From: an uncultured Clostridium sp. | GTDB taxonomy: Bacteria > Bacillota > Clostridia > TANB77 > CAG-508 | Direction of reading: 5' to 3' | Length of the DNA: 64,000 bases | Assembly (NCBI GenBank): GCA_947575605.1 | Contig: CANPNZ010000002.1 | Span: forward strand, 31,020 to 95,019 | Notes under the pieces: generated by a model | Seen by the model: only the letters and a program-made list of their open reading frames with translations | Told to the model about the DNA's origin: nothing | Databases searched by the model: none | Position numbers and translations under genes: made by a program | Shown: in pieces, positions 1 through 64,000 of the stretch | Layout of the letters: every line of letters begins with the position of its first letter | Numbering within the stretch: the stretch's first letter is position 1

Positions 1-70
1 GAAATGTGCAAGCGGTTATGGATGGCGAAATTGATGCTTTTATGGAAAGCTTTTTAAAAATGAAATTATA

Positions 71-312
71 ATAAGTTAACTCTAACACTTTATTAAATTA
101 TAAAAAATAAAACTATAAAAATTAAAAAAGGTGAATGGAAAATAATTGAACTAGAACTTTTTAATTTATTTTATGGAAATAGTTCACGCTTGACGTGAAA
201 GGGAGCCATAAAATAAATTTAAAAGTTCTGTGAAAATTAGTTTGACCGAACATTTTTTAATTTTTATAGTTTTATTTTCTATATTTGTTAAAATGATAAG
301 TATTAACTTATA
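71..312. repeat. Family A palindromic structured repeat (~245 nt), copy 1, with outward -35/-10-like TTGACC-17-TATAGT at 242-270
   Basis: About 80 % identical to 20045-20300. Terminal inverted repeats ataagttaa/ttaacttat and aaaactataaaaatt/aatttttatagtttt. Nested hairpins preserved between copies by compensatory base changes. Confidence 0.6.
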
Positions 313-395
313 ATCACAAAAGAGATTCTTGCATACAATATAGAGAGTAGATTTAAAATAAAATCAGCTCTCTATATTATTTTTACAAAAGGCGA

Positions 396-1379
396 GTGAT
401 TAAGGTGGACACAATCGTATTAAAATTTGGAGGTAGTTCAGTTGCTGACAATGAAAAATTGAAATTAGTTGCCGAAAGAATTATCGGTTTATATAAAAAA
501 GGTCATAACATTGTAGTAGTTGTTTCTGCTCAAGGAAAAACAACAGACAAATTAATTTCGGAAGCAAAAGAGCTTTCAAAAGATACAGAAGACAGAGAAA
601 TGGATGCATTACTTAGTACAGGGGAACAAATGTCAACTGCCAAATTAAGCATATTATTAAATCAAATGGGATATAAAGCGATTTCTTTAACTGGATGGCA
701 AGCAGGAATTTATACCAATAATACCAATCAAAATGCCATTATCAAATGTATTGATACAGCAAGAATTAGAAAAGAATTAGAAAATAGAAAAATTGTCATT
801 ATAGCAGGATTTCAAGGAATGAATGAAAACATGGATATTACCACATTGGGAAGAGGAGGCTCTGACACAACAGCAGTAGCCATAGCAGCAGCATTAGGAG
901 CTAAAAATTGCTATATTTTCTCTGATGTAGATGGCGTTTATACAACTGACCCTAATCGATTAGAAGGAGCCAAAAAGTTGTCAGCACTTTCTTATGAAGA
1001 AATGCTTACTTTATCTAGTGAAGGGGCTAAAGTCCTTCATAATCGATGTGTAGAAATAGGCGAAAAGTTTAAGGTACCTATTATTACAAAATCTACCTTC
1101 AATAATAAGCCGGGAACGGTCATATCTGATATTATTGAAGAAAATACCATAAAAAGTATTGTTAAAAAAGATATTTCTAGGATTTCCATTGTAGGCAATG
1201 GTATTATTAGAAACTTTCAAAATATTAAGCTAGTATTAGATATTATTGAAAAAAATAAATTAGAAATGTTAGATTTTGAAGTATCAGAATGTAAAATTTC
1301 AATTAGTTTTAAAAACCAAGTATCTGACAAAATATTAGATGAAATTCATTTGAAATTAATTAATGAAGTTAATATTTAG
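396..1379 (+). CDS. aspartate kinase (short form with C-terminal ACT domain)
   Basis: KFGGSSV amino-acid-kinase motif; VVVVSAQGKTTDKLI; C-terminal ISIVGNG ACT-like segment. Confidence 0.65.
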   Translation: MIKVDTIVLKFGGSSVADNEKLKLVAERIIGLYKKGHNIVVVVSAQGKTTDKLISEAKELSKDTEDREMDALLSTGEQMSTAKLSILLNQMGYKAISLTGWQAGIYTNNTNQNAIIKCIDTARIRKELENRKIVIIAGFQGMNENMDITTLGRGGSDTTAVAIAAALGAKNCYIFSDVDGVYTTDPNRLEGAKKLSALSYEEMLTLSSEGAKVLHNRCVEIGEKFKVPIITKSTFNNKPGTVISDIIEENTIKSIVKKDISRISIVGNGIIRNFQNIKLVLDIIEKNKLEMLDFEVSECKISISFKNQVSDKILDEIHLKLINEVNI

Positions 1380-1534
1380 GAAATTCAAGTTATAAAAAAT
1401 GTAAAAAATTACAATATAAAGGAAAACTTTTATCAAGTTTTCCTTTTTTCGTTCTAAATAAGGCAAGCCGTGAATATATATAATTTAGCAAGAAAAATTT
1501 GCAATTTAAAGAATTTCAAATAGGAGGCAAAAAA

Positions 1535-1831
1535 ATGACAATAGAGGAAAGAAAAAGCATAAGCACAGGAGTCATTCAAAATCTTATTTTAGAAAATAGA
1601 GGAAAGTTAAGTATATCTGGTGTTTTAGATGTACTAAGCTTTGATGATCAAGTAGTTATCTTAGAAACAGAATTAGGACTATTAACCGTAAAAGGTGAAA
1701 ATATTAGAATTAATAAATTAAGTATTGATACATCAGAAGTTATTGTGGAAGGAGATATTTCTTCTTTAATTTATAGCGATAAAGAAAGTGAAAAAACAAA
1801 AGGAACTTTTATGAGTAAAATTTTTAAATAG
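1535..1831 (+). CDS. yabP: sporulation protein YabP
   Basis: AGGAGG RBS 7 nt before ATG at 1535; YabP-like sequence (SISGVLDVLSFDD...LTVKGENI). Confidence 0.8.
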   Translation: MTIEERKSISTGVIQNLILENRGKLSISGVLDVLSFDDQVVILETELGLLTVKGENIRINKLSIDTSEVIVEGDISSLIYSDKESEKTKGTFMSKIFK

Positions 1832-1850
1832 AGTAGGGAGGAGTCAAGTA

Positions 1851-2336
1851 ATGATTTCAAATCAAGCATATTTATTTTTTGTTTTTATCGTAAACGGCAT
1901 AATAATTGGTCTATTATTTGACTTTTTCAGAATTGCTAGAAAAGTGTTTCACACAAACGATGTAGTAACGTATATAGAAGACATTTTATTTTGGATTTTA
2001 GCAGGAGTTATCATGTTATATTCTATCTTTGTATTCAACAATGGTGAATTACGATTATTTATGTTTTTAGGAATTATACTAGGAGCTTTTATTTATATGC
2101 TATTTGTAAGTTCATACATTATAAAAATTAATGTAAAAATAATTACAATGTTAAAAAAGGTTTTTGGAATCTTATTCACTCCGTTTAAAATGATTTACCA
2201 AATGTTACACAAAATACTTTTAAAACCAATTACATTTCTATTTATCAATATTAGAAAAAATTTTACAAATTTCGGGACAAAAATAGGTAAAACTTTAAAA
2301 ATGCCAAAAAAGACGAAGAATATTGTAAAAAATTGA
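1851..2336 (+). CDS. yabQ: spore cortex biosynthesis membrane protein YabQ
   Basis: GGGAGG RBS; polytopic membrane protein immediately after yabP, the conserved yabP-yabQ-divIC order. Confidence 0.7.
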   Translation: MISNQAYLFFVFIVNGIIIGLLFDFFRIARKVFHTNDVVTYIEDILFWILAGVIMLYSIFVFNNGELRLFMFLGIILGAFIYMLFVSSYIIKINVKIITMLKKVFGILFTPFKMIYQMLHKILLKPITFLFINIRKNFTNFGTKIGKTLKMPKKTKNIVKN

Positions 2337-2409
2337 AAATAAAAGAAGGAAAACTCGAAAATATGTAGAATATATAAATGTATAATCCATAAGGATTTAT
2401 CACAGAAAA

Positions 2410-2700
2410 ATGGAGAGATTACAGATGAAGAAAAACAAAAAAATATATAAAAGATTACTGATATTAGGAATTGCTATTTATGTAATTTTTACTTTAGTCA
2501 ATCAACAAAAAACATTAAATCAGTATATAGCAGATGGTAACGAATTAGCTTCTAAAATTGAAGAGCAAAAAGAATATAAAGAAGAATTAGCAAAGAAAAA
2601 AGAGGATGTAACATCATTAGACTATATCGAACAAACAGCTAGAGAAAAGCTAGATATGTATTATCCCAATGAAAGAGTATATGTAGATAGAGGAATGTAA
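2410..2700 (+). CDS. divIC: septum formation initiator (DivIC/FtsB family)
   Basis: N-terminal TM then coiled coil; conserved position after yabQ. Confidence 0.7.
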   Translation: MERLQMKKNKKIYKRLLILGIAIYVIFTLVNQQKTLNQYIADGNELASKIEEQKEYKEELAKKKEDVTSLDYIEQTAREKLDMYYPNERVYVDRGM

Positions 2701-2842
2701 TGATAAATTATATTCCTTTTTTTGGAAAAAATATTCCTTTTTTTAAAAATCTGTGTTATAATTACTATACTATTATTTATTATTTCGTTTTCAAAAATTC
2801 CCATAAAAATATAAATTAAATAGAAAGAATAAGGAGGACTTT

Positions 2843-4195
2843 ATGTTAGACATAGAATCAATGACTTTACTAGAATTAAAAGAACTAGCAAAAGAAAATA
2901 ATATTAAAAATATTTCGAAATTAAAAAAAGATGAATTAATAACCGTTTTAAAACAAATTACCAACCAACCAGAAACAAACATGGAAGAGTTAGAAAGAAT
3001 AGAAGAGACAGATAAACCAGAAAGACAATATGATGCTAATGGAGAACCTATTGTAGATTATAAGTTAACAAGCGATGGTGACGAAATAGTAGAGGGAATA
3101 TTAGATATTTTACCAGATGGATATGGATTTTTAAGGGGAGAAAATTTCTTATCTAGTGATAAAGATGTCTATATATCAATGGTTCAAATTAGAAGATTTC
3201 GATTAGATACAGGAGATATTATAAAAGGTATATCCAGATTTAGAGAAGGAGAGAAATTCCCATCTTTAATTTTTGTTGGTGAAGTAAATGGAGAACATCC
3301 AGAAAAAGCCATGAAAAGAAGAAGATTTGATGAATTAACGCCAATCTATCCAAATGAAAGATTGAAATTAGAAACGATATCAAATGATTATGCTACTAGA
3401 ATGATTGATTTAATGAGTCCTATTGGAAAAGGGCAGAGGGGAATGATTGTAGCACAACCTAAAGTTGGAAAAACCACATTAATGAAAAAGGTTGCTAACA
3501 GTATTGCTAAGAACAATCCCGAAGTGGAATTGATTGTATTATTAATTGATGAAAGACCTGAAGAAGTAACGGATATGAAGCGTTCTATTAAAGGTCAAGT
3601 AATTCATTCTACATTTGATGAATTGCCAGAACATCATGTAAAAGTAGCTGAAATGGTGTTAGAACGTGCTAAAAGATTAGTGGAACAGGGGAAAGATGTT
3701 GTTATTTTATTGGATAGTATTACAAGACTTACAAGAGCTTATAACTTAGTTATCCCTTCTTCAGGAAGAACTTTGTCAGGTGGTATTGATCCAGCTTCTC
3801 TACACAAACCTAAAAAATTCTTTGGTGCTGCTAGAAATATTGAGTTTGGAGGAAGTTTAACAATTTTAGCTACGTCATTAATTGATACAGGAAGTAGAAT
3901 GGATGATGTTATTTTTGAAGAATTCAAAGGAACTGGTAATATGGAAGTTCATTTGGATCGAAAATTGTCTGAAAGAAGAATTTTTCCTGCTATTGATATT
4001 AATAAATCTGGTACCAGAAGAGAAGATTTATTACTAACACCAAAGGAAAAAGATACCGTTTTTGCTTTGAGAAAAGCTATGAATAGTATGCCAGTAGCTG
4101 ATGTAACGGAACAAGTTATTAGCCATATGACACAATCTAAAAATAATGATGAATTTATTGAACAAATGGATAGCTATCTGAGAAGATTTAAATAA
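2843..4195 (+). CDS. rho: transcription termination factor Rho
   Basis: Rho N-terminal domain, RNA-binding OB region and P-loop ([11 protein letters not shown]); full length. Confidence 0.95.
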
Positions 4196-4242
4196 AATAT
4201 TGAGATTATAACAGATTTGTAATTTTATAAAATTTATGATAT

Positions 4243-4280
4243 ACTATTGTCAAGATATAAAAGGCAATAGTGTTTTTTTT
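4243..4280 (+). terminator. intrinsic terminator after rho
   Basis: Stem CTATTGTC/GCAATAG followed by T8. Confidence 0.6.
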
Positions 4281-4294
4281 GAAAGGAGAATAAT

Positions 4295-4501
4295 ATGAGA
4301 GAAAAATTTTTTTCATGTTACGATGAAGTTTTCGATGAATATGGAAATATTAAGAGTTGTGGGCGGGAGAACTGCATCCGGCTCATAGAAGCAGCAGAAA
4401 GTTTACCTGGCACTAGGTCAGGCCAATTTGGTTCGAACCAAACAGGCTTTATGGATAAACAGGAAATTTTTAAATTATATATAACTCTGATTCTGGATTG
4501 A
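4295..4501 (+). CDS. small hypothetical protein (68 aa, 3 Cys)
   Basis: Strong RBS AAAGGAGAA 8 nt upstream of the ATG. Followed by a 13-bp-stem hairpin at 4522-4573. Confidence 0.4.
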   Translation: MREKFFSCYDEVFDEYGNIKSCGRENCIRLIEAAESLPGTRSGQFGSNQTGFMDKQEIFKLYITLILD

Positions 4502-4862
4502 ACCAAGTCAAGTAATATACCAAAACTCCCCTCTTGTTGAAGTAAAAAATCACAGGAGAGGAGTTTTGGTACTATTCTAAATAATATTTTAAAGTTTCTC
4601 ATGGGAAACCAAATACGTGATATTATCTCAATAGGAGATGATATCATGAATTATTATAAAAAAAGTAAGAAGATATTTAAGGAAAAAATAAAAGAAAATA
4701 GAAATATTAGTAAAGTGGAATGGGATGAATTCGCTCAAGAAAACTCTTTATTTAGTGCTAATACCTTAATGTTTCATGTTGACGCTAAATCTTTTGAAAA
4801 TTTAAAAGAAAAACTTTCATAAAAATTAAAGAAAATGCAAATACTAAAGATGAGGGATTTTT

Positions 4863-5063
4863 ATGAGAGTAGAAATATTGATAAGGCAAAAGAGACAAGA
4901 AAAAGATTACACAATAGATAAATTAGCAGAACTTGCGAATATGTCTAAAGGACATTTAAGTAGAATAGAAAGAGGAGAAACAGAACCAACAATAAGCACT
5001 TTAGTAAGAGTGGCAATGGCATTAAAAGTTAAAGTAGAAGAATTATATAAAATACATTATTAA
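4863..5063 (+). CDS. XRE-family helix-turn-helix transcriptional regulator (Cro/CI-like, 66 aa)
   Basis: DKLAELANMSKGHLSRIERGETEPTISTLVRVAMAL is a typical HTH_3 signature. Confidence 0.75.
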   Translation: MRVEILIRQKRQEKDYTIDKLAELANMSKGHLSRIERGETEPTISTLVRVAMALKVKVEELYKIHY

Positions 5064-5404
5064 TTATATTTAATAGTGTATTTTTTATTTTATATAATTT
5101 GAAAGAAAGATATAAAATAAAAAATACAACATTGCACAAAATCAAAGTTTTGTGAAAAGAGAAATAGGATCAAAATAGAATTATACGAATATAGTCATAT
5201 TTCCTATATTAGCTACTCTCAAGCTTATTTTTAACAACAAACTTATTCATTACTAATAAAAACTCCTTAAAATTGATTCTGAAGCTTCGTTTATTTTAGT
5301 TTATACCAGGTTTTATTATTATCATAAATTATACATTATTTATATAAATTTTTATACAAATAATGTATAATTTTATCAAATTTCGCAAAATCCTTGTATT
5401 TCAA

Positions 5405-5560
5405 TAATTATACCATTTTTATAGACAGCAAACTATATGTCTATTTTTTTAAAACGGCTTAAAATCGATTCTCGTGCTTCGTTTTTTTACACTTTTTCAG
5501 CTACTTTAATAAAACTACTTATTATCAGCATTTTATAGCATTTTAGTAAATTTGTATTAG
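5405..5560. repeat. ~140-nt intergenic repeat E (also at 7040-7195; partial at 5225-5300)
   Basis: Direct sequence comparison; shared core aaaacggcttaaaatcgattctcgtgNNtcgttttttt plus flanks. Confidence 0.7.
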
Positions 5561-6210
5561 ATATAATACTATATGAAGAATATCTATACAAAATTAGACA
5601 TGTAATTTATTGATTAAATATAAAAATGTCTTAAAAACGATTTTAGAGCTTCATAAATATAAAATATTTTATTAGCATATATATTACAAATTCTAATAAT
5701 AAATTTAGAAATATTAATACAAAATTATTAATTGTATATATATAAAGTAAATTATAACAAGTGTTCGTTTTTTGAAAAGTCATATTATAAATTAACTTTG
5801 CACAAAATGAAAATTCTAAATAACATCTTTCCCCTACTCTACTTAATTTTATTAAATTTATTCTTTTATATTTTCTTACTGTTGTAGTGGTTGATTAGAC
5901 ATTGCTTAAAGTAAATGAATAAATTTCTTTATTTTTCTGTTATATGTATCAAGTAACAACAATACAATAAATATAGTATATTTTATGTATTGTTTACTAA
6001 GATACTATAGATTTAACTCAGTATAATATTGTATAAAAATTCCCCTTAAAATAGTCTATTTTTTCCTCCTCCATAACTAGTTTTATAAAATGTAAATTAC
6101 AAAAGTAGTAGACATATTTATGTATATATGGTATAATGACTTCATTCATCTATGTACTAAGAGATGAAATAAAGGCACTAATAAATTAGACATCATTAGG
6201 AGGCGAAAAA

Positions 6211-6825
6211 ATGGAAGATTTACTAAACAAAAGTACTCAAACTTTATTATGTGAGTTTTGGGATTTTTCAGAAAAAACGGAAGAATTACTAAAACAACTT
6301 GATGTATCAGTGAAATTGCCTATTGATATTCAGAATTTTGCTAAGAAATTAGGACTTAGCATAGAAGATGCAAATCTTATTCCTTTTTCTGAACGGCACT
6401 ATGGATATATCAATCAAAACACCATAACAATAAAGGCAAATTTAATCTACAAAGAAAAAAGGTGGGTAATTGCCAAATCTATAGCAAGCTTCTTGATTCA
6501 CGAAAATAAAGTTAAAGAAGGACTGCTTATAGCTAATCCGTTTTTAGTTAGTTATAAGCCTGCTGAGTTTTACTTGGATTCATTAGCAATGTTGATTTTA
6601 TTTCCTATATCTCTATTTAAGAAAGAAGTTTCTGAAAATATTGATGAGACAAATGACTTATTGCAATATTTAAGTGATAAATCACAAATATCACAATTTC
6701 AAATGTCAATAGGATATCAACTCCTAAAGCAAATGCTTTGGTTTCAAAGAAACCAGTCTTTTAAAGAATGTAATTATGATATTACACAAGTTTCAGTTGA
6801 CCAATATGAGAATATCTTCGTTTAA
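6211..6825 (+). CDS. hypothetical protein (possible degenerate ImmA/IrrE-like partner of the XRE regulator)
   Basis: ORF with RBS GGAGG; no canonical HEXXH motif; positional inference only. Confidence 0.3.
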   Translation: MEDLLNKSTQTLLCEFWDFSEKTEELLKQLDVSVKLPIDIQNFAKKLGLSIEDANLIPFSERHYGYINQNTITIKANLIYKEKRWVIAKSIASFLIHENKVKEGLLIANPFLVSYKPAEFYLDSLAMLILFPISLFKKEVSENIDETNDLLQYLSDKSQISQFQMSIGYQLLKQMLWFQRNQSFKECNYDITQVSVDQYENIFV

Positions 6826-7039
6826 TCTCTCATCATATTCAAAAATTTTTGGATATTCTAAACAAGAGCCACTTTTAGCTATAAGCTAAGAATGGCTCTT
6901 ATTCTATTCTATTTTAAGAATCTATATGTTTGGTGTCTATTATGTAAATTTTGTGCAAATAGAGATAGGAGCAAAAATAGAACCATGTAATATGGTCCTA
7001 TCTTCATAAATCTTGCTATTCCTTGCCATTATGCCTATT

Positions 7040-7195
7040 TCAGCTTATTATTCTAACAACAAACTATATGCTTAATATTTAAAAACGGCTTAAAATCGAT
7101 TCTCGTGTGTCGTTTTTTTAGACTTTTTTCAGCACTTTTAATAGATGCCTAAAAATTAGCATTTTACTAAAATTATATTATAAAGATTATATTTC
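7040..7195. repeat. intergenic repeat E, second copy
   Basis: About 85 % identical to 5405-5560. Confidence 0.7.
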
Positions 7196-7466
7196 ATAAA
7201 ATACACATCAAATTTAAAACATATAATTATACAAAAATTTTATTTAAAAAATGTATTTTAAAATTTCTATTTTCTCTAAAATAGCTTATTCCCCATTCCC
7301 TACTCATTTTGCTATATTTATGAAAAATTGTTTATATAACTTTTAAGTTCTTTTTTTGCTTAATTTCGCTAAAATCTTTACTTAATATTAGATTTTCCTA
7401 GAATATCCTCTCTCCTACATATTTATCTATATTCTTTTCGATAGTTTATAAATATTTTTTTATTTA

Positions 7467-8528
7467 CTAGTTATCTGACAATAATTTTATCAACCTTGTA
7501 TTTTTATATATCTTTTCTCTACCGATTTTTTCAGATTCTAAAAGATCGATTTCTTCTAGTTGATTTAAATATGAAGTTGCAGTAATTCTTGTAACATCAC
7601 ATGTTTTTTCTATATATGATATCTTTGTATAAACTTCATAGAATAAACTTTCTAATAGTTCTTTTGAGTAAATTTTAGGTAGTTTATTTCTAAATTCTTC
7701 TTTGTAATTTTTTATTTCAGTTTGAATTTCTTCAATCAACGCTATTGTTTCTTTAGAAGTAATTTCAATACCTTTTAAAATATACAGAATCCAATCTTCA
7801 AAATTATTATTGTTTCTAACTTCATTAAATAATTTGTAATATTCTTGTCTAGTTTTATTTATGTATTTACTTAAGTATAGAATTGGGCTATCTATTAAGT
7901 TATTTAATACAAGATAAAGAATATTTAATATTCTTCCAGTTCTTCCATTTCCATCATAAAAAGGGTGAATACTTTCAAATTGATAGTGTATTAAGCATAC
8001 CTTTATTAACGGATCTATTCCATCCTCATTATCATTAATAAAATCTTCTAAATTCTTTAGATACTTTCTTATTTCTTGCTCACTTTGAGGAGGTGTATAT
8101 ATTGTTTCTCCAGTAATAGAATTCTTTAATTCTGTACCTGGTAGTTTTCTAATTCCAGCATTATTATGTTCAATAGTTCCTTGAATTTTAATTATAGTAT
8201 TTGTGTTTATAAAACTATCTTTTTTTATTTGCTCATATCCAAGCCAAATAGCATTTCTGTAATCTACAACTTCTTTTGCATTTTCTTCTTTATATCCACT
8301 CTCTGTAAGAACCTTATATATATCATCATGAGTAGTAACGATATTTTCAATAGCGCTACTATCTTTAGCTTCATTAATAGTTACAGCATTTATTAAAATG
8401 TGCATATTGGGAATAGTGTTTGCAAAACCTTTAAGTTCAGCTAATGCTCTTGATGATAAAGTTAATTGCTCTAAAATTTTATTCGTTTTTAAAATAGTAT
8501 TTTTATATGGTAACATTTCTAATTTCAT
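7467..8528 (-). CDS. Fic family protein (adenylyltransferase/AMPylase fold)
   Basis: Canonical Fic motif HPFYDGNGRTGR; GGAGG RBS before ATG at 8528. Confidence 0.85.
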   Translation of the reverse strand: MKLEMLPYKNTILKTNKILEQLTLSSRALAELKGFANTIPNMHILINAVTINEAKDSSAIENIVTTHDDIYKVLTESGYKEENAKEVVDYRNAIWLGYEQIKKDSFINTNTIIKIQGTIEHNNAGIRKLPGTELKNSITGETIYTPPQSEQEIRKYLKNLEDFINDNEDGIDPLIKVCLIHYQFESIHPFYDGNGRTGRILNILYLVLNNLIDSPILYLSKYINKTRQEYYKLFNEVRNNNNFEDWILYILKGIEITSKETIALIEEIQTEIKNYKEEFRNKLPKIYSKELLESLFYEVYTKISYIEKTCDVTRITATSYLNQLEEIDLLESEKIGREKIYKNTRLIKLLSDN

Positions 8529-8733
8529 AAATTTACCTCCACCTATATAAAATATCACATTTTTTATATATTTTCAATAAATGTGTATAAAAAAATTAAA
8601 AAATTATACATATTTTTTTGGTATGTATAATTTTTTGTGTCTATTATCAAAGTTTTGTGCAAATAAGAGTAGGAATATAAATATTTTTTCTATACATGAT
8701 ATCTAGTATATAGCTTTTCTTTTTGTAAAAACT

Positions 8734-9567
8734 TTATTTTTTTTGACTTTTAATTAACTTTGCATGCATTACTATTCTTTCATTCTTATTATGGCAGGTA
8801 GATAAAGTAAGTATTTTATTATTTGTATCTATTGTTGTTTTAAAATCATATATACTACGTTCTTTTATCTTATTCAAAAATTCTTTATATGAAGTCTCAT
8901 CTAAGAAATCTGTTTGAATATAGTCACTTGTAGTTGGAATACAATAAACACTAAATGCTTGCCATAAACTATTCTCATATTTGGTAGATACTCTAATTGC
9001 ATAATTATTTTTATTTTCATACCATGTATTATTTAATATATTCCCCAGAGAACCAAACATAGAGCCATCTTTCCTTGTATGCCCATATACTATAGTGTTT
9101 TTATCTAAATTTTTAATTGAATTACGATAATCCATAAAAATCCAACCTGCTTCATTTTTATATCTATTAAAGGAATGATTTAAGTAATATTTATTATCAG
9201 AATGTTGGACAATTGGATAATTTATATTAGTATTAGGTACAGAAATCCAAGCAACTATTTCTGGATTAGATTTTTCTAAATTAGAAAAATCTACTTCTAA
9301 ATAATTCATTTTTTTTAAATCCCAATAAGGATCTGAATCAAGTAGAGCTTTTTCATCAACCATTATTTCTTCATCTAGTACTTTTGTATTTTCTACTTCT
9401 GTTATAGCAACATCTTTTTCTATCTTATTTTCTTCTTTCTTAATATTATAATTATCATAAATCCAAAAAGCAATATGGAGAAAACTATACAAAATAATTA
9501 TAATAGCTAGAATGCTTACAAATACTAAAAAAGTCTTTCTGTTTTTTATAATTAACACTTTTTTCAT
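8734..9567 (-). CDS. srtB: class B sortase
   Basis: N-terminal TM; VYGHT and LTLSTC catalytic motifs; adjacent NPQT-type substrate. Confidence 0.8.
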   Translation of the reverse strand: MKKVLIIKNRKTFLVFVSILAIIIILYSFLHIAFWIYDNYNIKKEENKIEKDVAITEVENTKVLDEEIMVDEKALLDSDPYWDLKKMNYLEVDFSNLEKSNPEIVAWISVPNTNINYPIVQHSDNKYYLNHSFNRYKNEAGWIFMDYRNSIKNLDKNTIVYGHTRKDGSMFGSLGNILNNTWYENKNNYAIRVSTKYENSLWQAFSVYCIPTTSDYIQTDFLDETSYKEFLNKIKERSIYDFKTTIDTNNKILTLSTCHNKNERIVMHAKLIKSQKK

Positions 9568-9616
9568 CTAATACTCCTAAAAAGTTCTATGTTTTTTTAA
9601 CATAGAACTTTAAAAT

Positions 9617-10696
9617 CTAATTTTCTTTCTTTTTTAAAAATATATTACTTGCTATTAAAGTCGTCATTCCTAATCCTAATAATATTACATAAAATTGTAT
9701 ATTATCAAATGTTTGAGGATTTTCTTCATTAGCAAGATTCTTATTCGTTTTTGATATAGTATTTGAATTTACATTCAATTCTGTATCTTCTGTTGGTTGG
9801 CTTTGATTTATATTTTGATCAATATCTGGCTTTTGAGTATTAATTCCATATACTATATACTCTGATAAATGTGTTGTTGTAAATTCGATACTATTGTTAT
9901 TATAGGTAGTATTAAAGTTTTCTTGAATTTTTCCATCCTTTATATACCCTACTTTATATTCATCATATTTAGTATTTACTGGGATTCTTATTGTATAAGA
10001 ACCATTGTTCAATGGAACTAGTACATTTCCATTATACATAGCAATGTCATAAGAAACAATATAGCTATAACCTTCTTGTAATTCTATATTTTTATTATCT
10101 ACTTCTTTTACTTTTAAAGTATAACTTTTGTCCAATCTGGTACTACTTGTTAAAGTAATATTAGTTGTATTGTCGGTAAATACTTTTTTACCTGAAAGTT
10201 CTTCTAATATATCATATCGATTACTACTATTATATAAAGTATTTATTGCATTTTCAATTCCTGCTTGGTCTTGCCATGAAAATGTTTTGTCACCAATAAA
10301 TATGGTTGGTGTAGCATAGGAAACAGCTTGTTCATTAATTAATGTTTTGGCTGCATCCAGTAATCCATAATTTATTTTATTGTTTTTTACTTCATAACTA
10401 ATGATCTTTATTTTGTCACCATGACTTGAAAGTAAACTATTGGCAATATAATTTGTATATAAATTTTTACAATTTAAACATCCATCCCCTCGAAATATAT
10501 AAATGTTTACTCTTTTGCTATTAGGTGTATTGTATTTTGTCAAATCGTAGTTAGTAATACCTTCTATATTAAAGGTGGTTGCCAAATCTTCACTTGTATA
10601 TTTAGATAAGTCTGTCACAGCTGCATTTACTTTAAATGGAATTATAAAAACTAATGTTAACATTATTAAAATTATAATACTTATATTTTTTTTCAT
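9617..10696 (-). CDS. cell-wall-anchored surface protein with NPQTF sorting signal (sortase B substrate); contains a CLNC (CxxC) motif
   Basis: Signal peptide; C-terminal NPQTF, then hydrophobic segment, then KKKEN tail. Confidence 0.7.
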   Translation of the reverse strand: MKKNISIIILIMLTLVFIIPFKVNAAVTDLSKYTSEDLATTFNIEGITNYDLTKYNTPNSKRVNIYIFRGDGCLNCKNLYTNYIANSLLSSHGDKIKIISYEVKNNKINYGLLDAAKTLINEQAVSYATPTIFIGDKTFSWQDQAGIENAINTLYNSSNRYDILEELSGKKVFTDNTTNITLTSSTRLDKSYTLKVKEVDNKNIELQEGYSYIVSYDIAMYNGNVLVPLNNGSYTIRIPVNTKYDEYKVGYIKDGKIQENFNTTYNNNSIEFTTTHLSEYIVYGINTQKPDIDQNINQSQPTEDTELNVNSNTISKTNKNLANEENPQTFDNIQFYVILLGLGMTTLIASNIFLKKKEN

Positions 10697-10774
10697 TTCT
10701 TTTCCCCTTTCATTTTATAAGTATTTTACATAATAATTAGAATTTTGTCAATACATTATATTATATTTTAGTAT

Positions 10775-13255
10775 TTAATTTAAAGAATTTGTATTTATGT
10801 TAGTATTACTATTAGGAACATTGGTACTAGCATTAGCAGTATTATTTCTTTGTGAATTTGTTACATTTTCATTACTATTTGATACATTCGTATTCGTTTT
10901 ATTAGATGTATTATTGCTATTTATCGTATTCGTAGTATTTTTTATAGAATTACTATTAGTTATTATAGGAGAGGATTGATTTTCTACTGAATTATTGGTT
11001 GGTTTATTTGTATTATTATTTGGCAATATTTGTTGAGGATCCTCAGCATCAATATCTTGGGTAATCCCTTGTATAATTTCTTCGACTTTTTGATGCGTTG
11101 TATTAGTATTATTTTCTTTTAACTCAGATCCAGAATGTTTATCACATAATTGTGGTGTCGTTAGCCATAAGAAATATTCTGTATATGTATTTTGACATCC
11201 AGTAGTAGCCCTTTTCCCTGTTTCAGTACATATGGTACAACTAGAAACATTATTTGGTTTCTCAAATTTACTACTATTTAATCCAGCGTGAATTCTTGAC
11301 ATAACATTAGCCCACAATAGGCCAGCAGGATTTTTTTTGTTATAATCTATGGGTTCATTTACATCATAGCCATACCAAGTAACTGCTGTATAATAAGGTG
11401 TGAAACCGCAAAGCCATCGGTCATTGTTATCATCAGTTGTCCCTGTTTTAGCTGCAACATCTACTCCAGAAATTTTACAATAGGTAGCTGTTCCATTTGC
11501 TCCCTTAACTGGTTGTGTTAAGATGTCTTTTACGATATAAGCAACTTCTTTTGATACCACTCTTCTTTTATTTTGTACTGTTTTTAAAATTGTCTTACCA
11601 GCTTCATTTTCTATGCTAGAATAAAAGGTTGGTTCTATATATTCACCATTATTTGCTATGGTTGCATAGGCTCCTGCCATTTCTAAAGGACTAATTCCTT
11701 TTTGTAATCCTCCCAACGACAATACTAAAGTTTCATCTTCTTCTGTTAAGGAAGTTATTCCCATTTTTTTCAAATATTTGATAGCATTTTTTGGTTTTAA
11801 CGTTTCCATGATTTCTACAAAAGGAATGTTTTGTGAGGATTCTACCGCTCTTCTGACAGTTATTTTTCCTAAAGAAGGATTATAGTCTGTTGGATGATAC
11901 CCTTCTGCAAAGTCTCGTTCGGTATCATCATAAATAGAAGCTGCCGTAATAATCTTTTTATCAATGGCTGGTATTAATATCGATAAAGGTTTGATAGAAG
12001 ATCCTGTTTGTCTTACACTTTGCGTTGCTCGATTTAGTGATCTGGCTTTTGTTTTCTCTCCTAAACCACCTGTACAGCCAACAACATATCCTGTTTTATG
12101 GTCGATTATAACCATAGCAGCTTGTGAAGAATTTCCACCTGTTTTAGAAGGTAAGCTATATTTTGATTTTTCAAATTCTGTTTCTGTTTTTTCTTGTACT
12201 TTGGAATCTTGTGTACTATGTATTGTTAATCCTGCCATATTCATATAATTAGTAGCAAAGCTTTGGGATATATGATACTTTTTAGCAATATCTTCTGTTA
12301 TTTCTAAAATCAAAGCATCGGTATGGTAAGAATAAATAGCATCTTCGGATTTTATTTGACCTTTTTTAAATTTCAATCCTTCGTCCACATGGCTAAGCGC
12401 TATATTATAATTTTCTTCACTAATATATTTTAATTCTAACATTTTAGCAAGAACAGTTTTGGTTCTTTTTGCGATTTTTTCTTGATTATCCTTTTCTTCA
12501 AAGGGATTATAAGAATTGGGTGAATGATTAATGCCTGCTAAAAAAGCACATTCTTCTAAGGATAAATCCTTTGCCGATTTTTTAAAATAATAGTTAGCTC
12601 CTGTTTCGATACCATACATATTAGGACCAACATAGATAATGTTCAAGTAAGCTTCTAAAATTTCATCTTTTGATAGACAGGTTTCTAATTGCCATGCTTT
12701 CCACCATTCTTTTACTTTTCTTGTAATACTATCAGTTGAATCTCCTGTTAAATTTTTTACTAATTGTTGCGTAATGGTACTTCCTCCATAAGAAGATTTG
12801 CCAAAGTGAGTAATATAGGAAATAATAGCTCCACCCGTTCTTTTAATGTCAACTCCTCCATGTGAATAGAAACGTTCATCTTCAATGGCAACATAGGCAT
12901 TTTTTAAATCGTTTGGCATACTAGAAGATGAAATGGTTTCATTTTTTCTTTCACATCCTAATGTAGCAATTTCATTTCCATCCATGTCAACCACAATTGA
13001 ATTCTGATTGATTAACATTTCTTTGGCAAGTGTTTTCCATCGATGTGCAGAAATCCCCAATGTAATTCCTATTACTAAAATAGCACTTACAATGATAAGC
13101 AATATCAGCTTTTTTAATTTTCTTTTTTTATTTTTCTTTTTGGATTTTCCATTTTTCTTTTTATTTGTTTTTTTATTTTGATTCTTTTCTTCTATTTTTT
13201 TATTTTTTCGGAAGGCTTTTGGAATATAATCTTCTTCCTCTTTCTTACGAGACAA
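10775..13255 (-). CDS. penicillin-binding protein 1A (bifunctional GT51 transglycosylase/transpeptidase) with N/T/S-rich C-terminal tail
   Basis: GT51 motifs (ISYITHFGKSSYGGSTITQQ); transpeptidase SxxK (TGSSIKP); KTG motif. Confidence 0.9.
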   Translation of the reverse strand: MSRKKEEEDYIPKAFRKNKKIEEKNQNKKTNKKKNGKSKKKNKKRKLKKLILLIIVSAILVIGITLGISAHRWKTLAKEMLINQNSIVVDMDGNEIATLGCERKNETISSSSMPNDLKNAYVAIEDERFYSHGGVDIKRTGGAIISYITHFGKSSYGGSTITQQLVKNLTGDSTDSITRKVKEWWKAWQLETCLSKDEILEAYLNIIYVGPNMYGIETGANYYFKKSAKDLSLEECAFLAGINHSPNSYNPFEEKDNQEKIAKRTKTVLAKMLELKYISEENYNIALSHVDEGLKFKKGQIKSEDAIYSYHTDALILEITEDIAKKYHISQSFATNYMNMAGLTIHSTQDSKVQEKTETEFEKSKYSLPSKTGGNSSQAAMVIIDHKTGYVVGCTGGLGEKTKARSLNRATQSVRQTGSSIKPLSILIPAIDKKIITAASIYDDTERDFAEGYHPTDYNPSLGKITVRRAVESSQNIPFVEIMETLKPKNAIKYLKKMGITSLTEEDETLVLSLGGLQKGISPLEMAGAYATIANNGEYIEPTFYSSIENEAGKTILKTVQNKRRVVSKEVAYIVKDILTQPVKGANGTATYCKISGVDVAAKTGTTDDNNDRWLCGFTPYYTAVTWYGYDVNEPIDYNKKNPAGLLWANVMSRIHAGLNSSKFEKPNNVSSCTICTETGKRATTGCQNTYTEYFLWLTTPQLCDKHSGSELKENNTNTTHQKVEEIIQGITQDIDAEDPQQILPNNNTNKPTNNSVENQSSPIITNSNSIKNTTNTINSNNTSNKTNTNVSNSNENVTNSQRNNTANASTNVPNSNTNINTNSLN

Positions 13256-13316
13256 TTAAAATCACTTCCTTTTCAAATCTATTCATAGTATATCATAAAT
13301 TGCATAAAATACAAAT

Positions 13317-14643
13317 ATGGAAATTGAAAAAATAGAAACTAATTTAAAAAGAAATTTATACCTTCATTCTTCCTCTAGGAAGTTTTCCTCTCAAGCGAAA
13401 CAAATAGAAAATCAAGTAATTCGTATTAATCCAGAATTTACGTTTCAAGAAATTCTTGGATTTGGAGGAGCTTTTACAGAAAGTTCTTGTTATGTTTTAA
13501 GTAAGCTTCCAAAAGAAATCTCAGAGCAAATTTTAGAAGAATATTTTTCCCCTAATGGTTTACAGTATCAATTTGCTAGACTCTCGATTGGAAGTTGTGA
13601 TTTTTCTTTAACTAGTTACTCATATTCTTACGAAAAAGATTTGTCAGACTTTTCTATTCATCATGATATGAAATATATCATTCCCATTATTAAATCTGCT
13701 CAAAGACAAAATGGAAATCTTAAATTTCTTGCTAGTACTTGGTCTCCTCCCGCTTTTATGAAAGATAATCAGAGTTTAATGGGTGGTGGTAAATTATTAT
13801 CTCAATATAGAAAATTATGGGCCGAATATCTTGTAAAATATGTTCGTAGCTATCAAGAACAAGGGATTCCTATCTCCTATATGACAATTCAAAATGAACC
13901 AAATGCCAAACAAATATGGGAATCCTGTTTGTATTCTTCGAAAGAAGAAGCAGACTTACTAAGAAATTACTTATCCCCTACTTTCAAAATAAATGGATTG
14001 CCTACACAATTTTTGATATGGGATCATAATAAAGATATTATATTAGAAAGAAGTCTTGAAACACTAATTCATCATAATGCTTTAACCGCTAGCAGTGGTA
14101 TTGCTTTTCATTGGTACACAGGTGGACATTTTGACAGTTTAGAAAGATTACGTCATCTATTCCCTAATTTACTTTTATTTCATACAGAAGGTTGTACTGG
14201 TTATTCTCATTTTAAACCAAAAGATGAACTATTTAATGCGGAAATGTATGCTTATGAAATGCTAGAAGATTTTAATCATGGCGTAAATGCCTTCATCGAT
14301 TGGAATATCATTTTAGATTATAGTCGGTGGTCCCAATCACGTTAAAAATTATTGCAATAGTCCTATTATGATGGATAAAAAGGGAACTGGTTATAGTAAG
14401 ACTCCTACTTTTTATTATATTTCACAGTTAGCTAAATTCATTAAACCTGGTAGCAAAAGAATTCATTTTAATAAATTTTCTGAAGATATTTCCGTATCTG
14501 CCTTTAAAAATCCGGATAAAAGTGTTATTATAGTATTGTTAAATAAAACGGATAAAAATGTCGAATATAATTTGTGTTATAATGAGTTTACTCTTCATGA
14601 TAATTTGGATAGTCATGCGATTGTAACTTATAGAATTAATTGA
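13317..14643 (+). pseudogene. glycosyl hydrolase family 30 (glucosylceramidase-like), frameshifted near 14325
   Basis: N-terminal GFGGAFTE. The hallmark GGPNHVKNYCNSPI appears only in another frame across 14330-14370. Confidence 0.6.
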
Positions 14644-14661
14644 CATATTATTTTTGAAAGG

Positions 14662-15654
14662 ATGGATACTATGATAAATCGAGAAGATAATCCAGAATTC
14701 GTAAATTCTTTTTTAGATTATTCTATTACTATTTTAAATAAATCACCCAATAGTATTAAAGAATACAATTATGATTTAAGTATGTTTTTAAGGTTTATAA
14801 AATTACATTTTCATATGACCGAAAAAACGGATTTAAAAGAAATTAAAATAGATGATATGACAATTGATACCATAAAGAAAATTACATTAGATGATATTCA
14901 TGCTTTTATTTCCTATTTAACTCGTGAGTATCATAGCAAAGCTACTACTAGAGCTAGAAAGGTTTCAACGATTCGAATCTTCTTTAAATATCTAAGTAGA
15001 AAAGCAAAATTAATTGATGTTAATCCAGCACAAGATTTAGAAACTCCTAAATTAGATAAAAGATTACCGAAATATTTATCTTTAGAAGATAGTAGAAAAC
15101 TACTTGCTATTACTTCTAATGAAGATAACAGAAATTGCGAAAGAGATTATGCTATTATTACTTTATTCTTGAATTGTGGTATGCGTCTTTCTGAATTAGT
15201 TGGTATTAATCTTCAAGATATTGATTTTGGAGAATGTAAATTAAATGTTATTGGTAAGGGTAACAAAGAAAGAACGATTTATTTGAATAGAGCTTGTATG
15301 AAAGCAATTGCTGATTATATGGAAGTACGACCAAAACAAGGTATTAAACATGATAGTAAATCTTCTGAAAAAGCACTTTTCTTGAGTGAAAGAAAAACTA
15401 GAATTAGTAATCGAACGGTTGAAAATATAGTTTCTAAACAATTACAATTAGCAGGTCTGGATACTAAAAAATATTCCGTTCATAAGCTAAGACATACGGC
15501 TGCTACTTTGATGTATCAATATGGACAAGTTGATATTCGAGCTCTTCAAGAGCTTTTAGGACATGAGAGTATTGCTACTACTGAAATATATACTCACGTT
15601 AGTAATGATCAAGTTCGTAACGCAGTAGAAAATAATCCATTGGCTAATTTATAA
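14662..15654 (+). CDS. tyrosine recombinase XerC/XerD family
   Basis: N-terminal SAM-like domain; C-terminal catalytic RHT...HESIATTEIYTHV with catalytic Tyr. Confidence 0.85.
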   Translation: MDTMINREDNPEFVNSFLDYSITILNKSPNSIKEYNYDLSMFLRFIKLHFHMTEKTDLKEIKIDDMTIDTIKKITLDDIHAFISYLTREYHSKATTRARKVSTIRIFFKYLSRKAKLIDVNPAQDLETPKLDKRLPKYLSLEDSRKLLAITSNEDNRNCERDYAIITLFLNCGMRLSELVGINLQDIDFGECKLNVIGKGNKERTIYLNRACMKAIADYMEVRPKQGIKHDSKSSEKALFLSERKTRISNRTVENIVSKQLQLAGLDTKKYSVHKLRHTAATLMYQYGQVDIRALQELLGHESIATTEIYTHVSNDQVRNAVENNPLANL

Positions 15655-15679
15655 AATTTTTTGATATAAAATACATTCC

Positions 15680-15780
15680 ACAGAAAATTCTGTAAGAATT
15701 TTTGTGGCAAACAAAAACAGGGCATGTAAGTTATTTAAAAGTTCAATAAATTTTAATCATGCCCCTTTTGTTCTTATAGA
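15680..15780. repeat. Family D hairpin repeat (second copy, inverted, at 57055-57150)
   Basis: About 80 % identity of the reverse complement to 57055-57150; internal hairpin ccacagaaaattc/gaatttttgtgg. Confidence 0.6.
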
Positions 15781-16073
15781 TTTGGAATCAAAATTTTTTG
15801 TCCTATTTCTAAATTTTCACTTTGAAGATTGTTGAGTTTTTCAATTTCATACATAACTTCTCTAATGTCTTTATTTTTATAATATTCATTGTTACTTACT
15901 TCATTTTCAGCAATGGACCATAAGGTATCACCTTTTATAATGTAATCTTCTTTGTAGGCTACTTCTGTTTTAGAATAAGTATTACTAATTCCTAAAAAGG
16001 CAAGAATGCTTCCCCCTAGTATAATTACCATACTTCTTATAAATTTCTTTTTGTTTACTATTTTCATTTTCAT
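15774..16073 (-). CDS. LysM domain protein with N-terminal TM
   Basis: LysM signature YIIKGDTLWSIA...GQKILIP. Confidence 0.7.
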   Translation of the reverse strand: MKMKIVNKKKFIRSMVIILGGSILAFLGISNTYSKTEVAYKEDYIIKGDTLWSIAENEVSNNEYYKNKDIREVMYEIEKLNNLQSENLEIGQKILIPNL

Positions 16074-16232
16074 ATATAATCATCTCCTTTTAGAAATTTT
16101 GTTCGCTTGTTGAGATAATTATATACGAACATTTTTTCTTTGTCAATACTTTTTTGAAAAAATGTTCGTTTTTTTTATTGTTCAGCCAGATAGTTATTTT
16201 TGTATGTGAAAGTTTATAAGACTGAATGATAA

Positions 16233-17007
16233 CTATTTTTCAAATATCTTTTTATAGTATGGTTGTATTTCTGGTAATAAACTATCTAAGTAAATAATAT
16301 GGTTATTGCTATCTTCTATTTTCATATTAGGAAAAGTTCTTATCATTTTTTTGTCATTCCAATACGTATTAATAAATTTTGATAAGGATTGTTTTTCTTG
16401 TATTTTTTGATAGTCCTTTTCCCTTCTTTTTATGTCTTTCATTTCTATTTCATTTTCAATAGCCATTCTTGTAATAAAGGCATCTTGAGCATAACAGGTT
16501 GCCATACAATCAATCAGCAAAAATAAAATAATAACAGTAAGCATCGTTTTTGCCAGTTTACGAGATATTTTACTTGTTATTTTTTCTATACTATTCTCTA
16601 CCAACGGATGAAATTTCTTTATTAGAAATAAGGTTAAAATTCCCCAAAATACAGAATATAACAAACATACTCTTCCATTGATATTCAATATATTATTGCT
16701 ATAATCCCACCATTTAGCATGTAAAAATACTTCTGCTAAAAAACTAATTAAATATTCTGTTATAGTTCCAATAACATATCCACCTAAAAATAAAGTAACA
16801 TTATTTTTGTCTAAATATTGAGAAGCTATTATAATAGTAATTGCCCCCATGCCATAGATACCGTAAAAATGGTCCATATAAAAAACTTTGTCTACATTCC
16901 CATAATCCAGTAGTCAAAATACCATATATGGTTTCTAGGATATAACCTAAAAAACTATATAAAATAAAATATGCAAATATTTTCCATATGCTAATTTTTT
17001 CTTTCAT
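16233..17007 (-). pseudogene. putative ABC-transporter type IV/DUF1113-like membrane protein, frameshifted in an A5 run at 16866-16870
   Basis: Two overlapping ORFs. Removing one A restores ...SFLYGPFYGIYGMGAI, matching the family motif GPWCPIYGFGA. Confidence 0.5.
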
Positions 17008-17066
17008 ATTCTTTCCTTTTTATCTATTTTTCTCATTTTCTACTTTTTCATTCATTTAGTTTTTAG

Positions 17067-17650
17067 TATTTTATAGTAAAATGGGACTAATTTGTTCCCC
17101 ATCTAAGGCATATTCTATGGTTTTTATGATATACTCAAAATCAAATACGATAGATCTTGGTTTTGTAATGGGATTATCTTGTCTAAATGGTACAAAGTAA
17201 TAATTTTTTCTATTTAATAATCTCCCTAAGTTTTCCGCATTTCCGGCTTAAACCATTGTTGGTAGATGGTGCAATTACTAAAGGATACCCATTTCTTAAA
17301 TGGGATTTGGCAGCCATAGTAGCTGGTGTATCAATAATATCACATGCTAATTTTGACATAGTATTTCCTGAACAAGGTGCAATAATCATAATGTCTGTCA
17401 TTTTTTTAGGTCCAATGGGTTCGGCATCTTGAATGGTATGAATTATTTTTTTGCCAGTTATGTTTTCAATTTGTTCTATAAAGTCTTTTGCTTTACCAAA
17501 TTTGGTGTCCATAGAATAGCTATTATATGACATGACTGGTATGATTTCTGCCCCTTTATCTATCAGTTCTTTCATTTTTGGTATCGTTTTACTAAAGGTA
17601 CAAAAAGAACCTGTTAATACAAATCCTATTTTCTTATTTTTCACTTCCAA
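17067..17650 (-). pseudogene. dpaB: dipicolinate synthase subunit B (DpaB/SpoVFB, HFCD flavoprotein), frameshifted near 17230
   Basis: IGFVLTGSFCTF...IIAPCSGNTMSKLA matches SpoVFB. The C-terminus (NAENLGRLLNRKNYYFVPFRQDNP...) continues in the +1 frame to a stop at 17067. Confidence 0.6.
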
Positions 17651-17825
17651 ATTTGTCTAGTCCTCCTTTCATATTATATTTATATATAATATGAAATTAT
17701 GTAAATTTTGAAAGCTATTTTATTTATTTTTTTACATTTTTAAAGTTAAATATTATAAGTATTATTGTCAAATAGTTCTAGTGGATAAATATTATTGTTT
17801 TCGATGTCATTAATTGCTTTCATTT

Positions 17826-18551
17826 TTAATCCTCCAATTCTTCTTTTATATAATTTAACATTTCTTTAAAATCATTAAATCGATATTGGCATAAGTTATT
17901 AATTTCATCTCTATTACCATCTGAATATTGGTCATACATTACAGCTACTTCAATATTAGCATTATTAGCTGCCTCCACCCCAATAAGTGAATCTTCTATA
18001 ATTAAACATTCTTCTGGTTTAACCTTTAGTTCTTTTAAAATTTTATAATGTATGGCTGGATTTGGTTTTAATTCTTTTACAGCTCCTTTTGAATATACAA
18101 TAGAAAATATAGCATCAAAAGAAGCTTTATTGATTATGTTTTTGTTTTCTTTTTTATAATTTTCTATTGTATGATCATTCGTTGTACTTGCTATTGCTAA
18201 AATAAATCCTTTTTCTTTTAAATATTTTAATAGTTCTTCGGCATTTGGTTTATAGTCTATCACTTCTTTTAAATATTTATCAGCCATCTGATATCTTAAT
18301 TCTTTAATTTCTTTTTTATTCATTTTGGCATGATATTTTTGTTTTAGAAACCCACAATATTCCAAATAAGCATCTTCCTGTTGGCTATATTTTTTCAATA
18401 TTAAATCTCTTTGTTTTCCCAAGTCTACATTTTCTATTTTGTAATCTGATATTGTCTCTATTACTTGTTTGTCTATTAAATTCCAGATTCCAATGGAATC
18501 AATTAATGTTCCATCTAAATCAAAAATGATTACTTTTTTTCCTTTTACCAT
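17826..18551 (-). CDS. HAD-superfamily hydrolase (beta-phosphoglucomutase-like phosphatase)
   Basis: DLDGTL motif I; HAD motifs present. Confidence 0.7.
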   Translation of the reverse strand: MVKGKKVIIFDLDGTLIDSIGIWNLIDKQVIETISDYKIENVDLGKQRDLILKKYSQQEDAYLEYCGFLKQKYHAKMNKKEIKELRYQMADKYLKEVIDYKPNAEELLKYLKEKGFILAIASTTNDHTIENYKKENKNIINKASFDAIFSIVYSKGAVKELKPNPAIHYKILKELKVKPEECLIIEDSLIGVEAANNANIEVAVMYDQYSDGNRDEINNLCQYRFNDFKEMLNYIKEELED

Positions 18552-18640
18552 ATTTACCTCTTTCGATTTATTTTTCTATTTAGTTTATATCATAATAGAC
18601 TATTTATTTCAACTTGTACATATTATTAAAAGGTGATATT

Positions 18641-20026
18641 TTGAAAAGAACAAAAAAATTTTTTATGAATGGAATTATCTTAACCATAACAGCTTTCTTT
18701 ATGAAAAGTATAGGTATGTTATTTAATCTATATATCTCTAATAAAATTGGTTCAGAAGCAGTTGGTGTATTTAGTTTAGTTATATCAGTTTATATCTTTG
18801 CCATTACCTTAGCTACCTCTGGATTAAGTCTTGCCTGTACATGTATTGTTTCAGAACAATTTGCCCAGAAAAGCTTTCTAAATGGATTAAAAGCAGTTAA
18901 AAGTTGTCTTTTCTTTTCCTTGTTATTAGGTTTAGGAAGTGGATTTCTTATTTTAATTTTTTCTAATACAATTTCTCAGAATTGGCTTACATCAATGGTA
19001 TCTTGTATTCCTATTTACTTGATTGCTGCTGGACTACCTTTTATTAGCATTTCTAGCGTATTAAACGGATACTTTTCAGCGGTAAGAAAAGCTTATAAAA
19101 GTGCATTTTCTCAAGTATTCGAACTACTTGTTAAAATTTTGGTAAGTCTTTTATTATTAAATTTTTACACCAATAGAAATGTAGAAACTATTTGTATTTG
19201 CTTGATTCTAGCGGATGTTATTTCTGAAATTGCTTCTTGTTGCTTATTATTTGCTTTATATAAAATAGATCGACGTAGATATAGTAATCGTTGTATTACG
19301 AATATAACCTTCAAAAAAAGAATTTTTAAAATTACAATTCCTGTTTCCATTACTTCCTATATTCGCTCTGGATTATCTATGTTAAAACAATTTCTAATTC
19401 CTAGTCGTTTAGTATTATTTGGATTACCTTATAGTATGGCTTTATCAGAATATGGAAAAATCAATGGAATGACTATATCTGTTCTTATGTTTCCGAATGT
19501 CTTTATTACGTCATTTAGTAATTTATTGATTCCTGAGTTTTCTAGTTTAATGGCGAAACAATATAAAAAGAGAATGATAGAGGTTTGTCAAAAAGTATTT
19601 TTGGTTACCTCTATATTCTCTATTGCTATTTCTGTTATATTCTTTTTGTTTGCCAATGAAATTAGTCTTATGGTATTTAAAAATTTAGAATGTGCTAAAT
19701 ACATCAAAATTCTTTCTCCCCTTGTTTTATTTATGTACCTAGATAATATTATAGATAGCATACTAAAAGGTCTAAATAAACAATTTGGAGTTATGTTTTG
19801 TAATATTTTAGATTTGATTTTGACAATTAGTATTTTATATTTTTTATTACCATCTTTTGGTTTGACTGGTTATCTTTTAGCTATTGTAGTTAGCGAAATG
19901 TTTAACTTTTGTATTAGCTTTTTTCAATTGTATCGAGCTATCGAATTTAAAATGAAATTTTGGTTAACTAGTTGTTGTCTATTTTTTCTTTTCTTAGCCA
20001 CATATCAAATTATAGAAATTATGTAA
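18641..20026 (+). CDS. MOP-superfamily flippase (SpoVB/MurJ-like polysaccharide biosynthesis protein)
   Basis: 14-TM Wzx/MurJ-like profile; N-terminus resembles stage V sporulation protein B. TTG start at 18641 with RBS AAAGGTGA (ORF track begins at 18614). Confidence 0.65.
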   Translation: MKRTKKFFMNGIILTITAFFMKSIGMLFNLYISNKIGSEAVGVFSLVISVYIFAITLATSGLSLACTCIVSEQFAQKSFLNGLKAVKSCLFFSLLLGLGSGFLILIFSNTISQNWLTSMVSCIPIYLIAAGLPFISISSVLNGYFSAVRKAYKSAFSQVFELLVKILVSLLLLNFYTNRNVETICICLILADVISEIASCCLLFALYKIDRRRYSNRCITNITFKKRIFKITIPVSITSYIRSGLSMLKQFLIPSRLVLFGLPYSMALSEYGKINGMTISVLMFPNVFITSFSNLLIPEFSSLMAKQYKKRMIEVCQKVFLVTSIFSIAISVIFFLFANEISLMVFKNLECAKYIKILSPLVLFMYLDNIIDSILKGLNKQFGVMFCNILDLILTISILYFLLPSFGLTGYLLAIVVSEMFNFCISFFQLYRAIEFKMKFWLTSCCLFFLFLATYQIIEIM

Positions 20027-20044
20027 AATTTGTAACTCGCTTTG

Positions 20045-20300
20045 CTTTATATGCTTAATACCCGACACTTTTTTGAAATGTGTAACAAAATATAAAAATT
20101 AGAAAAAAAGCGAATGGAAAGTAATTTATACTAGAACTTCTTAATTAATTTTATGGAAAATGTTCGCACTTTATGTGTGAGAGCTGCCATAAAATTAATT
20201 TAGAAGTTATGTGAAAATTAGCTTGACCGAGCGTTTTGATAATTTTTATATTTTATTACACTATAAAATTAAAAACTGTCGGGTATTAAGCTTTATATGG
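20045..20300. repeat. Family A palindromic structured repeat, copy 2, with promoter-like TTGACC-17-TTATAT
   Basis: Terminal inverted repeats gcttaatacccgacac (20052-20067) and gtcgggtattaagc (20278-20291). Internal hairpins are conserved with copy 1 via compensatory substitutions. Confidence 0.65.
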
Positions 20301-20363
20301 CTAAGAAATCTTAAATAGACATCTATCTCAAATCCGACAAAAATGTCGGAAAAGAAACGTCCC

Positions 20364-20943
20364 TTAAAAACGATGATTGACTTCGTTCCAATTTACAATA
20401 TTCCAAAAAGCATTAATATAATCAGGTCTTTTGGTTTGATATTGTAAATAATAAGAATGTTCCCACATATCCAAAACTAATAATGGTTTACATCCCCACA
20501 AAGTAAGATCTTGATGTTTCTCACATTGTAGTATTTCAAGTTTGTTCCACTTAGAAACCCAAACCAATAAACACCAACCGGGAAGCCTCTACCATTTTAC
20601 TTGCTTCGTTAAATTGATTTTTAAAAGCTGCATAACTTCCAAAATCTTTTGTAATTTGCTCCATTAATGGCAAACTTGGTTCGGTTGGAACCGCTGGTCC
20701 CATATTCATAAAAAATAATTCATGTAAAATAGCTCCTGAACCAAAAAAACTCAAATTCTTTTCATAACATTTTATATTGGCAAAATCATTATTTTTTCTA
20801 GCTTGTTGCAATTTTTCTTCTGTCTGATTGGTATTATCTACATATCCTTTATATAATACATTATAATGTAAATCTAAGGTTTCTTTTGAATAGTATGGTT
20901 CTAACGCATCTAATGGATAGGGCAATTCTATCATTTTTAACAT
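20364..20943 (-). pseudogene. sodA: Fe/Mn superoxide dismutase, apparent frameshift in a C/G run near 20575
   Basis: N-terminal HYNVLYKGYV... and C-terminal LDMWEHSYYLQYQTKRPDYINAFWNIVNW lie in different frames. Confidence 0.75.
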
Positions 20944-21105
20944 ATGAAAATCCTCCTTCCTTATAAATATATGTATCCTGAATCTTTTAAATTATAACTA
21001 TGTCATAAAAATGTAATATTTTTCCTTGCTTTTTTCTGTTATAATAAAATAAATAGCAGAAGAAAAAAATGAGTTATAATTCACAGCTAGATATACTTTT
21101 ATAAA

Positions 21106-21255
21106 CAAAATTTATTATATTTTTATAAAATAACAATTCGGGGGGACCAACAAATTATAGAATGTTATCAAATTTTATTAATTTTTTTAATAAAATTTGA
21201 TTTACAGTCTATTATGTGGTTGGGAGTTATTTTATAAAAATACTAATAAATTTTG
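21106..21255. repeat. Family B palindromic repeat, copy 1 (inverted partner at 46538-46686)
   Basis: Reverse complement of 46538-46686 matches with about 93 % identity. Internal perfect palindrome ATCAAATTTTATTAA-T7-TTAATAAAATTTGAT; G6 tract. Confidence 0.8.
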
Positions 21256-21287
21256 TTAGTATTTTTTAACTGTAAAATGTAACAAAA

Positions 21288-22259
21288 ATGGAGGAAACTA
21301 TGCTTTTTTATAATTTTGATTACTTGGATGATTTCATAAAAAATGATATCATTCCTAATTTAAAAAAAGAAAGAGAAACCATAAAAGAAATTATAAATGT
21401 ATATGATAATAAAAAAAACAATTTATTAACCATTATCAACAACATGCTTGATATAGCAGATTCTATTCAAAAGCCTAATTTAGATGAGTTTCATAAAACT
21501 GTTTCTTTTTTAAAGCAATCTTTAGAAAACATAAATTTTATGGAAGAATTAGCTTCTAAATTAGAGCAAGAGTTAAGTTTAATCCTTTCTTTATATGACA
21601 AAAGTATCGAAAATAACTTGGAAGAAATAAAAGCAAATTTAGTAGAATATAATAAGCAACGTGATGAATTATCCCAAAAAATTTTAGAATTTGAAAATAC
21701 CTATACTTCTATTTTGAATTCTGCCATTGAATTATCTTTAAAAACAAATCGTAAAAAAGTAAAAAAACAAAATAAGATCAAAAACAATGCTTTTTCAAAA
21801 GATACCTTAAAAGTGAATATTGAACTGGAACCTTTTGATTATAACATTTTAACCGTTTCAGAAAAAGATCAAAAAGCTTATTTGCCTTTCTTCTACTCAG
21901 AAATAAAAGAAATTTACCAAAATTCAAATGATTATGCAACCTTACAAGATGTCGTAAATAATTTGTATATTGTTCCATTGGATCGATTCAGAAATTCGGC
22001 TATTGCTAGATTTAAAGAAAGCTTTCATTTAATGCGTAACAAAGAAAAGAGTTCTATTACGAAAGCTTTAGATTTAGCATTAGAGTTGATGTTTAAATAT
22101 GAACTAAATCCTATTGTTATTGCTGCTTGTAGAAATTTAGATGAATTAGATATTTACTTGGATTGTTTAGAAGAAAATGAATTGCAAGATTTTTCTTGTT
22201 TTGAGATAAAATTTGAAGTGATGCCAAAATTAACGAAAAAAAATACCTTTTTATTTTAA
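21288..22259 (+). CDS. hypothetical coiled-coil protein
   Basis: ORF with RBS GGAGGA; no recognisable domain. Confidence 0.4.
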   Translation: MEETMLFYNFDYLDDFIKNDIIPNLKKERETIKEIINVYDNKKNNLLTIINNMLDIADSIQKPNLDEFHKTVSFLKQSLENINFMEELASKLEQELSLILSLYDKSIENNLEEIKANLVEYNKQRDELSQKILEFENTYTSILNSAIELSLKTNRKKVKKQNKIKNNAFSKDTLKVNIELEPFDYNILTVSEKDQKAYLPFFYSEIKEIYQNSNDYATLQDVVNNLYIVPLDRFRNSAIARFKESFHLMRNKEKSSITKALDLALELMFKYELNPIVIAACRNLDELDIYLDCLEENELQDFSCFEIKFEVMPKLTKKNTFLF

Positions 22260-22279
22260 GGTATTTTTTCCTATTTTTT

Positions 22280-22930
22280 GTGTACACTAAATTTATTATG
22301 AATCAAATTCTAAGTACAAATTTAAAACAAAATAAAAAATCTCCCGAAAAGAAAAGTTGGTTTAAATTTCAGTTTACTTTTTCCGTGTTAATTATCATGA
22401 TATGTCTTTTTGGTATATCATCGTATTTTTATCATTTACAAAAAGAGGAAAATTTTTCCGATCGCCTAATTGCTAATTATAATATTTATCGTTTATATAG
22501 TACTCCTGAAAATAATCCACAAAGGGAATCTTCCAATGGCTTATTTGGTATTATAGAAATACCAAAAATCAATTTGTATTATCCTATATTTTCACATTTA
22601 ACAGAAGATTTATTAAAAGTTTCTCCTTGTAAATTTTATGGTGATACGCTAGATATCGAGGGAAATATCTGTATAGCGGGTCATAATTATGATAATTCTT
22701 TATTTTTTAGTAAAATATCTACTTTGTCGATAAATGATGAAATATCTATTTTTGATAATAATGGCAAACAATATCTTTATTGGATTTATGATATTTATGA
22801 AGTTTCTGAATCCGATCTTTCCCCTATTTTAAATTATCAAGAAGGTGAAAAAATTCTGACCTTAGTTACTTGCAATAATTTTAATAGCAATAGAATTATT
22901 GTAAGGGCAAAACAAAAAAAGCTTTCCTAA
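22280..22930 (+). CDS. sortase (class A/D-like)
   Basis: N-terminal TM; catalytic His region (CIAGHNYD) and LTLVTC Cys motif. Confidence 0.7.
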   Translation: MYTKFIMNQILSTNLKQNKKSPEKKSWFKFQFTFSVLIIMICLFGISSYFYHLQKEENFSDRLIANYNIYRLYSTPENNPQRESSNGLFGIIEIPKINLYYPIFSHLTEDLLKVSPCKFYGDTLDIEGNICIAGHNYDNSLFFSKISTLSINDEISIFDNNGKQYLYWIYDIYEVSESDLSPILNYQEGEKILTLVTCNNFNSNRIIVRAKQKKLS

Positions 22931-22963
22931 AAAAGCTTTTTATATAAAACAAGAAATCTTTAC

Positions 22964-23320
22964 TTATATGTTTCTATAATCTTTTATTTTCTTGTAAGCA
23001 TAAGCTGCTGATATACTAAATACAACTACTAACATAGCTACTGGAATAGAATCTTCTATACCTGTTTTTGGTAAATTGGTATTATTGTAAATACTTGAAT
23101 TGTTAGTATTATTAGCTTTGTTTGTATTGTTGGTATTAGTATTTCTGTTAGTATTATTAGTATTGCTATTACTATTTGTATTATTGTTATTGTTATTATT
23201 AACAGTTGGTGTTAAATCAGTAAAGTCATTGTCAGCTGCTAATACATTGGTACTAAACATCATTACCATTACCGTAATTAATAAAATTGAAAATAATTTG
23301 ATTAAATTTGATTTTTTCAT
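22964..23320 (-). CDS. small LPXTG (LPKTG) cell-wall-anchored protein, Asn/Thr-rich
   Basis: Signal peptide; N/T repeat region; LPKTG then hydrophobic domain and KKIKDYRNI tail; adjacent to the sortase. Confidence 0.7.
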   Translation of the reverse strand: MKKSNLIKLFSILLITVMVMMFSTNVLAADNDFTDLTPTVNNNNNNNTNSNSNTNNTNRNTNTNNTNKANNTNNSSIYNNTNLPKTGIEDSIPVAMLVVVFSISAAYAYKKIKDYRNI

Positions 23321-23540
23321 TTTTGTTTCTCCTTTTCTTTTTATACATTTTTTATTAGTATTCTTTTAATCGTTTTAAATTATACCACTTTTTTATGTAT
23401 AATTCAAGTGACTTTTACAAAAAATATATAAATACTAATTTCTTTCGTTTTCATTTATTATTTTATACTTAAAAATAATATAAGTCAATACTTTTTTTGG
23501 TTTTTAATTTTACATTTGCGTTACATAAATGTTACATTTT

Positions 23541-24632
23541 TTACACATTAAATTTGAATAGTACAATATCCCCATCTTGCATAACATATTCCTTTCCTTC
23601 GGAACGTACCAATCCTTTTTCCTTTGCATTTGCCATAGAACCTACCTTCATTAAATCAGAATAAGAAACAACATCTGCTTTTATAAATCCTCTTTCAATA
23701 TCTGAGTGAATTTTGCCAGCTGCTTGCGGAGCTTTGGTTCCTTTTTTTATCGTCCATGCTCTTACTTCTGGCTCACCAGCTGTTAGAAATGACATTAATC
23801 CTAATAAATCATAACTTTTTTTAATTACTTTATCGAGTCCCGATTCTTCTAATCCAAGAGCTTCTAGCATTTCTTTTTTGTCTCCTTCTTCTAAACCAGA
23901 TAATTCTTCTTCTATTTTTACGCATAATGGTATTACTTCTGCTTTTTCCTTTGCCGCATAGTCTTTTACTTTCTTTACCATCTCATCCTTTTCCAGATCC
24001 TCTAGTTGTTCTTCTGAAACATTAGCAATGTATAAAATCGGTTTTGTGGTTAATAAAAACATTTCTTTTACCAATTCTTCCTCTTCTTCACTAAAATCAA
24101 TGGCTCTTGCTGATATTCCATTTTCTAAATTTTCTTTTATTTTTTCTAATAGATTAATTTCTTCTTGGTATTTTTTGTCTGCTTTTAAATTTTTTCTTGC
24201 TTTATCTAACCTTTTATTGACAGTTTCTATGTCAGCAAAAATTAATTCTAAATTAATTGTCTCTATGTCTCTAATCGGGTCAACATTTCCATCTACATGG
24301 ACAACATTGGAATCTTCAAAACATCTTACCACTTCACATATACTGTCTGTTTCGCGGATATGAGATAAAAATTTATTTCCTAGACCTTCCCCTTTGCTAG
24401 CTCCTTTTACTAATCCAGCTATGTCAACAAATTCAATGACAGCATGGGTTGTTTTTTGTGGTTGATACATCTTGGTTAATTCTTCTAATCTTTCATCTGG
24501 TACACCAACGACCCCTACATTTGGTTCAATCGTACAAAATGGATAATTGGCACATTCTGCCCCTGCTTTTGTAATACTATTAAACATGGTACTTTTTCCG
24601 ACATTTGGTAATCCTACAATTCCTATTTTCAT
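23541..24632 (-). CDS. ychF: ribosome-binding ATPase YchF
   Basis: GLPNVGKST P-loop; 363 aa with TGS domain C-terminus. Confidence 0.9.
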   Translation of the reverse strand: MKIGIVGLPNVGKSTMFNSITKAGAECANYPFCTIEPNVGVVGVPDERLEELTKMYQPQKTTHAVIEFVDIAGLVKGASKGEGLGNKFLSHIRETDSICEVVRCFEDSNVVHVDGNVDPIRDIETINLELIFADIETVNKRLDKARKNLKADKKYQEEINLLEKIKENLENGISARAIDFSEEEEELVKEMFLLTTKPILYIANVSEEQLEDLEKDEMVKKVKDYAAKEKAEVIPLCVKIEEELSGLEEGDKKEMLEALGLEESGLDKVIKKSYDLLGLMSFLTAGEPEVRAWTIKKGTKAPQAAGKIHSDIERGFIKADVVSYSDLMKVGSMANAKEKGLVRSEGKEYVMQDGDIVLFKFNV

Positions 24633-24654
24633 CTTTTTTTCCTTTCCAAAACTT

Positions 24655-24850
24655 ACTATTGTTTATTAGAAAATATTGCCAATCCAAGATAATTTATATT
24701 ATTTTTGCAACTACTTTGTAAGCGATCAAACGAGCTATGCGAGTGCGATTGGAGCAATCGACGAACATCTCTTTAATTTTGGAGATTGCGACGCACAAAG
24801 TGTAAAAAAATACTATAAATTATCTTGGAGGCAGATTACTAAAAAACATA
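24655..24850. repeat. Family C palindromic repeat (core aagcgatcaaacgagctatgcgagtgcgattggagcaatcgac)
   Basis: Core about 90 % identical to 41003-41065; flanked by imperfect inverted arms. Confidence 0.65.
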
Positions 24851-24852
24851 AA

Positions 24853-26763
24853 TTAGCTATTTTTTAGTTTTTGTTCAAAATCTTCTATGGACATAGTTCC
24901 CATATCGCCTTCTTCTCTGGAGCGAACTGCGACTGTCTTGGCCTCTACTTCTTTATCTCCAACAACTAGCATATATGGCACTTTTTCAAGCTGAGCTTCT
25001 CTAATTTTGTATCCGATTTTTTCATTCCTATCATCGACTACTACACGAATACCTTTTTTGAATAGTTCTTCTCTTACTTGTTTTGCATATTCTTGTTGAT
25101 TATCTGTAATTGGTAGTATTTTTACTTGTGTTGGTGCTAACCAGATTGGGAAAGCTCCTTTATATTCTTCGATTAAGAAAGATAAGAAACGATCAAAAGT
25201 ACCTAAAATAGCTCTATGAATCACAACTGGTCTATGTGCTTTTCCATCTTCTCCAATATATTCTAATTCAAATCTTTGTGGCAATAAGAAATCTAATTGA
25301 CAAGTTGATATAGTAATATCATGTCCAATTGCTGTTTTGATTTGAACATCTAGTTTTGGGCCATAAAATGCTGCCTCTCCTTCTGCTTCATAGAAATTAA
25401 TTCCTAATTCTGTTAAAATTTCTCTTAATTGACTCTCTGCGTTATCCCACATTTCATCATCATCTAAATATTTTTCTTTATCCTTTTTATCTCTTAAGGA
25501 TAAACGGAAAGTATAATCTTTAAATCCAAAATCTTCATACACAGATAAAATTAATTTTACCACTTCACCAAATACGGACTTGATTTGTTCTGGTGTTACA
25601 AAGATATGGGCATCATTTTGACACATTTCACGAACTCTCTCTAGTCCGCAAACACTACCACTTGATTCATATCTAAAATCATGGGCTAATTCTCCTATCT
25701 TGATTGGTAAATCACGATAAGAATGTAATTTGTTTTTGTAAATTAACATATGATGAGGACAGTTCATTGGTCTTAAAACCAATTCTTCATTATCCATTTT
25801 CATAACAGGAAACATATCTTCATGGTAATGATCCCAATGACCACTTGTTTTATATAACGCTACATTAGCAAGTGATGGTGTATAAACGTGTTGATAACCT
25901 AAAGCAATTTCTTTATCCGCAATATATCTTTCTAAAATTCTTCTAATGGTTGCTCCATTTGGTAAATACATAGGAAGACCAGAACCTACCAATTCATGTG
26001 TCATAAATAGTTCTTGCTCTTTTCCTATTTTTCTATGATCTCTTTGTCTTGCTTCTTCTAAAAAATCTAAATGTTCTTGTAACATACTTGCTTTTGGAAA
26101 AGAAATAGCATAGATTCTTTGTAACATTTTATTTTTCTCGCTACCTCTCCAATAAGCTCCAGAAGAAGATAAAATTTTGACTGTTTTTACTTTTCCTGTA
26201 CTTTCTAAATGAGGACCTGCACATAAATCAGTAAAATCACCTTGTTCATAAAAACTGATTTCTTCTCCTTCTGCTAGTTCTTCAATTAATTCTACTTTAT
26301 ATGGTTCATTTTTCATGAATGCAATGGCTTCACTTTTAGGCAAAGAAAATCTTTTAATGGATAAATCTTCTTTGATGATTTTTCTCATTTCTTCTTCGAT
26401 GTTTGCTTTATCTTCATCCGTAAAAGGTTTTTCTACATCAAAATCATAATAAAATCCTTCGTCTATGGCTGGTCCGATTGCCATTTTAGCATCTGGAAAT
26501 AATCTTTTTACAGCTTGTGCCATAATATGTGATGTGGTATGCCAGTATGCTTTCTTTCCCTCTATATCTTCATTTTGAAAAGTATGAATGACTAATTGGC
26601 AATCTTGTTTTAATTCATATCTTAAATCTTTTACTTCTCCATCTACTTCCCCACATGTAGCATTTCTTGCTAGTCCTTCACTAATTTGTTTTGCTACTTC
26701 TAAAATAGAACTTCCTTCTTGTACTTCTAAAATTGACCCATCTTTTAATGATACTTTAATCAT
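24853..26763 (-). CDS. thrS: threonine--tRNA ligase
   Basis: TGS, editing and class II catalytic domains; start MIKVSLKDGS with AAGGAGG RBS. Confidence 0.95.
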   Translation of the reverse strand: MIKVSLKDGSILEVQEGSSILEVAKQISEGLARNATCGEVDGEVKDLRYELKQDCQLVIHTFQNEDIEGKKAYWHTTSHIMAQAVKRLFPDAKMAIGPAIDEGFYYDFDVEKPFTDEDKANIEEEMRKIIKEDLSIKRFSLPKSEAIAFMKNEPYKVELIEELAEGEEISFYEQGDFTDLCAGPHLESTGKVKTVKILSSSGAYWRGSEKNKMLQRIYAISFPKASMLQEHLDFLEEARQRDHRKIGKEQELFMTHELVGSGLPMYLPNGATIRRILERYIADKEIALGYQHVYTPSLANVALYKTSGHWDHYHEDMFPVMKMDNEELVLRPMNCPHHMLIYKNKLHSYRDLPIKIGELAHDFRYESSGSVCGLERVREMCQNDAHIFVTPEQIKSVFGEVVKLILSVYEDFGFKDYTFRLSLRDKKDKEKYLDDDEMWDNAESQLREILTELGINFYEAEGEAAFYGPKLDVQIKTAIGHDITISTCQLDFLLPQRFELEYIGEDGKAHRPVVIHRAILGTFDRFLSFLIEEYKGAFPIWLAPTQVKILPITDNQQEYAKQVREELFKKGIRVVVDDRNEKIGYKIREAQLEKVPYMLVVGDKEVEAKTVAVRSREEGDMGTMSIEDFEQKLKNS

Positions 26764-26769
26764 ATCAAT

Positions 26770-27040
26770 TCCTCCTTTAAACATCAAAAAACACTCCAAT
26801 TGATAATTACTATCTAGGAGTGTATATTTTACACGGTTCCATCCTATTTTTTACTTAATTTAAGAGGATAACGGTTCTTTTCCGCCTAGCTTATTCACTA
26901 GGAACTTTCGAAGAGTTAGTTTTTCAGATAGGTTTTCTTGAATCGGTTTCCAGCCTAAGACCCATTCTCTCTTGAAGTAACCTCTATCTTACTTTTCTCT
27001 TACTTGTTTTTATTTTTTATAAGGCAATAAATTTAAAATC
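26770..27040 (-). promoter_or_regulatory. T-box riboswitch leader (Thr specifier ACC) with terminator
   Basis: On the minus strand: AGAGAG, specifier region gaaaACCtatc, and T-box sequence AATAGGATGGAACCGTG. Terminator ACACTCC...GGAGTGT followed by T6 just before the thrS RBS. Confidence 0.7.
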
Positions 27041-27174
27041 ACACTATATTCTCAATTTATAGCCATTTTCTTTTCTCACCATTATAATTTTAATCTATTT
27101 TTTGAAAAAAGTCAATAGAAATTGTTTACTTTTTTGTTTTCTTGTTGTATAATAAAAAAGTGATGTGTCTTTAT

Positions 27175-27250
27175 GCTTCCATAGCTCAGTTGGTAGAGTG
27201 CTACCTTGGTAAGGTAGAGGTCACGGGTTCAATTCCCGTTGGAAGCCCCA
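27175..27250 (+). tRNA. tRNA-Thr (anticodon GGT)
   Basis: Cloverleaf; anticodon loop TTGGTAA; T-loop GGTTCAATTCC; 3' CCA encoded. Confidence 0.9.
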
Positions 27251-27323
27251 TGAATTCTAATAAAAAGAGTTGTTAGCTTTTATTTTGGCAACAACTCTTT
27301 TTTTATTCGTAGTACTTTGATTA

Positions 27324-27974
27324 CTACTCATTTTCATTAAACATATTTTTTATTGCTTTTTTTCGTATTCTTTGTATGGCATTATCTACTGATTTTACAG
27401 GGGAATCTAATTTTTCTGCTATGGTTATATAACTTTCTCCTTTTATAAATCTAGCTAAAACTTGTTTTTCAAATTTGCTTAAATGTTTATTTACTGCTGT
27501 TTCAACTTCTTCATAATATTCTTTTTTCATTACTGTTTCTAATGGGTCTTCTATGGTTTTACTATTAAATGTGTCCATTAATTCTACACTATCTTCTTCG
27601 TTGTTGTCATACGCTGCCGTATTTAATGACAAATACGAATTTAAAGGCATGTGCTTTTGTCTGTTCGAACTTTTTATAGCTGTTATTAATTGTCTTTCAA
27701 TACAAATATTAGCAAATGATTTGAAAGTACTTTGTTTTTCCTCATTAAAGCTTTTGATTGCCTTAAACAGCCCTATCATTCCCTCTTGTACAATGTCTTC
27801 TTTTTCTGCTCCAATGATAAAATATTTTCCTACCTTTACATTAACTAAATTTTTGTATTTCTCTAACAAGTAAGATAAAGCTTTTTCGTCTCCTTCTTTA
27901 ATTAGAGATACTATCTGTTCGTCTGCTAAATTATTGTATTGATTAGTTGTGTAGAATACATTTTCATTTTGCAT
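27324..27974 (-). CDS. sigH: RNA polymerase sigma factor SigH
   Basis: DIVQEGMIGLFKAIKSFNEEK and the region 4 HTH closely match Bacillus SigH. Confidence 0.85.
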   Translation of the reverse strand: MQNENVFYTTNQYNNLADEQIVSLIKEGDEKALSYLLEKYKNLVNVKVGKYFIIGAEKEDIVQEGMIGLFKAIKSFNEEKQSTFKSFANICIERQLITAIKSSNRQKHMPLNSYLSLNTAAYDNNEEDSVELMDTFNSKTIEDPLETVMKKEYYEEVETAVNKHLSKFEKQVLARFIKGESYITIAEKLDSPVKSVDNAIQRIRKKAIKNMFNENE

Positions 27975-28140
27975 ATGTGTTTTAATACCTCCAAAATGTA
28001 CTTTTTTCTTATTATATCTATCATTTTTCGCATTGTCAAGCAGTTTTTAAGGTTTTTTTTACTATTTTGCTAATATTTGTTACTGGACAGCCTACTCTTA
28101 TATTTTTTAATGAGAAAACATGACTAATAACTAGAAAATA

Positions 28141-29862
28141 TTACAAGCCTAATTCTTCTTTTAGCATTCCCCAGACATCATCTGTTTCCATTCCTTTTTG
28201 CCAAGAACCAACACCAGCTAAATCATTTTCTTTAATCAAGGAAAGTTTAGCTTTTAAAGAATCGATATCCTCTATCCATATTTGTTTTTTATTTCCCTCT
28301 TCTGTATATTCTACATAATTTTGTTTTAATGTATCATCCCATTGTTTTTCTGTTCCATCTGGTATTACTTTATCTATATTTTTCATGGCTACTGTTTTAC
28401 TGGTTGTTTTTCCTTCGTTATCAGTTGTCCAAACCCTTGTATAGAATGGGATTGCTAAAATAATTCTATTGGCTTCAATTTCTTCTGTTTGTAAAAATTT
28501 ATTTAAACTTAATTTAACCCAATCATATCCTGCTGTTGTTCCTGGTTTGGTACTAGATACGCCATATTCATCATAGGCCATAAATACAATATAATCTGCT
28601 ACATTTCCTATTACATGTCGATCAAAGCACATTGACCAGGTTTCTCCTCCATCTGGTGCTGTTACATCAACAGAAGTAATTAATCCAATTTCTTTTAATC
28701 TAGGCGTTAATTCTATGATAAACCTAGAAAACATATTTTTATCTTCTTGTTTCATATTTTCAAAGTCAATATTAATTCCATCTAATTCATATTTAACACA
28801 AACATTTACTATCTTTTCTATTAATTTTTGTCTTTTTTCGTAATGATTCATAATATCTGATGTAATGGATAAACTTTCTGTTGCTGCTTCCGCATTTGAT
28901 ACCATTGGCCAAACCTTATACCCATTAGCATGAGCCCATTCCATATAAGCTTGTCCCTTACTTCCTACATTTTCTTTCAAATCACCTTTTTCATCTAAAT
29001 AGAAAAAGGCAGGTGATACAACATTAACGCCTTCTATGCTTGTCCCATTTCTTTCTGGAGCTGAGGCATATTTTGAAAAGTAATCCCAAATTAGATTAAC
29101 TTTTCCTTCTATTTGTTTTTCTTCTTCCATTGCTTCTCGAACCGTATATTCATTTTCTAATTTCTCTGACTTAACATATCCTAATTTTCCATTTTCTGTT
29201 CTAACTTTTGTCTTTCCTTTATCAGAAGATACGACAATAACGCTTTCTCCTTTTTGTATTCTGTCTACTGTTTTAGCAATTATATTAGTAGAAGATTTAA
29301 CAGGTATATTAGACGAAACAATCGCTCTTTTTTGTTCTTTGTCTAAGGAATCCATTGTAATTACTTTCGATTCTTCTATATTTTCTATTTCTATATCATA
29401 CACATCTTTCATTTCTGATATTGGCAAATATTCTACCTCATCTTTTTTGATGGCATGGGCATAGATATTCTTTTCAGAACCATTTATGGTAATACTATTT
29501 TTTTCAAAGCCAATAGTTGCTATTTTTTTATCATAAGTTGTTACAATTTGATTGGATTCTTTCTCATCATATATATACTTATCAAAAAAATTAGCAATAT
29601 CCGATTTAGAAAGATAGATAACGTTATTTTCAATGATAATGTCATTTTTTAAGTTAGATGTGACATTTCTATTATTAATGACTAAATTTGTTTTTTTGTT
29701 GTTATCTAATATAATATAGTCATTCGCTATTAAGGCAACAAATGCTAACAAAATGATGGCTACTATTGTAATAAAAACTTTTATAATCGTTTTTTTCTTT
29801 TTTTCCACTTGTTCTTTTGACATTCTTTTGGGTTCTTTTTTTGTTTTCTTTATTTCTTCCAT
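28141..29862 (-). CDS. glycoside hydrolase family 18 protein (YdhD/SleL-like peptidoglycan hydrolase) with N-terminal TM
   Basis: GH18 catalytic motif DGINIDFE; SH3/LysM-like N-terminal repeats. Confidence 0.7.
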   Translation of the reverse strand: MEEIKKTKKEPKRMSKEQVEKKKKTIIKVFITIVAIILLAFVALIANDYIILDNNKKTNLVINNRNVTSNLKNDIIIENNVIYLSKSDIANFFDKYIYDEKESNQIVTTYDKKIATIGFEKNSITINGSEKNIYAHAIKKDEVEYLPISEMKDVYDIEIENIEESKVITMDSLDKEQKRAIVSSNIPVKSSTNIIAKTVDRIQKGESVIVVSSDKGKTKVRTENGKLGYVKSEKLENEYTVREAMEEEKQIEGKVNLIWDYFSKYASAPERNGTSIEGVNVVSPAFFYLDEKGDLKENVGSKGQAYMEWAHANGYKVWPMVSNAEAATESLSITSDIMNHYEKRQKLIEKIVNVCVKYELDGINIDFENMKQEDKNMFSRFIIELTPRLKEIGLITSVDVTAPDGGETWSMCFDRHVIGNVADYIVFMAYDEYGVSSTKPGTTAGYDWVKLSLNKFLQTEEIEANRIILAIPFYTRVWTTDNEGKTTSKTVAMKNIDKVIPDGTEKQWDDTLKQNYVEYTEEGNKKQIWIEDIDSLKAKLSLIKENDLAGVGSWQKGMETDDVWGMLKEELGL

Positions 29863-30048
29863 TTTTCTTCATCCTTTCATTTGTTCTTACTATAACACAA
29901 AACTTTATTTTAGCAAATAGTTTTTTCTATTTTTTTCGACTTTGTTTTTTATGTCCGTTACTGTTCAGCCTTATAAATTGTTTTGTTTGAAAGTTTAGTC
30001 TATTATTTATGAAATACCGCTGTCCCATTAATACGATTAAACGCTACT

Positions 30049-30735
30049 TTAAACTTTCTTCATATTTCGCAAAATTTCTTTTTTCTCCTCTGCTATTCGA
30101 TAGGATTCTATTGCCTTTTGTAATGCTTTATTATAAGTAAATTTATCTAAGTTGGCAGACTTCAAAAATTTTATGGTTTTATCATAAAATTTAATCAGAC
30201 AAATAGATATGGCCCATGCTACTGCCATTTGGACATAATAAGCTTGATTCGTTATGTTTTCAAAAATTTCTAAATCTTTTTGAATGTACTCCTCTTCTAT
30301 ATAAAAATCTAAAATCATAACAACAGCAAATCTAATTTCAAATTCTTGATTAGAAGTTAGATATTTTTGTAAGAATTCCCACATTTCTTTTTTATACTTT
30401 TTCGTTATTTTTAAACCTGCGCAAAACACATCACACACAGCCCAATTATCAATTTTCGGTACAAATTCTTCCATATGTTTTTTTACGGTTTCTATCTCTT
30501 CTTTTTCAAGTCCAATTAACATACCTTGCAACATAATTTCTTCATAATATTGATGATCGATTTGTTCTAATAATTCTTTTATTTCATATTGTTTTGCCAA
30601 TTCTTTTGCATAATTTCTTAATACAGGAACTCTTACACCAATTATATTGTCTGTTCCTGGACATAACCCACTATGAAATTGTTTATATTTTTCATCTTTT
30701 AATTCCAATAATTTTTCTTTTATTTTTTGTTTCAT
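30049..30735 (-). CDS. DNA alkylation repair enzyme (AlkD-like HEAT-repeat glycosylase)
   Basis: Family-typical sequence (FHSGLCPGTDNIIGVRVPVLR...). Confidence 0.7.
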   Translation of the reverse strand: MKQKIKEKLLELKDEKYKQFHSGLCPGTDNIIGVRVPVLRNYAKELAKQYEIKELLEQIDHQYYEEIMLQGMLIGLEKEEIETVKKHMEEFVPKIDNWAVCDVFCAGLKITKKYKKEMWEFLQKYLTSNQEFEIRFAVVMILDFYIEEEYIQKDLEIFENITNQAYYVQMAVAWAISICLIKFYDKTIKFLKSANLDKFTYNKALQKAIESYRIAEEKKEILRNMKKV

Positions 30736-30911
30736 TTAATCTCCTATATTCCACTTTCAACAGTTCCTAAGTTTTCTTAATTTTATAAAGAAAGTTATAT
30801 GTATTTAAAGTATTCTAACATAAAGTTTTTATTTTCTCAATAAAAAGTCGAAACTTGAAAAATTTGCAATCCTTTCCAAATCATTATATAATAATATAGT
30901 CGGAGGTATCC

Positions 30912-31943
30912 ATGAAAATTTTAGATGCAAAAAATAAAATAGAAGAAAAAAAATTAAAAGAAATAGCTTATGGCATGAAAAATGGTAAAATCTGTGTATT
31001 TCCAACAGAAACGGTTTATGGTATTGGAACCAATGGATTAGATGAAAAAGCAGTAGAAAAAATTTACGCAATTAAAAAAAGAAGTAAAAAAAATCCTATC
31101 AATTTATTAGTTAGTGACATGGCAATGATTGAGAACATAACACAAAATATTTCACCTCTTGAATATAAACTTATGGAGGCTTTCTTTCCTGGTCCTTTTA
31201 CCATTATCTTAAAAAAGAAATCTATCGTACCTAATATAGTAACTGCCAATTCCAATTTGGTTGGCATTCGTATGCCAAGTAGTACCATTGCCCAAAAAAT
31301 AGTTACCTTAGCTGGTATTCCCCTTGCCGCGCCGAGTGCTAATCTTTCAGGTACCTTAAGTGGAACTAATTTACAAGATATTCTAGCTGAGTTTTCTAAT
31401 GATATAGATTTTGCTATTGATGGTGGGGAAAGCAAAATTGGAATGGAATCAACTATTATTAAAGTTATGGATAATATTCCTCACATTTTAAGGCCTGGTT
31501 CTATTACACCAAAACAAATAAAAGATGTTGCGGGTAATGTTATTTTAGAGCAGATACATAATGATATTTTACCTAGCTCCAAGATGGAACATTACCAATT
31601 AAATGTCCCTTCTACTTTGATTTACAGTCAAGATAATAAAAAAATAATAGATAAAATTATAAATTTGAGTAGAAATTATAAAAATCCTGTTGTAGTTTGT
31701 TGCTCTGAAAATGTAGATTCCTATTCTACCACTCTACCTACAAAAAATATTATAGGTGTTGCTTCTAAAAATTCTTTAGAAGACTATTCGAAAAATCTTT
31801 TTACTTCTCTGCGTAAAGCTTCTTCCCTTACTCCTGATATGATATTAATAGAGGGAATTGATGAAAAAGAAGGTTTAGGAATTGCGATTAGGAATCGTTT
31901 GGAAAATATTTGTACGAATCAATTACTATTAGATAATATGTAA
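30912..31943 (+). CDS. tsaC: L-threonylcarbamoyladenylate synthase (TsaC/Sua5/YwlC)
   Basis: VFPTETVYGIG and YrdC domain plus Sua5 C-terminal domain. Confidence 0.85.
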   Translation: MKILDAKNKIEEKKLKEIAYGMKNGKICVFPTETVYGIGTNGLDEKAVEKIYAIKKRSKKNPINLLVSDMAMIENITQNISPLEYKLMEAFFPGPFTIILKKKSIVPNIVTANSNLVGIRMPSSTIAQKIVTLAGIPLAAPSANLSGTLSGTNLQDILAEFSNDIDFAIDGGESKIGMESTIIKVMDNIPHILRPGSITPKQIKDVAGNVILEQIHNDILPSSKMEHYQLNVPSTLIYSQDNKKIIDKIINLSRNYKNPVVVCCSENVDSYSTTLPTKNIIGVASKNSLEDYSKNLFTSLRKASSLTPDMILIEGIDEKEGLGIAIRNRLENICTNQLLLDNM

Positions 31944-31963
31944 AATGAAAGGGAATTAATAGT

Positions 31964-33859
31964 ATGACTATTTATGAAACAACCAAAAAAGAATTTTTAG
32001 AAAATATGAAAAATCAAACTGTCTTTGAGCAATTAGAAAAAGCATATACTGAAAAATTAAAAAAGCCAAATTATAAACTAACCAATTCGTGGAATGGTTC
32101 TTTTCCTTATCTATATATGGTTTTAGAAGATGAAAGAATCCCTGAAAATTGTGGGATTAGTATAGAATATGTTATTCCTAATATTGATAAGGACAAAAGA
32201 ATTGACTTTCTTATTACTGGTTATGACAATAACAAAAACAGAATAATAATACCAATAGAAACAAAGCAGTGGTCAACTGTAAAACACCCCGCTAATAAAA
32301 TCGGCTTTATAGAAACTGACTTTTCCTCTAAAAAAAATAATTTAAGTATTCATCCCTCCTATCAAGTTTGGTCCTATTCTCATTTTTTAAAAGAATATAA
32401 TCAAGCAATTCAAGAAGAAAAAATTTCAATTCATCCATGTGTATTAATGCACAATTATAAAAAAAGTGAAAATAATTTGTTAGAAGATAATTATAAAAAA
32501 TACATTGAAAAAGCTCCTATTTTTTATCGTAATGACTTAAAAAAATGTTCTGATTTTATTGCCAATAAAATTTGTTATGGTGATGATAAGAAAATTCTTC
32601 ATATTCTTGAAAAAGGAAAAATAACATTATCCAAAATCTTACAAAATGAAGTTCCAGATATTATGAAATATTCTAATTTTGCTACGCTAATTGATGAACA
32701 ACAGATTGTATATGAAACTGCAATGAAAATGGCTAAACAATCTAAAAAAGATAATAAAAAAAGGACTTTAATTGTAAAAGGTGGTGCTGGTACTGGAAAA
32801 ACAATTGTAGCTTTAAAAATTTTAATAGATCTTTTAAAAAATCCAGAAAATAACATCAAAAAAATAGATTTTGTTTCTGCTGTACAAACTGTAAGTGAAG
32901 TATGCAAATATAAATTAAAACAATCAAATATTTATAAAGAATATTTAAAGAACTTCAAAACTGCTAGCCAATATTTTAAATGTAGCAACAATGAAAAAGA
33001 TGTGGTAATTGTTGATGAAGCTAGAAGATTACGTGAAAAATCCGGATTTTTTTCTCAAGATGGAGAAAATCAAATAAAAGAAATTATACTTTCTAGTAAA
33101 TTTTCTATTTTCTTTGTTGACAATTTACAAAAAGCTACCTTAAAAGATATTGGAAGAACTGAAGAAATAAAAAAACATGCTAAAAATTCCAATTCTTCTA
33201 TAACAGAATTGGAATTAACCTCCCAATTTAGATGTTCTGGTTCTTCTGTTTATATCACTTGGCTAGAAAATACTTTACAACTGGGAACACCTAAAGAATT
33301 ACATGATAAATTTGATTATGATATTAAAGTAGTTACTACTCCTCAAGCATTACAAAAACAAATAAGCAAAAAGAATGAAAAAAACAATTTTTCAAGAATT
33401 GTAGCTGGCTATTGTTGGGATTCTGTAAAGGGAAATAGAAATGATCCTGATTTCTGTGATATTCAAATTCCAGAATATAACTTTCAGATGAGTTGGAATT
33501 TAATTGGCACTAAAACATGGGCAATTGATGAAAATTCTATTGAACAGGTTGGATGTGTTTATACTTGTTCTGGATTAGATTTTGAATATGTTGGTGTTAT
33601 TATAGGAAAAGATATGATCTATAAAAATGGAAAAATACAAACTGATGTTAGGCATAGAGCTCGTACGGATAATGCACTAAAAGGTATTAAAACACAATTG
33701 AAAAAAGATTATCTTCCTTCTTATCAATTAGCTGATGAAGTTATTAAGTCTACTTATCGAATTTTGATGACAAGAGGTCAAAAAGGATGTATTATATTTT
33801 GCCAAGATAAGGCACTATCCAATTATCTAAAAGAAGAAATTAAGAAATATAAAATGTAA
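31964..33859 (+). CDS. DUF2075-type protein: N-terminal PD-(D/E)xK-like nuclease domain fused to an SF1-like P-loop ATPase (Schlafen-like helicase)
   Basis: RIDFLITG...IIIPIETKQW (D/E-K); Walker A GGAGTGKT; VVIVDEARRL; motif VI-like ILMTRGQKG. Confidence 0.6.
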   Translation: MTIYETTKKEFLENMKNQTVFEQLEKAYTEKLKKPNYKLTNSWNGSFPYLYMVLEDERIPENCGISIEYVIPNIDKDKRIDFLITGYDNNKNRIIIPIETKQWSTVKHPANKIGFIETDFSSKKNNLSIHPSYQVWSYSHFLKEYNQAIQEEKISIHPCVLMHNYKKSENNLLEDNYKKYIEKAPIFYRNDLKKCSDFIANKICYGDDKKILHILEKGKITLSKILQNEVPDIMKYSNFATLIDEQQIVYETAMKMAKQSKKDNKKRTLIVKGGAGTGKTIVALKILIDLLKNPENNIKKIDFVSAVQTVSEVCKYKLKQSNIYKEYLKNFKTASQYFKCSNNEKDVVIVDEARRLREKSGFFSQDGENQIKEIILSSKFSIFFVDNLQKATLKDIGRTEEIKKHAKNSNSSITELELTSQFRCSGSSVYITWLENTLQLGTPKELHDKFDYDIKVVTTPQALQKQISKKNEKNNFSRIVAGYCWDSVKGNRNDPDFCDIQIPEYNFQMSWNLIGTKTWAIDENSIEQVGCVYTCSGLDFEYVGVIIGKDMIYKNGKIQTDVRHRARTDNALKGIKTQLKKDYLPSYQLADEVIKSTYRILMTRGQKGCIIFCQDKALSNYLKEEIKKYKM

Positions 33860-33958
33860 TTTAATTCTTCGACATATACTACCATTGAAAATACACCTCA
33901 ATGTTAACTTTTTTGTGTAACATTTGAGGTGCTTTTTTCGTTTTAGTTTCTTCTATTT

Positions 33959-34557
33959 TTATTCACAAGGTTTCCTATCATTCATATAAAATTTTTTCTC
34001 TGCTAATTTATCTTGAACGCCACGTAGTGCTTCTCCAAATCTTTGGAAATGGACTACTTCTCTTTCTCTTAAATATCTTAATGGATCTAAAACATCTGGA
34101 TTGTCACGGCAAAGATCAATTAATTTTTCATAGGTCGCCCTTGCTTTTTGCTCTGCTGCTAAGTCTTCTTGTAAGTTTGCAATTGGATCTCCTTTACAAG
34201 CAATATATGCTGCTGTGAATGGTACTCCTGCTGCTGATGCTGGATATACGTCTACTCCATGATCCGTATAATATGGTGCTAATCCTGCTTTTTCAATTTC
34301 TTCAATGCTTGCTCTGTCTGTTAATTGGTGTACTATGGTTCCTACCATTTCTAAATGGGCTAATTCTTCGGTTCCAATATCATTTAAAATAGCTTTTGCT
34401 TTTTGATCTGGCATACCAAATCTTTGAGAAAGATATCTTAAAGAAGCAGCAAGTTCTCCATCAGGTCCACCATATTGAGATATAATCACTTTAGCAAGTT
34501 TTGGATCTGGACATTTTATATTGATTGGATATTGTAATGTTTTATTATAAGTCCACA
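33959..34557 (-). CDS. cotJC: spore coat protein CotJC (manganese-catalase-like)
   Basis: MWTYNKTLQYPINIKCPDPKLAKVIISQYGGPDGELAASLRYLSQRF is near-identical in pattern to B. subtilis CotJC. RBS AAGGGGG. Confidence 0.85.
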
Positions 34558-34639
34558 TTAATAATTCCCCCTTTCCCATGGCCAGTTTTCGTTTTGTTTG
34601 GAGGAACTATTTGTTTATACAATTTTTATATCCATATTT

Positions 34640-34707
34640 ATCATTAAAGTGGATATTAAATAGCCTTCAAATGGATACCTTTAATATATCCACTGGGGGC
34701 TTTTTTT
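34640..34707 (+). terminator. hairpin plus T-run built from inverted TTAAAGTGGATAT motifs
   Basis: aagtggatattaaa...tttaatatatccact followed by GGGGGC T7. Confidence 0.5.
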
Positions 34708-34958
34708 AGTATCTTTAAAGTGGATATTTTGAGAGGCTTCTAATATGCTAAAAATAAGTCAAAACTCAAAAAAAGTTGTTTGGAGTTTAAAGGGTATGAT
34801 ACAGGAAAAGGGATTTCAAGAAAATTAAGTGTGTATATTGTTTTATGTTTTGATATGGATATATAGCTGATAAAAATTAATGTAAAAATTTGTTGAAGAG
34901 ACGAATTTTTTATGATAACATACTATCAAGATTTATTTAAGTAATTAGGAGATTTGTA

Positions 34959-35489
34959 ATGAAATTATATGTAATTAGACATGGTGAAACTAATATGGGT
35001 AAAAATGAAATTATAGCAACTGAAGATGAGCCATTAAATGAAACAGGTATCCAACAGGCTATAGCAGTTGGAAGAGATATTAAAAAGTTAAATATTAATA
35101 AAGTATTTTGTTCTCCAATACCAAGAGCAAAACATACATTAGAATTATTTGGATTAAATAAAAATATTCCTGTGATAATTGAAAATAGAATAAAAGAACG
35201 AGATATGGGAATATATGAAAAAGTTCCTTTTGAGCAACTTAAATGGGATGAATTTTGGAATTATAATTCAGATAGATTATATCCAGAATTAGAAACTATG
35301 AAAAGTGTATATGAAAGGATATCAGATTTTCTAAATGAATTAAAATCAAGTAATAGTAATGATAATATTTTATTAGTTACACATGGAGGAATATCAAGAG
35401 CGATTTATTGGTATTTCAATGGAATACCAGACAATGGGAATTCATCTAATATTAATGAAAATTGTAAAATCTATAATTATGAACTATAA
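34959..35489 (+). CDS. histidine phosphatase family protein (phosphoglycerate mutase-like)
   Basis: RHGE catalytic motif at N-terminus; HGG motif. Confidence 0.7.
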   Translation: MKLYVIRHGETNMGKNEIIATEDEPLNETGIQQAIAVGRDIKKLNINKVFCSPIPRAKHTLELFGLNKNIPVIIENRIKERDMGIYEKVPFEQLKWDEFWNYNSDRLYPELETMKSVYERISDFLNELKSSNSNDNILLVTHGGISRAIYWYFNGIPDNGNSSNINENCKIYNYEL

Positions 35490-35504
35490 AGAAAGGATTT
35501 AAAA

Positions 35505-36029
35505 ATGAAATTATATTTAGTAAGACATGGAGAAGTAAATCATAATTTATATGGATTGTATAACAGAGAAGATGAGGACTTAAATGAAACAGGAATACAA
35601 CAAGCAAAGAATTTAAAAGAAAAAATTAAGGCTATAAAATATGATTTTATTATCTGTTCTCCATTATCAAGAGCAAAACATACTGCTGATATTATTAATA
35701 TTGATAATAAAAATATAAAAATAGATGATAGACTTAAAGAACGAGATCCAGGTAGTTTAAGTGGACAACCCATCGAAGTAACAAATAGAGAAGAATATTG
35801 GAATTATTATACATCTATTCAATATGGTACAAGTGAAAATATTAAAGAATTTTTTAATCGTGTTTACAATTTTTTAGATGAGTTAAAAACAAAGGATTAT
35901 GAAAACGTTTTAATTGTAGCTCATAGTGGAGTATCGAAAGCATTTAATGGTTATTTTAATGGAATAGTTGATGGTAAATTCTTAAATAGAGGATTGAAAA
36001 ATTGTGAAATAAAAGAATATGAAATGTAA
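35505..36029 (+). CDS. histidine phosphatase family protein (tandem paralog)
   Basis: RHGE motif; paralog of the preceding gene. Confidence 0.7.
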   Translation: MKLYLVRHGEVNHNLYGLYNREDEDLNETGIQQAKNLKEKIKAIKYDFIICSPLSRAKHTADIINIDNKNIKIDDRLKERDPGSLSGQPIEVTNREEYWNYYTSIQYGTSENIKEFFNRVYNFLDELKTKDYENVLIVAHSGVSKAFNGYFNGIVDGKFLNRGLKNCEIKEYEM

Positions 36030-36480
36030 AACTAATATTAAAGTGGATATATTTTTCTTCTATAACCTTTGAAACATAAGCCTTTAAAAAATTTGCATGT
36101 ATATATTTTCAAAACAATTAAAATATTATATAATCACTTTAGTAACAATTAACATTCAAATTGCTACTACAAAACTATATAAAAAAATAAGTAAACACTT
36201 TTTGAACTAAAATGAATAAATATAAATTATCTTCGGACAATTTATATTTATTTTTTTCGTTCATAAACTTATGTAGAAGGTGATTCAATGCAAAAAAACA
36301 CATTACAACCTAAAGTAAAAAATATATATAATGAAAATGGCTTAACACTTACAGAATTAATACAAGAATGGTTAAATGAAAATTATTTTTTTTGGAATTT
36401 AAATAATGATAAAAATGAAATAAAATATAAAGGTATAAATAAATAGTTATCGTAAATTTAAACTCTGGAAAGGAGGATAA

Positions 36481-38031
36481 ATGCAAGAGTTAAACTATAA
36501 CTTTCCCCCTACTTATTTTAAAGTAGGAATTTACACAAGACTTTCAAGAGAAGATGAAAAAGACAAAGAATCTGAAAGTATTGATACTCAAAAAAAGTTA
36601 TTAACAAACTATATAAAAAGTCAAGGTTGGACTTTATTTAAAATATATGTAGATGATGGATTTACTGGTACAAATTTTAATAGACCAGATTTTAAAAATT
36701 TAATAAATGATATTGAACTTGGTAATGTAAATGTAGTCATTACAAAGGATTTATCAAGACTTGGCAGAGATTATATTGAAACAGGTTATTATTTAGAAAA
36801 ATACTTTCCATTAAAAAATGTAAGATATATTGCTTTAAATGATGGAATTGATACATTTGATAATAACAACACCAATAATGATATGACACCATTTAAATCT
36901 GTTTTTAATGATATGTATGCAAAAGATATCTCAAAAAAAGTTCGTTCCAGTTTGCTAACAAAAGCATCAAGTGGACGAAATATCAAATCTTTTTTACCTT
37001 ATGGCTATAAAAAAGATGAAAAGGACAAAAATATCATTTTAATAGATTATGAAGTTTCTCCTATTGTTCAAAAAATATTTGAAATGTATTATGCAGGAAA
37101 TAATAAAACTGAAATATGTAGATATCTAAATAAAAATAAAATACTAACACCACTTGCCTATAAAAGAAAAACTACAAACTATTATAATCCAAATAACAAA
37201 ACAAATTTATGGAGTACAACCATGATTTCTAAAATTCTTAGAGATAGAATTTATACAGGAGATTTAGTACAACATAAATATAGCAAATTGAATTACAAAA
37301 CTAAAAAAATTATTGATGTACCAAAACAGCAACATATTATTATTGAAAATAATCACAAACCAATCATTGATAAAAATATTTTTAATAGTGTTCAAATTAT
37401 GCTTGATAAAAAATCAAATGAATGGAATTATACCGCTTCTTCTGCTCATTTGTTACAAGGGCTAGTTCTATGCAAAAAGTGTAAATCAAAAATAACCTAT
37501 AATAAAAATCATGGAAAATATTTTAGATGTGTGTGTTCTTCTTATAAAAGAAATGGTAGTAAATTTTGCTCTAATATCCATTTAAGAGAAGATACTTTAA
37601 TTAGTAGTGTAATTACTAGTTTGAAAGAAAACATTTCTGATTTTCTAAAATACGATGAATTAGAATATATCTGTCCTAATACACAAATAGATAATAAAAA
37701 ATTAGATTATTTGAATTCTAAAATAACTGAAAAGGATGATTTGATCCAGTCTTTATATGAAGATAAAGTAAAAGGAATTATCACAGAAGATTTATTTATC
37801 AAACTTTCTAAACAATATGAAGTAGATAAAAAAACTTTACTAAATCTAGTTCAAAAAGAAAAAGAGATTAATAAGAATACAATAAAAAAAGAAGATTTAA
37901 TCTGTAATGTGAAAGAATTATTAGATTTTAATGAAAATAACCTAGATAGAAATTTGCTTTTAAAATTAATTGATAAAATAGAAATAGATGATGACAATAT
38001 TGAAATTTATTATAAATTTAAAGCCATTTAA
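36481..38031 (+). CDS. large serine recombinase (resolvase domain + recombinase domain + zinc ribbon)
   Basis: YTRLSREDE catalytic Ser region; LSRLGRD; Cys-rich zinc-ribbon CKKCKS...CVCSSY; C-terminal coiled coil. Confidence 0.9.
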   Translation: MQELNYNFPPTYFKVGIYTRLSREDEKDKESESIDTQKKLLTNYIKSQGWTLFKIYVDDGFTGTNFNRPDFKNLINDIELGNVNVVITKDLSRLGRDYIETGYYLEKYFPLKNVRYIALNDGIDTFDNNNTNNDMTPFKSVFNDMYAKDISKKVRSSLLTKASSGRNIKSFLPYGYKKDEKDKNIILIDYEVSPIVQKIFEMYYAGNNKTEICRYLNKNKILTPLAYKRKTTNYYNPNNKTNLWSTTMISKILRDRIYTGDLVQHKYSKLNYKTKKIIDVPKQQHIIIENNHKPIIDKNIFNSVQIMLDKKSNEWNYTASSAHLLQGLVLCKKCKSKITYNKNHGKYFRCVCSSYKRNGSKFCSNIHLREDTLISSVITSLKENISDFLKYDELEYICPNTQIDNKKLDYLNSKITEKDDLIQSLYEDKVKGIITEDLFIKLSKQYEVDKKTLLNLVQKEKEINKNTIKKEDLICNVKELLDFNENNLDRNLLLKLIDKIEIDDDNIEIYYKFKAI

Positions 38032-38134
38032 ACTTTTAAAACCAAATTCTAATAAATTCACAATAGAGATTGTAAATTCAATTTGAACTTGCTATAATAT
38101 ACATATAAATTACAAAGAAAGGAGCTGATTAACT

Positions 38135-38431
38135 ATGTCTGAAACACAAATACAAGCAATCAAAGATGTTATAAAAATGACACCACGACTTAATATAGAA
38201 TGTCTAAATTCTGTTAAAATTCTAATGGAAAAAGCTATTGATTCAGAATTATTAAGACTAGAACCTACTGTCATTTTAGAAAACATGGATATTACGGAAA
38301 AAGTAATGTATTTGGACTATTTAACAGAAAGCAAAGATACCAAAGAAAAAGAACAAAAAAATGCAGTATCTTTTGAAGAAATACTAAAAAGAGAGGGGTT
38401 GACTTACGATGATTTACAAGATAAAAATTAG
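38135..38431 (+). CDS. putative antitoxin (upstream partner of the RelE/ParE-like gene)
   Basis: Small acidic protein whose stop overlaps the start of the toxin-like ORF. Confidence 0.45.
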   Translation: MSETQIQAIKDVIKMTPRLNIECLNSVKILMEKAIDSELLRLEPTVILENMDITEKVMYLDYLTESKDTKEKEQKNAVSFEEILKREGLTYDDLQDKN

Positions 38432-38655
38432 ACCCAAAGCTCTCAAATTTATTGAAAAACAAGACAAAATTCAAAAACTACGAATTTACAAAGCAATTTA
38501 CAACCTGCCCAATGGCGATGTTAAGAAAATGGTAGGTTGTAAAAATGAATATCGACTTCGAGTTCGGTGATTATCGTATTATTTATGAATTAAATCAAGA
38601 TGAACTTATTATTTTAGTAACAAAAACTGACAACAGAGGACAAGCTTATAAGTAA
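38416..38655 (+). pseudogene. RelE/ParE-family toxin, frameshifted near 38565
   Basis: MIYKIKIRPKALKFIEK...NEYRLRV, then +1 frame GDYRIIYELNQDELIILVTKTDNRGQAYK, matching the RelE/ParE fold. Confidence 0.55.
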
Positions 38656-38710
38656 TGATTTTTAAATCTTTAAAATTAAACTCTAAATCAAATTTTTATT
38701 CAGAAAGAGT

Positions 38711-39079
38711 TTAAACTACTCCCAAACCAAACGAAACCCATGGCTCTTCCAACCATCTCCATTTATTACAAGGGTACTGAATGGTAAGAGGTCCATATAC
38801 TTTTTGGTATTTATCTTTTAAATCTTTTACATATTTGCAATACTTTCTATGCAAACAAAGTGCTTTTTCATCTTCTGGATGGGTATCTAAATATAATGCC
38901 AATTCTGTAATAGCAAAATCATAACATCTAATTTGTTCGATCATTTCTCTTCTTTCTTCACAATCAACTGTTCTTTCTACTTCACAAGTACAGTTATTAG
39001 ACATATTAGATACCATCATAGCATCATCCATATGGTTGTTACAACTGCAACCACAATTTCTGCTTTCTTCTACTGACAT
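38711..39079 (-). CDS. cotJB: spore coat protein CotJB with Cys-rich N-terminal extension
   Basis: CotJB signature LYLDTHPEDEKAL...YGPLT...EEPW. Confidence 0.8.
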   Translation of the reverse strand: MSVEESRNCGCSCNNHMDDAMMVSNMSNNCTCEVERTVDCEERREMIEQIRCYDFAITELALYLDTHPEDEKALCLHRKYCKYVKDLKDKYQKVYGPLTIQYPCNKWRWLEEPWVSFGLGVV

Positions 39080-39426
39080 TTATTACACCCCTTTCCAATT
39101 TCATTGGTTTCTCTTATATAGTTTATTTCCTCCATAGATTGGCCAGGTACATACGGACTAACTAATTCTGGAAAAATCGTTCCCATTTTTAAACCAACAC
39201 ATGGTTTAAAAGTTTTATCCATATATTGAATTGGTACATAACTTTGAGCTAACATTGGGTTTTCTGGAAACATATTATATTCTTCGTCAAATCCACAGTC
39301 ACAACTATTAGAATATTCTTCATAAGAAACTACATCATTACATTGTTTTTCTATCATATCATTTTGCATTTCACATGAATCATTATGATAACTATTATTC
39401 ATACAATAACATTTTCTTCTAAACAT
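39070..39426 (-). CDS. cotJA: spore coat protein CotJA
   Basis: CotJA signature SYVPIQYMDKTFKPCVGLKMGTIFPELVSPY; start MFRRK with GGAGG RBS. Confidence 0.75.
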   Translation of the reverse strand: MFRRKCYCMNNSYHNDSCEMQNDMIEKQCNDVVSYEEYSNSCDCGFDEEYNMFPENPMLAQSYVPIQYMDKTFKPCVGLKMGTIFPELVSPYVPGQSMEEINYIRETNEIGKGCNKCQ

Positions 39427-39993
39427 TTTCCTTCCTCCTTCTATTAACATAATATGTTTCTTCTTTGTAATATGATACAAAGTAATTTTCTAGTATAAAT
39501 TTAAACAATCATAACCACCCGTAAAACGGATGGTTTGCTCTAATCCTTTTTTCATTTTTCTTTCTTTTTCCTTTTCTTCTTTTTCAAATGGGTCTACATA
39601 TTCTTTAATACTTATTTGATCTGTTGCTATATCTTTTTGTAACTGCTTTCTTATGTATTCTTCTATTACTTTTTTATTTTTACCTACTGTATCTACATAA
39701 TAACCTGTACACCAAAAGTACCTATTTCCATATTTCTATCTATTTTCATAGATAAATTTCCTCCTTTGATTTTTATTTTTGAGGTTGACCAAACCAACAA
39801 TATTATATCAAAGAAGGAGATTTATTTTACTCATAGCTAGAAGCCTTTAGAACCCCACGTATAACATGAGGTTTTCATTATTCAACAAAATGCTAGTGAT
39901 AAATTACATCACTAGCATTAATCATTTTTCTTCAAAACTCAGATTAAATTCCCGTCTCGCCTATTCTATATCTTATATGTCACTTTTTTTAAA

Positions 39994-40524
39994 TTAATCC
40001 AAATAATGCTCTATCTTCTTAATAAATATCAAACTTTCTAAGATATCTATAATACCATAAGCCACTATAATTCCACCAATAATTTGCCACATAGCACCCA
40101 CATTCATTAAAATATAAATTCCTGCGATTATTGTTACAATCGCTAATAATACCGTTAATAACCACAATCTGGATTGATAATCTTTCCATATAATACTAGT
40201 TTGTAAATTCATAATTCCACTATAAACAATCCATAATGCTATTATTATTCTAAAAATAGAAGCTATCATTTCAGAACAAAACATAATAATAATTCCAGCT
40301 ATAATGGCTACCATAGCAATAGACAATAAATAATTGTCTTTTTTACCAGATGCTAAATAATCGATTCCCTTTAAAAATCCCTTTATGATACAGATAGCAC
40401 CTAAAAAAATAGAAACCATAGACATAAAAAATTCTGGTCTTGCCATCAATAATATTCCAAATAAAATAAATAGAAATGACATGATAATGTCTGTCCAACT
40501 TGACTTCTTCAAAAATTTCTCCAT
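39994..40524 (-). CDS. HdeD-family (DUF308) membrane protein
   Basis: Six TM helices with DUF308-type repeats. Confidence 0.55.
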   Translation of the reverse strand: MEKFLKKSSWTDIIMSFLFILFGILLMARPEFFMSMVSIFLGAICIIKGFLKGIDYLASGKKDNYLLSIAMVAIIAGIIIMFCSEMIASIFRIIIALWIVYSGIMNLQTSIIWKDYQSRLWLLTVLLAIVTIIAGIYILMNVGAMWQIIGGIIVAYGIIDILESLIFIKKIEHYLD

Positions 40525-40644
40525 TTAATTTTCCTTCTTTCTTTTATCTTTTATTAATTCTTTACCATCACTTTTTTGCTCTTTTTTATATTAAATACAA
40601 AACAACACTCATATCAAAAATGACATAAGCGTTATTCTTAGTTT

Positions 40645-40836
40645 TTATACATTTTCAGTTTCTTTTTTAGCTACTACTTCTTTTCCATCGTAATATCCAC
40701 AGTTTTTACAAACTCTATGTGGTATTACTGGTTCATGACAATGTGGGCAACTTGAAAGTGTTGGGTTCTCTTTTTTCCATGTTGATCTTTTTGAATGTGT
40801 TCTTGCTTTTGACCATCTTCTTTTTGGTTGTGCCAT
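40645..40836 (-). CDS. rpmF: 50S ribosomal protein L32
   Basis: MAQPKRRWSKARTHSKRS...CPHCHEPVIPHRVCKNCGYY. Confidence 0.85.
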   Translation of the reverse strand: MAQPKRRWSKARTHSKRSTWKKENPTLSSCPHCHEPVIPHRVCKNCGYYDGKEVVAKKETENV

Positions 40837-40939
40837 TCTAATCCCTCCCTTGCTTTTCGATATAGCTATATATCTTTTTCTATTTTTTCGTTATTTTTAG
40901 TCACTATAAGATTATACAAGTATTTTTCTTTTTTGTCAA

Positions 40940-41150
40940 TAGTTGCTTTCTTTTAAGTTTCGACTTTTTGCAAGTAAGGTTGTACTATATAATTTTTGAA
41001 ACTACTTAAGTAAGCGACTAAACGAGCTATGCGAGTGCGATTGGAGCAACCGACAGATAAAATCTAATTTTATAGGTTGCTTTCGCACTAAGTGGAAAAA
41101 ATTATATAGTACAACCTTACTTGCAAAAAGTCGAAACTTAAGTTGCTTCT
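40940..41150. repeat. Family C palindromic repeat with 42-bp perfect inverted arms (aagtttcgactttttgcaagtaaggttgtactatataatttt)
   Basis: Arms at 40955-40996 and 41097-41138 are exact reverse complements. Core shared with 24718-24780; truncated copy at 44795-44860. Confidence 0.8.
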
Positions 41151-41709
41151 AAGATTTACAATATTTTTCATACAAACCTCTTATATTTTTCTTAGTTAAT
41201 GTTGCATCAATTCCTTGTTCTGCCACCTGTATAAAAACGGCCGTTATAAAATCCCTCATTTTAAGGTTCATCTCTAATTTATCCTTTTCTTTTTCTTCCC
41301 AATAAGACAGTTCAAACTCCTTTGTCCATTTTTCACCTTGATAAATCATACCTGCTGCTAATTTATCACAAATCATTTCAGCAGCATATGGATAAGGCAT
41401 AACAGGAGTAGCCTCTGGTGCATCATGATCCACCCAATATTGTGTATGATGTTTATTTCTACCTCTATGATGTAACCACGCTTCTGAATAACCTTTATCT
41501 TCTTTTGCCTCTCCAATAGGTGAATGATCTCCTACATAATAATTAGCACTTTCCCAAAATTCTGTTGGAGAATATTTTGATAAATCATGTACAAGCCCTC
41601 TCCAAGTCTCTCCTATCTTACAACATAATTTAAAAACAACCCATTTATGATGTGTAATCAATTTAAAATGTTTTATTGCATTTTTGAATTTCATTTCTTT
41701 CTCCTCCAA
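41149..41709 (-). CDS. hypothetical His-rich protein
   Basis: ORF only; no confident family assignment. Confidence 0.35.
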   Translation of the reverse strand: MEEKEMKFKNAIKHFKLITHHKWVVFKLCCKIGETWRGLVHDLSKYSPTEFWESANYYVGDHSPIGEAKEDKGYSEAWLHHRGRNKHHTQYWVDHDAPEATPVMPYPYAAEMICDKLAAGMIYQGEKWTKEFELSYWEEKEKDKLEMNLKMRDFITAVFIQVAEQGIDATLTKKNIRGLYEKYCKS

Positions 41710-41805
41710 AGTTAAGTTTACTATAACTTTTTTAGAAAATCAATAAATTTTCTTTTATTTCTTGCATATATTATATAATAGTTGATTGATAAATGGGAGG
41801 TAACT

Positions 41806-43626
41806 ATGTGTGGTTTTGTAGGCTTTGCCAACATAAAAGAAAAAATTTCACAAAATAGAACTGTATTAGAAAAAATGAATGAAACCCTTTCAAAAAGAGG
41901 TCCTGATGAAGATGGGTATTACCTAAAAGAACATATTGCTATGGGACATAAACGATTAATTGTAATTGATCCAAAAGGTGGTAAACAACCCATGATAGAA
42001 AGCTATTCTTATGGGGATTTTGTCATTTGTTATAATGGACAGATTTATAATACAAAAGAACTTAGAAAAACATTAGAAGAAAATGGATTTACCTTTCAAG
42101 GTCATTGTGATACAGAAGTTTTATTAAAAAGTTATATTTATTATGGAAATGATATAGTTCATCATTTGAACGGTATTTTTGCTTTTGCGATTTGGAATAG
42201 TAAAAAACAAGAATTATTCTTAGCACGTGATCATTTTGGTGTAAAACCGCTATTTTACACTATAAAAGATAATACTTTAATTTTCGCATCCGAATTGAAA
42301 GCACTTTTTAAATATCCTGCTATTACTAAAGAAATAGATGAACAAGGCATTTCTGAAATGTTTGGAATTGGTCCAGCTCATACACCTGGAACTACTATTT
42401 TTAAAGATATTTATGAAATAAAACCAGCACACTTTGGAATCTTTAATTCTTCTGGTTTACATTTGAAAAGATATTGGAAATTAACCTCAAAAGTTCATAC
42501 CGATAATTTTGCCCAAACTTGTGAAAAATTAAAATTTTTATTAGAAGATGCTATTACAAGACAATTAGTTTCTGATGTTCCCTTATGTACCTTTCTTTCT
42601 GGTGGATTAGATTCTAGTATTATTACAAAATTTGCCGCTGATTATTGCAAAAAGCAAGGATTGCCACCTTTAGATACCTATTCGATTGATTACGTAGATA
42701 ATGATAAAAACTTTGTTAAAAGCGATTTTCAACCAAATTCTGATAATTACTACATTGACTTAATGAATCAAAATTTGCATACAAATCATCATAAAATTGT
42801 AATTGATACACCAGAGCTTGCTTCTTATTTAGAAGATGCTATGATTGCTAGAGATATGCCAGGTATGGCTGATATTGACTCTTCTTTATTATTATTTTGT
42901 AAAAATGTAAAAAAAGAAATGACAGTATCTTTAACTGGTGAATGTGCTGATGAAATCTTTGGTGGATATCCTTGGTTTTTCCGTGAGGATGCTTTAAGTA
43001 GTAACACATTCCCTTGGTCAATTGCTTTGAAAGAAAGACAACAAATATTAAATCCTACTATTAGTAAAAAAATCAATTTGAAAGAATATGTTGATTTTCG
43101 TTATCATGAAAGTTTGGCAGAAGTCGAAATCCTAGATTCCGATTCGGAAGAAACTGCTGAAAAAAGAAAAATTTCTCATTTGACTTTAAATTGGTTTATG
43201 CAAACCCTATTAGATCGTTCTGATCGAATGGCTATGTATAATGGTTTTGAACTTCGTGTTCCTTTTTGCGATTATCGACTAGCTCAATATGTATGGAATA
43301 TTCCTTGGGAAATTAAAGCTTTGAATGGCAGAGAAAAAGGACTACTTCGTTATGTGGCAAGAGATTTTCTACCAGATGAAATTATTGATCGAAAAAAATC
43401 TCCTTATCCAAAAACTCATAATCCTACTTACCTCTATAAAGTTAAGTCACTGCTTACTGATATTATGAAAAATAAAAATGCACCAATTCATAGTTTGCTA
43501 AATCGCGATTTTATTTTGGATATTTTAAATACCGATGGAAAGTCTTTTTCACGTCCTTGGTTTGGCCAATTAATGACTCGGTCCACAACTTATGGCGTAC
43601 CTTTGCCAGGTGAATATGTGGCTTGA
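41806..43626 (+). CDS. asnB: asparagine synthase (glutamine-hydrolysing)
   Basis: N-terminal MCGFVGF nucleophile; SGGLDSS PP-loop. Confidence 0.9.
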   Translation: MCGFVGFANIKEKISQNRTVLEKMNETLSKRGPDEDGYYLKEHIAMGHKRLIVIDPKGGKQPMIESYSYGDFVICYNGQIYNTKELRKTLEENGFTFQGHCDTEVLLKSYIYYGNDIVHHLNGIFAFAIWNSKKQELFLARDHFGVKPLFYTIKDNTLIFASELKALFKYPAITKEIDEQGISEMFGIGPAHTPGTTIFKDIYEIKPAHFGIFNSSGLHLKRYWKLTSKVHTDNFAQTCEKLKFLLEDAITRQLVSDVPLCTFLSGGLDSSIITKFAADYCKKQGLPPLDTYSIDYVDNDKNFVKSDFQPNSDNYYIDLMNQNLHTNHHKIVIDTPELASYLEDAMIARDMPGMADIDSSLLLFCKNVKKEMTVSLTGECADEIFGGYPWFFREDALSSNTFPWSIALKERQQILNPTISKKINLKEYVDFRYHESLAEVEILDSDSEETAEKRKISHLTLNWFMQTLLDRSDRMAMYNGFELRVPFCDYRLAQYVWNIPWEIKALNGREKGLLRYVARDFLPDEIIDRKKSPYPKTHNPTYLYKVKSLLTDIMKNKNAPIHSLLNRDFILDILNTDGKSFSRPWFGQLMTRSTTYGVPLPGEYVA

Positions 43627-43654
43627 GAAATATCAGCCTAAAATTGAAATTTAA

Positions 43655-43698
43655 GTGAAAAAAGAGGTTCTTTATAGAGCCTCTATCTTTATATTTTT
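43655..43698. terminator. bidirectional intrinsic terminator between asnB and the CN-hydrolase gene
   Basis: AGAGGTTCT-ttata-AGAGCCTCT flanked by A6 and T-rich runs. Confidence 0.55.
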
Positions 43699-43813
43699 AT
43701 GTGTTATTTTTTAACATCCAAGTGATTGGCATTTTTTAGGTAACATATTTTACCAGCCATATATAGAGAATGGTTCTTTTTATTCACTCCTCTTTATTTT
43801 TCATCATTCCAAT

Positions 43814-44723
43814 TTATCTCCTTGCCTCATTTCTTACAAAAGGTGAAATTGGATGATTTAAAATTAAATCTCCGTAAGCAAATGGTTTTCTAAAAGCATC
43901 TCCTAAATACTGTGTTTCTCTATACTTTCTAATACTTTCCATATCAAAAGATACGATTTGAATTTCCTCATCTTCTCCCATTACTAGAAGTTCGTTGTCC
44001 ACTTCGTTTCCATATTCATCTTTTGTAATCGGACTATAAGCTGACGATTTTCCTTTATTTCTTTCGTTGGGATAATTAACGGTAACCATTCCTACCATAT
44101 TCTCATAAGCTCTGACTCTTTGTTCGTGTAATATGATATTTCTCATATTGCAGGCATTAGGTACTAATATTATTTCAGCCCCTTTTAGCATCAAAATTCT
44201 AGCACTTTCAGGAAAATCTCTATCATAACAAATCATAGTTCCTATTTTTACACTTTGCTTCCCATACTTCAACTCACACACATTAAAATCTGTTCCATAA
44301 TCTGTAAAAGCTTCCATTTTAAAATCTACGGTATGTACTTTTGAATAATCCAATATGATTTCTCCCTTTTCATCTATAATAGAAACTGTATTTCTTGGTT
44401 GTGGTTCGTGTTTTTCTAAATAAGTAACTGCTATTGCCATCTTTAATTCTTTAGCCGTATTTCTAAATTTTCTTATATAATCACTATTTTTATCAATTGC
44501 CTTATCTTGCCATTTTTTTATTTTATCTTCGTAGATTTCTGTCTGTTCTCTCTTATATCCGATAAAAGATATGTTCATACCCATTACTAAACATTTCTGG
44601 AAATACTGCAATATCTGCTCCCATTTCCTTTGCCTTTTTACAATATGCTATTCCTTTTTTTAGATTTTCTTCTATATTGCTGGTTGCATTAATTTGCAAT
44701 AGAGCAACTTTAAAATCGTTCAT
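43814..44723 (-). pseudogene. carbon-nitrogen hydrolase family protein, frameshifted near 44590
   Basis: N-terminal MNDFKVALLQIN...FPEMFSNGY in one frame. The remainder, including catalytic ICYDRDFPE, is in another frame. Confidence 0.6.
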
Positions 44724-44951
44724 TTCTATTTCTCCTCTTTTCTCTTATATTATGTTTCTATTTTAATCCTTTTTTTAATAATTCGCAATCCTATTTTTTC
44801 AAGTTTCGACTTTTTGTAAGTAAAGGCTTTCCTATATAATTTTTTAAACTAGTCAGGTAAGTGACCAGACAATCTTTTTATTCAGAGGAAATCTTCCTAG
44901 TAAAAAAAGAAATAGATAAAACTTATCTACCTCTTTTTTTACATTCAAAAT

Positions 44952-45203
44952 TTATTCATCATCATCATCGACCACTTTTTTTGGTCTTGAGATAATTTCA
45001 ACATGTTCTCTTTTTGTATTCTCTGGTTGTGATGTAATCAGACTAGACTTATCTGACAATTCAGAATATTTTTCTAAACTCATCATAACCATCGAACCAT
45101 ATCCATTTTTTGTTAAATAGATGGTTTGATTATTTTCCAAGATTGATTTTTCAATGGAATTATAATCATTTTGTAAATCTGGTATGGGTCTAATTTGTAT
45201 CAT
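44952..45203 (-). CDS. Phd/YefM-family antitoxin (orphan)
   Basis: Phd/YefM-like N-terminus IYLTKNGYGSMVMMSLEKYSEL; acidic C-terminal tail. Confidence 0.65.
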   Translation of the reverse strand: MIQIRPIPDLQNDYNSIEKSILENNQTIYLTKNGYGSMVMMSLEKYSELSDKSSLITSQPENTKREHVEIISRPKKVVDDDDE

Positions 45204-45382
45204 AAAATCACCAATCCTTTCTAATTGTTATTTATATTATATACAAAATTTTCAAAATTACACATATTTATAGGATTTTATAAAAATTTGTAAATTTTAC
45301 TAGACAATTTTTAACTTTTTGTGTTATCATAGTAAAGAAACAAAAGAACTAACCAAATTGGTTAAAATGGAGGGAAAAAATA

Positions 45383-45793
45383 ATGAAAACAAAAATATTT
45401 TTAATTTTAACAATAATAGCTATTTTATTAGGATTTAATTTCTGTTATGCCGTAGATTTAAACATGACTGATGATTTAGCTGATGATATGGATTTAACAA
45501 ATTCTTCATCAAACACCAATAGAACTTCCCCTACAAATACTACTAACTCTAACACAGATAATGCTAATAATACCACCTCTAATGATAATGAAGCAGATGA
45601 AATGAATACGAACAACACTACTTCAAATAGAAGTAATACCAGCACTCTAAGTACGCCAACAACAGTAAGTGACTTAAGTTCAACATCTAATTCAGGTTTA
45701 AACTTATCTACTATACTTAATATACTTTTAATTGTAATTGGTATACTTTTAATCTTATTAGCCATAGCAATTTTAATTCGATTAAAAAAATAA
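45383..45793 (+). CDS. small Asn/Thr/Ser-rich secreted protein with C-terminal membrane anchor (no LPXTG)
   Basis: Signal peptide; N/T-rich low-complexity region; C-terminal TM plus RLKK. Confidence 0.45.
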   Translation: MKTKIFLILTIIAILLGFNFCYAVDLNMTDDLADDMDLTNSSSNTNRTSPTNTTNSNTDNANNTTSNDNEADEMNTNNTTSNRSNTSTLSTPTTVSDLSSTSNSGLNLSTILNILLIVIGILLILLAIAILIRLKK

Positions 45794-45941
45794 ATTGTCA
45801 AAAACTCTCATTTTTGAGAGTTTTTTTTATTTTTGTAGGTATAAATTTTCTCTTTTTCTTAAATACTATAAATAGTATTTAATTTTCATATTTTATATGA
45901 AAACTAATAAGCTTATTAAATTAAAATAGGAGGATAATTTT

Positions 45942-46382
45942 ATGTACAAAAAATTATTATTAAGTATTGCTGTATTAATTATCGGAATTTTCTCTTTTTC
46001 TGTTTGTTTTGCTAATAATGGATTACAAGAGGCAGCAGATGGTGTTAGAAACGTAGTTGGTGATGCTGAAAATGCTGTTGAAGGTGCTGCAAGAGATATT
46101 TCAAATGCCTCTAAAGATGCCACAGGAAAAATGGAACAAGGTGCTAACAATGTAGGAAATGCCATCATGAATAATGACAACCATAACATGAATACAAGAA
46201 CAGCTACTGGAAACAATAATTATACTGCTACTAGAACAGGAACCACAGATAATACTTTTATGGGTATGAATGCTACTGCTTGGACATGGCTAATTATTGG
46301 TATCGCTGCTATTGCCATAGTAGCTTTAGTTTGGTATTACTCTATGCAAGTTCGTTCTTCTGATTATAATGGAAGAGATTAA
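45942..46382 (+). CDS. hypothetical secreted/membrane protein
   Basis: Signal peptide; C-terminal TM; RBS AGGAGG. Confidence 0.4.
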   Translation: MYKKLLLSIAVLIIGIFSFSVCFANNGLQEAADGVRNVVGDAENAVEGAARDISNASKDATGKMEQGANNVGNAIMNNDNHNMNTRTATGNNNYTATRTGTTDNTFMGMNATAWTWLIIGIAAIAIVALVWYYSMQVRSSDYNGRD

Positions 46383-46537
46383 TTTTAAAAGTTATGAATA
46401 GGTATTTGTACTAAATCTAAAAATTTAACATTTTTTCATTAAATACTAGGCAACTTAGGAATGAACTCTGTATTATCCAGAATTCATTCCTTTTTATTAT
46501 TATAATAGTTATAATTTACAGTTAAAATAGATACTAA

Positions 46538-46686
46538 CAAAATTTATTATATTTTTATAAAATAACTGCCAACCACATAATAGACTGTAAATCAAATTTT
46601 ATTAAAAAATTTAATAAAATTTGATAACATTCTATAATTTGTTGGTCCCCCCGAATTGTTATTTTATAAAAATATAATAAATTTTG
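46538..46686. repeat. Family B palindromic repeat, copy 2 (inverted relative to 21106-21255)
   Basis: Reverse complement about 93 % identical to copy 1. Confidence 0.8.
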
Positions 46687-46820
46687 TATATAAAAGAAAT
46701 CTAGCTGTAAATTGTAACTTATCATAATCTATAAAATCAAAAAAATATGAATTATGTTTCTTCAATTCTTGTAAAATATATGTTATAATAGAAAAAAATT
46801 AAAATTGAGGTATAAAATTA

Positions 46821-47273
46821 ATGAACACAAAATTAATAGCTAAAAATCCCACTGCCTATCATAACTATACAATAGAAGACAAAATAGAAACTGGAATTGT
46901 TTTAACAGGTACAGAAATCAAATCTATTCGAAAGGGAAAAATCAACTTAAAAGATTGTTATGCTTACCTAAAAAATAATGAAGTTTTTATTTGTGGAATG
47001 CACATTAGCCCATATGAACATGGTAACATCTTTAACAAGGATCCTTTACGTGACAGAAAATTATTATTACATAAAAAAGAGATAGCCAAATTAATTGGTT
47101 TAACCAAACAAAAAGGTTATAGTTTAATTCCTATTAGTCTTTATTTTAAGGGAAGTCATGTTAAAATAGAATTAGGCATTGGTAAAGGAAAAAAACTTTA
47201 TGATAAGCGTCAAGACTTAGCCAAAAAAGATGCCCAAAAACAAATTGCCATTAACTTAAAAAACAAACAATAA
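46821..47273 (+). CDS. smpB: SsrA-binding protein
   Basis: Full-length SmpB. Confidence 0.9.
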
Positions 47274-47365
47274 TAATGTGGTATGTTTGGGACAGGCACA
47301 AGTTATCCATTTTGGTGTTTTTTGGGACAGGTTAAAAAGTCGAACTTTCCTAGAAGATAAAAAAA

Positions 47366-47410
47366 GAAAAAGGACATATCTTTAAAAGCAAAAATATGTC
47401 TTTTTTCTTT
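47366..47410. terminator. bidirectional terminator between smpB and fba
   Basis: GGACATAT...ATATGTC with flanking A/T runs. Confidence 0.55.
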
Positions 47411-47412
47411 TC

Positions 47413-48342
47413 TTAAATCCTATTACTTGAACCAAAAACATTTGTCATCTTGTGTTTTACAGTTTCTTTGATTAATTCTCTGGCAGGTGTTAGATATTTT
47501 CTAGGGTCAAAAGTACTTGGTTCTTCTGCCAATACTTTTCTAATTCCCCCTGTCATAGCCAAACGTAAATCGGTGTCAACATTTATTTTAGATACTCCAG
47601 AGATGCTAGCTTCGTGCAATATTTCATCTGGTACTCCTTTTGCTCCTGGTATATCTCCCCCATATTGATTACACATTTCTACTAATTCTGGAATGACGGT
47701 TGAAGCACCATGTAATACAATTGGCGTATTTGGTATTCTCTCTTTGATTTCTTTCAAAATGTCAAATCGCAATTTGGCTTCTCCTTTAAATTTATAAGCA
47801 CCGTGACTTGTCCCAATGGCAATGGCTAAGGAATCACATCCAGTTCTTTCTACAAACTCTTGTGCTTGTGCTGGGTCTGTATACATAGCATCTGATGCCT
47901 CTACATTCACTTCATCTTCTATTCCTGCTAATTTTCCAAGTTCCGCTTCTACAACTACCCCTTTGCTATGAGCATATTCCACTACTTTTTTCGTTAACGC
48001 TACGTTTTCTTCAAAATCATATTTTGAACCGTCTATCATAACTGACGTAAAACCATTATCAATACACATTTTAGCTGTTTCAAAATCTGGACCATGATCT
48101 AAATGAATCGCAATGGGAACTTCTGGATATTGTTCTACGGCTGCTTCTACCATCTTCATTAAATAGTTAACTCTAGCATACTTAATAGCACTCGCGGAAG
48201 CTTGTAAGATAACTGGTGATTGACTCTCATGGGCAGCATCTACAATAGCTTGTATAATTTCCATATTGTTGACATTAAAAGCTCCTATGGCATATCCTTC
48301 TTTCATTGATTTTTCAAACATTTCTTTTGTTGTTACTAACAT
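47413..48342 (-). CDS. fba: class II fructose-bisphosphate aldolase
   Basis: Class II FBA motifs; start MLVTTKEM with GGGAGG RBS. Confidence 0.9.
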   Translation of the reverse strand: MLVTTKEMFEKSMKEGYAIGAFNVNNMEIIQAIVDAAHESQSPVILQASASAIKYARVNYLMKMVEAAVEQYPEVPIAIHLDHGPDFETAKMCIDNGFTSVMIDGSKYDFEENVALTKKVVEYAHSKGVVVEAELGKLAGIEDEVNVEASDAMYTDPAQAQEFVERTGCDSLAIAIGTSHGAYKFKGEAKLRFDILKEIKERIPNTPIVLHGASTVIPELVEMCNQYGGDIPGAKGVPDEILHEASISGVSKINVDTDLRLAMTGGIRKVLAEEPSTFDPRKYLTPARELIKETVKHKMTNVFGSSNRI

Positions 48343-48530
48343 ACTTTTTCCTCCCTTTTTCATGATAGAATAATATCTACTAACTTTTTGTTTTATAAAG
48401 TTATTGTATTTCTATTTTTTTTATCTGTCAAGTGTACTATCTTTTAAAGGTATAAAAAAATAATATACTAAACTTTCTAAGAATAAAAAAGGTTGGTATA
48501 TTATTATACGGCAACCTTTTCACAAATTTT

Positions 48531-48698
48531 CTATTCTTGTTCGTGTTTATAACTTGCACACATAGATTCATCTGCTAACTCTGTATTCATATTTTCAATT
48601 GGTGCTACATGTATTGCTTCTAATGTACATTTTGCTTTTTCACGATTATTATATTTACAACTTGCTACTGTACAGTTAATTTTTTGATTTGCTTCCAT
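48531..48698 (-). CDS. DUF1540-like small Cys-rich protein (55 aa)
   Basis: MEANQKINCTVASCKYNN...CTLEAIHV...MCASYKHE pattern of DUF1540; below the 60-aa ORF cutoff. Confidence 0.45.
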   Translation of the reverse strand: MEANQKINCTVASCKYNNREKAKCTLEAIHVAPIENMNTELADESMCASYKHEQE

Positions 48699-48785
48699 TT
48701 TGTACCCCCAAAATTTTATTTTTTAAACTTTTCAACCCTAAAGATGAAAATTTTATATATTTTAGTATGTACAATTTTTTCAAAA

Positions 48786-49355
48786 TTATTTTGTTTTATC
48801 TAATCTATTGCATTCCTTTTTATTTTCAAGACATTTTTTAGGCGGTTCTTGGAAACTCAAATACCAACTAATTCCATTTCCATTTTTTTCAATTTCTTCA
48901 TTTCTTGTTTGTAATTTTGCAAAAGTTTTAGGTGGCGGAACAATAACAGGTTGCCCTGGCATCCAGTTCGCTGCCGTAGAACCTTTGCTACAATCTGCCA
49001 TTTGCAATGCTTGCACAGTTCTTATAATTTCTGGAATAAATCGTCCTACATTTAGTGGATAAATTAATATCGTTCTTACAATGCCTTTATCATCAATAAT
49101 GAATACATTTCTTACTGTTTCTGTATTACTTATATCATTGGCGATCATTCCATATTTTCTGGCAATTTGACCATTTCTGTCTGCAATAATAGGAAACGAT
49201 ATTTTTATTCCTGTTTTACAATAAATGTCATACATCCAAGCTAAATGCGAACTGTTACTGTCTACACTTAGCCCCAATAATTCTGTGTTTAATTCCTGAA
49301 AATATTTTTGTGCTCTAGTAAAAGCTATCATTTCTGTTGTACAAACAGGGGTGAA
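48786..49355 (-). pseudogene. 1-Cys peroxiredoxin (Prx6-like), C-terminal fragment (from the CTTE of the active site onward)
   Basis: Begins ...FTPVCTTEMIAF; the upstream 46 codons are missing here and are found at 60400-60545. Confidence 0.8.
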
Positions 49356-49378
49356 GTACACATCTTTGGGTGTCATTT

Positions 49379-50959
49379 TTAAATCATTTTTTCAATATCT
49401 GTTTTTAATTCAAATTTTATCATTTTATCTCTATTTATATAAATTTTATCTATGAGCATTTGCAAAATCATTCTATTAGGTACTTCTGATTTTATAATTT
49501 CATCAAAATATTCAATTGAATTTCTTAACTTATTTCCTTTTTCTTCTAAATGCTTTTTTTCATCTTCTTGTAATAATGCTTTTAAATAAGAAATATTTTT
49601 TACTTTTTCCTTTTCAAGTTCTTTATATGTATTTTCAATAATCTTTCTTGCTATTTCATTATTAGCAGATGCCAGCTCTTTAATTTTTTGATTAACTAAC
49701 ATTTTATATTCTTCATTTAAGATGTTTATATTGTTTCGTAACTTAATTTTATTATCTTCTTTCTTATTTTGTTTTATTTCAATCTTAATATTTTGTATTT
49801 CTTCTAAATATTGCTTTTTAGTAAATTTTAAAAATTCTTTTAAATGTATTAAAATATCTTTTTCTTTAACCTCGTGGCAGTGACAAGCTTTTGTACTAAA
49901 TTGTCTATATCTTGAACAATCATATCCCTTTTCTTTTACTTTTCTCCTAATTACTATACCTGACATTCCTGAACCACAATCTTCACACTGACACATTCCT
50001 GAAAAATAATAGTCTCTTTTTGTATTTGTTCCTGAAGTATTTTGTTCATTCTTTTTCTTTCTTATTTCTTGTGCTAACTCGAATATTTCCTTTGAAATAA
50101 TTGGCTCGTGATGATTTTCAAATACAAAATGTTCTTCTTTTGGTAGCTTTACAGCTTTTCCTCTAATATTTACTGTTCGCTTTTTATGAGTAATTAAAGT
50201 ACCTGTATAAATCTCATTTTTTAATATATTACTTACCATATCTTTTGTCCAATCTTCTTGAACTTTGTGTCTATAAACTCTACCTTTTTCTAAATGTTTC
50301 ATTCTATAATATTCAGATGGTGTTGGATAATTATATTTTGTATTTAATATTTCGCTAATCTTTTGAAATCCATATCCATTTTCAACATATAATTTAAATA
50401 TAACTTCAATAACTGGTTTTAGTTCGTCTATGATATAGAGCATAGGTATATCGTCTTTAAAAACTTTTTCATAGCCATAGTAATTTCCCATAATTAGTCT
50501 TGCGTTTTTTTGCTTAGAATACATATGATCTCTTGTTTTTCTTGAGCAATCTTTTACATATCTTTCATTAAACCAAGTAGTTATTCCAATCGTATCATCT
50601 CTGTCATTTAAAACATCATAAGTTCCGCCCATTTCTGAAACTAGAATTAGATTTTTTTGCATATTTTTAAATTCATCTATAAGCACTAAAACTCTTCCAT
50701 TATTTCTGCCAATTCTTGATAAATCTTTTGCTATAACTACATCAATTTCTCCTCCTTTTACTTTCTCCATCATTTTTGAAAATTCAGGTCTATTAAAGGT
50801 ATATCCCGAAACATTGTCATCTATGTAGAAGTCTTCATCTTTGATAATCCAATTACAAGCCACTGCATAATCTTTAATAATTCTTTTTTGTTCCTCTATG
50901 CTTGAATAATTTTCTTTATCTTCATCTCTAGACAATCTACAATATCCTACAACTGTCAT
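49379..50959 (-). CDS. large serine recombinase
   Basis: GYCRLSRDEDK catalytic Ser; DLSRIGRN; zinc ribbon CQCEDCGS...CSRYRQ; long coiled-coil C-terminus; AAAGGAGG RBS. Confidence 0.9.
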   Translation of the reverse strand: MTVVGYCRLSRDEDKENYSSIEEQKRIIKDYAVACNWIIKDEDFYIDDNVSGYTFNRPEFSKMMEKVKGGEIDVVIAKDLSRIGRNNGRVLVLIDEFKNMQKNLILVSEMGGTYDVLNDRDDTIGITTWFNERYVKDCSRKTRDHMYSKQKNARLIMGNYYGYEKVFKDDIPMLYIIDELKPVIEVIFKLYVENGYGFQKISEILNTKYNYPTPSEYYRMKHLEKGRVYRHKVQEDWTKDMVSNILKNEIYTGTLITHKKRTVNIRGKAVKLPKEEHFVFENHHEPIISKEIFELAQEIRKKKNEQNTSGTNTKRDYYFSGMCQCEDCGSGMSGIVIRRKVKEKGYDCSRYRQFSTKACHCHEVKEKDILIHLKEFLKFTKKQYLEEIQNIKIEIKQNKKEDNKIKLRNNINILNEEYKMLVNQKIKELASANNEIARKIIENTYKELEKEKVKNISYLKALLQEDEKKHLEEKGNKLRNSIEYFDEIIKSEVPNRMILQMLIDKIYINRDKMIKFELKTDIEKMI

Positions 50960-50996
50960 TTTTCCTCCTTTTGCCTGATATTGCTCTTGGTCTATA

Positions 50997-51230
50997 TTAG
51001 CATACATTGTCCGATAACTCCACTTGTTTCGCAATTATTTTTTTGAGAATTTCGGGATAATTCTTTGTTCCTGTTACAAATATTCCAATTTTATACTTTT
51101 GTTCTTCATATTTTTCAATTGTTTCTTTAGTTTCTTGTTGTTCTAATTCTTCTTTAGTTAGATAAATTTGCATATATTTGGTATTAGAGATTTCATTAGA
51201 AGTAATTTGCATATTATTTAACTCCTTCAT
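50997..51230 (-). CDS. small conserved protein upstream of the recombinase (paralog at 56528-56761; possible directionality/regulatory factor)
   Basis: 77 aa, about 75 % identical between the two elements, co-oriented and immediately upstream of each recombinase. Confidence 0.45.
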   Translation of the reverse strand: MKELNNMQITSNEISNTKYMQIYLTKEELEQQETKETIEKYEEQKYKIGIFVTGTKNYPEILKKIIAKQVELSDNVC

Positions 51231-52065
51231 AATATTTCTCCCTAAATATTATGCAAAAAGAAACATATAAATATCTCCTTTTGTCTTAAAAAATTACTTG
51301 ATGAAATCTAATACACAACTTTCTTGATTACTATCAATAAATCACCTCCTGTTTTTAACATTAATAAATTTCTTTCTAATAATAGGAGTACCATTATTAA
51401 GCATAAATGTTGTATTTTATAAAAGAATTATTTCTATATAATAAAAATTTCTATATAATAAAAACTCCTTTATTAATATAAATCCAATATTTATGAATAA
51501 TGTTGTAAAATTATATATTTTTTATTTCTAATAAATAAGAACACTTTTTATTTTTAGAATGGGGAATTTTCTGAATTAAATATCTATCAAAACAAAAGAA
51601 ATGATAATCATGTATAAAAACACAATTATCATTTCTTTTTAGCTATAACATTGTATATGTGCCAATGTTTCATTTTTCCTAATCCAGTTTTTCCATCTTT
51701 TTCTAATTCATTAAAGTGTATTATTTCAAAAGCTAACACTTGCTCTTTTGTTAGAAATACCATTTGTTCTTTAATTTTTGTCCATGAATCATTTAATAAA
51801 AAAAGTTTCCAACAAAGTATCCGACCTTTTAAAATACTATCATTTATCTTATTCCAAAATTCATTAAAATAATCTTTACTACAAAAGGGAATACTAAAAT
51901 TAGAACTAATAGATTATTTTTTTCTAATTTAATATCTTCAAAGTTTTGAAGATTAAATCTAATAATATCAATTCCTTTCAATTTCTTAACAAGTATTATA
52001 GCATACAATTTTATAAAAAGTAATAGGAGAATGAAAATTTTATTTTTCCACTCTCCTATCGTGCC

Positions 52066-53100
52066 TTAAAACTTTTTCCAGCACTGAGGATCTTTTGAAT
52101 AAAAGTTTCCAGTTAAACATTTGGCTACCGAAGGACATCCTCTGCAAAAGTTCTTGATTTCACATTTAGAACAATGTTCAAATTTATCATACTGACGGTA
52201 TTTGTCCATTTCTTCACCATTGAAGATGTCATAGAAAGATTGCTCTGGAACTTTTCCTACAGGTGTTTCACTTCTTCTACAAGCATAAACTGTTCCATCT
52301 GCCAAAGTTGTTATGTGGGTAATTCCACAATGACATCCATCAAGAATCAGGTCATTTGGATTGTCAATCTCGTTAGGATTAAATAACCCTTTTTCATACA
52401 GATACAATTTCCAAAGATGGTCTTTCAAGGCAAACCTTGTGTCACATTCCTGATTTTGCATGTACTTTTCCCACATCTTATCCAGAAAATCTCTGTATTC
52501 TTCAGGTTCAACCATCAAATCGAAATCTTCAGGGCTAGGGCAATATCTTGCAAAACTAAAATTGCTAACTTTGTGTTTTACTACGATGTCCACTAATTCA
52601 GGAATTTCTGCAATATTTGTCTTTGAAACTGTTGTCATGATAGCAGTTTTGATTTTGCTACCCTCAAAATACTTTAAAGCATCCAAAGTAGCATCAAAAG
52701 AACCAGGCTTACGAATAAAATCGTGAGTTTCTCTCAAACCGTCCAATGACATTTGAAAGTTTATACAACCTAAATCTTCCAACTGCTTCACAACATCATA
52801 GTCCAAGTGGAACGGATTACCTAAAAGTCCAAAATGAACTTTATGTTCTTTGAGTATCTCCAGAAAATCCCATATTTTTTCGTAAAGTAAAGGATCTCCT
52901 CCTGTAATTACGAGGAAAGGGTCTCTGTTCAGCCTGTCACAACTTTGAATAAAATCTTTCAAAATTGCTTTCAATGTGCCTAAATCAAGTTCAAGACCAC
53001 ATTTTTTGTCTTTACCTTCATAGATGTAGCAATGCTTACACCGCTGATCACATCTATCAGTGATATGCCATTGCATACTGAATTTTGTTCTTTCTGCCAT
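52066..53100 (-). CDS. radical SAM/SPASM-domain peptide-modifying enzyme
   Basis: CDQRCKHCY (CxxxCxxC) cluster; C-terminal Cys-rich SPASM region (CHCG...CRRSE...CSKCEIKNFCRGCP). The ORF track starts upstream at 53181. Confidence 0.85.
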   Translation of the reverse strand: MAERTKFSMQWHITDRCDQRCKHCYIYEGKDKKCGLELDLGTLKAILKDFIQSCDRLNRDPFLVITGGDPLLYEKIWDFLEILKEHKVHFGLLGNPFHLDYDVVKQLEDLGCINFQMSLDGLRETHDFIRKPGSFDATLDALKYFEGSKIKTAIMTTVSKTNIAEIPELVDIVVKHKVSNFSFARYCPSPEDFDLMVEPEEYRDFLDKMWEKYMQNQECDTRFALKDHLWKLYLYEKGLFNPNEIDNPNDLILDGCHCGITHITTLADGTVYACRRSETPVGKVPEQSFYDIFNGEEMDKYRQYDKFEHCSKCEIKNFCRGCPSVAKCLTGNFYSKDPQCWKKF

Positions 53101-53204
53101 TATAAATCCTCCTTTTAGGGCAAGAGACACCTCTAAAAGAGATGCCTCTGCTTTGTTGAAACTAATGTGTGCTGTCGACAATACACATTATTCGTTCATC
53201 TGTA

Positions 53205-53423
53205 TTAACTACAAGATATCCTGCAAGATGTGCAAGCTCCACAGGAACAACTACTGCATTCTGTGTGACCGCTTGAGCAGCTACAAGAACAAACTGCAGC
53301 AACTACTTTGACTCCAGCTCCAACTAATTTAGCCTTTGCAGACTTCATAAAGTTCTGAGCAGAGTTTTTCCCAATGTAGTTTACACTGGGATTCCAGTAA
53401 TTTGTCCGTGCCATTCTGTTCAT
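53205..53423 (-). CDS. Cys-rich RiPP precursor peptide candidate (72 aa; 9 Cys in the last 31 residues)
   Basis: Leader MNRMARTNYWNPSVNYIGKNSAQNFMKSAKAKLVGAGVKVVAAV, then core CSCSCSSGHTECSSCSCGACTSCRISCS. RBS AAAGGAGAA. Immediately upstream of the rSAM/SPASM gene. Confidence 0.6.
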   Translation of the reverse strand: MNRMARTNYWNPSVNYIGKNSAQNFMKSAKAKLVGAGVKVVAAVCSCSCSSGHTECSSCSCGACTSCRISCS

Positions 53424-53508
53424 AGTGCATTCTCCTTTCCATAAAATTCCAACGGGTTGCTTAGAGCAATATTTACTGCCCTAAATAATACATAAAGATG
53501 TATTATAC

Positions 53509-53733
53509 TTACATAATATCATGTTTGGAATATTTTGTCAATAGTTTGTATTCTTTTACTTGACCATATGATAGATTACTCATTCCTATATTCAATTCTT
53601 TATCTATTCCATTTCTAATAATATCTGCTTTATATCTTCCTTGAGCTTTTGCAATATTCTTTATCATTTTCTTTTTATATCTTGGTATTCTTATTACCAT
53701 TGTTACTAATTCTTCATCTTTATTCTTTTTCAA
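53509..53733 (-). CDS. ribbon-helix-helix (CopG/Arc-like) DNA-binding protein
   Basis: VIRIPRYKKKMIKNIAKAQGRYKADIIRNGIDKEL fits the beta-alpha-alpha RHH pattern. Confidence 0.4.
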   Translation of the reverse strand: MKKNKDEELVTMVIRIPRYKKKMIKNIAKAQGRYKADIIRNGIDKELNIGMSNLSYGQVKEYKLLTKYSKHDIM

Positions 53734-53942
53734 ATTTTACCTTCATTCTTTTTTACTTTTTCATATCAAAATTACCTTAAAGTAATTTTGCAGGATCAGG
53801 GCGACGTCTCGAACCCCCATAACTGCCTAAAAGCGTAGCTTTTATCAGTATACACTTTCATTATAGCGATGTCACATAGACATCTCGTTTTTTGGTTAGA
53901 AAAAACCAATATAAATCCACAAATTTATATTGGTTTTCACTT

Positions 53943-54248
53943 TTATTTCAATTCTTCTTTTAATTTTATTCCATCTTTTAGTCCTGCAAAATAATATTTC
54001 TTATGAAAATAATAACTTTCAAAATCAATTGTTTCTACATAATCTTTTATCAACTTTTCAATGCTATCTTTTAGCCAATTAAGATTATATGGAATTTTTT
54101 CCAATTCTTTATTTAAACAATCAGATTTTTTAATTTTATTCGCTTTATCCTGACACATAAACTTCTTGTCTTCATCTGTAATAAAAGCCACATCTTCTTC
54201 TCTTGCTTCAAATATTGTTTCTAGCATATTGATTTTTTCTTTCTCCAT
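53943..54248 (-). CDS. hypothetical protein
   Basis: ORF only. Confidence 0.3.
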   Translation of the reverse strand: MEKEKINMLETIFEAREEDVAFITDEDKKFMCQDKANKIKKSDCLNKELEKIPYNLNWLKDSIEKLIKDYVETIDFESYYFHKKYYFAGLKDGIKLKEELK

Positions 54249-54311
54249 TTAACATCACCTCCTATTGGTGTGTGATGTTAACTCTTCTTGAAATTAATGT
54301 CAAGATAATTC

Positions 54312-54734
54312 TTAAAAGTTATTCGCATATAAACTTGTCCAATCAGAATCACTATAATCTCTGTCACTTTTATATTTATTTTTATGATTACTTTTTATCT
54401 CTTTAACATTTGTATTAATAGGTTTAGTATCAAATTGTTTATATGTATCAACATTTTTGTATATAGGTGTAATCTTCCTTAGAGCTATTTCTTTCGAATT
54501 TTCTTTATAAATCATTTCTACTTTTATATATCCTTTTTTCTTAAGTGAATTAATAATTCTTGAAGATTGTATTTTTGTAATACTTAATAATTCACTTATA
54601 TATAAATTTGACATAATACATTCTTTTTCTTTGCTTAAATATAAAATCATAGAATAAACTATTTTTTCTTTATCATTTAATTTTATATCCATTAATATTT
54701 CATAAGGTATCCATACTCCTTTAAATTCTTTCAA
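54312..54734 (-). CDS. winged-HTH DNA-binding protein (putative element replication/maintenance protein; paralog at 59812-60252)
   Basis: ISELLSITKIQSSRIINSLKKKGYI HTH; about 85 % identical paralog in E2. Confidence 0.5.
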   Translation of the reverse strand: MKEFKGVWIPYEILMDIKLNDKEKIVYSMILYLSKEKECIMSNLYISELLSITKIQSSRIINSLKKKGYIKVEMIYKENSKEIALRKITPIYKNVDTYKQFDTKPINTNVKEIKSNHKNKYKSDRDYSDSDWTSLYANNF

Positions 54735-54904
54735 TACTTTATTTTCTTTCCAATCAATCGCTCGACGATCGATTTCTAAGCCATTAAATTTAAAATTCGA
54801 TTAACTTATCAATATCGAAAATTATAAGCAATATCAGGCATTTTATTTATTCATCCAAAGATTTAGACTTTACGGGTGTAAAGTCTTACAATGTGGGGAG
54901 TTTT

Positions 54905-56484
54905 TTATATTAGTTTTTCAACATCTACTTTTAAATCAAATTTTACAGTTTTATCACTATAAATCCATATTTTATCTATTATATTTTCTAAAACATATCT
55001 GCTTGGTATTTCTTTTGCAATAATTTCATCGAAATACTCTATTGTATTTTTTAGCTTTTTTATTTTTTCTTTTGAAATTTCTTGTTCTTCTTTGTTTAGT
55101 ATTTCTTGTAATTTTTCTATTTTGTTTGTTTTATCCAGTTCTAATTCTTTATATGTATTTTCTATCATTTGTTTTTGATATTCATTTGTACTTGATGCTA
55201 AATCTTTTATTTTTTGGTTTAATAAAACTTTATATTCTGCCTTTAAAGTTTCAAGTTCATATTTAATCTTTTCTTTATTAGTTTGCATATTAGTAGTTTT
55301 TGTCTCAATTTCTATTTTAGTTATTTCATCAATATATTTTTGTCTTGTAAATTTTAGAAACTCCTTTAAATGAATAATCATATCAGTTTCTTTTATTTCA
55401 TGACATTTACATCTTGTTTTCCCATAAGTTCTATACTGGGAACATTCATATCCTTTTTGCTTTTGTTTTCGATTCATGGTTATACCGACTTACTCCAAAT
55501 CCACAATCACCACATTTAACTAATCCAGAAAAAGCATAGTTTCTTTTTCTTGTCCCGACAAGTACTTTTTGAATTTGCTTTTCTTTTTCTAATTTCTTGT
55601 GCTAATTCAAATGTTTCTTTTGAAATGATTGATTCATGATGATTTTCAAATACAAAATGTTCTTCTTCTGGAAGTTTAATTGCTCTGCCTCGTATAGAAA
55701 CAGTTTTCTTTTTATGAGTTCTTAAGTTTCCTGTGTATACATCATTATTTAAAATATTACTTATCATATAGGTAGACCATAATTTTTGTACAGGATGTTT
55801 GTATATTCTTCCTCTTTCTAAATGCTTTTGTTGATAATATACAGAAGGAGTAGGGTAGTCATATTTGCTATTCAAAATATCACAAATTTTCTTTCTACCT
55901 AAACCATCTTCAATATATAGTTTATATATTAATTCTATAACAGGTCGTATTTCTTCATCTACATATAACTTTGTAACATCTTCTGTATCTTTTACATAAC
56001 CATAATAATTTCCCATTATTAATCTTCCCGATTTTTGTTTAGAATACATATGATCTCTTGTCTTTCTTGAACAGTCTTTTACATATCTTTCGTTAAACCA
56101 TGTTGTAATTCCAATTGTATCATCTCTGTCATTTAAAACATCATAAGTTCCTCCCATTTCTGAAACTAGAATTAAATTTTTTTGCATATTTTTGAATTCA
56201 TCAATAAGTACTAAAACTTTTCCATTGTTTCTTCCAATTCTTGATAAATCTTTTGCTATTACAACATCAATTTTTCCTCCTTTTACTTTTTCAATCATTT
56301 TTGAAAATTCAGGTCTATTAAAGGTATATCCCGAAACATTGTCATCTATGTAGAAGTCTTTGTCTTCGATAATCCAATTACGAGAAATAGCATAATCTTT
56401 TATAATTCTTTTTTGCTCTTCAATACTTGCATAATTTTCTTTATCTTCATCTCTAGACAGTCTACAATATCCTACAATGGTCAT
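54905..56484 (-). pseudogene. large serine recombinase paralog, disrupted by at least 2 frameshifts in the zinc-ribbon region (55480-55570)
   Basis: N-terminal 340 aa about 80 % identical to the 49379-50959 product. Middle segment RNYAFSGLVKCGDCGFG is readable only in a third frame. The C-terminal 190 aa continue in a third ORF. Confidence 0.8.
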
Positions 56485-56527
56485 TTTTTCCTCCTCACTT
56501 GACCTGATATTGCCTATGTGCTGTATG

Positions 56528-56761
56528 TTAGCATACATTGTCTGTTAATTCCACCTGTTTCACAATAATTCTTTCAAGAATTTCGGGATAATTCTCTTTT
56601 CCTGATATAAAAATAGCTATATAATACTTTTCTTTTTTATATTTTTCAATTTTTGCTTTTGTTTCTTGTTTTTTCAGTTCTTCTTCCGTTAAATAAATTT
56701 GCATATATTTGGTATTAGAGATTTCATTAGAAGTAATTTGCATTCTATTTAACTCCTTCAT
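56528..56761 (-). CDS. small conserved protein upstream of recombinase (paralog of 50997-51230)
   Basis: Paralogy and position. Confidence 0.45.
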   Translation of the reverse strand: MKELNRMQITSNEISNTKYMQIYLTEEELKKQETKAKIEKYKKEKYYIAIFISGKENYPEILERIIVKQVELTDNVC

Positions 56762-57054
56762 AATATTTCTCTCTAAATATTATGCAAAAAGAAATACCAA
56801 TTATTTCTTTTTGTCTAAAAATTACTTTAGTAAAATTCTAATACTCTAATTTTTATTATTTTTCAAAAGCATCCCTCCTCTATAATATAAGAACACAAAA
56901 ATTTTATTAAATGGGTATTTTTAATAAAATCTTTCATATATATAAACACATTTTTTTCTATTAAATGTTGCATTTTTTGAAAAATTTATATTTTTTAATA
57001 TTTTATTCTTTTTATAAATTTAGTAATAAATGAAGATTTAACATATAAGAACAA

Positions 57055-57150
57055 AAGGGGCATGATTAATTTTTTTGACCTTTTAGATTCTTTACATGTC
57101 CCGTTTTTGTTCGCCCGCGAAAATTGCTAAGCAATTTTCTGTGGAATGCT
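57055..57150. repeat. Family D hairpin repeat, copy 2
   Basis: Matches the reverse complement of 15680-15780. Confidence 0.6.
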
Positions 57151-57235
57151 TTATATTCTAGGAAGTTCGGAGAATTTTCCTAGAATATAAAAAAGTAACT
57201 ATTGATATAGCTACTTATATAATCTTATTATTCAA

Positions 57236-57559
57236 TTATTCGTCTTTTAAATATTTTTCCCAATCCATAAAAGCATGACCGATTCTTAATACTAATACTT
57301 TAGATTTTTCTTCATCAACTATATAAAATATTATATAATTTCTTACATTGATTTTTCTAATATTTTTATGACCTGTCAAATCTTCATTTAAAATAAGCAT
57401 ACTTCCTGCTACATTTTCTAAATCTTTCAACTTTTGTTTAAATAAGAGTTTGTATTTGTCTGCTATAATATCTCCTGCTAGATTATATCGAAGATATGAA
57501 ATAATATTTTCTAAATCTTGTTCGGCAGTTTCTGAAATTTCCACTATATATTTTTTCAT
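57236..57559 (-). CDS. RelE/ParE-family type II toxin
   Basis: ParE/RelE-like length and motifs (YIIFYIVDEEKSKVLVLRIGH). Confidence 0.7.
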   Translation of the reverse strand: MKKYIVEISETAEQDLENIISYLRYNLAGDIIADKYKLLFKQKLKDLENVAGSMLILNEDLTGHKNIRKINVRNYIIFYIVDEEKSKVLVLRIGHAFMDWEKYLKDE

Positions 57560-57577
57560 AACATTTGCTCCAGTCTT

Positions 57578-57835
57578 TTACATATTATCTATTTTAGAAA
57601 AAACTTCATCTAAAGAATAGACTTTATTTTCTTTTATATCATCTAGTCCTTTTTGTAACTTTTCTTTTAAGTCTTTTTTACTTTTTATTGTTATACTCTC
57701 TGGAGCTTCTGTATCTATATATGATATTTTTAAATATTCAATAAAATTAATGACTTGATTCGTAAGTTCTTCTGGTAATGTTTCAATTTCATTATATAAT
57801 TTTTGTTTTTCTATAGACATATTGATTACCTCCAT
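57578..57835 (-). CDS. antitoxin partner of the ParE/RelE-like toxin
   Basis: Small acidic protein immediately upstream, 18-nt gap. Confidence 0.55.
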   Translation of the reverse strand: MEVINMSIEKQKLYNEIETLPEELTNQVINFIEYLKISYIDTEAPESITIKSKKDLKEKLQKGLDDIKENKVYSLDEVFSKIDNM

Positions 57836-58049
57836 AATAAATTTATACTATTATTATAGCATTTTTCCTTTCAAAAATCTATGAATTTGAGAAAATATTT
57901 TATATCTTAAAAAATAAAATATTTTTTGTTTTATCCTTTATAAAAAAAGTAACTATTTTAAATAAAACCATCTAAACAATAACTTGAGTATCTAATTGCT
58001 TTCAAGTCTTTTTATGTATCTTATTAAAAATTTATTATATTATGAAAAA

Positions 58050-58397
58050 TTACATTTGCAAATTTAATTCAAATCTTTCTATAAATCCTATCCATTCTCC
58101 TTTTTCATTCTTGACCCCTTGCATATAAACTCTTTGATTCCTAGCAGTTACGCATACAAACATTTCTTTTCCATTGCTTTTAATTCCCTCATAACCTTTT
58201 TTTATTCTTTCAATAGATTTTTCACTACTATGGCATTTAAATAGACTTTTTCCTATTAAATTTTTATATCCTCTTTCTTCATAATAATGGTATTGTGCAT
58301 TTTTATTCATAAATCTAATAATATAGTCATTATCTACAAAAACAATAGGATATGGATAACTATTCAAAATTCCTTTTAACATTTCTAATTCTTCCAT
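58050..58397 (-). CDS. PAS-domain protein
   Basis: PAS-like core (ILNSYPYPIVFVDNDYIIRFMNKNA...). Confidence 0.45.
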   Translation of the reverse strand: MEELEMLKGILNSYPYPIVFVDNDYIIRFMNKNAQYHYYEERGYKNLIGKSLFKCHSSEKSIERIKKGYEGIKSNGKEMFVCVTARNQRVYMQGVKNEKGEWIGFIERFELNLQM

Positions 58398-58529
58398 AAA
58401 TATTTCCTCCCTTAATCATTTATAATTATTATATTATTTTTTCATAGAAAACAAGCGAAAACAATATATTTTAAAAAAAGTTGTAATTTAATTACCCATA
58501 ATATAATAATGTTTTTTTCATCTAAAAAG

Positions 58530-59402
58530 TTAATTTAATTTGAATTGACTAGCCAATTTATCGATTGTAATGCCACCTCTATTTTTCCAATCAATTTCAA
58601 TACTGTTAAATCTTTTATCTTGGAAATTATTAAGTAGCTCTATCTCTTTATTCTCTAATGTAAAATCTAAAGATTGTAAATTACTATCTATATTTTGTAT
58701 TGTATTAGTTTTTATGATTGTATTTAAACCTTTCTCTTTTATCATCCAATTCAATAAAATTTGATTTTGTGTCCTATTATATTTATTTGCTAATTCTACT
58801 AAAAAAGGATAATTTCTTTTAGCTATATTATTTCTTCTTAATGCTTGATAACATACAAATTTAATATCATTAGATTTACAAAAATCTATTAAACCTATAT
58901 TTTCGTAATATTTACATTCTAAATTATACACACCTTCAAAACTATATAGTTTAAAATATTTTTGGATTTCTTTCAATTCTTCAAAAGAAGTATTGCTTGC
59001 AGATATGTATCTAATTTTTCCTTTTTCTACTAACTTGCTTATTTCTTCATATGTTTCTAGTAATGGTATCTTTAACGCATAAGATATATGAACTTGCAAA
59101 GCATCTACATAATCAATATTCATTCTCTTTAAATATTCATCTAATTGTTTTTCTACATCTTCTTTTTTCTCTATGTAAGGTTCTAAATGACAAGTAAGAA
59201 ATATATTGTCTTTACTCACTTGTTTAAAAAAGTCACCTAGAAAGTCTACAACATTACAATTATCGTATAAAAGACTTGTACTCATAAAATTTTGCCCTTT
59301 ATTAACAGAATATAATAATGATTGTAAAGTCTTATCTTTGTTTTCTAAATCAAGTTTATATGTACCTATTCCAATTGGATTAATTTTATTTAATTCTATC
59401 AT
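58530..59402 (-). CDS. aldo/keto reductase family oxidoreductase
   Basis: AKR motifs IGIGTY, DALQVH, GKIRYISASN, ILLNWMIKEKG. Confidence 0.75.
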   Translation of the reverse strand: MIELNKINPIGIGTYKLDLENKDKTLQSLLYSVNKGQNFMSTSLLYDNCNVVDFLGDFFKQVSKDNIFLTCHLEPYIEKKEDVEKQLDEYLKRMNIDYVDALQVHISYALKIPLLETYEEISKLVEKGKIRYISASNTSFEELKEIQKYFKLYSFEGVYNLECKYYENIGLIDFCKSNDIKFVCYQALRRNNIAKRNYPFLVELANKYNRTQNQILLNWMIKEKGLNTIIKTNTIQNIDSNLQSLDFTLENKEIELLNNFQDKRFNSIEIDWKNRGGITIDKLASQFKLN

Positions 59403-59811
59403 AATTTCTCCTCAATTTTACTCTTAGTATTTTCTCTTAAAACCATTATACCATATGTTTCTTTATAAAACTACTATTTGATTATAATTTTTTCTGCCTT
59501 ACCAATAATCAAAATTGCTAAAAAGCAATACAAAATGCATACTGAGACTGTAAAAAAATCAAAGATTTTAACAGCCTCAGCATTTTGCAGGATCAGGGCG
59601 ACGTCTCGAACCCACACAACTACCTAAAAACGTGGTTTTTAGCGGTATACGCTTTCATTATGGCGATGTCAAATAGATGTCTCGTTTTTTGTCAGAAAAA
59701 AGCCAATATAAATTGATAAATCTATATTGGTCTTCACTTTTATTTCAATTCTTCTAATTTTATTCCAACTTTTAGTCTTTCAAAATAATATTTTTGATGT
59801 CAAGATAATTC

Positions 59812-60252
59812 TTAAAAATTATTCGCATATAAACTTGTCCAATCAAAATTACTATAATCTCTGTCACTTTTATATCTGTAACCATTTTTATTATATATCT
59901 TATTATTATTTATTATTTCTTTAACATTTGTGTTAATAGGGTTAGTATCAATTTGTTTATGGGTATTAACATTTTTGTATATAGGTGTAATCTTTCTTAA
60001 GGCTATTTCTTTTGAATTTTCTTTATAAGTCATTTCTACTTTTATATATCCCTTTTTCTTAAGTGAATTAATAATTCTTGAAGATTGTATTTTTGTAATA
60101 TTTAATAATTCGCTTATATATGAATTTGACATGATACATTCTTTTTCTTTGCTCAGATATAAAATCATTGAATAAACAATTTTTTCTTTATCATTTAATT
60201 TTGTATTTATTAATACTTCATAAGGTATCCATACTCCTTTAAATTCTTTCAA
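59812..60252 (-). CDS. winged-HTH DNA-binding protein (paralog of 54312-54734)
   Basis: Paralogy. Confidence 0.5.
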   Translation of the reverse strand: MKEFKGVWIPYEVLINTKLNDKEKIVYSMILYLSKEKECIMSNSYISELLNITKIQSSRIINSLKKKGYIKVEMTYKENSKEIALRKITPIYKNVNTHKQIDTNPINTNVKEIINNNKIYNKNGYRYKSDRDYSNFDWTSLYANNF

Positions 60253-60399
60253 TATTTATTTTTCTTCCCAATCAATCGCTCGACAATCGATTTTGTGCCA
60301 TTAAATTATAAAATTTGATTAACTTATCAATATCGAAAGTTATAGATAATATCAGGCATTTTCATATTTTTTTCAACGTTCCCCAAATTGTAAGAATAG

Positions 60400-60545
60400 A
60401 CGGGGGTAAAATCGCCTGGATGTGAAAATAATACTAACCATTTTCCTTGATAATCTTCTAGTTTAATTTCTCCAAATGTTGTGTTTGCTTCAAACTCTGG
60501 AGCTTTTTGTCCGATTTTAACATTTCCATTCATCATTAATTCATA
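60400..60545 (-). pseudogene. 1-Cys peroxiredoxin, N-terminal fragment ([15 protein letters not shown]...[11 protein letters not shown])
   Basis: Ends exactly at the FTPV of the peroxidatic-Cys motif and then reads through into element DNA. Confidence 0.8.
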
Positions 60546-60624
60546 ATCCATAAAAAACAAACTCCTCTCATTTTTTATATCATATGAGAAAAGTTTGTTT
60601 TGGTTACATGATTTATTAGATTTG

Positions 60625-61191
60625 TTATTTACCACACAATTTTCTTTGAACCTCTTTTAATTCTTCAACTCCTTTACTTTGTTCTTTTATAATAGCATCT
60701 GCAACCGCTTTTAATCTTGGATCGATACGATAAGATAATAAATTTTTACACATAGCAATGGCACCTTCATGATGTGGTATCATTTCATTGGTAAAATCTA
60801 AATTGATATACACACATTTAGGAGTATTTTTCATTCTTTCTATCATGTTCTTGGTAATTTCTAAGTACTTTTCTTCATAACATTTTATATCTTGTATCAT
60901 GTTTTGATATCCATAGTTGGTTCTTGCAATTTCTTTCATTTGCTCAATTCCTTCTGTCTGCCTTTTAATAATATTTTTTGCTATTTGTTGTAAGGGTTGA
61001 TAAGTTGTATATTCTAATAAGTTTTCAGACATATAAATGGCTGCTTGATGATGTGGAATCATACATTGTATAAAATTAATGGTTATACTGTTTGTTACCT
61101 CTTGTGATAACATCTTTTCTGCCATTTGATTTAAAATTTCATCAAATCGAGATAAATATCTTTTGGCTCTCATAATTTGTCTATTATTCAT
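60625..61191 (-). CDS. DUF305 domain protein (two MIPHHxxAI motifs)
   Basis: Duplicated HH motifs typical of DUF305. Confidence 0.7.
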
Positions 61192-61350
61192 CTATTACAC
61201 TCTCCTTTTTGTTTTCTTTCTATATCATATAAAATTGGTACAAAAATGTTACTGTTATATAATAAACTAATTTTAACTTGTCAAAAGGCGAAATAAGATA
61301 ATTTATATTATTTTGTATATTTTTACAAATTGGGGACATACTTTTGATAT

Positions 61351-61536
61351 GTGGTGATTATTATGACAAGTAAAGAGCTTTTATATGTTGAAGATGCCTT
61401 AGGACACGAAAACTTTATGAAAACATGTAGTAAAAATACAGCATCTCAATTACAAGATGTTACTCTTTCAACTTATATAGGAGAATTAGAGCAAAAACAT
61501 ACTGAGATTTTTAATAAATTTTTAAATTTATTATAG
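61351..61536 (+). CDS. small CotF-like spore coat protein partner
   Basis: Small ORF directly upstream of a Coat_F protein; weak similarity. Confidence 0.35.
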   Translation: MVIIMTSKELLYVEDALGHENFMKTCSKNTASQLQDVTLSTYIGELEQKHTEIFNKFLNLL

Positions 61537-61548
61537 GAGGTATCTTTA

Positions 61549-61797
61549 ATGCAAGACAAAGATTTAATGGAAAAAGAACTATTGATTATTAAAGGTGTTT
61601 GTGATTTATATCTTCATGGAACAATTGAATCTTCTACTGCTGAAGTTCACTGTGCCTTTAAAGAAGCATTAAATGAATCTTTAGATATTCAAAATAAAAT
61701 TTATAACCTAATGGCTGAAAAAGGTTGGTATAAAATGGAAAATGCTGAACAAACTAAAATTGATAGTGCTAAGCAAAAATTCAGTGCTAATAATTAA
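61549..61797 (+). CDS. spore coat protein F-like (Coat_F domain)
   Basis: Coat_F pattern (KELLIIKGVCDLYLHGTIESSTAEVHCAFKEAL...MAEKGWY); AGGAGG RBS. Confidence 0.6.
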   Translation: MQDKDLMEKELLIIKGVCDLYLHGTIESSTAEVHCAFKEALNESLDIQNKIYNLMAEKGWYKMENAEQTKIDSAKQKFSANN

Positions 61798-61858
61798 TTT
61801 AAAAAGAGGAGAATCACTATTTTGGTTCTCCTCTTCTATTTTTTATAATCATCTTATC

Positions 61859-62566
61859 TTCTATTTTTTTCTAACTATGTTGTCTGCTTGTTTTTCCGTC
61901 AAATACCCATACTCTATCATTTTTTTCATCACTTGTTTTTGCCTTTGTTTTGCTAATTCTGGATTTACTGTCGGTGCATAGACAGAAGGTGCATTAGGAA
62001 TTCCTGCTAATAAAATACATTCATAATCTGTCATTTCTTTTAACTCCTTATTAAAATAACCGCTTACATGCCTCTTTTATCGTTTGGTAACCATCTCCAA
62101 AATAACTGCTATTTAGATATAACTCTAGTATTTTATCTTTGTTGTAGTTTTTTTCTATTTCAAAAGCCATAAAGACTTCTGCTGCTTTTCTCGTTATCTT
62201 TTTTTCTTGTGTAAAATAAATATTTTTAGCTAATTGCTGTGTAATTGTACTACCCCCTTCTATAAATTTCATGGCCTTGATATCATGAATAAAAGCTCTT
62301 CCTATGGCAATCATATCAATCCCTTTATGTTGATAAAATCTATGATCTTCTACTGATATAACTGCATTTATATACATTTCTGGTACTTCTTGCATTTTGG
62401 TATAATTATTTTTTCTTTCTATGCTTTCTACTTTTTGACTAAGAGGTATTTCCTTCACAGCTTCTTGATAATTCTCATATCCATTTCCTATAATTAATAA
62501 ACCTATACTTATAAAAATTAATACTACTGCAAAAATCACCTTTTTAAATATTCTCATTTTTATCAC
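61859..62566 (-). pseudogene. monofunctional peptidoglycan transglycosylase (GT51), frameshift in an A4 run at 62041-62044
   Basis: GT51 motifs EDHRFYQHKG, GGSTITQQLAKN. Removing one nucleotide joins ...EACKRLF to NKELKEMTDYECILLAGIPNAPSVYAP... Confidence 0.65.
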
Positions 62567-62627
62567 CTTTATTTGATTGCAAATTAGTAGCTTTTCAATT
62601 GTTATAACCTAAATTATTATTGTTTCT

Positions 62628-62975
62628 TTATTTACTATAATTAGCCTTGACTTCATCGGGAAGCTCCTCATATTGTACTTCTTTCCAAGAATGAACACCT
62701 GTTGACTTTACTTCTAATAACAAATAGGAATCTTCCCTTAATTCTCTACTGGTTTTAAAATTTATTTCTTTTTTCTTTCCTTTTTTATTATAACAATCTA
62801 ATGTATATTGATATTTCATCTCATCTGATGATGAAATTCCTTCTATTTTTGTATTATCAATTTGTGTATAATATACTGCTTCATAATATTCTAAATAGTA
62901 AAGTGCACCTCCTAGAATTACAATAGCTATTATTATTGCCATTATCATAGGAATTTTTTCTTTTATCATTTCCAT
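62628..62975 (-). CDS. yxeA: YxeA-family (DUF1093) small membrane-anchored protein
   Basis: N-terminal TM plus the YxeA-like fold region. Sits downstream of a BceB/YxdM-like permease, as in B. subtilis yxdLM-yxeA. Confidence 0.6.
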   Translation of the reverse strand: MEMIKEKIPMIMAIIIAIVILGGALYYLEYYEAVYYTQIDNTKIEGISSSDEMKYQYTLDCYNKKGKKKEINFKTSRELREDSYLLLEVKSTGVHSWKEVQYEELPDEVKANYSK

Positions 62976-63004
62976 TTTTAATCACATTCCTTCCTAAAAA
63001 ACTC

Positions 63005-64000
63005 TTATTCTTCCCTAATAATATTTTTACTTCCTAAATAAGTGGCTAAGAAATAAGCCCCATAAATACCTCCAATGACACAAACCGTTATGACAATAGA
63101 TGGTAATAAATCTTCTGCGTTAGCAAGTCCAGCCATCATGCTTAACACAAATTGAATTCCAAAAATAGAATGAATAATGGCTAATATAAGTGGCATAGCA
63201 AAAAATATACCGATTTGTCGAAATAAAGCTCGATTTATCATTTTTTCATCACATCCTATTTTTCTTAGGATAATATATCTTTGTCTATTATCTGAACTTT
63301 CTGTTAGCTGTTTTAGTGCTAGAATAGCAGAGCTAGCAATTAAAAAAATAATCCCTAAATAAATAGCAATAAAAGTTATAATAGTTGCCAATCCTACACT
63401 TGATTCTACAATACTTATCTTACTTATACCATCAATGATAATTCCTTGTTCTTCTAATTTTTGTATAAAACTAGAAGCATTTCTATTGGAAAACATCGTT
63501 TCTATTTCTTCCTTTTCTTCCTTTGTTGTTACATTATAATTAGCAGCTAACAAAGTACGTTCTTTATCTTCTTCTGTTAGTAGACAATTATCTGGTACTA
63601 AAATAATTCCTGTATTCGTATGATTGGTTGACATGACAATAAATCCTTCTTGACATTGCTTATATTTTGATTCATATTGTTTTCCTGCAATGGTAATCAC
63701 ATTTTTCTTTTCTAAAGCTTGATTCCTTATTTTAGTCATACTATCAAAATCACAAAGCATAATATATTCATTGTCTTTTAATTCATATTGCTTAATTCCA
63801 TAAAGCTTCGCTATTTTATTGTAATCCGATATTTTTACAATCGTTTCTGGTGTATCATAAGCAAGCATAGCAAATTGTTCTTTTACTGCATCAATGGAAT
63901 CACCAAAGAAAGTTTCCATTGTTAAATTCGGATTAACATAGATTGGTATCTCTACAACGTCTTTTAAAATATTAGGATTCATTCCCGCATTTTTTAGTGA
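63005..64000 (-). CDS. BceB/YxdM-like ABC transporter permease (FtsX domain), C-terminal part; gene continues beyond the window end
   Basis: C-terminal FtsX-like 4-TM module; no start codon within the window. Confidence 0.65.
   Translation of the reverse strand, partial: SLKNAGMNPNILKDVVEIPIYVNPNLTMETFFGDSIDAVKEQFAMLAYDTPETIVKISDYNKIAKLYGIKQYELKDNEYIMLCDFDSMTKIRNQALEKKNVITIAGKQYESKYKQCQEGFIVMSTNHTNTGIILVPDNCLLTEEDKERTLLAANYNVTTKEEKEEIETMFSNRNASSFIQKLEEQGIIIDGISKISIVESSVGLATIITFIAIYLGIIFLIASSAILALKQLTESSDNRQRYIILRKIGCDEKMINRALFRQIGIFFAMPLILAIIHSIFGIQFVLSMMAGLANAEDLLPSIVITVCVIGGIYGAYFLATYLGSKNIIREE

Follow-up and report, generated by a model that had tools for sequence, protein, structure and literature searches.

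Family A, a probable palindromic MITE of uncultured Clostridia whose centre occurs in both orientations

Two palindromic copies and their surroundings

The window analysed here is a stretch of 64,000 nucleotides from an uncultured Clostridium, with a base composition of 27.3% GC, and it holds two homologous palindromic copies, ~235-239 bp long, of a repeat that we call family A. Copy 1 lies between a release-factor gene and an aspartate kinase gene; copy 2 lies, as an initial annotation of this DNA had stated, between two convergent genes, a SpoVB-like gene (Polysacc_synt/MatE) and sodA. The same annotation had proposed a pair of ~245-nt palindromes at 71-312 and 20045-20300. Both are real, but their limits are corrected here to 73-307 and 20053-20291, with 7-bp direct repeats flanking each (Table 1). 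The ~80% identity that it gave for the two copies is close to our own values of 83% (mean column identity in a MAFFT alignment) and 77% over 229 nt (blastn), and a 19-base word that is common to both copies is absent elsewhere in the window, where 0.03 such words are expected.

Table 1. Positions, in the window, of the two family A copies, their parts and the large serine recombinases
Feature	Position	Strand	Remarks
Copy 1: left flanking direct repeat TTATAAT (target-site duplication)	66..72	.	Read from window sequence
Copy 1	73..307	.	235 bp, 20% GC; begins directly 3' of the release-factor gene stop codon (69-71)
Copy 1: left arm of the 22-bp inverted repeat bounding the centre (ATAAAACTATAAAAATTAAAAAA-type)	108..129	.	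Window vs L032, direct: 22/22
Copy 1: central 123 bp, inverted in sister strain	130..252	.	Inverted in L032/L036 and at least 7 other assemblies
Copy 1: innermost hairpin	152..230	.	Arms 152-176 / 206-230
Copy 1: promoter-like TTGACC-17-TATAGT	242..270	+	Predicted; -35 in the invertible centre, -10 in the inverted repeat
Copy 1: right arm of the inverted repeat bounding the centre	253..275	.	Has -10-like TATAGT; window vs L032 22/23
Copy 1: right flanking direct repeat TTATAAT	308..314	.	Read from window sequence
Copy 2: left target-site duplication TTTATAT	20046..20052	.	Single TTTATAT in L056 empty site
Copy 2	20053..20291	.	239 bp, 26% GC; missing from L056
Copy 2: left TIR (GCTTAATACCCGACACTTTTT)	20053..20073	.	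Pairs with 20271-20291: 21 nt, 95% complementary
Copy 2: inner inverted repeat, left arm	20080..20107	.	Pairs with 20234-20261: 28 nt, 89% complementary
Copy 2: innermost hairpin	20135..20208	.	Arms 20135-20156 / 20187-20208: 22 nt, 95% complementary; apical stem-loop 20163-20181
Copy 2: promoter-like TTGACC-18-TATATT	20223..20252	+	Predicted; points outward, towards the sodA 3' end
Copy 2: inner inverted repeat, right arm	20234..20261	.	Includes -10-like hexamer
Copy 2: right TIR	20271..20291	.	21 nt, 95% complementary to 20053-20073
Copy 2: right target-site duplication TTTATAT	20292..20298	.	Single TTTATAT in L056 empty site
Large serine recombinase (duplication unit)	49379-51034		
Large serine recombinase (duplication unit)	55516-56538		
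Large serine recombinase (third)	36481-38031		

The terminal inverted repeats (TIRs) of family A are 15-21 bp long. At copy 2 the sequence GCTTAATACCCGACA stands at both ends in inverted orientation, and the termini of copy 1 are homologous to these, though more degenerate; the two copies had been credited with different terminal repeats, which are actually diverged homologues (GCTTAATACCCGACAC versus AAGTTAACTCTAACAC). Copy 1 forms a long palindrome with arms at 68-176 and 206-314 (75% complementarity) and copy 2 a palindrome of nested arm pairs with 89-95% complementarity, the inner repeat of which (20080-20107) is, in our alignment of the family (A5), the homologue of the repeat that bounds an inversion in copy 1. 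Neither copy has coding capacity: there are only incidental open reading frames of 24-35 aa, with the frame broken by an indel between the copies, and no reading frame is conserved from one copy to the other. A small protein from a GTG reading frame common to the copies ('MKISLTE...') was accordingly considered and rejected, its frame being lost from one copy to the other.

Both copies contain the TTGACC promoter-like site reported for them, although in copy 2 it is to be read as TTGACC-18-TATATT, and the motif is conserved across all copies of the family. Such sites are common in this DNA of 27% GC and occur throughout the AT-rich sequence at about twice the frequency of shuffles (8 and 6 found versus ~3.4). 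In the window the predicted site of copy 1 is directed towards the aspartate kinase gene. A terminator-like hairpin with a T-run lies at 337-385, just upstream of the start of that gene, and because every relative retains it, whether the element is there or not (L046, L048), it is native to the locus. Judged from its sequence, this hairpin would stop transcripts leaving copy 1, and since it stands between the promoter-like site and the gene, a regulatory effect of copy 1 on aspartate kinase is doubtful.

The window also contains a second intergenic repeat family, ~100-130 nt long, at 24690-24830, 40960-41110 and in part at 44810-44880 (...CTATATAATTTTTGAAACTACTTAAGTAAGCGAC.AAACGAGCTATGCGAGTGCGATTGGAGCAA.CGAC...), which is GC-richer than the DNA around it and is matched by no Rfam family at the gathering threshold. 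A tandem duplication of ~5.5 kb, at 49376-60182 and 70-90% identical, has in each unit a large serine recombinase and an adjoining peroxiredoxin gene. The duplicated units and the third large serine recombinase are probably integrated mobile elements, and all three recombinases probably belong to elements other than family A. Besides these, the only recombinase in the window is an Xer-family tyrosine recombinase (14662-15654), located 4.4 kb from copy 2, which at 235 bits, against a XerC cut-off of 335, scores below the XerC/XerD equivalog cut-offs.

Occupied and empty insertion sites

The SpoVB-like gene beside copy 2 has many relatives, of 70-98% identity, which have its C-terminus in common. 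In one of the contigs that carry them, L056, the flanking gene is 98% identical and a clean empty site is found, reading ...ctttgcTTTATATggctaag..., the contig sequence at the site of copy 2 being ...ctttgcTTTATATggctaagaaatc... When positions 20053-20298 (the element and one TTTATAT) are taken out of the window, the remainder equals L056 at 351/355 bases with no gap. Removal of this segment restores the L056 sequence and copy 2 is therefore a 239-bp insertion with a 7-bp target duplication. The element is also missing from L021 (91%) and L027 (84% identity), where a short, ordinary bidirectional terminator hairpin lies between the SpoVB-like gene and sodA.

On the far side of this site, sodA itself (20364-20943, minus strand) is split into overlapping reading frames for an N-terminal part of 130 aa and a C-terminal part of 67 aa, and in L021 (11398-11969) and L027 (10975-11542) only the N-terminal Sod_Fe_N part was called. 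From the sequences, this looks like a frameshift or a pseudogene that is conserved in the clade.

The empty site bears directly on a model in which snap-back or template-switch replication lengthens the palindrome by duplicating its flanks in inverted orientation, which would explain why each copy appears to have outer repeats of its own. Part of the 3' end of the SpoVB-like gene (19976-20004) does pair with 20294-20321, and in a third copy, described below, extra arms of 85 nt form one continuous palindrome with the element. The outer repeat at copy 2, however, already exists in the empty site of L056, and 174/2000 shuffles score as high, so that growth of this kind was rejected for copy 2; moreover, copies 1 and 2 have homologous outer ends. 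For the family as a whole we regard the idea as very improbable.

At the site of copy 1, three contigs with aspartate kinases 96-98% identical to that of the window (L046 (GCA_948709255.1), L047 and L052) have a 36-nt mini-palindrome, AACTTAATGCCTATTAAAAAATGTTAAGTATTAAGT, which has both ends of the element but lacks the ~200-bp interior (L046 9874-9909) and is flanked by TATAAT repeats, as at copy 1. It is either a minimal form of the element or what is left of a longer copy. Most simply it would be an internal-deletion remnant, because the ends belong to the inserted DNA at copy 2 and dispersed short palindromes are lacking. Insertion of family A into dispersed short REP-like hairpins was rejected on the same two observations, as there are none in the window or in the fetched loci and the outer ends are inserted DNA. 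In L048-L050, where the aspartate kinase is 89% identical, the site of copy 1 has no trace of the element and is occupied by an ordinary terminator.

A scan of species-representative genomes revealed a third copy, L002, on contig CANONT010000006.1 of another uncultured Clostridium MAG, where it separates addB from an 8-oxoguanine glycosylase gene. In its core it shares 87-92% identity with copy 1, the cores of all three loci being 77-92% identical, and a second assembly, L054, is identical to L002. In the 91% relative L053 the whole L002 palindrome, of ~415 nt, is missing, with a single GGAAC in place of AGGGAC...AGGAAC; the flanking repeats at L002 are thus imperfect (AGGGAC / AGGAAC). Each of the three insertions is, then, either absent or represented by no more than a terminal remnant in relatives with flanking proteins of 91-98% identity, and on these comparisons recent movement is shown within a clade of uncultured low-GC Clostridia.

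The L002 locus has a peculiarity of its own. Its family A part is enclosed, exactly in the middle, by extra arms of ~85 nt, which are GC-richer and 95% complementary (4663-4770 and 5004-5086, and likewise in L054), so that arms and core make up one continuous palindrome of ~415 nt; these arms were not found elsewhere among the fetched loci. The 7-mers flanking the family A part are reverse complements of each other rather than direct repeats, for which ordinary nested transposition does not account. With this copy placed exactly in the middle of a second palindrome, and no direct target duplication beside it, a further possibility is that the element inserts preferentially at the midpoints of palindromes or hairpins already present.

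Beyond these three insertion sites, two of them in the 64 kb of the window and the third in another species, the searches gave little. The GTDB scan returned L002 and three chance matches, the scan of JGI metagenomes 12 matches that were all due to chance, and viral contigs no exact-word matches; blastn and an nhmmer profile detected no further copies in ~400 kb of related fetched loci. An origin from a plasmid single-strand origin or a phage origin was rejected, there being no blastn similarity in PLSDB or INPHARED records and no words shared with viral contigs. Short-read contigs from several samples do, on the other hand, terminate within the element or at its edge. One pair, L005/L006, ends exactly at the end of the first 31-mer that lies fully inside the element, which would fit further identical copies elsewhere in that genome.

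Orientation of the centre and pairing of the arms

In L032/L036 (ERZ14651022), which come from another sample and have an identical Rho protein, copy 1 is at the same site with its centre inverted. The central 123 bp of the window match those of L032 at 118/123 positions as the reverse complement and at 75/123 in direct orientation, with flanks that agree at 70/71 and 103/106. At sites that distinguish the two arms, the arms of L032 agree in 21 cases with the window arm of the same side, and in 5 with that of the other side. Two independent insertions in opposite orientations are rejected on these counts, and we therefore have a single insertion with a flipped centre. The comparison of the two strains thereby shows that the arms within a copy recombine, the 123-bp centre having been flipped through exchange inside the 22-bp perfect inverted repeat. 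Because TATAGT is present in each repeat arm of copy 1, an intact TTGACC-17-TATAGT is rebuilt in either orientation, and in L032 the predicted site is directed towards the release-factor gene.

The orientation of the centre follows the haplotype of single-nucleotide differences in the flanks and outer arms without exception in ten assemblies, of which at least 8 are type B and 2 type A, and the inverted centres have diverged at 5/123 positions. Linkage and divergence together point to one inversion fixed between lineages, and not to demonstrated switching; on the sequences compared, a single old event is indicated.

These observations also decide how much weight is to be given to the view that family A is a dedicated inverton, in which frequent flipping of the 123-bp centre by a site-specific recombinase would make transcription of the neighbouring genes phase-variable, the MITE-like features being secondary. 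Several things speak for it: both orientations occur at one locus, perfect 22-bp inverted repeats bound the segment, the promoter-like site is intact in both states, its -35 being within the segment that flips and a -10 in each arm, and the Xer-family recombinase, with its score below the XerC/XerD cut-offs, is encoded close to copy 2. In addition, the contig L042 begins where the 31-mers first become specific to one junction, as would fit the presence of two junction types in the sample. Frequent switching is, however, at odds with the perfect linkage of orientation to haplotype and with centres that have diverged since they were flipped. The recombinase is syntenic in relatives that have no element; aspartate kinase, the sodA 3' end and addB are not typical phase-variable targets; and a terminator-like hairpin follows the promoter-like site of copy 1. 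Inversion between short inverted repeats, finally, can come about with no dedicated enzyme. We consider a dedicated inverton distinctly unlikely.

A related proposal keeps the element mobile and has the centre flipped at an appreciable rate, by the Xer-like host recombinase or by recombination between the arms, with the result that each insertion would bring a reversible promoter with it. An outward promoter that switches direction is possible because the invertible centre holds the -35 and each repeat arm a -10 (TATAnT), the direction being set by the orientation of the centre, as for Correia elements. That the centre flips often enough for such a mobile promoter switch to operate seems unlikely to us.

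Each copy is predicted to fold as a single long hairpin, with RNA minimum free energies of -73.4 (copy 1) and -96.4 kcal/mol (copy 2) and z-scores of -10.6 and -13.0; over the family sequences examined the z-scores run from -10 to -15. In an alignment of four related sequences (A5), 95.5% of cells are paired and 11/84 consensus pairs have compensated double changes, whereas column shuffles give 5.5 +/- 1.5, with 11 never reached in 500, and slid registers give 0-3. The compensated changes first noticed in the inner hairpin are among these (A5 columns 94/157, U-A to C-G, and 101/150, U-A to A-U), while the covariation described for the apical hairpin proved weak, amounting to one double change and, for the rest, two wobble pairs.

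The initial annotation had drawn from these changes the conclusion that selection acts on an RNA or single-stranded DNA hairpin and that the repeat is not a decaying MITE. It was right in that the palindrome is maintained and not decaying, as the excess of double changes over shuffles indicates. A hairpin in which selection preserves the pairing, be it a structured non-coding RNA, a cis-acting RNA or a single-stranded DNA, would agree with those double changes and with the great stability of the fold. It would agree also with the G.U cells on the + strand, which outnumber A.C cells by 16 to 5 and hint weakly at a single-stranded + strand form, and with the orientation of the element, whose + strand has the same sense as the upstream gene at all three loci, so that it is probably co-transcribed. 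Half of the G.U cells, however, come from two invariant pairs, and the four sequences that provide the covariation are not independent of one another. The folding energies of the + and - strands (-67.7/-70.4, -89.2/-80.1, -58.0/-63.2 and -74.0/-74.1 kcal/mol for four sequences) favour neither strand consistently. At the gathering threshold Rfam finds only a tRNA in the whole window, and for the two copies scans by E-value yielded no match, or else sub-threshold ones to plant miRNA precursors, which are hairpin look-alikes.

What decides against the RNA hairpin as an alternative to a MITE is the behaviour of the element as DNA: it is a discrete insertion with TIRs and a 7-bp target-site duplication, it is missing from near-identical relatives, it lies in three unrelated genomic contexts, and its centre is found in both orientations with the flanks unchanged. 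A DNA palindrome that recombines, or that is constrained by transposition, gives the same covariation, and maintenance of the palindrome at the level of DNA would, for this reason, explain the arm covariation better than a selected RNA; the latter we hold to be rather improbable.

Family A as a MITE and its known counterparts

Family A is, with a probability that we put at roughly 80%, a non-autonomous and almost fully palindromic MITE of ~235-239 bp. Five of the features by which a MITE is recognised were found: a size under ~500 bp, the absence of coding sequence, TIRs, a target duplication and a presence/absence polymorphism. The targets TTTATAT and TTATAAT are AT-rich 7-bp sequences that were duplicated on insertion. 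A transposase encoded elsewhere in the genome would mobilise the element in trans. No cognate transposase or full-length IS with matching ends was found in the sequences examined, and the window has no DDE transposase; adjacency to a transposase is not a defining property of MITEs, which are mobilised in trans. The complementarity of the arms, compensated changes included, would be kept up at the DNA level through recombination or gene conversion between arms, through selection of source elements for their competence in transposition, or through both, and selection on RNA would be unnecessary.

Few MITEs have, to our knowledge, been described in Clostridia, to which family A adds one that is well documented: its empty site is clean, its target was duplicated, and both a deletion remnant and an inversion variant are known. 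It also illustrates that compensated changes in a palindromic repeat do not, by themselves, prove a functional RNA. The element places a predicted outward promoter-like site beside housekeeping genes, in a direction that differs by strain. Its practical consequences are modest: it breaks short-read assemblies of gut or environmental Clostridia and can be used as a strain marker.

Family A resembles invertons, such as the RecV-dependent switches of Clostridioides difficile and the fin sites of Bacteroides, in having inverted repeats of ~20-30 bp around a 100-300-bp segment with promoter elements that is found in both orientations. Unlike family A, those are fixed chromosomal sites that a dedicated recombinase flips frequently. 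In family A the segment lies inside a mobile element and keeps one orientation throughout each strain lineage in all assemblies examined, and no recombinase is tied to it. A literature search for elements of Clostridia that are MITE and inverton at once found nothing specific.

We know of no description of an inversion of the centre of bcr1, the group A bcr repeat (~155 bp) of the Bacillus cereus group. In other respects bcr1 is a close parallel, as a MITE-like element of a Firmicute that is present or absent between close strains, as summarised in the literature (PMC3184786, citing Okstad 2004, Klevan 2007, Kristoffersen 2011). According to the same summary, 5-bp direct repeats flank bcr1 and compensatory changes preserve its structure (PMC3184786); compared by this published description, the two have in common short AT-rich terminal direct repeats, a stable predicted structure and compensatory changes. 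As summarised there, bcr1 differs from family A in being shorter, in the 5-bp length of its direct repeats and in a two-stem, cruciform-like fold instead of one long hairpin.

The differences from the Correia elements of Neisseria (CREE / nemis, ~100-200 bp) lie elsewhere. Family A is unrelated to them in sequence and has a Firmicute, not a Proteobacterium, as its host. The target duplication of Correia elements is the dinucleotide TA, that of family A an AT-rich sequence of 7 bp. Correia elements are present in >100 copies per Neisseria genome, whereas three insertions of family A are known.

MITEs in general are AT-rich, favour AT-rich intergenic DNA, give stable hairpin transcripts and carry sigma-70-like promoters; for Correia elements, which have such promoters, the interior has been reported to invert and a role in phase variation has been suggested (PMC10969869; PMC3184786). 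Like these elements, family A is small, AT-rich and nearly fully palindromic, has TIRs and a target duplication, would form long hairpins if transcribed, carries outward sigma-70-like promoters, which in family A are putative, and has an interior that was inverted in one lineage. Because published descriptions match each behaviour observed, we file family A as what our analysis suggests it is, a new MITE family within a known kind of element, which behaves like the Correia elements of Neisseria.

Follow-up and report, generated by a model that had tools for sequence, protein, structure and literature searches.

Two inverted copies of a hairpin-shaped, MITE-like repeat in an uncultured Clostridium probably arose by separate insertions

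Results and Discussion

The stretch of DNA analysed here (the window) comprises 64,000 nucleotides of contig CANPNZ010000002.1 from an uncultured Clostridium sp. and carries two copies of a repeat in opposite orientation, copy A and copy B (Table 1). Copy A occupies a divergent promoter region between a short sodA gene (20551-20943, minus strand) and a plus-strand ORF (21288/21300-22259); it is found about 20 nt downstream of the inferred TGTTATAAT -10 box of that ORF (21037-21045), and the GGAGG ribosome-binding site of the ORF follows after 6 nt. Copy B is located between the terminator hairpin of an ORF at 45942-46382 (plus strand) and smpB (46821-47273, plus strand), in the orientation to its neighbouring genes that is usual for the repeat family. 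The bracketed block of 25 kb contains ychF, thrS, tRNA-Thr, a sigma factor gene, Sua5/TsaC, cotJ, a large serine recombinase and asnB, and the gene list of the original prediction is largely borne out. The window also encodes, at 14662-15654, a conserved tyrosine recombinase of the Xer-like type.

The repeats had been described from the window as an inverted pair of about 150 bp with roughly 93% identity. The pair is real, but its extent was drawn too short: each copy measures 211 bp, with ends set from the empty sites and the terminal inverted repeats, and the two are identical at 201/213 positions (94.4%), including a longest identical run of 77 bp. An inverted-repeat search of the window returned arms at 21096-21253 and 46539-46696 (158 nt, 95% complementary), a MAFFT alignment of wider regions around both copies gave 94% identity, and a 24-mer from the core matched only copies A and B in the window with up to three mismatches allowed (chance expectation 0.00). 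Over its whole length each copy is a long, imperfect, near-complete palindrome, and the MFE of the predicted RNA is -58.5 kcal/mol (z -8.3) for one strand and -56.8 kcal/mol (z -10.5) for the other. The internal palindrome with 15-bp arms around a T-run and the G6/C6 tract, both noted earlier, are indeed present in the two copies. The G6 tract is the main asymmetric feature and sets the orientation of the element, and the apical hairpin is the part that varies in length within the family. Neither copy A nor copy B contains an ORF of 70 aa or more, and there is no coding capacity.

Table 1. Positions of the repeat copies and their features in the window.
Feature	Position	Strand	Remarks
Copy A	21073..21283	+	Long form, 211 bp; G6 strand is the + strand; 217-bp gap in the sister species
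Copy B	46508..46718	-	211 bp; G6 strand is the - strand; element absent from the sister species
14-bp terminal inverted repeat GTTAYAWTTYACAG, copy A	21073..21086	+	Partner at 21270-21283
Terminal inverted repeats, copy B	46705-46718 and 46508-46521		
G6 tract, copy A	21140..21145	+	Inside the conserved unpaired loop AATTCGGGGGGA
C6 tract, copy B	46647-46652	+	Counterpart of the copy A G6 tract
Apical hairpin	copy A 21167..21201; copy B 46591-46625		15-bp arms, T-rich loop
Best promoter-like match, copy B	46611..46638	+	TTAATA-16-TATAAT, 10/12; C6 strand, towards smpB; consensus match only
Equivalent promoter-like site, copy A	21181->21154	-	Towards sodA; consensus match only
Candidate 8-bp target-site duplication, copy A, left	21065..21072		AAAAATGA
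Candidate target-site duplication, copy A, right	21284..21291		AAAAATGG
Candidate 8-bp target-site duplication, copy B, left	46500..46507		TTATAATA (+ strand)
Candidate target-site duplication, copy B, right	46719..46726		TTATCATA

The termini GTTAYAWTTYACAG ... CTGTRAAWTRTAAC are shared by both window copies, by the copy in L023 and by L022 and L028, in which the terminal repeats alone form a 56-bp palindromic "shell". The candidate duplications flanking copy A and copy B agree at 7/8 each, with one mismatch each, for which we calculate a chance probability of about 0.1-0.4% per copy; the match is 6/8 at L023 and at the shell of L022. The short forms of the element have fuzzy ends, and neither sharp termini nor a duplication could be defined for them.

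Both loci are empty on a single contig of a sister species (CAPTUN010000012.1), in which the neighbouring ORF is 89% identical at the protein level. There the spacer between sodA and the ORF measures 139 bp, compared with 356 bp in the window, and the alignment opens in a single clean 217-bp gap; the empty site reads ...GAAGAAAAAAAT/TTGGAGG and carries a 2-nt indel relative to the expected pre-insertion sequence. The spacer between ORF146 and smpB is 126 bp long, compared with 438 bp in the window, and is without the element. On this contig the 25-kb block is collinear with the window and in the same orientation.

The repeat is not confined to this locus. The core 20-mer CGGGGGGACCAACAAATTAT gave 30 exact matches in 29 stretches from 10 MAG species of uncultured Clostridia, up to seven of them in one fragmented MAG, and nhmmer profile searches added more diverged copies, up to three per 8-kb locus. 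The family has at least 7-10 copies per fragmentary MAG, and probably tens. The window species itself has two further copies, both of the short form, in the MinC-PBP and PBP-MreD spacers (contig L042); an 89%-identical relative has these sites empty, and the sister species has them half-deleted. All of the copies examined (38/38) lie between ORFs, often only a few bp from a stop codon or a ribosome-binding site. In the long form of 211 bp the outer pair of 14-bp terminal inverted repeats encloses a G6-loop hairpin of about 150 bp; the other forms span 116-190 bp, and short forms are more abundant than the long one. Different species keep the element at orthologous sites; copies decay when one of the arms is lost, and two in-place flips between species were seen. 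Most metagenome contigs end inside the element.

In the alignment of the hairpins 95.7% of the cells are paired, and compensatory double changes were found in 19/33 pairs, compared with 9.0 +/- 1.4 in shuffled alignments (0/500) and 6-10 in slid controls. The stems thus covary; the unpaired loop AATTCGGGGGGA and the motif CAGTTGGGAG are kept in diverged subfamilies, and GTAG/GCAG is conserved directly 5' of TTGGGAG. Where the flanking genes run in the same direction, 18/19 unique sites have the C6 strand as sense strand (18:1; two-sided binomial p ~8e-5 by our own calculation), and one further site is mixed.

Searches for known families returned little. An Rfam scan of the window at the gathering threshold gave the tRNA-Thr only, and a permissive scan of 20900-21400 gave only matches at chance level, located beyond the element or at its edge. 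No match to the element was found among phage, JGI and IMG/VR sequences, and plasmids yielded only one short partial match. Within the window there is neither an autonomous partner nor a transposase whose ends match, and none of the left-arm matches adjoins a transposase-sized insert.

The family is an undescribed, MITE-like one, of a kind that is already known. Correia/NEMIS elements of Neisseria are MITEs with terminal inverted repeats and a long hairpin, which can carry outward promoter elements and be co-transcribed (PMC3184786). At ~104-157 bp they resemble the present element as small, non-coding, intergenic, multi-copy sequences with inverted-repeat ends, a long hairpin and presence or absence in close relatives; they differ in their TA duplication (8 bp here), their host phylum and their sequence, to which we find no similarity, and where they can carry outward promoters, the element here has only a predicted promoter-like match. 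We know of no Correia element with an asymmetric G6 loop, a nested outer shell or in-place flips. ERIC/IRU sequences are imperfect palindromes of transcribed intergenic regions and belong to the MITE class, with inverted repeats and target duplications (PMC3184786). The likeness of ERIC (Enterobacteriaceae, ~127 bp) lies in the imperfect intergenic palindrome, the inverted repeats and the target duplications; ERIC is, however, TA-flanked, limited to Enterobacteriaceae and Vibrio, and unrelated in sequence to the present element. The effects of ERIC on mRNA are orientation-dependent. The bcr1 repeats of the Bacillus cereus group are about 155 bp long and transcribed, with short flanking direct repeats, structure-keeping compensatory changes and a distribution that is not conserved between close strains (PMC3184786). 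They are closest in host phylum (Firmicutes) and similar in size, short direct repeats and compensatory changes, but have a duplication of 5 bp, not 8 bp, and no sequence similarity. The named families Correia, ERIC, RUP and bcr1 were set apart on the basis of the 8-bp duplication and the lack of an Rfam, plasmid or phage match.

The likely explanation is that copies A and B inserted independently and belong to a small, non-coding, hairpin-shaped MITE-like element whose copies are scattered through the intergenic spacers of uncultured, low-GC gut Clostridia from one narrow clade. The small non-coding body, the terminal inverted repeats, the 8-bp duplication of the long form, the dispersed copies and the filled versus empty sites are all features of a MITE. 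Insertion of the long form would have produced the 8-bp target duplication, a sign that it was presumably moved, by cut-and-paste or copy-in, by a DDE-type transposase provided in trans. Once inserted, the element would persist as a long DNA or RNA hairpin with co-evolving arms, could flip in place and would decay by losing one arm. The 25 kb between the copies would then be ordinary chromosome, older than either insertion, and the opposite orientation of copies A and B is without special meaning. The mode of spread of the short forms may differ from that of the long form. Orthologous retention, stem covariation and the 18:1 bias also fit a selected RNA or DNA function and not a purely selfish element.

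Such a function is the core of a reading that is compatible with a mobile origin and that we hold as a tentative possibility: the element may be mainly, or may have been co-opted as, a structured RNA or regulatory cassette. As RNA, it would be co-transcribed within operon spacers and form an imperfect duplex of 60-70 bp that would either be a cleavage substrate (of RNase III, for instance) or stabilise the mRNA; alternatively, it would deliver an outward-facing promoter, as in Correia, ERIC and bcr1. The strong covariation of the hairpin is in line with this, although arm-to-arm gene conversion in a DNA palindrome yields the same covariation, and the counts of G-U versus A-C pairs (26 vs 10 overall, 13 vs 9 without one column) favour neither strand clearly. 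Loop and motif conservation in diverged subfamilies and retention at orthologous sites also argue for a function; on the other hand, close relatives are without the element at the same loci and show no visible consequence. The prevailing sense orientation of the C6 strand could instead follow from the direction of replication, and local skew does not allow this to be told apart from the direction of the genes. The best promoter-like match lies on the C6 strand in both copies, towards sodA and smpB. However, only its -10 box is in the conserved part of the arm, the -35 box being in the variable apex, and promoter-like matches do not rise above background in DNA so rich in A and T; in region A they show no excess over shuffled sequence. 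No terminator-like feature was found in the element.

It is unlikely that the element serves, like REPINs or attC sites, as a single-stranded hairpin substrate moved or flipped not by a DDE enzyme but by one that recognises hairpins, either a RAYT/IS200-IS605-type HUH transposase or a tyrosine recombinase. REPINs are ~100-bp hairpins of two inverted arms with correlated arm changes that form a within-genome family (PMC3116915), and the present element shares the two-armed hairpin, the correlated, compensatory evolution of the arms and the organisation as a repeat family. Additionally, the whole element is a hairpin in which conserved extrahelical or unpaired bases mark one strand, GTAG/GCAG is conserved next to TTGGGAG, the orientation bias would suit strand-specific targeting of single-stranded DNA, and the short forms without a clear target duplication, the in-place flips and the Xer-like tyrosine recombinase point the same way. 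Yet the sister species, in which copies A and B are missing, has this recombinase as well. The long-form copies carry terminal inverted repeats and are flanked by 8-bp duplications, features that neither HUH nor tyrosine-recombinase systems produce. The arms of REPINs are short GC-rich REPs with a GTAG/CGTC tag, without target duplication and with a linked RAYT gene. Here the arms are AT-rich and have no self-contained REP stem-loop of 20-40 bp after the GTAG/GCAG, so that they were rejected as REPs, and no RAYT gene was seen in the sequence examined.

We give still less credit to the idea that the family is no passive MITE but consists of dispersed hairpin cassettes which an enzyme, encoded by the host or by an element, recognises via the conserved unpaired G6 loop and flips in place. 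The 18:1 bias, the two independent flips, the co-evolution of the arms and the conservation of the loop are compatible with it; none of them requires it. If true, each flip would turn a one-sided promoter or RNA signal around with respect to the genes beside it, and the family would be an "inverton" or REPIN-like system of Firmicutes that is both mobile and multi-copy. Like gut-bacterial invertons, the element is bounded by inverted repeats, occurs in either orientation at the same locus and has a promoter-like -10 box on one strand only. Unlike in invertons, the flips are seen between species and not within a population (copy B has a single orientation in every contig that extends into it), the whole element is palindromic and mobile, and no dedicated invertase is linked to it.

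The original prediction saw in the pair an obvious substrate for inverting the 25-kb block. Recombination between inverted copies of 211 bp that are 94.4% identical and share a run of 77 bp is possible in principle; the significance given to the bracket is not supported, in view of the independent insertions, each with its own flanking duplication, the empty collinear sister contig, the parental junctions and the dispersed family. The repeats do not define a 25-kb unit, since the block also occurs, equally oriented, in the sister species, where both copies are absent, and the synteny comparison that had been proposed finds the block collinear, not inverted. No recombinant junction was detected: every junction-spanning contig (L001 and L004) has the arrangement of the window, with the same filled copy-B junction. 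A low-coverage metagenome contig, L042, follows the window from 44567 to 46622 and then departs at the apex of copy B, where an AAATTTT microhomology joins it to the promoter region of an unrelated operon. This junction is not a product of recombination between A and B and could be a misassembly; since it falls at the apex, breakage at the copy B palindrome may occur. That the pair serves as a substrate or switch for inversion is thus very improbable, and its pairing looks coincidental.

The earlier view that the 25-kb segment is not a mobile element is confirmed: the idea that the two copies delimit a composite transposon or a genomic island, suggested by the geometry of inverted repeats at both ends only, is refuted by the sister-species contig, which has the same block in the same place without the repeats, and this reading, to which we attach practically no probability, is further opposed by the housekeeping content (ychF, thrS, tRNA-Thr, sigma factor, Sua5/TsaC, asnB), by outer flanks of the pair that agree at only 2/8 and by repeats that are non-coding and without a transposase.

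Conclusion

In summary, the 25-kb "bracket" is best read as an accident of two probable MITE-like insertions, neither a structural unit nor a switch, and a false lead is thereby removed. What emerges is a new family of small repeats in uncultured gut Clostridia, which breaks short-read assemblies at its loci. The element is possibly a fragile site as well, as indicated by arm loss and by one contig breakpoint at the apex. Its insertions lie in the 5'-UTRs and operon spacers of housekeeping genes, including smpB, sodA and the mreBCD-PBP-minC cluster, and concrete, testable hypotheses follow from its biased orientation, its conserved loop and its flips in place.

Results and Discussion

The inverted repeat pair that the original prediction had placed around a 25-kb block is real. 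A repeat search recovered two arms of 158 nt that are 95% complementary, the wider regions align at 94%, and, once the ends are fixed by empty sites and the terminal inverted repeats, the two copies, A and B, are 211 bp each and agree at 201/213 positions (94.4%), including an identical run of 77 bp. A 24-mer of the core, searched with up to three mismatches, occurs in just two places in the window (0.00 expected). Both copies are long imperfect palindromes in a window of 27% GC, with RNA minimum free energies of −58.5 versus −56.8 kcal/mol by strand (z −8.3 and −10.5). By exact protein matches the window belongs with MAGs of uncultured 'Clostridia bacterium' and with gut metagenomes. The apical hairpin and the G6 tract described earlier were also found, and annotation of the block showed the earlier gene list to be essentially right: between the copies lie, among others, ychF, thrS, tRNA-Thr, a sigma factor, GH18, Sua5/TsaC, a Schlafen-like helicase, cotJCBA and asnB.

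Table. Coordinates of the repeat copies, related elements and neighbouring genes (window positions unless a fetched contig, L-number, is named)
Feature	Position	Strand	Remark
Copy A	21073–21283	+	spacer between short sodA (130 aa, −) and an uncharacterised ORF (+), sortase gene next
Copy B	46508–46718	−	spacer between terminator hairpin of a 146-aa ORF and smpB
Complementary arms	21096–21253 / 46539–46696		
G6 tract / C6 tract	21140–21145 / 46647–46652		
56-bp palindrome GTTACAATTCACAGCTTAAATAAGTAATAACAGAATTAATAACTGTGAATTGTAAC	L022 4192–4247; L028 ~5240–5300		stand-alone; 14-bp termini as in the window long form, G6 hairpin absent
Nested inserts	L026 ~459–654; L032 ~1431–1698; L037 ~2113–2377		
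Copy inside GC-rich palindrome	L029 3940–4160		
Second family, window	24695–24817; 40952–41139; 44798–44875		
Second family, elsewhere	L042 233–304 and 2939–3130; L013; L024 ~5895–6066		
sodA homologue	20551–20943	−	
thrS	24853–26799	−	
tRNA-Thr	27175–27250		
Split cotJ operon	33959–39480		
cotJC	33959–34579	−	
Large serine recombinase	36481–38031		between cotJC and cotJB
cotJB/cotJA	38711–39480	−	
ahpC and following insert	48786–60400		
ahpC	48786–49376		
Large serine recombinase	49379–51034		abuts ahpC
Tandem units	~49376–54900; 54900–60400		
Methylase_S gene	L053/L054 15845–16984		sister species

Both copies in the window arose by insertion. Of the relatives found, the closest is a sister species with 89% protein identity for the ORF adjoining copy A; it shares with the window the gene order MatE, sodA, ORF, sortase, ychF, thrS and onward. 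Its sodA–ORF spacer measures 139 bp versus 356 bp in the window, with a single clean 217-bp alignment gap exactly at the element. The contig that bears this site, CAPTUN010000012.1, also has smpB about 22.9 kb further downstream in unchanged orientation, and there the ORF146–smpB spacer is 126 bp long versus 438 bp in the window, with the element absent. About 110 kb of sister-species loci contained no family member except half-remnants elsewhere. The comparison at site A was reached through these homologues; exact-protein look-ups with ORF323 (the ORF on the sortase side of copy A), ychF and sodA gave no contig spanning the site, their results ending inside the repeat or being empty. Because the sister species is collinear and lacks the repeats, the block either is older than the repeats or occurs independently of them, and it is uninverted. 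Among several small indels in the otherwise collinear block, the interval from thrS to the gene for the sigma factor in the sister species holds a gene for a type I restriction S-subunit that is missing from the window at ~27000–27320.

That the pair serves as a substrate for a 25-kb inversion is conceivable in principle but found no support. The contigs across site B (L001, L004) are arranged as in the window, and among the contigs examined there was no recombinant junction. One contig, L042 (ERZ14651003 NODE_4634; coverage 4.7×), is 98% identical to window 44567–46622 and, at its positions 1949–2083, switches at the apex of copy B via an AAATTTT microhomology to the upstream/promoter region of an unrelated operon (148-aa ORF/minC/PBP/mreDCB), which is joined in place of smpB and is intact in the sister species. 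This junction is no A × B inversion product; it may represent either a palindrome-apex breakpoint or a misassembly or chimera.

The two copies share the termini GTTAYAWTTYACAG ... CTGTAAAWTRTAAC, and the 8-mers directly outside (AAAAATGA/AAAAATGG at copy A, TTATAATA/TTATCATA at copy B) match at 7/8 positions each, for which we calculate a chance of ~0.1–0.4% per copy at this base composition. Between the left flank of copy A and the right flank of copy B only 2/8 positions match; the duplications therefore go with each element by itself rather than with a 25-kb unit. Terminal inverted repeats together with an 8-bp duplication suggest that a DDE transposase acting in trans would move this long form. 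The window encodes no transposase, and none was found beside a family match; the recombinases of the window are of the serine and tyrosine types only and unrelated to the 8-bp duplication. For the commoner short forms, we could define neither sharp or consistent ends nor a target duplication. The GTTAYAWTTYACAG/CTGTAAAWTRTAAC termini were also found by themselves, making up a 56-bp palindrome in L022 and L028, and in L023 they flank a diverged long-form copy. Judged by these arrangements, the window long form looks like the G6 hairpin of the family enclosed by an outer shell of termini; the 56-bp palindrome is either an empty shell or an internal-deletion derivative. A motif resembling the terminal repeat at window 14419 falls within a coding sequence and was put down to chance.

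Scanning the species-representative genome collection (GTDB) with the 20-mer CGGGGGGACCAACAAATTAT gave 30 exact matches in 29 stretches from 10 MAG species of uncultured Clostridium/Clostridia, with 7, 7, 5 and 4 matches in four of the MAGs and several at contig ends. A profile built from the collected copies retrieved further diverged ones, as many as three of them in a single 8-kb locus. It also detected, on L042, two short-form copies that belong to the species of the window, in the MinC–PBP and PBP–MreD spacers. All 38 copies examined are intergenic, many within a few bases of a stop codon or ribosome-binding site. Extrapolating from at least 7–10 copies per fragmentary MAG and about one per 15–30 kb in the fetched loci, we estimate tens of copies per genome. 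Contig breaks inside the repeat were dropped as a sign of high copy number, since the 77 identical bases of the two window copies alone suffice to break assemblies. In these collections the family did not appear outside the MAG clade recovered from GTDB: JGI metagenomes (left-arm 20-mer, degenerate right-arm 22-mer) and IMG/VR gave 0 matches, and plasmid and phage BLAST nothing but a 43-bp AT-rich partial match in a C. baratii plasmid. Rfam returned no family for the repeat, neither in a gathering-threshold scan of the window nor in a permissive scan of site A.

Across 31 distinct copies, 95.7% of cells in the hairpin are paired, and 19/33 pairs show double compensatory changes, compared with 9.0 ± 1.4 in shuffles (0/500) and 6–10 with slid partners. 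Diverged subfamilies, too, retain the unpaired loop AATTCGGGGGGA and the motif CAGTTGGGAG. At 18/19 unique sites between same-direction genes, the G6 strand is the antisense strand (binomial p ~8e-5 by our calculation), one further site being mixed; copy B obeys this rule, and copy A sits in a divergent spacer. Local GC/AT skew does not separate a replication from a transcription bias, because it follows the coding strand, and wobble asymmetry (G-U versus A-C) did not clearly favour either strand as the functional RNA. It is the C6 strand that carries the best promoter-like match of each copy, TTAATA-16-TATAAT, facing sodA (A) and smpB (B); such matches occur at background frequency in this AT-rich DNA.

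At two orthologous sites (L027 versus L015, L011 versus L038) the element is flipped in place, with collinear flanks and a reversed interior, and in the second pair indels match in both arms; assembly error is an unlikely source of these flips. Decay was seen at several sites, where relatives keep only one arm (L030, L067–69). Three copies (L031, L033, L038:4736–4920) have CAGCCTAAGAG in place of the right-arm motif CAGTTGGGAG, two of them at sites where the orthologues of other species (L018, L011:4559–4742) retain TTGGGAG, which suggests recurrent conversion between family members. Nesting occurs both ways: three copies carry an extra insert of ~130–190 bp (CAGACAAATCTCGCTTTGTAAAAGCGTAAAGATTTGTCGACGCG...) in the hairpin apex, and another GC-rich palindrome (TGTGACAAGAGGGGCGCCCC...) encloses one copy.

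The second repeat family, GTAAGCGAYCAAACGAGC...GCGATTGGAGCAAYCGAC, is richer in GC, begins with GTAAGCG and is probably the Family A of the original prediction. Its copy at 40953–41141 is itself palindromic, and the copy in L024 occupies the orthologous spot of the 56-bp shell palindrome in L022/L028.

Among the neighbouring genes, cotJC and cotJB lie ~4.1 kb apart, with a large serine recombinase and two histidine-phosphatase genes between them; cotJC-B-A is contiguous in the related contigs L043 and L058, and in the window a recombinase-borne element appears to interrupt this sporulation operon. The ahpC product has 196 aa versus 236–264 aa in L001/L002/L058, and two tandem ~5.5-kb units, 70–90% identical, follow; relatives have ahpC intact and the insert absent. 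The sodA homologue is complete in its N-terminal hairpin domain and truncated in the C-terminal one; it is not a fresh pseudogene, since the sister species (L053–L057) has conserved this 130-aa form. Upstream of thrS, the Rfam gathering-threshold scan reported no T-box leader, tRNA-Thr being its sole match in the window.

Conclusion

In summary, the two repeats are members of a dispersed family for whose like in Clostridia we found no account in the literature. The element resembles the small palindromic intergenic repeats Correia, ERIC, RUP and above all bcr1 of Bacillus (PMC3184786), and to some extent REPINs (PMC3116915), but differs from all of these in sequence, host and duplication length. 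On this comparison it belongs to none of the named families and appears to be of the same general kind, newly found in Clostridia. As a genome feature the element is ordinary; its flips, orientation bias and conserved loop are modestly interesting leads.

Follow-up and report, generated by a model that had tools for sequence, protein, structure and literature searches.

The window analysed here, 64,000 nucleotides of a contig from an uncultured gut Clostridium, carries a cotJ operon whose genes are read from the minus strand and are parted by a block of genes read from the plus strand. The features of the locus, in window positions, are:

33959-34558, minus strand: cotJC, 199 aa, intact, a manganese-catalase-family coat protein (Mn_catalase PF05067, 2.5e-55).
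34558-34582, minus strand: displaced cotJB 3′ end, ..G CCA TGG GAA AGG GGG AAT TAT TAA, the same as the cotJB end of the empty-site allele.
34560-34612: attR, the cotJC-side junction; plus strand TTTCCCATGGC-CA-GTTTTCGTTTTGTTTGGAGG.
34639-34728, plus strand: two copies of a TATC[A/T]TTAAAGTGGATATT repeat (direct-repeat family D4), with a third copy at 36033-36051.
34959-35489 and 35505-36029, plus strand: two tandem histidine-phosphatase genes, the cargo (PF00300, His_Phos_1; 4e-38 and 1.9e-35).
36210-36257, plus strand: AT-rich hairpin followed by a T run (inverted repeat I20, 22-nt arms, 86% complementary).
36242-36269, plus strand: promoter-like site of the orf52-LSR operon, TTATATT, 13 nt, then CATAAACT (36262-36269).
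36288-36446, plus strand: orf52, encoding a small, acidic protein of 52 aa, 35 nt upstream of the LSR gene.
36481-38031, plus strand: large serine recombinase (LSR), 516 aa (Resolvase PF00239, 1.6e-21; Recombinase PF07508, 1.7e-23; Zn_ribbon_recom PF13408, 2.7e-10).
38135-38431, plus strand: 98-aa ORF, a candidate antitoxin, overlapping the toxin start by 23 nt.
38409-38655, plus strand: RelE/ParE-like toxin in two frames, N part 38409-38570 (53 aa), C part in the +1 frame at about 38566-38655.
38711-39079, minus strand: interrupted cotJB, 122 aa (PF12652).
38715-38765: attL, the cotJB-side junction, from comparison with the empty site; plus strand CTCCCAAACCAAACGAAACC-CA-TGGCTCTTCC.
39070-39426, minus strand: cotJA, 118 aa from an ATG with ribosome-binding site GGAGGAAGG (PF11007, 3.8e-13).

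A preliminary description of this DNA had placed cotJA and cotJB correctly, as PF11007 and PF12652 bear out, and cotJA is also called as 118 aa on the empty-site contigs described below. It had also named and located cotJC, with a start one base short of the true one at 34558, and its account of the block (two histidine phosphatase paralogs, a 52-aa ORF and a 516-aa LSR) held up.

Contiguous cotJA-cotJB-cotJC occurs on four metagenome contigs (L001-L004), three with flanks 98.3% identical to the window over 1,658 bp and one at 91.9%, and apart from scattered mismatches the difference between them and the window is the element: 4,156 bp (34585-38740), lying within cotJB 7 codons ahead of its stop. 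The empty allele on L001 reads GAAGAGCCATGGCCATGGGAAAGGGGGAATTATTAATG; its CotJB ends in EEPWPWERGNY*, the stop overlapping the cotJC ATG (TAATG), and on all four contigs an identical CotJC protein is encoded directly after cotJB, with neighbours unchanged. Joining the window's flanks at the crossover in silico recreates this natural allele and the full Pfam match. The 4,156-bp integrative element was put into cotJB by its own LSR, in keeping with the earlier proposal that a serine-recombinase element had entered a contiguous cotJABC. An ancestral, non-mobile order in which cotJC always stood apart from cotJAB is excluded, to all intents and purposes, by the empty sites in near-identical genomes and the precise 4,156-bp difference; att architecture is present, and the cargo between identical junctions differs from species to species.

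The insertion does not fall between genes, as was thought at first, nor are the cot genes all intact. The crossover comes after the first PW codons of cotJB, whose native coding reaches down to 38741, while 38711-38737, eight codons (VSFGLGVV) and a stop, is element DNA belonging to the attP arm. In CotJB, VSFGLGVV therefore takes the place of PWERGNY, the conserved tail, and the TAATG in which the cotJB stop and the cotJC start overlap is broken. The PF12652 profile is matched over positions 2-73 of 76 in the window and 2-76 in the native allele (positions 74-76 are lacking in the window, and the score falls from 91 to 79.7 bits), and the displaced 3′ end, encoding (W)PWERGNY*, includes the cotJC ribosome-binding site and the TAATG overlap. 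The insertion also separates cotJC from the cotJ promoter and from translational coupling to cotJB. Comparison of promoters across hosts shows a conserved -10 box of mother-cell type, CATATTAT, upstream of cotJA, host cotJA promoters carrying CATAT[T/A]AT; on the cotJC strand, no CATAnnnT occurs in element DNA over the 240 nt ahead of that gene. The cotJ operon is sigmaK-dependent in C. difficile (PMC3789822) and is reported to be sigmaE-controlled in B. subtilis (Henriques 1995).

The crossover is inferred to fall on a CA dinucleotide, 38739-38740 in attL and 34583-34584 in attR, just outside the ranges initially suggested (38650-38710 and 34600-34800). attL, attR and attB share just TGG (cotJ strand), a 3-bp overlap, and the rebuilt attP is an inverted repeat with 16/20 symmetry at CA and at most 9/20 at other centres; TG (CA on the plus strand) is preferred as the crossover because it is the centre of this repeat. 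So short an overlap, together with an attP inverted repeat on one dinucleotide, fits junctions made by a large serine recombinase, and the attL-type junction recurs in 27 or more other genomes. The LSR itself has the catalytic domain, the C-terminal recombinase and zinc-ribbon domains and the short att sites of a serine integrase: the PF00239 match spans residues 17-166, with the nucleophile Ser22 in the motif YTRLS, and among PHROGs it matches the phrog_95 integrase (1.7e-95). Among solved structures it comes closest to the TnpX N-terminal domain (4.8e-33) and to SprA (9e-14), the latter being the closest full-length one, aligned over residues 18-497; phage integrases reach at best 36% identity, and the top NCBIfam resemblances, CcrB (2.6e-30) and XisF (4.4e-29), are below cutoff. 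The exact LSR was found on one other contig only, where the element is integrated, and dN/dS between the window and element-bearing relatives is 0.10. The window also holds a tyrosine recombinase at 14662-15654, so that the LSR can fairly be called, as it had been, a second recombinase family.

The constant core of the element is orf52 plus the LSR, the toxin–antitoxin module and cargo being variable. In every family member having sequence there, orf52 precedes the LSR, and its motif L-T-x-L-[IV]-Q-[EDQ]-W-[IL]-[ND]-[ED]-N survives even where LSR identity drops to 54-56%; the dN/dS of orf52 is 0.40 (window versus element-bearing relatives). Searches of Pfam, PHROGs, NCBIfam and PADLOC place it in no family, and it has no detectable kinship to any known recombination directionality factor (RDF); its constant linkage to the LSR is what makes it a candidate RDF. 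In the promoter-like site ahead of it, some 21 nt separate the end of CATAAACT from the orf52 ATG. All 31 aligned elements share TTCATA[A/C]ACTT without change, including those with unrelated sequence further upstream, CATAnnnT is retained in the divergent clade, and the conserved CATA[A/C]ACT resembles the CATA-type -10 common to clostridial sigmaE and sigmaK (PMC3789822). Since the -35 is weak (ATA, with spacing one below the usual range) and CATAnnnT is frequent in this AT-rich DNA (about 2.3 per kb per strand), it is conservation on which the promoter call is based. The hairpin at 36210-36257, placed between the cargo genes and this promoter, probably insulates orf52-LSR from cargo transcription.

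The RelE-like gene had been described as frameshifted, with an upstream partner; the frame change is real, but it is no private defect, being conserved in all of the roughly 20 elements compared. The shift site is GTT-CGG-TGA, and only with one base removed does the product, of 81 aa, match phrog_1213, at 1.5e-17 (against NCBIfam TIGR02683 it scores 19 bits, cutoff 62.85). Both halves are under purifying selection (dN/dS 0.07-0.09). The 98-aa ORF (dN/dS 0.08) matches no Pfam, PHROG or NCBIfam family above threshold and is absent from three family members (L020, L021, L028), which marks it as accessory. Apart from its bearing on the element, the conserved frame change offers a starting point for work on recoding or split toxins.

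LSRs 86-98% identical to that of the window were found at 35 loci in about 34 species-representative genomes of uncultured gut Clostridia. All of these loci with enough flank show the cotJB and/or cotJC junction, and none of the 35 was found at any other site. LSRs at 54-56% identity, carried by other elements, target the same site with the same TGG overlap; one of these elements is ICE-like, encodes a coupling protein of a T4SS and a sortase, and uses the same attB. We conclude that this LSR lineage is dedicated to an attB in the cotJB tail across many gut Clostridia. Relatives also carry LSR elements inside cotJC, with up to three different LSR elements per cotJ operon. Where cotJC is split a second time in relatives it still joins in frame; a second LSR element there splits the catalytic ExxH helix.

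We prefer the view that the element works like skin or gin, by developmental excision in the sporulating mother cell, and hold it to be probable by a modest measure. A sigmaE/sigmaK-type promoter, if that is what the conserved site represents, would have orf52-LSR transcribed in the mother cell, with the hairpin shielding the operon from cargo transcription; orf52 would be the directionality factor enabling recombination of attL with attR by the LSR, and the element would exit as a circle, restoring cotJB-cotJC just when the coat is made. The integrated copy would stay in the forespore, and the RelE-type module and the phosphatase cargo would be accessory. Against mother-cell excision, the apparent co-transcription of orf52 with the LSR leaves RDF-free integration without an account.

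A real possibility, if one that falls short of probable, is that the element is purely selfish and plays no part in development. Its LSR lineage would have settled on the cotJB tail only on account of the conserved PWPWE-coding sequence and the dispensability of the gene; excision would be sporadic or tied to transfer, and carriers would have an altered CotJB and a silent or weakly expressed cotJC. B. subtilis cotJ mutants are viable, so carriers might simply tolerate loss of CotJC. Within a single species some genomes carry the element and others lack it, and its synonymous divergence is about half that of host genes (0.33-0.41 versus 0.60-0.77), which indicates horizontal spread; the ICE-like relative that shares its attB and an addiction-type RelE module under purifying selection also suit a selfish life. 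Such an element, however, sits less well with the mapped members (3.5-9.1 kb), which carry no recognisable transfer or phage genes while the family persists in about 34 species. Nor would it lead one to expect a mother-cell-type -10 before orf52-LSR conserved across clades, or a dN/dS of 0.08 for cotJC and its fragments (the 5′ part included; window versus element-bearing relatives), even where the ExxH helix is split.

That one species shows both states in nature could suggest a reversible on/off switch, in which excision and re-integration in growing cells yield spore subpopulations differing in CotJB/CotJC content. LSRs are able to catalyse both directions depending on the RDF (PMC5025042), and the yin element of C. 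botulinum forms mixed integrated and excised populations (PMC10747680). We nevertheless consider such a switch improbable: the element has no recognisable replication function, and an excised circle would therefore be lost at division, while the apparent single operon of orf52 and LSR favours one direction. A search for the excised circle by its attP junction pattern gave no match in IMG/VR and two in JGI metagenomes, both unrelated chance matches, a result that speaks against mother-cell excision as well as against the switch and is in line with a selfish element.

Excision in the mother cell has close precedents. The gin element in gerE of Bacillus cereus ATCC 10987 (GirC and GirX; PMC5595907) is likewise a small non-phage element in a short mother-cell sporulation gene, and shares with the cotJB element an LSR paired with a small accessory protein, an inverted-repeat attP around a central dinucleotide and a short shared core. 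It differs in host (Bacillus cereus rather than an uncultured gut Clostridium), in target (gerE, not the last 7 codons of cotJB) and in having three recombinases, where the cotJB element has one and also carries a RelE module and phosphatase genes as cargo; for gin, excision specific to sporulation is established, whereas here it is proposed. The skinCd element in sigK of Clostridioides difficile (LSR CD1231, RDF CD1234; PMC5025042) is also a clostridial LSR element in a mother-cell gene, in which RDF expression restricts excision to the mother cell, the logic that we propose for the cotJB element. CD1234 is a small protein with a sigmaE promoter whose transcription start is 14 bp ahead of the start codon (PMC5025042), and both elements have a small acidic partner with a CATA-type promoter, putative in the cotJB element, very near its start codon. 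In skinCd, however, the recombinase is constitutive and the RDF a separate sigmaE/SpoIIID-dependent gene, whereas orf52 and the LSR look like one operon, and skinCd blocks a master regulator while the cotJB element hits a coat-protein operon whose phenotype is minor. SPbeta (SprA-SprB) in spsM of Bacillus subtilis also pairs an LSR with a small RDF and reconstitutes a spore-envelope gene by excision, but it is a 134-kb active phage rather than 4.2 kb devoid of phage genes (PMC4191935; PMC5499854). The heterocyst excision elements of Anabaena (the fdxN element with XisF, nifD, hupL) are terminal-cell DNA rearrangements, with several elements in one functional gene set as in the relatives' cotJ operon; they differ in phylum, targets and developmental programme, and no membership is implied.

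The insertion lies in a mother-cell-expressed coding region and its precise excision restores the gene in silico, and the same LSR lineage occupies exactly this cotJB spot in dozens of gut Clostridia; the element is thus a new example of the known class that interrupts sporulation genes. cotJB joins the short list of sporulation genes with recombinase-borne intervening elements, with an entire LSR lineage bound, in about 34 uncultured gut species, to one 3-bp crossover point of a coat operon. We found no description of the cotJB tail as an insertion site; interruptions of cotJC, in the same operon, are listed by Abe et al., 2013 (Mol Microbiol 90:415), as relayed by a preprint that cites that study. 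Speculatively, and as a whole rather unlikely to hold, the cotJ operon of these gut Clostridia could be a multi-lock developmental DNA switch: the cotJB-tail LSR lineage, with orf52 as its mother-cell-expressed directionality factor, would have to excise its element, and in many relatives one or two further, unrelated LSR elements in cotJC would have to leave as well, before the coat catalase is made, and a RelE toxin needing a programmed +1 frameshift at the rare CGG codon would hold the element in the germ line. In the annotation of metagenome-assembled genomes, ‘truncated’ cotJB or cotJC should not be taken for pseudogenes, and for genome engineering the family offers natural LSR/attP/attB/candidate-RDF quartets with defined sites.

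The two cargo phosphatases are 42% identical to each other, and their top NCBIfam resemblance is, under its cutoff, to the CobC-type alpha-ribazole phosphatase. Copies of the D4 repeat bracket these genes and belong to a hairpin with a T run behind it.

ORF listing and Pfam scans bear out the gene map that a preliminary description of the cotJ locus had drawn from sequence alone, with all three genes on one strand:

39070-39426, minus strand, cotJA
38711-39079, minus strand, cotJB
33959-34558, minus strand, cotJC

The gap of ~4.1 kb between cotJB and cotJC is filled with plus-strand genes: two histidine-phosphatase paralogs, a 52-aa ORF (orf52), a 516-aa large serine recombinase (LSR) with three of three LSR domains (Pfam), a 98-aa ORF (orf98) and a RelE-like gene whose reading frame changes. 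GC content is ~0.31-0.38 in the cotJ genes versus ~0.20-0.25 in the inserted block, where GC skew also changes sign.

Four metagenome contigs (L001-L004) encode a CotJC identical over all 199 aa to that of the window; on them cotJA, cotJB and cotJC are contiguous, which provides the empty site that had been proposed as a check among related cotJ loci. These contigs share the window's flanking genes, with a Schlafen-like helicase and Sua5 beyond one end of the operon and DUF308 and L32 beyond the other, and the window flanks, when joined in silico, are 98.3% identical over 1,658 bp to three of the four contigs and 91.9% identical to the fourth. From the empty-site sequence, GAAGAGCCATGGCCATGGGAAAGGGGGAATTATTAATG, the native CotJB C-terminus is EEPWPWERGNY, with a stop codon that overlaps the cotJC start (TAATG). 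The operon had been described as interrupted between genes; comparison with the empty site corrects this detail, as the insertion lies inside cotJB, which it alters, and uncouples cotJC. Specifically, the element spans 4,156 bp (34585-38740) and itself encodes the tail of the interrupted CotJB (VSFGLGVV, then stop); the match of this protein to the Pfam CotJB profile ends three positions early, and its score is 79.7 bits rather than 91. The helicase that adjoins cotJC (Schlafen-group-3-like, 631 aa, 31964-33859, plus strand), which weakly matches the PADLOC candidate defence model PDC-S41 (2.9e-14), is also present on the empty-site contigs and hence lies outside the element.

The cotJB-side junction (attL) reads GAAGAGCCA-TGG-GTTTCG and the cotJC-side junction (attR) CGAAAAC-TGG-CCATGGGAAAGG, such that TGG only is common to attL, attR and attB. 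A 7-bp repeat, CCATGGG, was considered as the core and is ruled out by the empty site: attB holds CCATGGCCATGG, a perfect palindrome coding for PWPW, and the true overlap is TGG. The rebuilt attP (plus strand) is CTCCCAAACCAAACGAAACC-CA-GTTTTCGTTTTGTTTGGAGG; in a scan of all possible centres it is symmetric at 16 of 20 positions around CA and at no more than 9 of 20 around any other centre, which is the geometry expected of a serine integrase. In such sites a non-palindromic central dinucleotide sets orientation. Excision would create attB and attP junctions containing GAAGAGCCATGGCCATGGGAAAGG and ...CGAAACCCAGTTTTCG..., respectively.

That an LSR element sits in the tail of cotJB and belongs to a family dedicated to this site is close to certain. 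When one genome for each species was scanned, 35 loci in ~34 genomes proved to carry an LSR 86-98% identical to that of the window, all in uncultured gut Clostridium or Clostridia MAGs (sample labels: mouse-catalogue (MGBC), wild-mouse and 'Lapin'). The cotJB and/or cotJC junction is present at every family locus whose flanking sequence is long enough, and among such loci in the 35-locus set no insertion lies outside the cotJ site. Gene order, established by tblastn mapping and junction search, is constant (cotJC, attR, cargo, orf52, LSR, usually orf98 and RelE, attL, cotJB, cotJA), and junction coordinates give element sizes of 3.5-9.1 kb. The cargo differs, ranging from histidine phosphatases to MatE or nucleosidase/HD/YgjV genes, and is missing in L030 and L031. 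The orf98-RelE module is missing from L020, L021 and L028, so that the invariant core is orf52 and the LSR. Neither orf52 nor orf98 matched a family in Pfam, PHROGs, NCBIfam or PADLOC. Phage collections contained no close relative of the LSR (best phage integrase 36% identical), nor did plasmid collections (coverage only 5%).

More distant LSRs (54-56% identical) share the TGG overlap in cotJB (L041, L042, L050-L056) and are hosted by a mini-element of 3 kb, a 9-kb element that also encodes a dockerin protein, and an element whose T4SS coupling protein and sortase lead us to regard it as ICE-like (L055/L056). As in the window, the LSR gene of L041 abuts cotJB; in L042 and L050-L056 it lies at the cotJC-proximal end, co-directional with cotJC, and read-through into cotJC from the LSR operon could therefore occur.

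Among systems described so far, the nearest are gin in gerE (PMC5595907), skinCd (PMC5025042), SPbeta/spsM (PMC4191935) and yin in yabG (PMC10747680). According to a citing preprint, Abe et al. (2013) list cotJC among the genes often struck by phages or transposons. We found cotJB as a target neither in the searchable literature nor in the regulated-gene-integrity survey (Mageeney 2020), where CotJ is unmentioned in the text and supplements, Table 2 being an image. The kind of element is known, and the cotJB target, the lineage dedicated to it and the candidate recombination directionality factor (RDF) family join it as new members.

Divergence of element and host genes (Nei-Gojobori method, window versus each locus)
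LSR: dN/dS 0.10, dS 0.36
orf98: dN/dS 0.08, dS 0.33
RelE N half: dN/dS 0.07, dS 0.32
RelE C half: dN/dS 0.09, dS 0.41
orf52: dN/dS 0.40, dS 0.11
cotJC 5' part: dN/dS 0.08, dS 0.60
cotJA: dN/dS 0.11, dS 0.77

By their substitution patterns, the element genes are functional, and the host cotJ genes are under strong purifying selection between the window and element-bearing relatives. Synonymous divergence of the element is about half that of its hosts, which shows that it has moved between species; part of the host cotJ divergence may predate insertion. The dS of orf52 (0.11) is far below the 0.33-0.41 of its neighbours, a hint of a second, nucleotide-level constraint inside 36288-36446, and suggests an overlapping signal such as an internal LSR promoter, an RNA element or a binding site.

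The RelE-like gene (38409-38655, plus strand) changes frame at GTT-CGG-[T/C]GA, a feature kept in the elements of ~20 species (L005, L006, L010-L046). Of the Arg codons of this genome, CGG is used least (2/246), and the +1 frame has its own conserved ATG, giving a 36-aa ORF. The conserved frame change and the strong purifying selection on both halves (dN/dS 0.07 and 0.09) rule out a decaying pseudogene, and the gene is predicted to be either subject to programmed +1 frameshifting or a two-piece toxin.

Several features upstream of orf52 bear on whether the element is excised during sporulation. All of 31 aligned elements carry the block TTCATA[A/C]ACTT unchanged, also where the farther-upstream sequence is unrelated; the window version of this -10 block is CATAAACT (36262-36269), with TTATATT 13 nt upstream, and five elements have CATACACT. 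CATAnnnT again precedes the small ORF, close to the RBS, in the clade with 54-56% identical LSRs. In C. difficile, sigmaE and sigmaK promoters have a common CATA-type -10 (e.g. CATATTAT or CATATAAT) and differ only at the -35 (PMC3789822), and the clostridial RDF CD1234 of skinCd (72 aa) has a sigmaE promoter with transcription starting 14 bp before the start codon (PMC5025042), the same promoter-to-start-codon geometry as at orf52. A sigma-70-type scan gave 46 sites versus 41±7 in shuffled sequence, i.e. no excess. The host cotJA promoters (window 39427-39520 and 27 loci) carry a CATAT[T/A]AT -10 box ~25 nt before the RBS, that of the window being CATATTAT; this box is clear across hosts, and as the -35 and spacing are ambiguous we leave sigmaE versus sigmaK unassigned. 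GTCA/GTCG or GTAAC motifs are also found in many cotJA upstream regions, and some of them are similar to the SpoIIID box KRTAACARK; these promoters could serve to define a mother-cell promoter consensus for this uncultured group.

The orf52 homologues keep L-T-x-L-[IV]-Q-[EDQ]-W-[IL]-[ND]-[ED]-N across the clade with third-position variation, which marks orf52 as a real coding gene. Between the cargo genes and the orf52 promoter stands a hairpin with a T run (36210-36257). The first CATAnnnT met in element DNA when going upstream from cotJC on its own strand is 240 nt away, leaving nothing obvious to express cotJC from the integrated state. From the conserved -10 with its C. difficile and host cotJA counterparts, the CD1234-like geometry, the orf52 motif and the hairpin, we infer a chain in which orf52 and the LSR would be transcribed in the mother cell, orf52 would act as the RDF, attL x attR recombination at TG would restore cotJB-cotJC, and the forespore would pass on the integrated copy.

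We give developmentally programmed excision roughly even chances. CATAnnnT has a frequency of 2.3 per kb per strand, the -35 of the orf52 promoter is weak, and orf52 has no likeness to any known RDF; since orf52 is apparently co-transcribed with the LSR, the chain also leaves integration unexplained. A purely selfish element would account equally well for the horizontal spread, the presence/absence polymorphism and the toxin module. As for the excised form that programmed excision would produce, the degenerate attP junction AAAYGAAMCCCAGKTTTCGTTT had no match in IMG/VR and two in JGI metagenomes, which share nothing else with the element and are thus ascribed to chance. Contig look-up placed the exact LSR on one further contig, in the integrated form. 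Among sequenced samples, SRR22049995 is one that carries the element. A 4.8-kb contig with a 91%-identical LSR was considered as a free circle and rejected, as an Mn_catalase (cotJC) fragment lies beside the element.

Other recombinases and repeats occur in and around these loci. First, cotJC itself is split in most relatives by a second LSR element (L005 4700-5000; L010 1451-6108; L034 336-6109; L011, L013, L020, L042), with an LSR of ~519 aa that is 24-27% identical to that of the window, a GG[T/A]AC[T/A]GAAGAAT core, and a break that falls within the ExxH metal-binding helix, following DIGTEE. A third LSR (33-36% identical), present in some relatives, breaks cotJC near residue 104-120. The split fragments rejoin in frame, and up to three different LSR elements can thus occupy one three-gene operon. 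Second, TATC[A/T]TTAAAGTGGATATT occurs three times around the phosphatase cargo (34639-34657, 34710-34728, 36033-36051), the first two copies within a hairpin followed by GGGGGCTTTTTTT; L005 has a similar AAAGTGGATAC hairpin, and the repeats may be a terminator or cassette boundary. Third, a tyrosine recombinase (14662-15654, plus strand; Phage_integrase 3.9e-40) directly downstream of a GH30 glycosidase ORF (13317-14345) is probably the 'first' recombinase family meant in the preliminary description. Lastly, a 1-Cys peroxiredoxin gene of the window is split at its active site:

~60428-60560, minus strand, peroxiredoxin 5' fragment, ends GDFTPV
48786-49376, minus strand, peroxiredoxin 3' fragment, starts ..YFTPVCTTE
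49379-51034 and 55516-56538, minus strand, further intervals at this locus

The ~11 kb between the fragments contain a 551-aa LSR, which adjoins the 3' fragment, along with genes for a radical-SAM/SPASM protein and an HTH protein and a 340-aa LSR-like ORF. In its layout this resembles a further intervening element. The coat protein CotE of C. difficile has a peroxiredoxin domain.

Follow-up and report, generated by a model that had tools for sequence, protein, structure and literature searches.

Among the closest known counterparts of the islands described here is the Bacillus cereus ATCC10987 element gin (GirC/GirX), which interrupts gerE and for which excision and sporulation timing have been demonstrated experimentally (PMC5595907). 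Like gin, the islands in the peroxiredoxin gene prx are non-phage elements in what appears to be a mother-cell gene of the sigma-K period, combine a large serine recombinase (LSR) with a very small accessory protein, and are bounded by att sites in which imperfect inverted repeats flank a short core, so that excision restores the reading frame, in silico for prx. They differ in scale and composition: gin is 28.6 kb long and has three recombinases, whereas the prx islands span 4–10 kb, carry one recombinase each, form tandem arrays, have a different target and cargo, and are known here from sequence alone. The skin element of sigK (SpoIVCA, or CD1231/CD1234 in C. difficile) and SPbeta in spsM (SprA/SprB) likewise pair a serine recombinase with a directionality factor, for which the prx islands hold a candidate, occupy a target needed only in the mother cell, as prx probably is, and permit precise gene reconstitution, again in silico for prx. 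These elements are, however, prophages or their remnants of 14–134 kb, and sigK is essential for sporulation; the prx islands lack phage genes, often have decayed recombinases, and interrupt a gene that the host can probably do without. Also comparable is yin, a clostridial element in the sigma-K-controlled, coat-related gene yabG of Clostridium botulinum with a putative small directionality factor (PMC10747680). Unlike the prx islands, which are widespread across species and for which no circle was seen, yin is prophage-like, confined to one strain, and was detected in circular form.

Two further systems resemble the islands in part. SCCmec-type cassettes (CcrA/B/C, orfX) are small, LSR-moved cargo cassettes that accrete in tandem at one site through hybrid att sites, and Ccr models are among the best, but sub-threshold, NCBIfam matches to the island LSR. 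SCC, however, integrates at the rlmH 3′ end and leaves that gene active, and Ccr works without a directionality factor, whereas the prx islands destroy active-site codons. The fdxN element of Anabaena heterocysts is excised developmentally in a terminally differentiated cell, and its LSR, XisF, is the top NCBIfam match of the island LSR, albeit at 99 bits against a cut-off of 375 and in a different phylum, with another target and other accessory proteins (XisH/XisI).

In the window, that is, the whole 64-kb stretch of DNA analysed, from an uncultured gut Clostridium, a Prx6-type peroxiredoxin gene on the minus strand carries an 11,055-bp insertion in the Pro codon of FTPVC, comprising two tandem LSR-based islands, E2 (5,528 bp) and E1 (5,527 bp; Table 1), much as a first-pass annotation had proposed (~11 kb, two tandem LSR elements). 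That annotation gave the 5′ part a start at 60545 and 46 codons; it runs from an ATG at 60551 to the CC at 60404–60403, a length of 49–50 codons, and the 3′ part from the CC at 49349–49348 to a stop at 48786. The break does fall inside FTPVCTTE, although the FTPV codons are present at both junctions. Joining the fragments in silico at their common CC core, as had been suggested, yields a 236-aa ORF that contains an AhpC-TSA domain (E 5e-37), a 1-cysPrx_C domain, and the peroxidatic motif PVCTTE. This ORF passes the NCBIfam peroxiredoxin cut-off (PRK13189, 276 vs 211 bits) and shares 97% identity with the uninterrupted allele of the colinear relative L001. The designation "1-Cys" is best read as a family label only. 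At its C-terminus the protein has the cysteine pair CLENKKEC, which resembles the extra cysteines of archaeal Prx6-class enzymes, its top hits in the PDB.

Table 1. Features of the interrupted prx locus, in window coordinates
Feature	Position	Strand	Basis
Sigma-K-type promoter of prx (ACCAAAACAAACTTTTCTCATATGATA)	60578..60604	-	Strict AC-N16/17-CATANNNTA match
prx 5′ fragment (MDYELMM...)	60403..60551	-	Translation; 92% nt identity vs L001
attL = B-CC-P′(type 2), crossover CC 60404-60403	60374..60436	-	Junction sequence
Element E2 (type 2, CC to CC)	54877..60402	-	Boundaries from att symmetry; single type-2 element with same arms in L133
E2 wHTH protein (HTH_36; like N-terminus of replication initiators)	59812..60252	-	Pfam; 84% aa identity to E1 copy
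E2 cargo: aldo-keto reductase	58530..59402	-	Pfam Aldo_ket_red, E 9e-34
E2 cargo: PAS-domain protein	58050..58397	-	Pfam PAS_10, E 7e-6
E2 cargo: ParE toxin (57236-57559) and putative antitoxin (57578-57835)	57236..57835	-	Pfam ParE_toxin, E 3.5e-13; antitoxin weak DUF2281 match
E2 small ORF, 71 aa, candidate recombination directionality factor	56528..56743	-	75% identity to E1 copy
E2 LSR pseudogene, two +1 frameshifts in zinc-ribbon region	54905..56484	-	Pfam on both ORF pieces
Hybrid site attH = P(type 2)-CC-P′(type 1), CC 54876-54875	54846..54908	-	P2/P1′ junction also in L115, L116, L137
Element E1 (type 1, CC to CC)	49350..54874	-	att symmetry
E1 wHTH protein	54312..54734	-	Pfam HTH_36; PHROG replication-initiation N-terminal region, E 9e-11
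E1 small DNA-binding protein	53509..53733	-	Weak Arc/RHH-like PHROG matches, E 1.7e-5 to 9e-3
E1 cargo: Cys-rich 72-aa precursor (53205-53423) and radical SAM/SPASM maturase (52066-53181), ACGX system	52066..53423	-	Pfam; NCBIfam TIGR04340
Terminator-like 20-bp hairpin between E1 cargo and recombination module	51594..51639	-	Second hairpin 52022-52060
E1 small ORF, 71 aa, candidate recombination directionality factor	50997..51212	-	Stops 37 nt ahead of recombinase ATG
E1 LSR, intact, 526 aa	49379..50959	-	Resolvase, Recombinase and Zn_ribbon_recom domains; PHROG integrase, E 9e-85
attR = P(type 1)-CC-B′, CC 49349-49348	49319..49381	-	Identical junction in L158-L161
prx 3′ fragment (PVCTTEMIAF... 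to stop)	48786..49349	-	Translation; dN/dS 0.043 vs L001

L001 matches both flanks of the window colinearly at 90–92% nucleotide identity and misses exactly the DNA between 60400 and 49355. It supplies the intact prx allele for which a search of other genomes had been suggested, and prx is uninterrupted at 80 of 80 related genome loci. The insert lies inside the host coding sequence and leaves two individually intact prx fragments that show no decay against L001 (dN/dS 0.057, no stop codons). The split is far beyond chance. A chimeric 11 kb misjoined into the prx locus, the artefact against which the first-pass annotation had cautioned, deserves scarcely any credence: the assembly is of metagenome type and contains other frameshifted genes within the window (sod and a transglycosylase), but the attR junction was found again in four independent sequencing runs (L158–L161), and this recurrence rules out misassembly. 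Moreover, many long contigs from other samples carry both junctions in the same architecture, and the att sites have the exact anatomy of recombinase sites.

The array reads B-CC-P2′ / E2 / P2-CC-P1′ / E1 / P1-CC-B′, with each island bearing its own imperfect inverted-repeat attP arms around the CC (17 of 23 positions matching in type 1 and 17 of 24 in type 2, from junction reading). The P′ arm of attL (TCTTACAATTTGGGG) and the type-2 P arm of attH form an inverted repeat, and the palindrome noticed earlier between the modules is indeed this hybrid, P(E2)-CC-P′(E1). Comparing junctions from the window and from family contigs narrows strand exchange to a single CC dinucleotide, as in the window attL and attH have different bases before the CC, and in L084, L085, and L088 attL and attR have different bases after it. 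As read from these junctions, each island entered by recombination of its own attP with the CC of the FTPVC Pro codon, and the order of the array therefore indicates that one island entered a hybrid att site that the other had created.

Both islands follow one plan, consisting of a wHTH gene at the left end, variable cargo, a 71-aa ORF, and the LSR. Pfam, PHROG, and NCBIfam searches bore out the gene content first listed for them; the duplicated ends, put at ~1 kb, instead comprise ~1.97 kb at 77% identity (small ORF and recombinase) and, on the wHTH side, two stretches of ~0.57 kb (88.6% identity) and ~0.23 kb (86%). The intact E1 LSR carries the Pfam domains PF00239, PF07508, and PF13408 and adjoins attR, at one of two E1 ends with matching inverted-repeat arms, while both 1-nt insertions in the E2 LSR are visible by comparison with intact type-2 genes. 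The E1 maturase scores 460 bits against TIGR04340 (cut-off 400). The 71-aa ORF belongs to a family of 753 members, none of them named save for one evidently spurious label, and its predicted structure, a beta-beta-alpha-beta-alpha fold (pLDDT 78.6), found no match in the PDB. Nearly every family contig covering that region has a copy ahead of the recombinase; by its position and co-conservation, the ORF is a candidate recombination directionality factor.

Other known classes of mobile element fit poorly. A prophage, ICE, or mobilisable element was rejected: Pfam and PHROGs detected no phage structural or lysis genes and no relaxase or conjugation module in the islands, a search of IMG/VR returned no island relatives, and phage and plasmid LSRs are less than 36% identical to the island LSR. 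A transposon of the Tn4451/Tn5397 type, whose TnpX/TndX recombinases excise and insert without a directionality factor, with a mobilisation gene and loose targeting at a GA dinucleotide, was likewise rejected, given the absence of a Mob gene, the one specific target site, and the CC crossover; TnpX is the best PDB match for the LSR catalytic domain only (E 7e-13).

Gut metagenomes yielded more than 120 LSRs at 77–100% identity. Metagenome contigs held 38 attR-type (P-CC-B′) and 13–17 attL-type (B-CC-P′) prx junctions, and no other target gene was found among the family junctions in these contigs. By sequence comparison, the islands constitute a large, previously undescribed family in gut Clostridia, sited in every case seen at the prx active-site codons. 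Single elements measure 4.25–10.4 kb, and tandem junctions occur in seven further contigs. prx is a new target gene for gene-intervening LSR elements, as first surmised; the arrangement, for which the first-pass annotation had no counterpart, belongs instead to a very common family with frequent tandem arrays.

What kind of gene prx is can be gauged from its promoter. Strict AC-N16/17-CATANNNTA matches number only seven on both strands of the window, and one of them is the prx promoter. At 42 of 80 orthologous loci (0.11 expected), the sigma-K-type motif lies in the same position, 48–62 nt upstream of the prx start codon; about half of the orthologs deviate from the strict motif. It is also kept upstream of interrupted alleles. 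prx thus looks like a late mother-cell gene. The peroxiredoxin–chitinase gene cotE of C. difficile, a model for the role of prx, has a mapped sigma-K promoter (PMC3789822), and its product, a spore-coat protein with a 1-Cys-type peroxiredoxin domain, was well chosen in the earlier annotation as a precedent. By this analogy prx is a probable spore-coat antioxidant gene, although the window Prx lacks the chitinase domain and its coat location is presumptive. The same promoter weighs against the idea of a vegetative switch of the active-lysogeny type, whereby oxidative or other stress in growing cells would excise the island and turn prx back on in part of the population. Integrative elements do reversibly disrupt comK, mutL, and other genes (PMC7192596), and the target here is an antioxidant enzyme, yet most orthologs have a prx promoter that resembles sigma-K rather than sigma-A promoters, the conserved module contains no recognisable stress-responsive regulator, and germ-line excision would lose an element whose only visible replication or transfer machinery is a short wHTH protein. 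Such a switch is improbable.

The neighbourhood points in the same direction as the promoter. A third LSR island, found again in SRR22049995, splits cotJB in the same window, which also contains cotJA/JC, a Coat_F gene, and sigH. The DUF305 neighbour, previously counted among the coat-type genes, scores as a CopM-type metallochaperone and is not a known coat protein. Given the conserved sigma-K-type prx promoter and the cotJB island, the family most likely falls in the skin/gin class, and we lean towards viewing its members as skin/gin-like islands, tolerated in prx and probably excised in the mother cell for spore-coat expression. The LSR, with the 71-aa protein as directionality factor, would excise the island as a circle; the insertion would be tolerated because no cell other than the terminal mother cell requires prx; and, where the recombinase is intact, the island probably leaves there, allowing prx to be expressed for the coat.

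Integration inside genes is common among serine-integrase elements, and the islands could, as a possibility we hold more tentatively, be selfish cargo carriers for which the conserved prx active-site codons are merely a landing pad reliably present across species. Carriers would then lose a dispensable peroxiredoxin, and any excision would serve transfer rather than repair of the host gene, with no link to sporulation. Congruent with plain inactivation, family cargo is of the accessory type (a toxin–antitoxin pair, a RiPP cassette, Abi, a glycosyltransferase), terminators shield the recombination module from upstream transcription, and decayed prx adjoins a decayed recombinase in L135 and L136. 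About a fifth of the family recombinases (~13 of 60) are frameshifted or truncated, including those of E2, L129, and L131, and in the latter two the broken-recombinase island stands alone beside an otherwise intact prx fragment; host selection for excision is therefore weak. Nor did a motif scan of the 64-kb window place any strict sigma-E or sigma-K motif ahead of the 71-aa ORF or of the recombinase, where a search for such promoters had been suggested; the proposed likeness to sporulation elements is partly supported, by the serine-integrase att anatomy, the prx promoter, and the cotJB island. Simple loss of function, however, accords poorly with a promoter conserved across species and with prx frames that stay open in nearly all of ~38 carriers, as the low dN/dS in the window also attests. 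It would also leave aside that a second, unrelated LSR family inserts at another motif of prx and a third island in cotJB, a clustering in late mother-cell genes that is a signature of intervening elements.

Recombination of attL with attR at the CC rebuilds the intact prx ORF in silico only; the contigs searched held no circle junctions (P1-CC-P1′ or P2-CC-P2′) outside tandem arrays, the exact repaired Prx protein was absent from 15 billion sequences, and no same-strain attB was found. In this strain, E1 can probably leave, whereas the E2 recombinase appears dead, and its two frameshifts make full repair of prx doubtful. The gene would stay broken unless the E1 enzyme also acts on the E2 arms, which it may be unable to do, because the C-terminal, DNA-arm-reading half of the E1 recombinase is only 52% identical to that of E2. 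Upstream of the recombination module lie a conserved ATA-N16-18-CATAAYAT element and two hairpins.

The first-pass annotation had described a Prx6-type peroxiredoxin gene (prx) split by about 11 kb of tandem large serine recombinase (LSR) elements, and the split is confirmed. Joining the two parts in silico at their shared core yields a contiguous peroxiredoxin ORF of 236 aa, as had been anticipated, which comprises AhpC-TSA and 1-cysPrx_C domains, scores above the NCBIfam peroxiredoxin cut-off and finds its best solved relatives among archaeal Prx6-class enzymes. A genome scan recovered an uninterrupted prx in 80 of 80 loci from related uncultured gut Clostridia. The closest of these (L001) encodes a protein 97% identical to the joined ORF, is colinear with both flanks of the window (90–92% identity in nucleotides), and is missing precisely the stretch from 60400 to 49355. 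Measured against L001, the split allele has a dN/dS of 0.057 and contains no stop codon and no frameshift. A misassembly, which had been named as a possible refutation, is most unlikely: the E1–prx junction recurs in four other sequencing runs (the window strain is present in SRR22049995, SRR22049915, SRR31538560 and SRR36199842), and this recurrence together with the colinearity of L001 argues that the split is real and no assembly artefact. The exact repaired Prx protein of the window strain is absent from a collection of 15 billion sequences.

The three junctions in the window (attL, the middle site and attR) share a common core. Inverted repeats pair the arm on the left of the middle CC with the arm on the right of attL (17/24 positions matching), and the arm on the left of attR with that on the right of the middle site (17/23 positions); from these pairs it follows that the insert comprises two elements, each having a separate attP. 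Crossover is limited to the CC dinucleotide that forms the first two bases of the proline codon in the FTPVC motif. The base preceding CC in the window is C at attL versus A at the middle site; in L084 and other family members, the base following CC is C at attL, from the element, versus A at attR, from the host. A 2-bp crossover within imperfect inverted repeats is a signature of LSRs.

Features of the split prx locus, its islands and related insertions (window coordinates unless a contig is named)
Feature	Position	Strand	Sequence or remark
prx 5′ part	starts ATG 60551	-	translation reads MDYELMM..., then foreign sequence
prx 3′ part	ends 48786	-	translation FTPVCTTEMIAF... to stop; 11 kb from 5′ part
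E2	54877-60402		arm type 2; 5,528 bp CC to CC
E1	49350-54874		arm type 1; 5,527 bp CC to CC
attL			...GATTTTACC-CC-CGTCTATTCTTACAATTTGGGG
Middle site, between E2 and E1			CCCCACATTGTAAGACTTTACA-CC-CGTAAAGTCTAAATCTTTGGATG
attR			CACCCAAAGATGTGTACTTCACC-CC-TGTTTGTACAAC
attB (restored prx), predicted			CATCCAGGCGATTTTACCCCTGTTTGTACAACAGAAATG
attP1 (E1 circle), predicted			CCAAAGATGTGTACTTCACCCCCGTAAAGTCTAAATCTTTGG
attP2 (E2 circle), predicted			CCCCACATTGTAAGACTTTACACCCGTCTATTCTTACAATTTGGGG
attR of E2 alone (P2-CC-B′), predicted			...GACTTTACACCTGTTTGTACAAC
Leader of 71-aa ORF	51230-51300 and 56762-56830	-	same region in ~35 family loci
E1 ACGX-system radical SAM/SPASM maturase and 72-aa Cys-rich precursor	52066-53423		TIGR04340, above its cut-off
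Third LSR island	34582-38737 (junctions ~38738 and 34582)		4.16 kb; splits cotJB
cotJB	38711-39079		cut six codons before stop
cotJC	33959-34579
cotJB-island recombinase	36481-38031	+
SHLAW-site insertions	L086 6990-14250; L132 about 1927

The E1 LSR is intact, with Resolvase, Recombinase and zinc-ribbon domains, and the E2 LSR bears two single-base insertions in its zinc-ribbon region (window 55400-55560). One or both of these insertions recur in the independent contigs L129, L131, L132, L133 and L137 and are thus real mutations rather than read errors; intact type-2 LSR genes are found in L111, L114-116 and L120. Across contigs from different host species, the sharing is non-nested: the first +1 insertion stands by itself in L133, the second by itself in L129 and L137, and both occur in the window, L131 and L132. 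Such a pattern implies recombination between elements or the spread of non-autonomous copies. Identity between the two enzymes is 76% across residues 1–319 and just 52% across the C-terminal part, the reader of the outer arm motifs, whose divergence fits the different arms of E1 and E2. Given this divergence and the different arms, the E1 enzyme may be inactive on E2 ends. E2 is a fossil in the window strain, so that repair of prx hinges on E1: the gene is probably restored there solely if the E1 enzyme pairs attL of E2 with attR of E1. The decay of E2 hints that it may be the older of the two, though arrays of either order occur in the family.

Relatives of the E1 LSR number more than 120 in databases at 77–100% identity, nearly all unnamed. 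In 77 metagenome or assembly contigs bearing such an LSR gene, we counted 38 junctions of a P arm through CC to the prx 3′ part and 13–17 of the prx 5′ part through CC to a P′ arm, and not one with any other host gene. Host prx alleles at these junctions range from 65 to 100% identity to the window prx, a spread that points to the involvement of many species. Complete single elements measure 4.25 to 10.4 kb and carry varied cargo, including glycosyltransferase, histidine phosphatase, AAA ATPase, KilA-N and Abi genes. The tandem arrangement and its prx target had been thought to lack a known counterpart; the tandem itself is real, but it is not unique, as arrays are frequent in the family. The window's P2/P1′ junction is also present in L115, L116 and L137, the opposite order (P1/P2′) in L094-096, and a P1/P1′ junction in L145. 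Such recurrence makes the tandem an ordinary accretion of elements sharing a target, as in SCC cassettes and tRNA-gene islands. A phage origin of the family was rejected, with no relative in IMG/VR and the LSRs of sequenced phages and plasmids at most 35% identical. No circular attP junction was found, and among family contigs a same-type P-CC-P′ junction never occurs outside a tandem array. Two LSR contigs of ~5.5 kb (L081 and L083) were considered as circles and rejected, being linear pieces that end in a prx attR.

Between the DUF305 gene and prx, at 60604-60578, lies ACCAAAACAAACTTTTCTCATATGATA, which fits the sigma-K consensus AC-N16/17-CATANNNTA at every position and is one of just 7 such matches in the window, both strands counted. 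The strict motif is situated 48–62 nt upstream of the prx start codon in 42 of 80 orthologous loci, with varying spacer sequence, where the background rate of the same loci predicts 0.11 cases; most of the remaining loci have near-matches, and the motif is kept upstream of interrupted alleles. In C. difficile, the −35 AC tells sigma-K from sigma-E promoters, and a sigma-K promoter has been mapped for the peroxiredoxin-chitinase coat gene cotE (PMC3789822). Among the other genes of the window are sigH, cotJA, cotJB, cotJC and one for a Coat_F protein. Judged from these sequence features, the locus is consistent with a spore-forming host in which prx is a late mother-cell gene; a vegetative stress switch, set against this sigma-K signal, is unlikely.

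A third LSR island splits cotJB, which is uninterrupted in the relative L015 (...EEPW / PWERGNY across the insertion point), and parts cotJC from cotJA-cotJB. It encodes the LSR, two histidine phosphatases and small ORFs, and its arms are the inverted repeats CTCCAAACAAAACGAAAAC / GTTTCGTTTGGTTTGGGAG. This LSR is unrelated to the prx type (30–38% identity), and the junction was assembled independently in SRR22049995 (L162). In contigs L086 and L132, prx itself is interrupted downstream of FTPVC, at its conserved SHLAW motif, by yet another unrelated LSR family. Its enzymes are 34–38% identical to the prx type 1/2 enzymes and 38–58% to the cotJB LSR, and its core at both ends reads AATGCATCACAT.T.GCA; many Prx fragments in the protein cluster, 147–149 aa long, stem from this site. 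Since unrelated recombinases hit prx at two motifs as well as cotJB, the insertions are concentrated in what are probably late mother-cell coat genes, a pattern already familiar from intervening elements.

We favor, with moderate confidence, a site-specific LSR family that inserts its islands at the CC of the FTPVC proline codon, reversibly in principle, each island being tolerated in the mother cell and, where its recombinase is intact, probably excised there. The model for such tolerance and excision is provided by gin, skin and SPbeta. The main rival, which takes a substantial, if minority, share of the probability, is that selfish cargo islands simply inactivate prx by inserting into it and have no tie to development. 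About one-fifth of the family recombinases are broken, so hosts do not depend strongly on excision. The first-pass annotation had further suggested a search for sigma-E or sigma-K promoters upstream of the recombinase genes; no strict motif of either kind stands upstream of the 71-aa ORF or the recombinase. Set beside these observations are the sigma-K motif of prx and the clustering in coat genes. Extending the reading of mother-cell excision, one might tentatively suppose that the abundant miniature (4–10 kb) serine-recombinase cargo islands of human-gut Clostridia switch spore-coat antioxidant genes (prx at two motifs, cotJB) during development. Excision confined to the mother cell would let the germ line keep the island while the coat gets the enzyme, and tandem arrays and decayed recombinases would lead to heritable strain differences in spore-coat redox enzymes.

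Serine-recombinase elements that interrupt sporulation genes have been described in a small number of cultured Bacilli and Clostridia. Features that appear undescribed are the choice of a peroxiredoxin as target, interrupted within its catalytic motif, the small size and modular build of the islands, how abundant they are in uncultured gut Clostridia, and their two arm specificities. In the literature collection searched, no paper pairs a large serine recombinase or attB with peroxiredoxin, and a survey of gene-disrupting integrative elements does not mention peroxiredoxin (PMC7192596). The prx islands would add a new target gene to the sporulation intervening elements, and would show the phenomenon to be common in uncultured gut spore-formers by way of tiny non-phage islands rather than prophage remnants. 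They also offer dozens of attB/attP pairs found in nature, whose crossover is defined as CC and whose arms come in two specificities, a compact recombinase with a 71-aa partner of practical interest for serine-integrase tool development, and a concrete route to ask whether the spore-coat antioxidants of gut strains vary by mobile-element insertion and excision.

The 71-aa ORF, directly upstream of the recombinase and co-oriented with it, is the obvious candidate for the directionality factor. Its 753 homologues include none with a credible name; it matches no Pfam, PHROG or NCBIfam family, and its AF2 model (pLDDT 78.6) has no PDB match at E <= 0.001. The region upstream of it is conserved across the family as a stem-loop with a T-run, a CATAAYAT box and a second hairpin. 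Hairpin 1 (AGAGATA...TATCTCT, then the T-run) and hairpin 2 (AUAAUAUUU-loop-AAAUAUUAU, directly before the ribosome-binding site) both exhibit compensatory changes, and G-U variants in hairpin 2 suggest that it acts as RNA; the box lies between the two, with an ATA 16–18 nt upstream of it. This leader may serve the recombination module as a promoter/operator or as an attenuator. Two terminator-like hairpins part the module from cargo transcription, and a sigma-70 scan gave no enrichment (84 found versus 85.7 expected).

The right ends of E1 and E2, which contain the 71-aa ORF and the recombinase, match over ~1.97 kb (77% identity), and the left ends, on the side of the wHTH gene, match over ~0.57 kb (88.6%) and a further 0.23 kb (86%); the middles are unrelated. 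E1 carries an ACGX-type radical-SAM/SPASM peptide cassette, a RiPP-type cassette borne by a recombinase island, along with two small DNA-binding or unknown proteins, and E2 an aldo-keto reductase, a PAS protein and a ParE toxin pair. Every gene in both is co-oriented with prx. Neither island contains phage structural, lysis or conjugation genes, and their non-coding parts gave nothing convincing as iterons or an origin. Of the 16 family members whose attL is visible, ~10 have the wHTH gene (59812-60252 in E2, 54312-54734 in E1; likewise in L084-L092 and others) as the first past attL, co-oriented with prx. The ~110–150 nt from attL to this gene contain no predicted terminator, so that transcription from the prx sigma-K promoter would extend into the gene while the element is integrated; such read-through could possibly couple element expression to host-gene timing.

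Elsewhere in the window, one tRNA is the sole member of a known RNA family. A frameshift or stop codon has apparently divided a transglycosylase gene (61861-62566, minus strand) into ORFs of 171 aa and 57 aa. The Fe/Mn superoxide dismutase gene (20364-20943, minus strand) is divided into 130-aa and 67-aa ORFs; a split by an element was rejected here, the cause being a simple frameshift. SodA is a coat protein in C. difficile.
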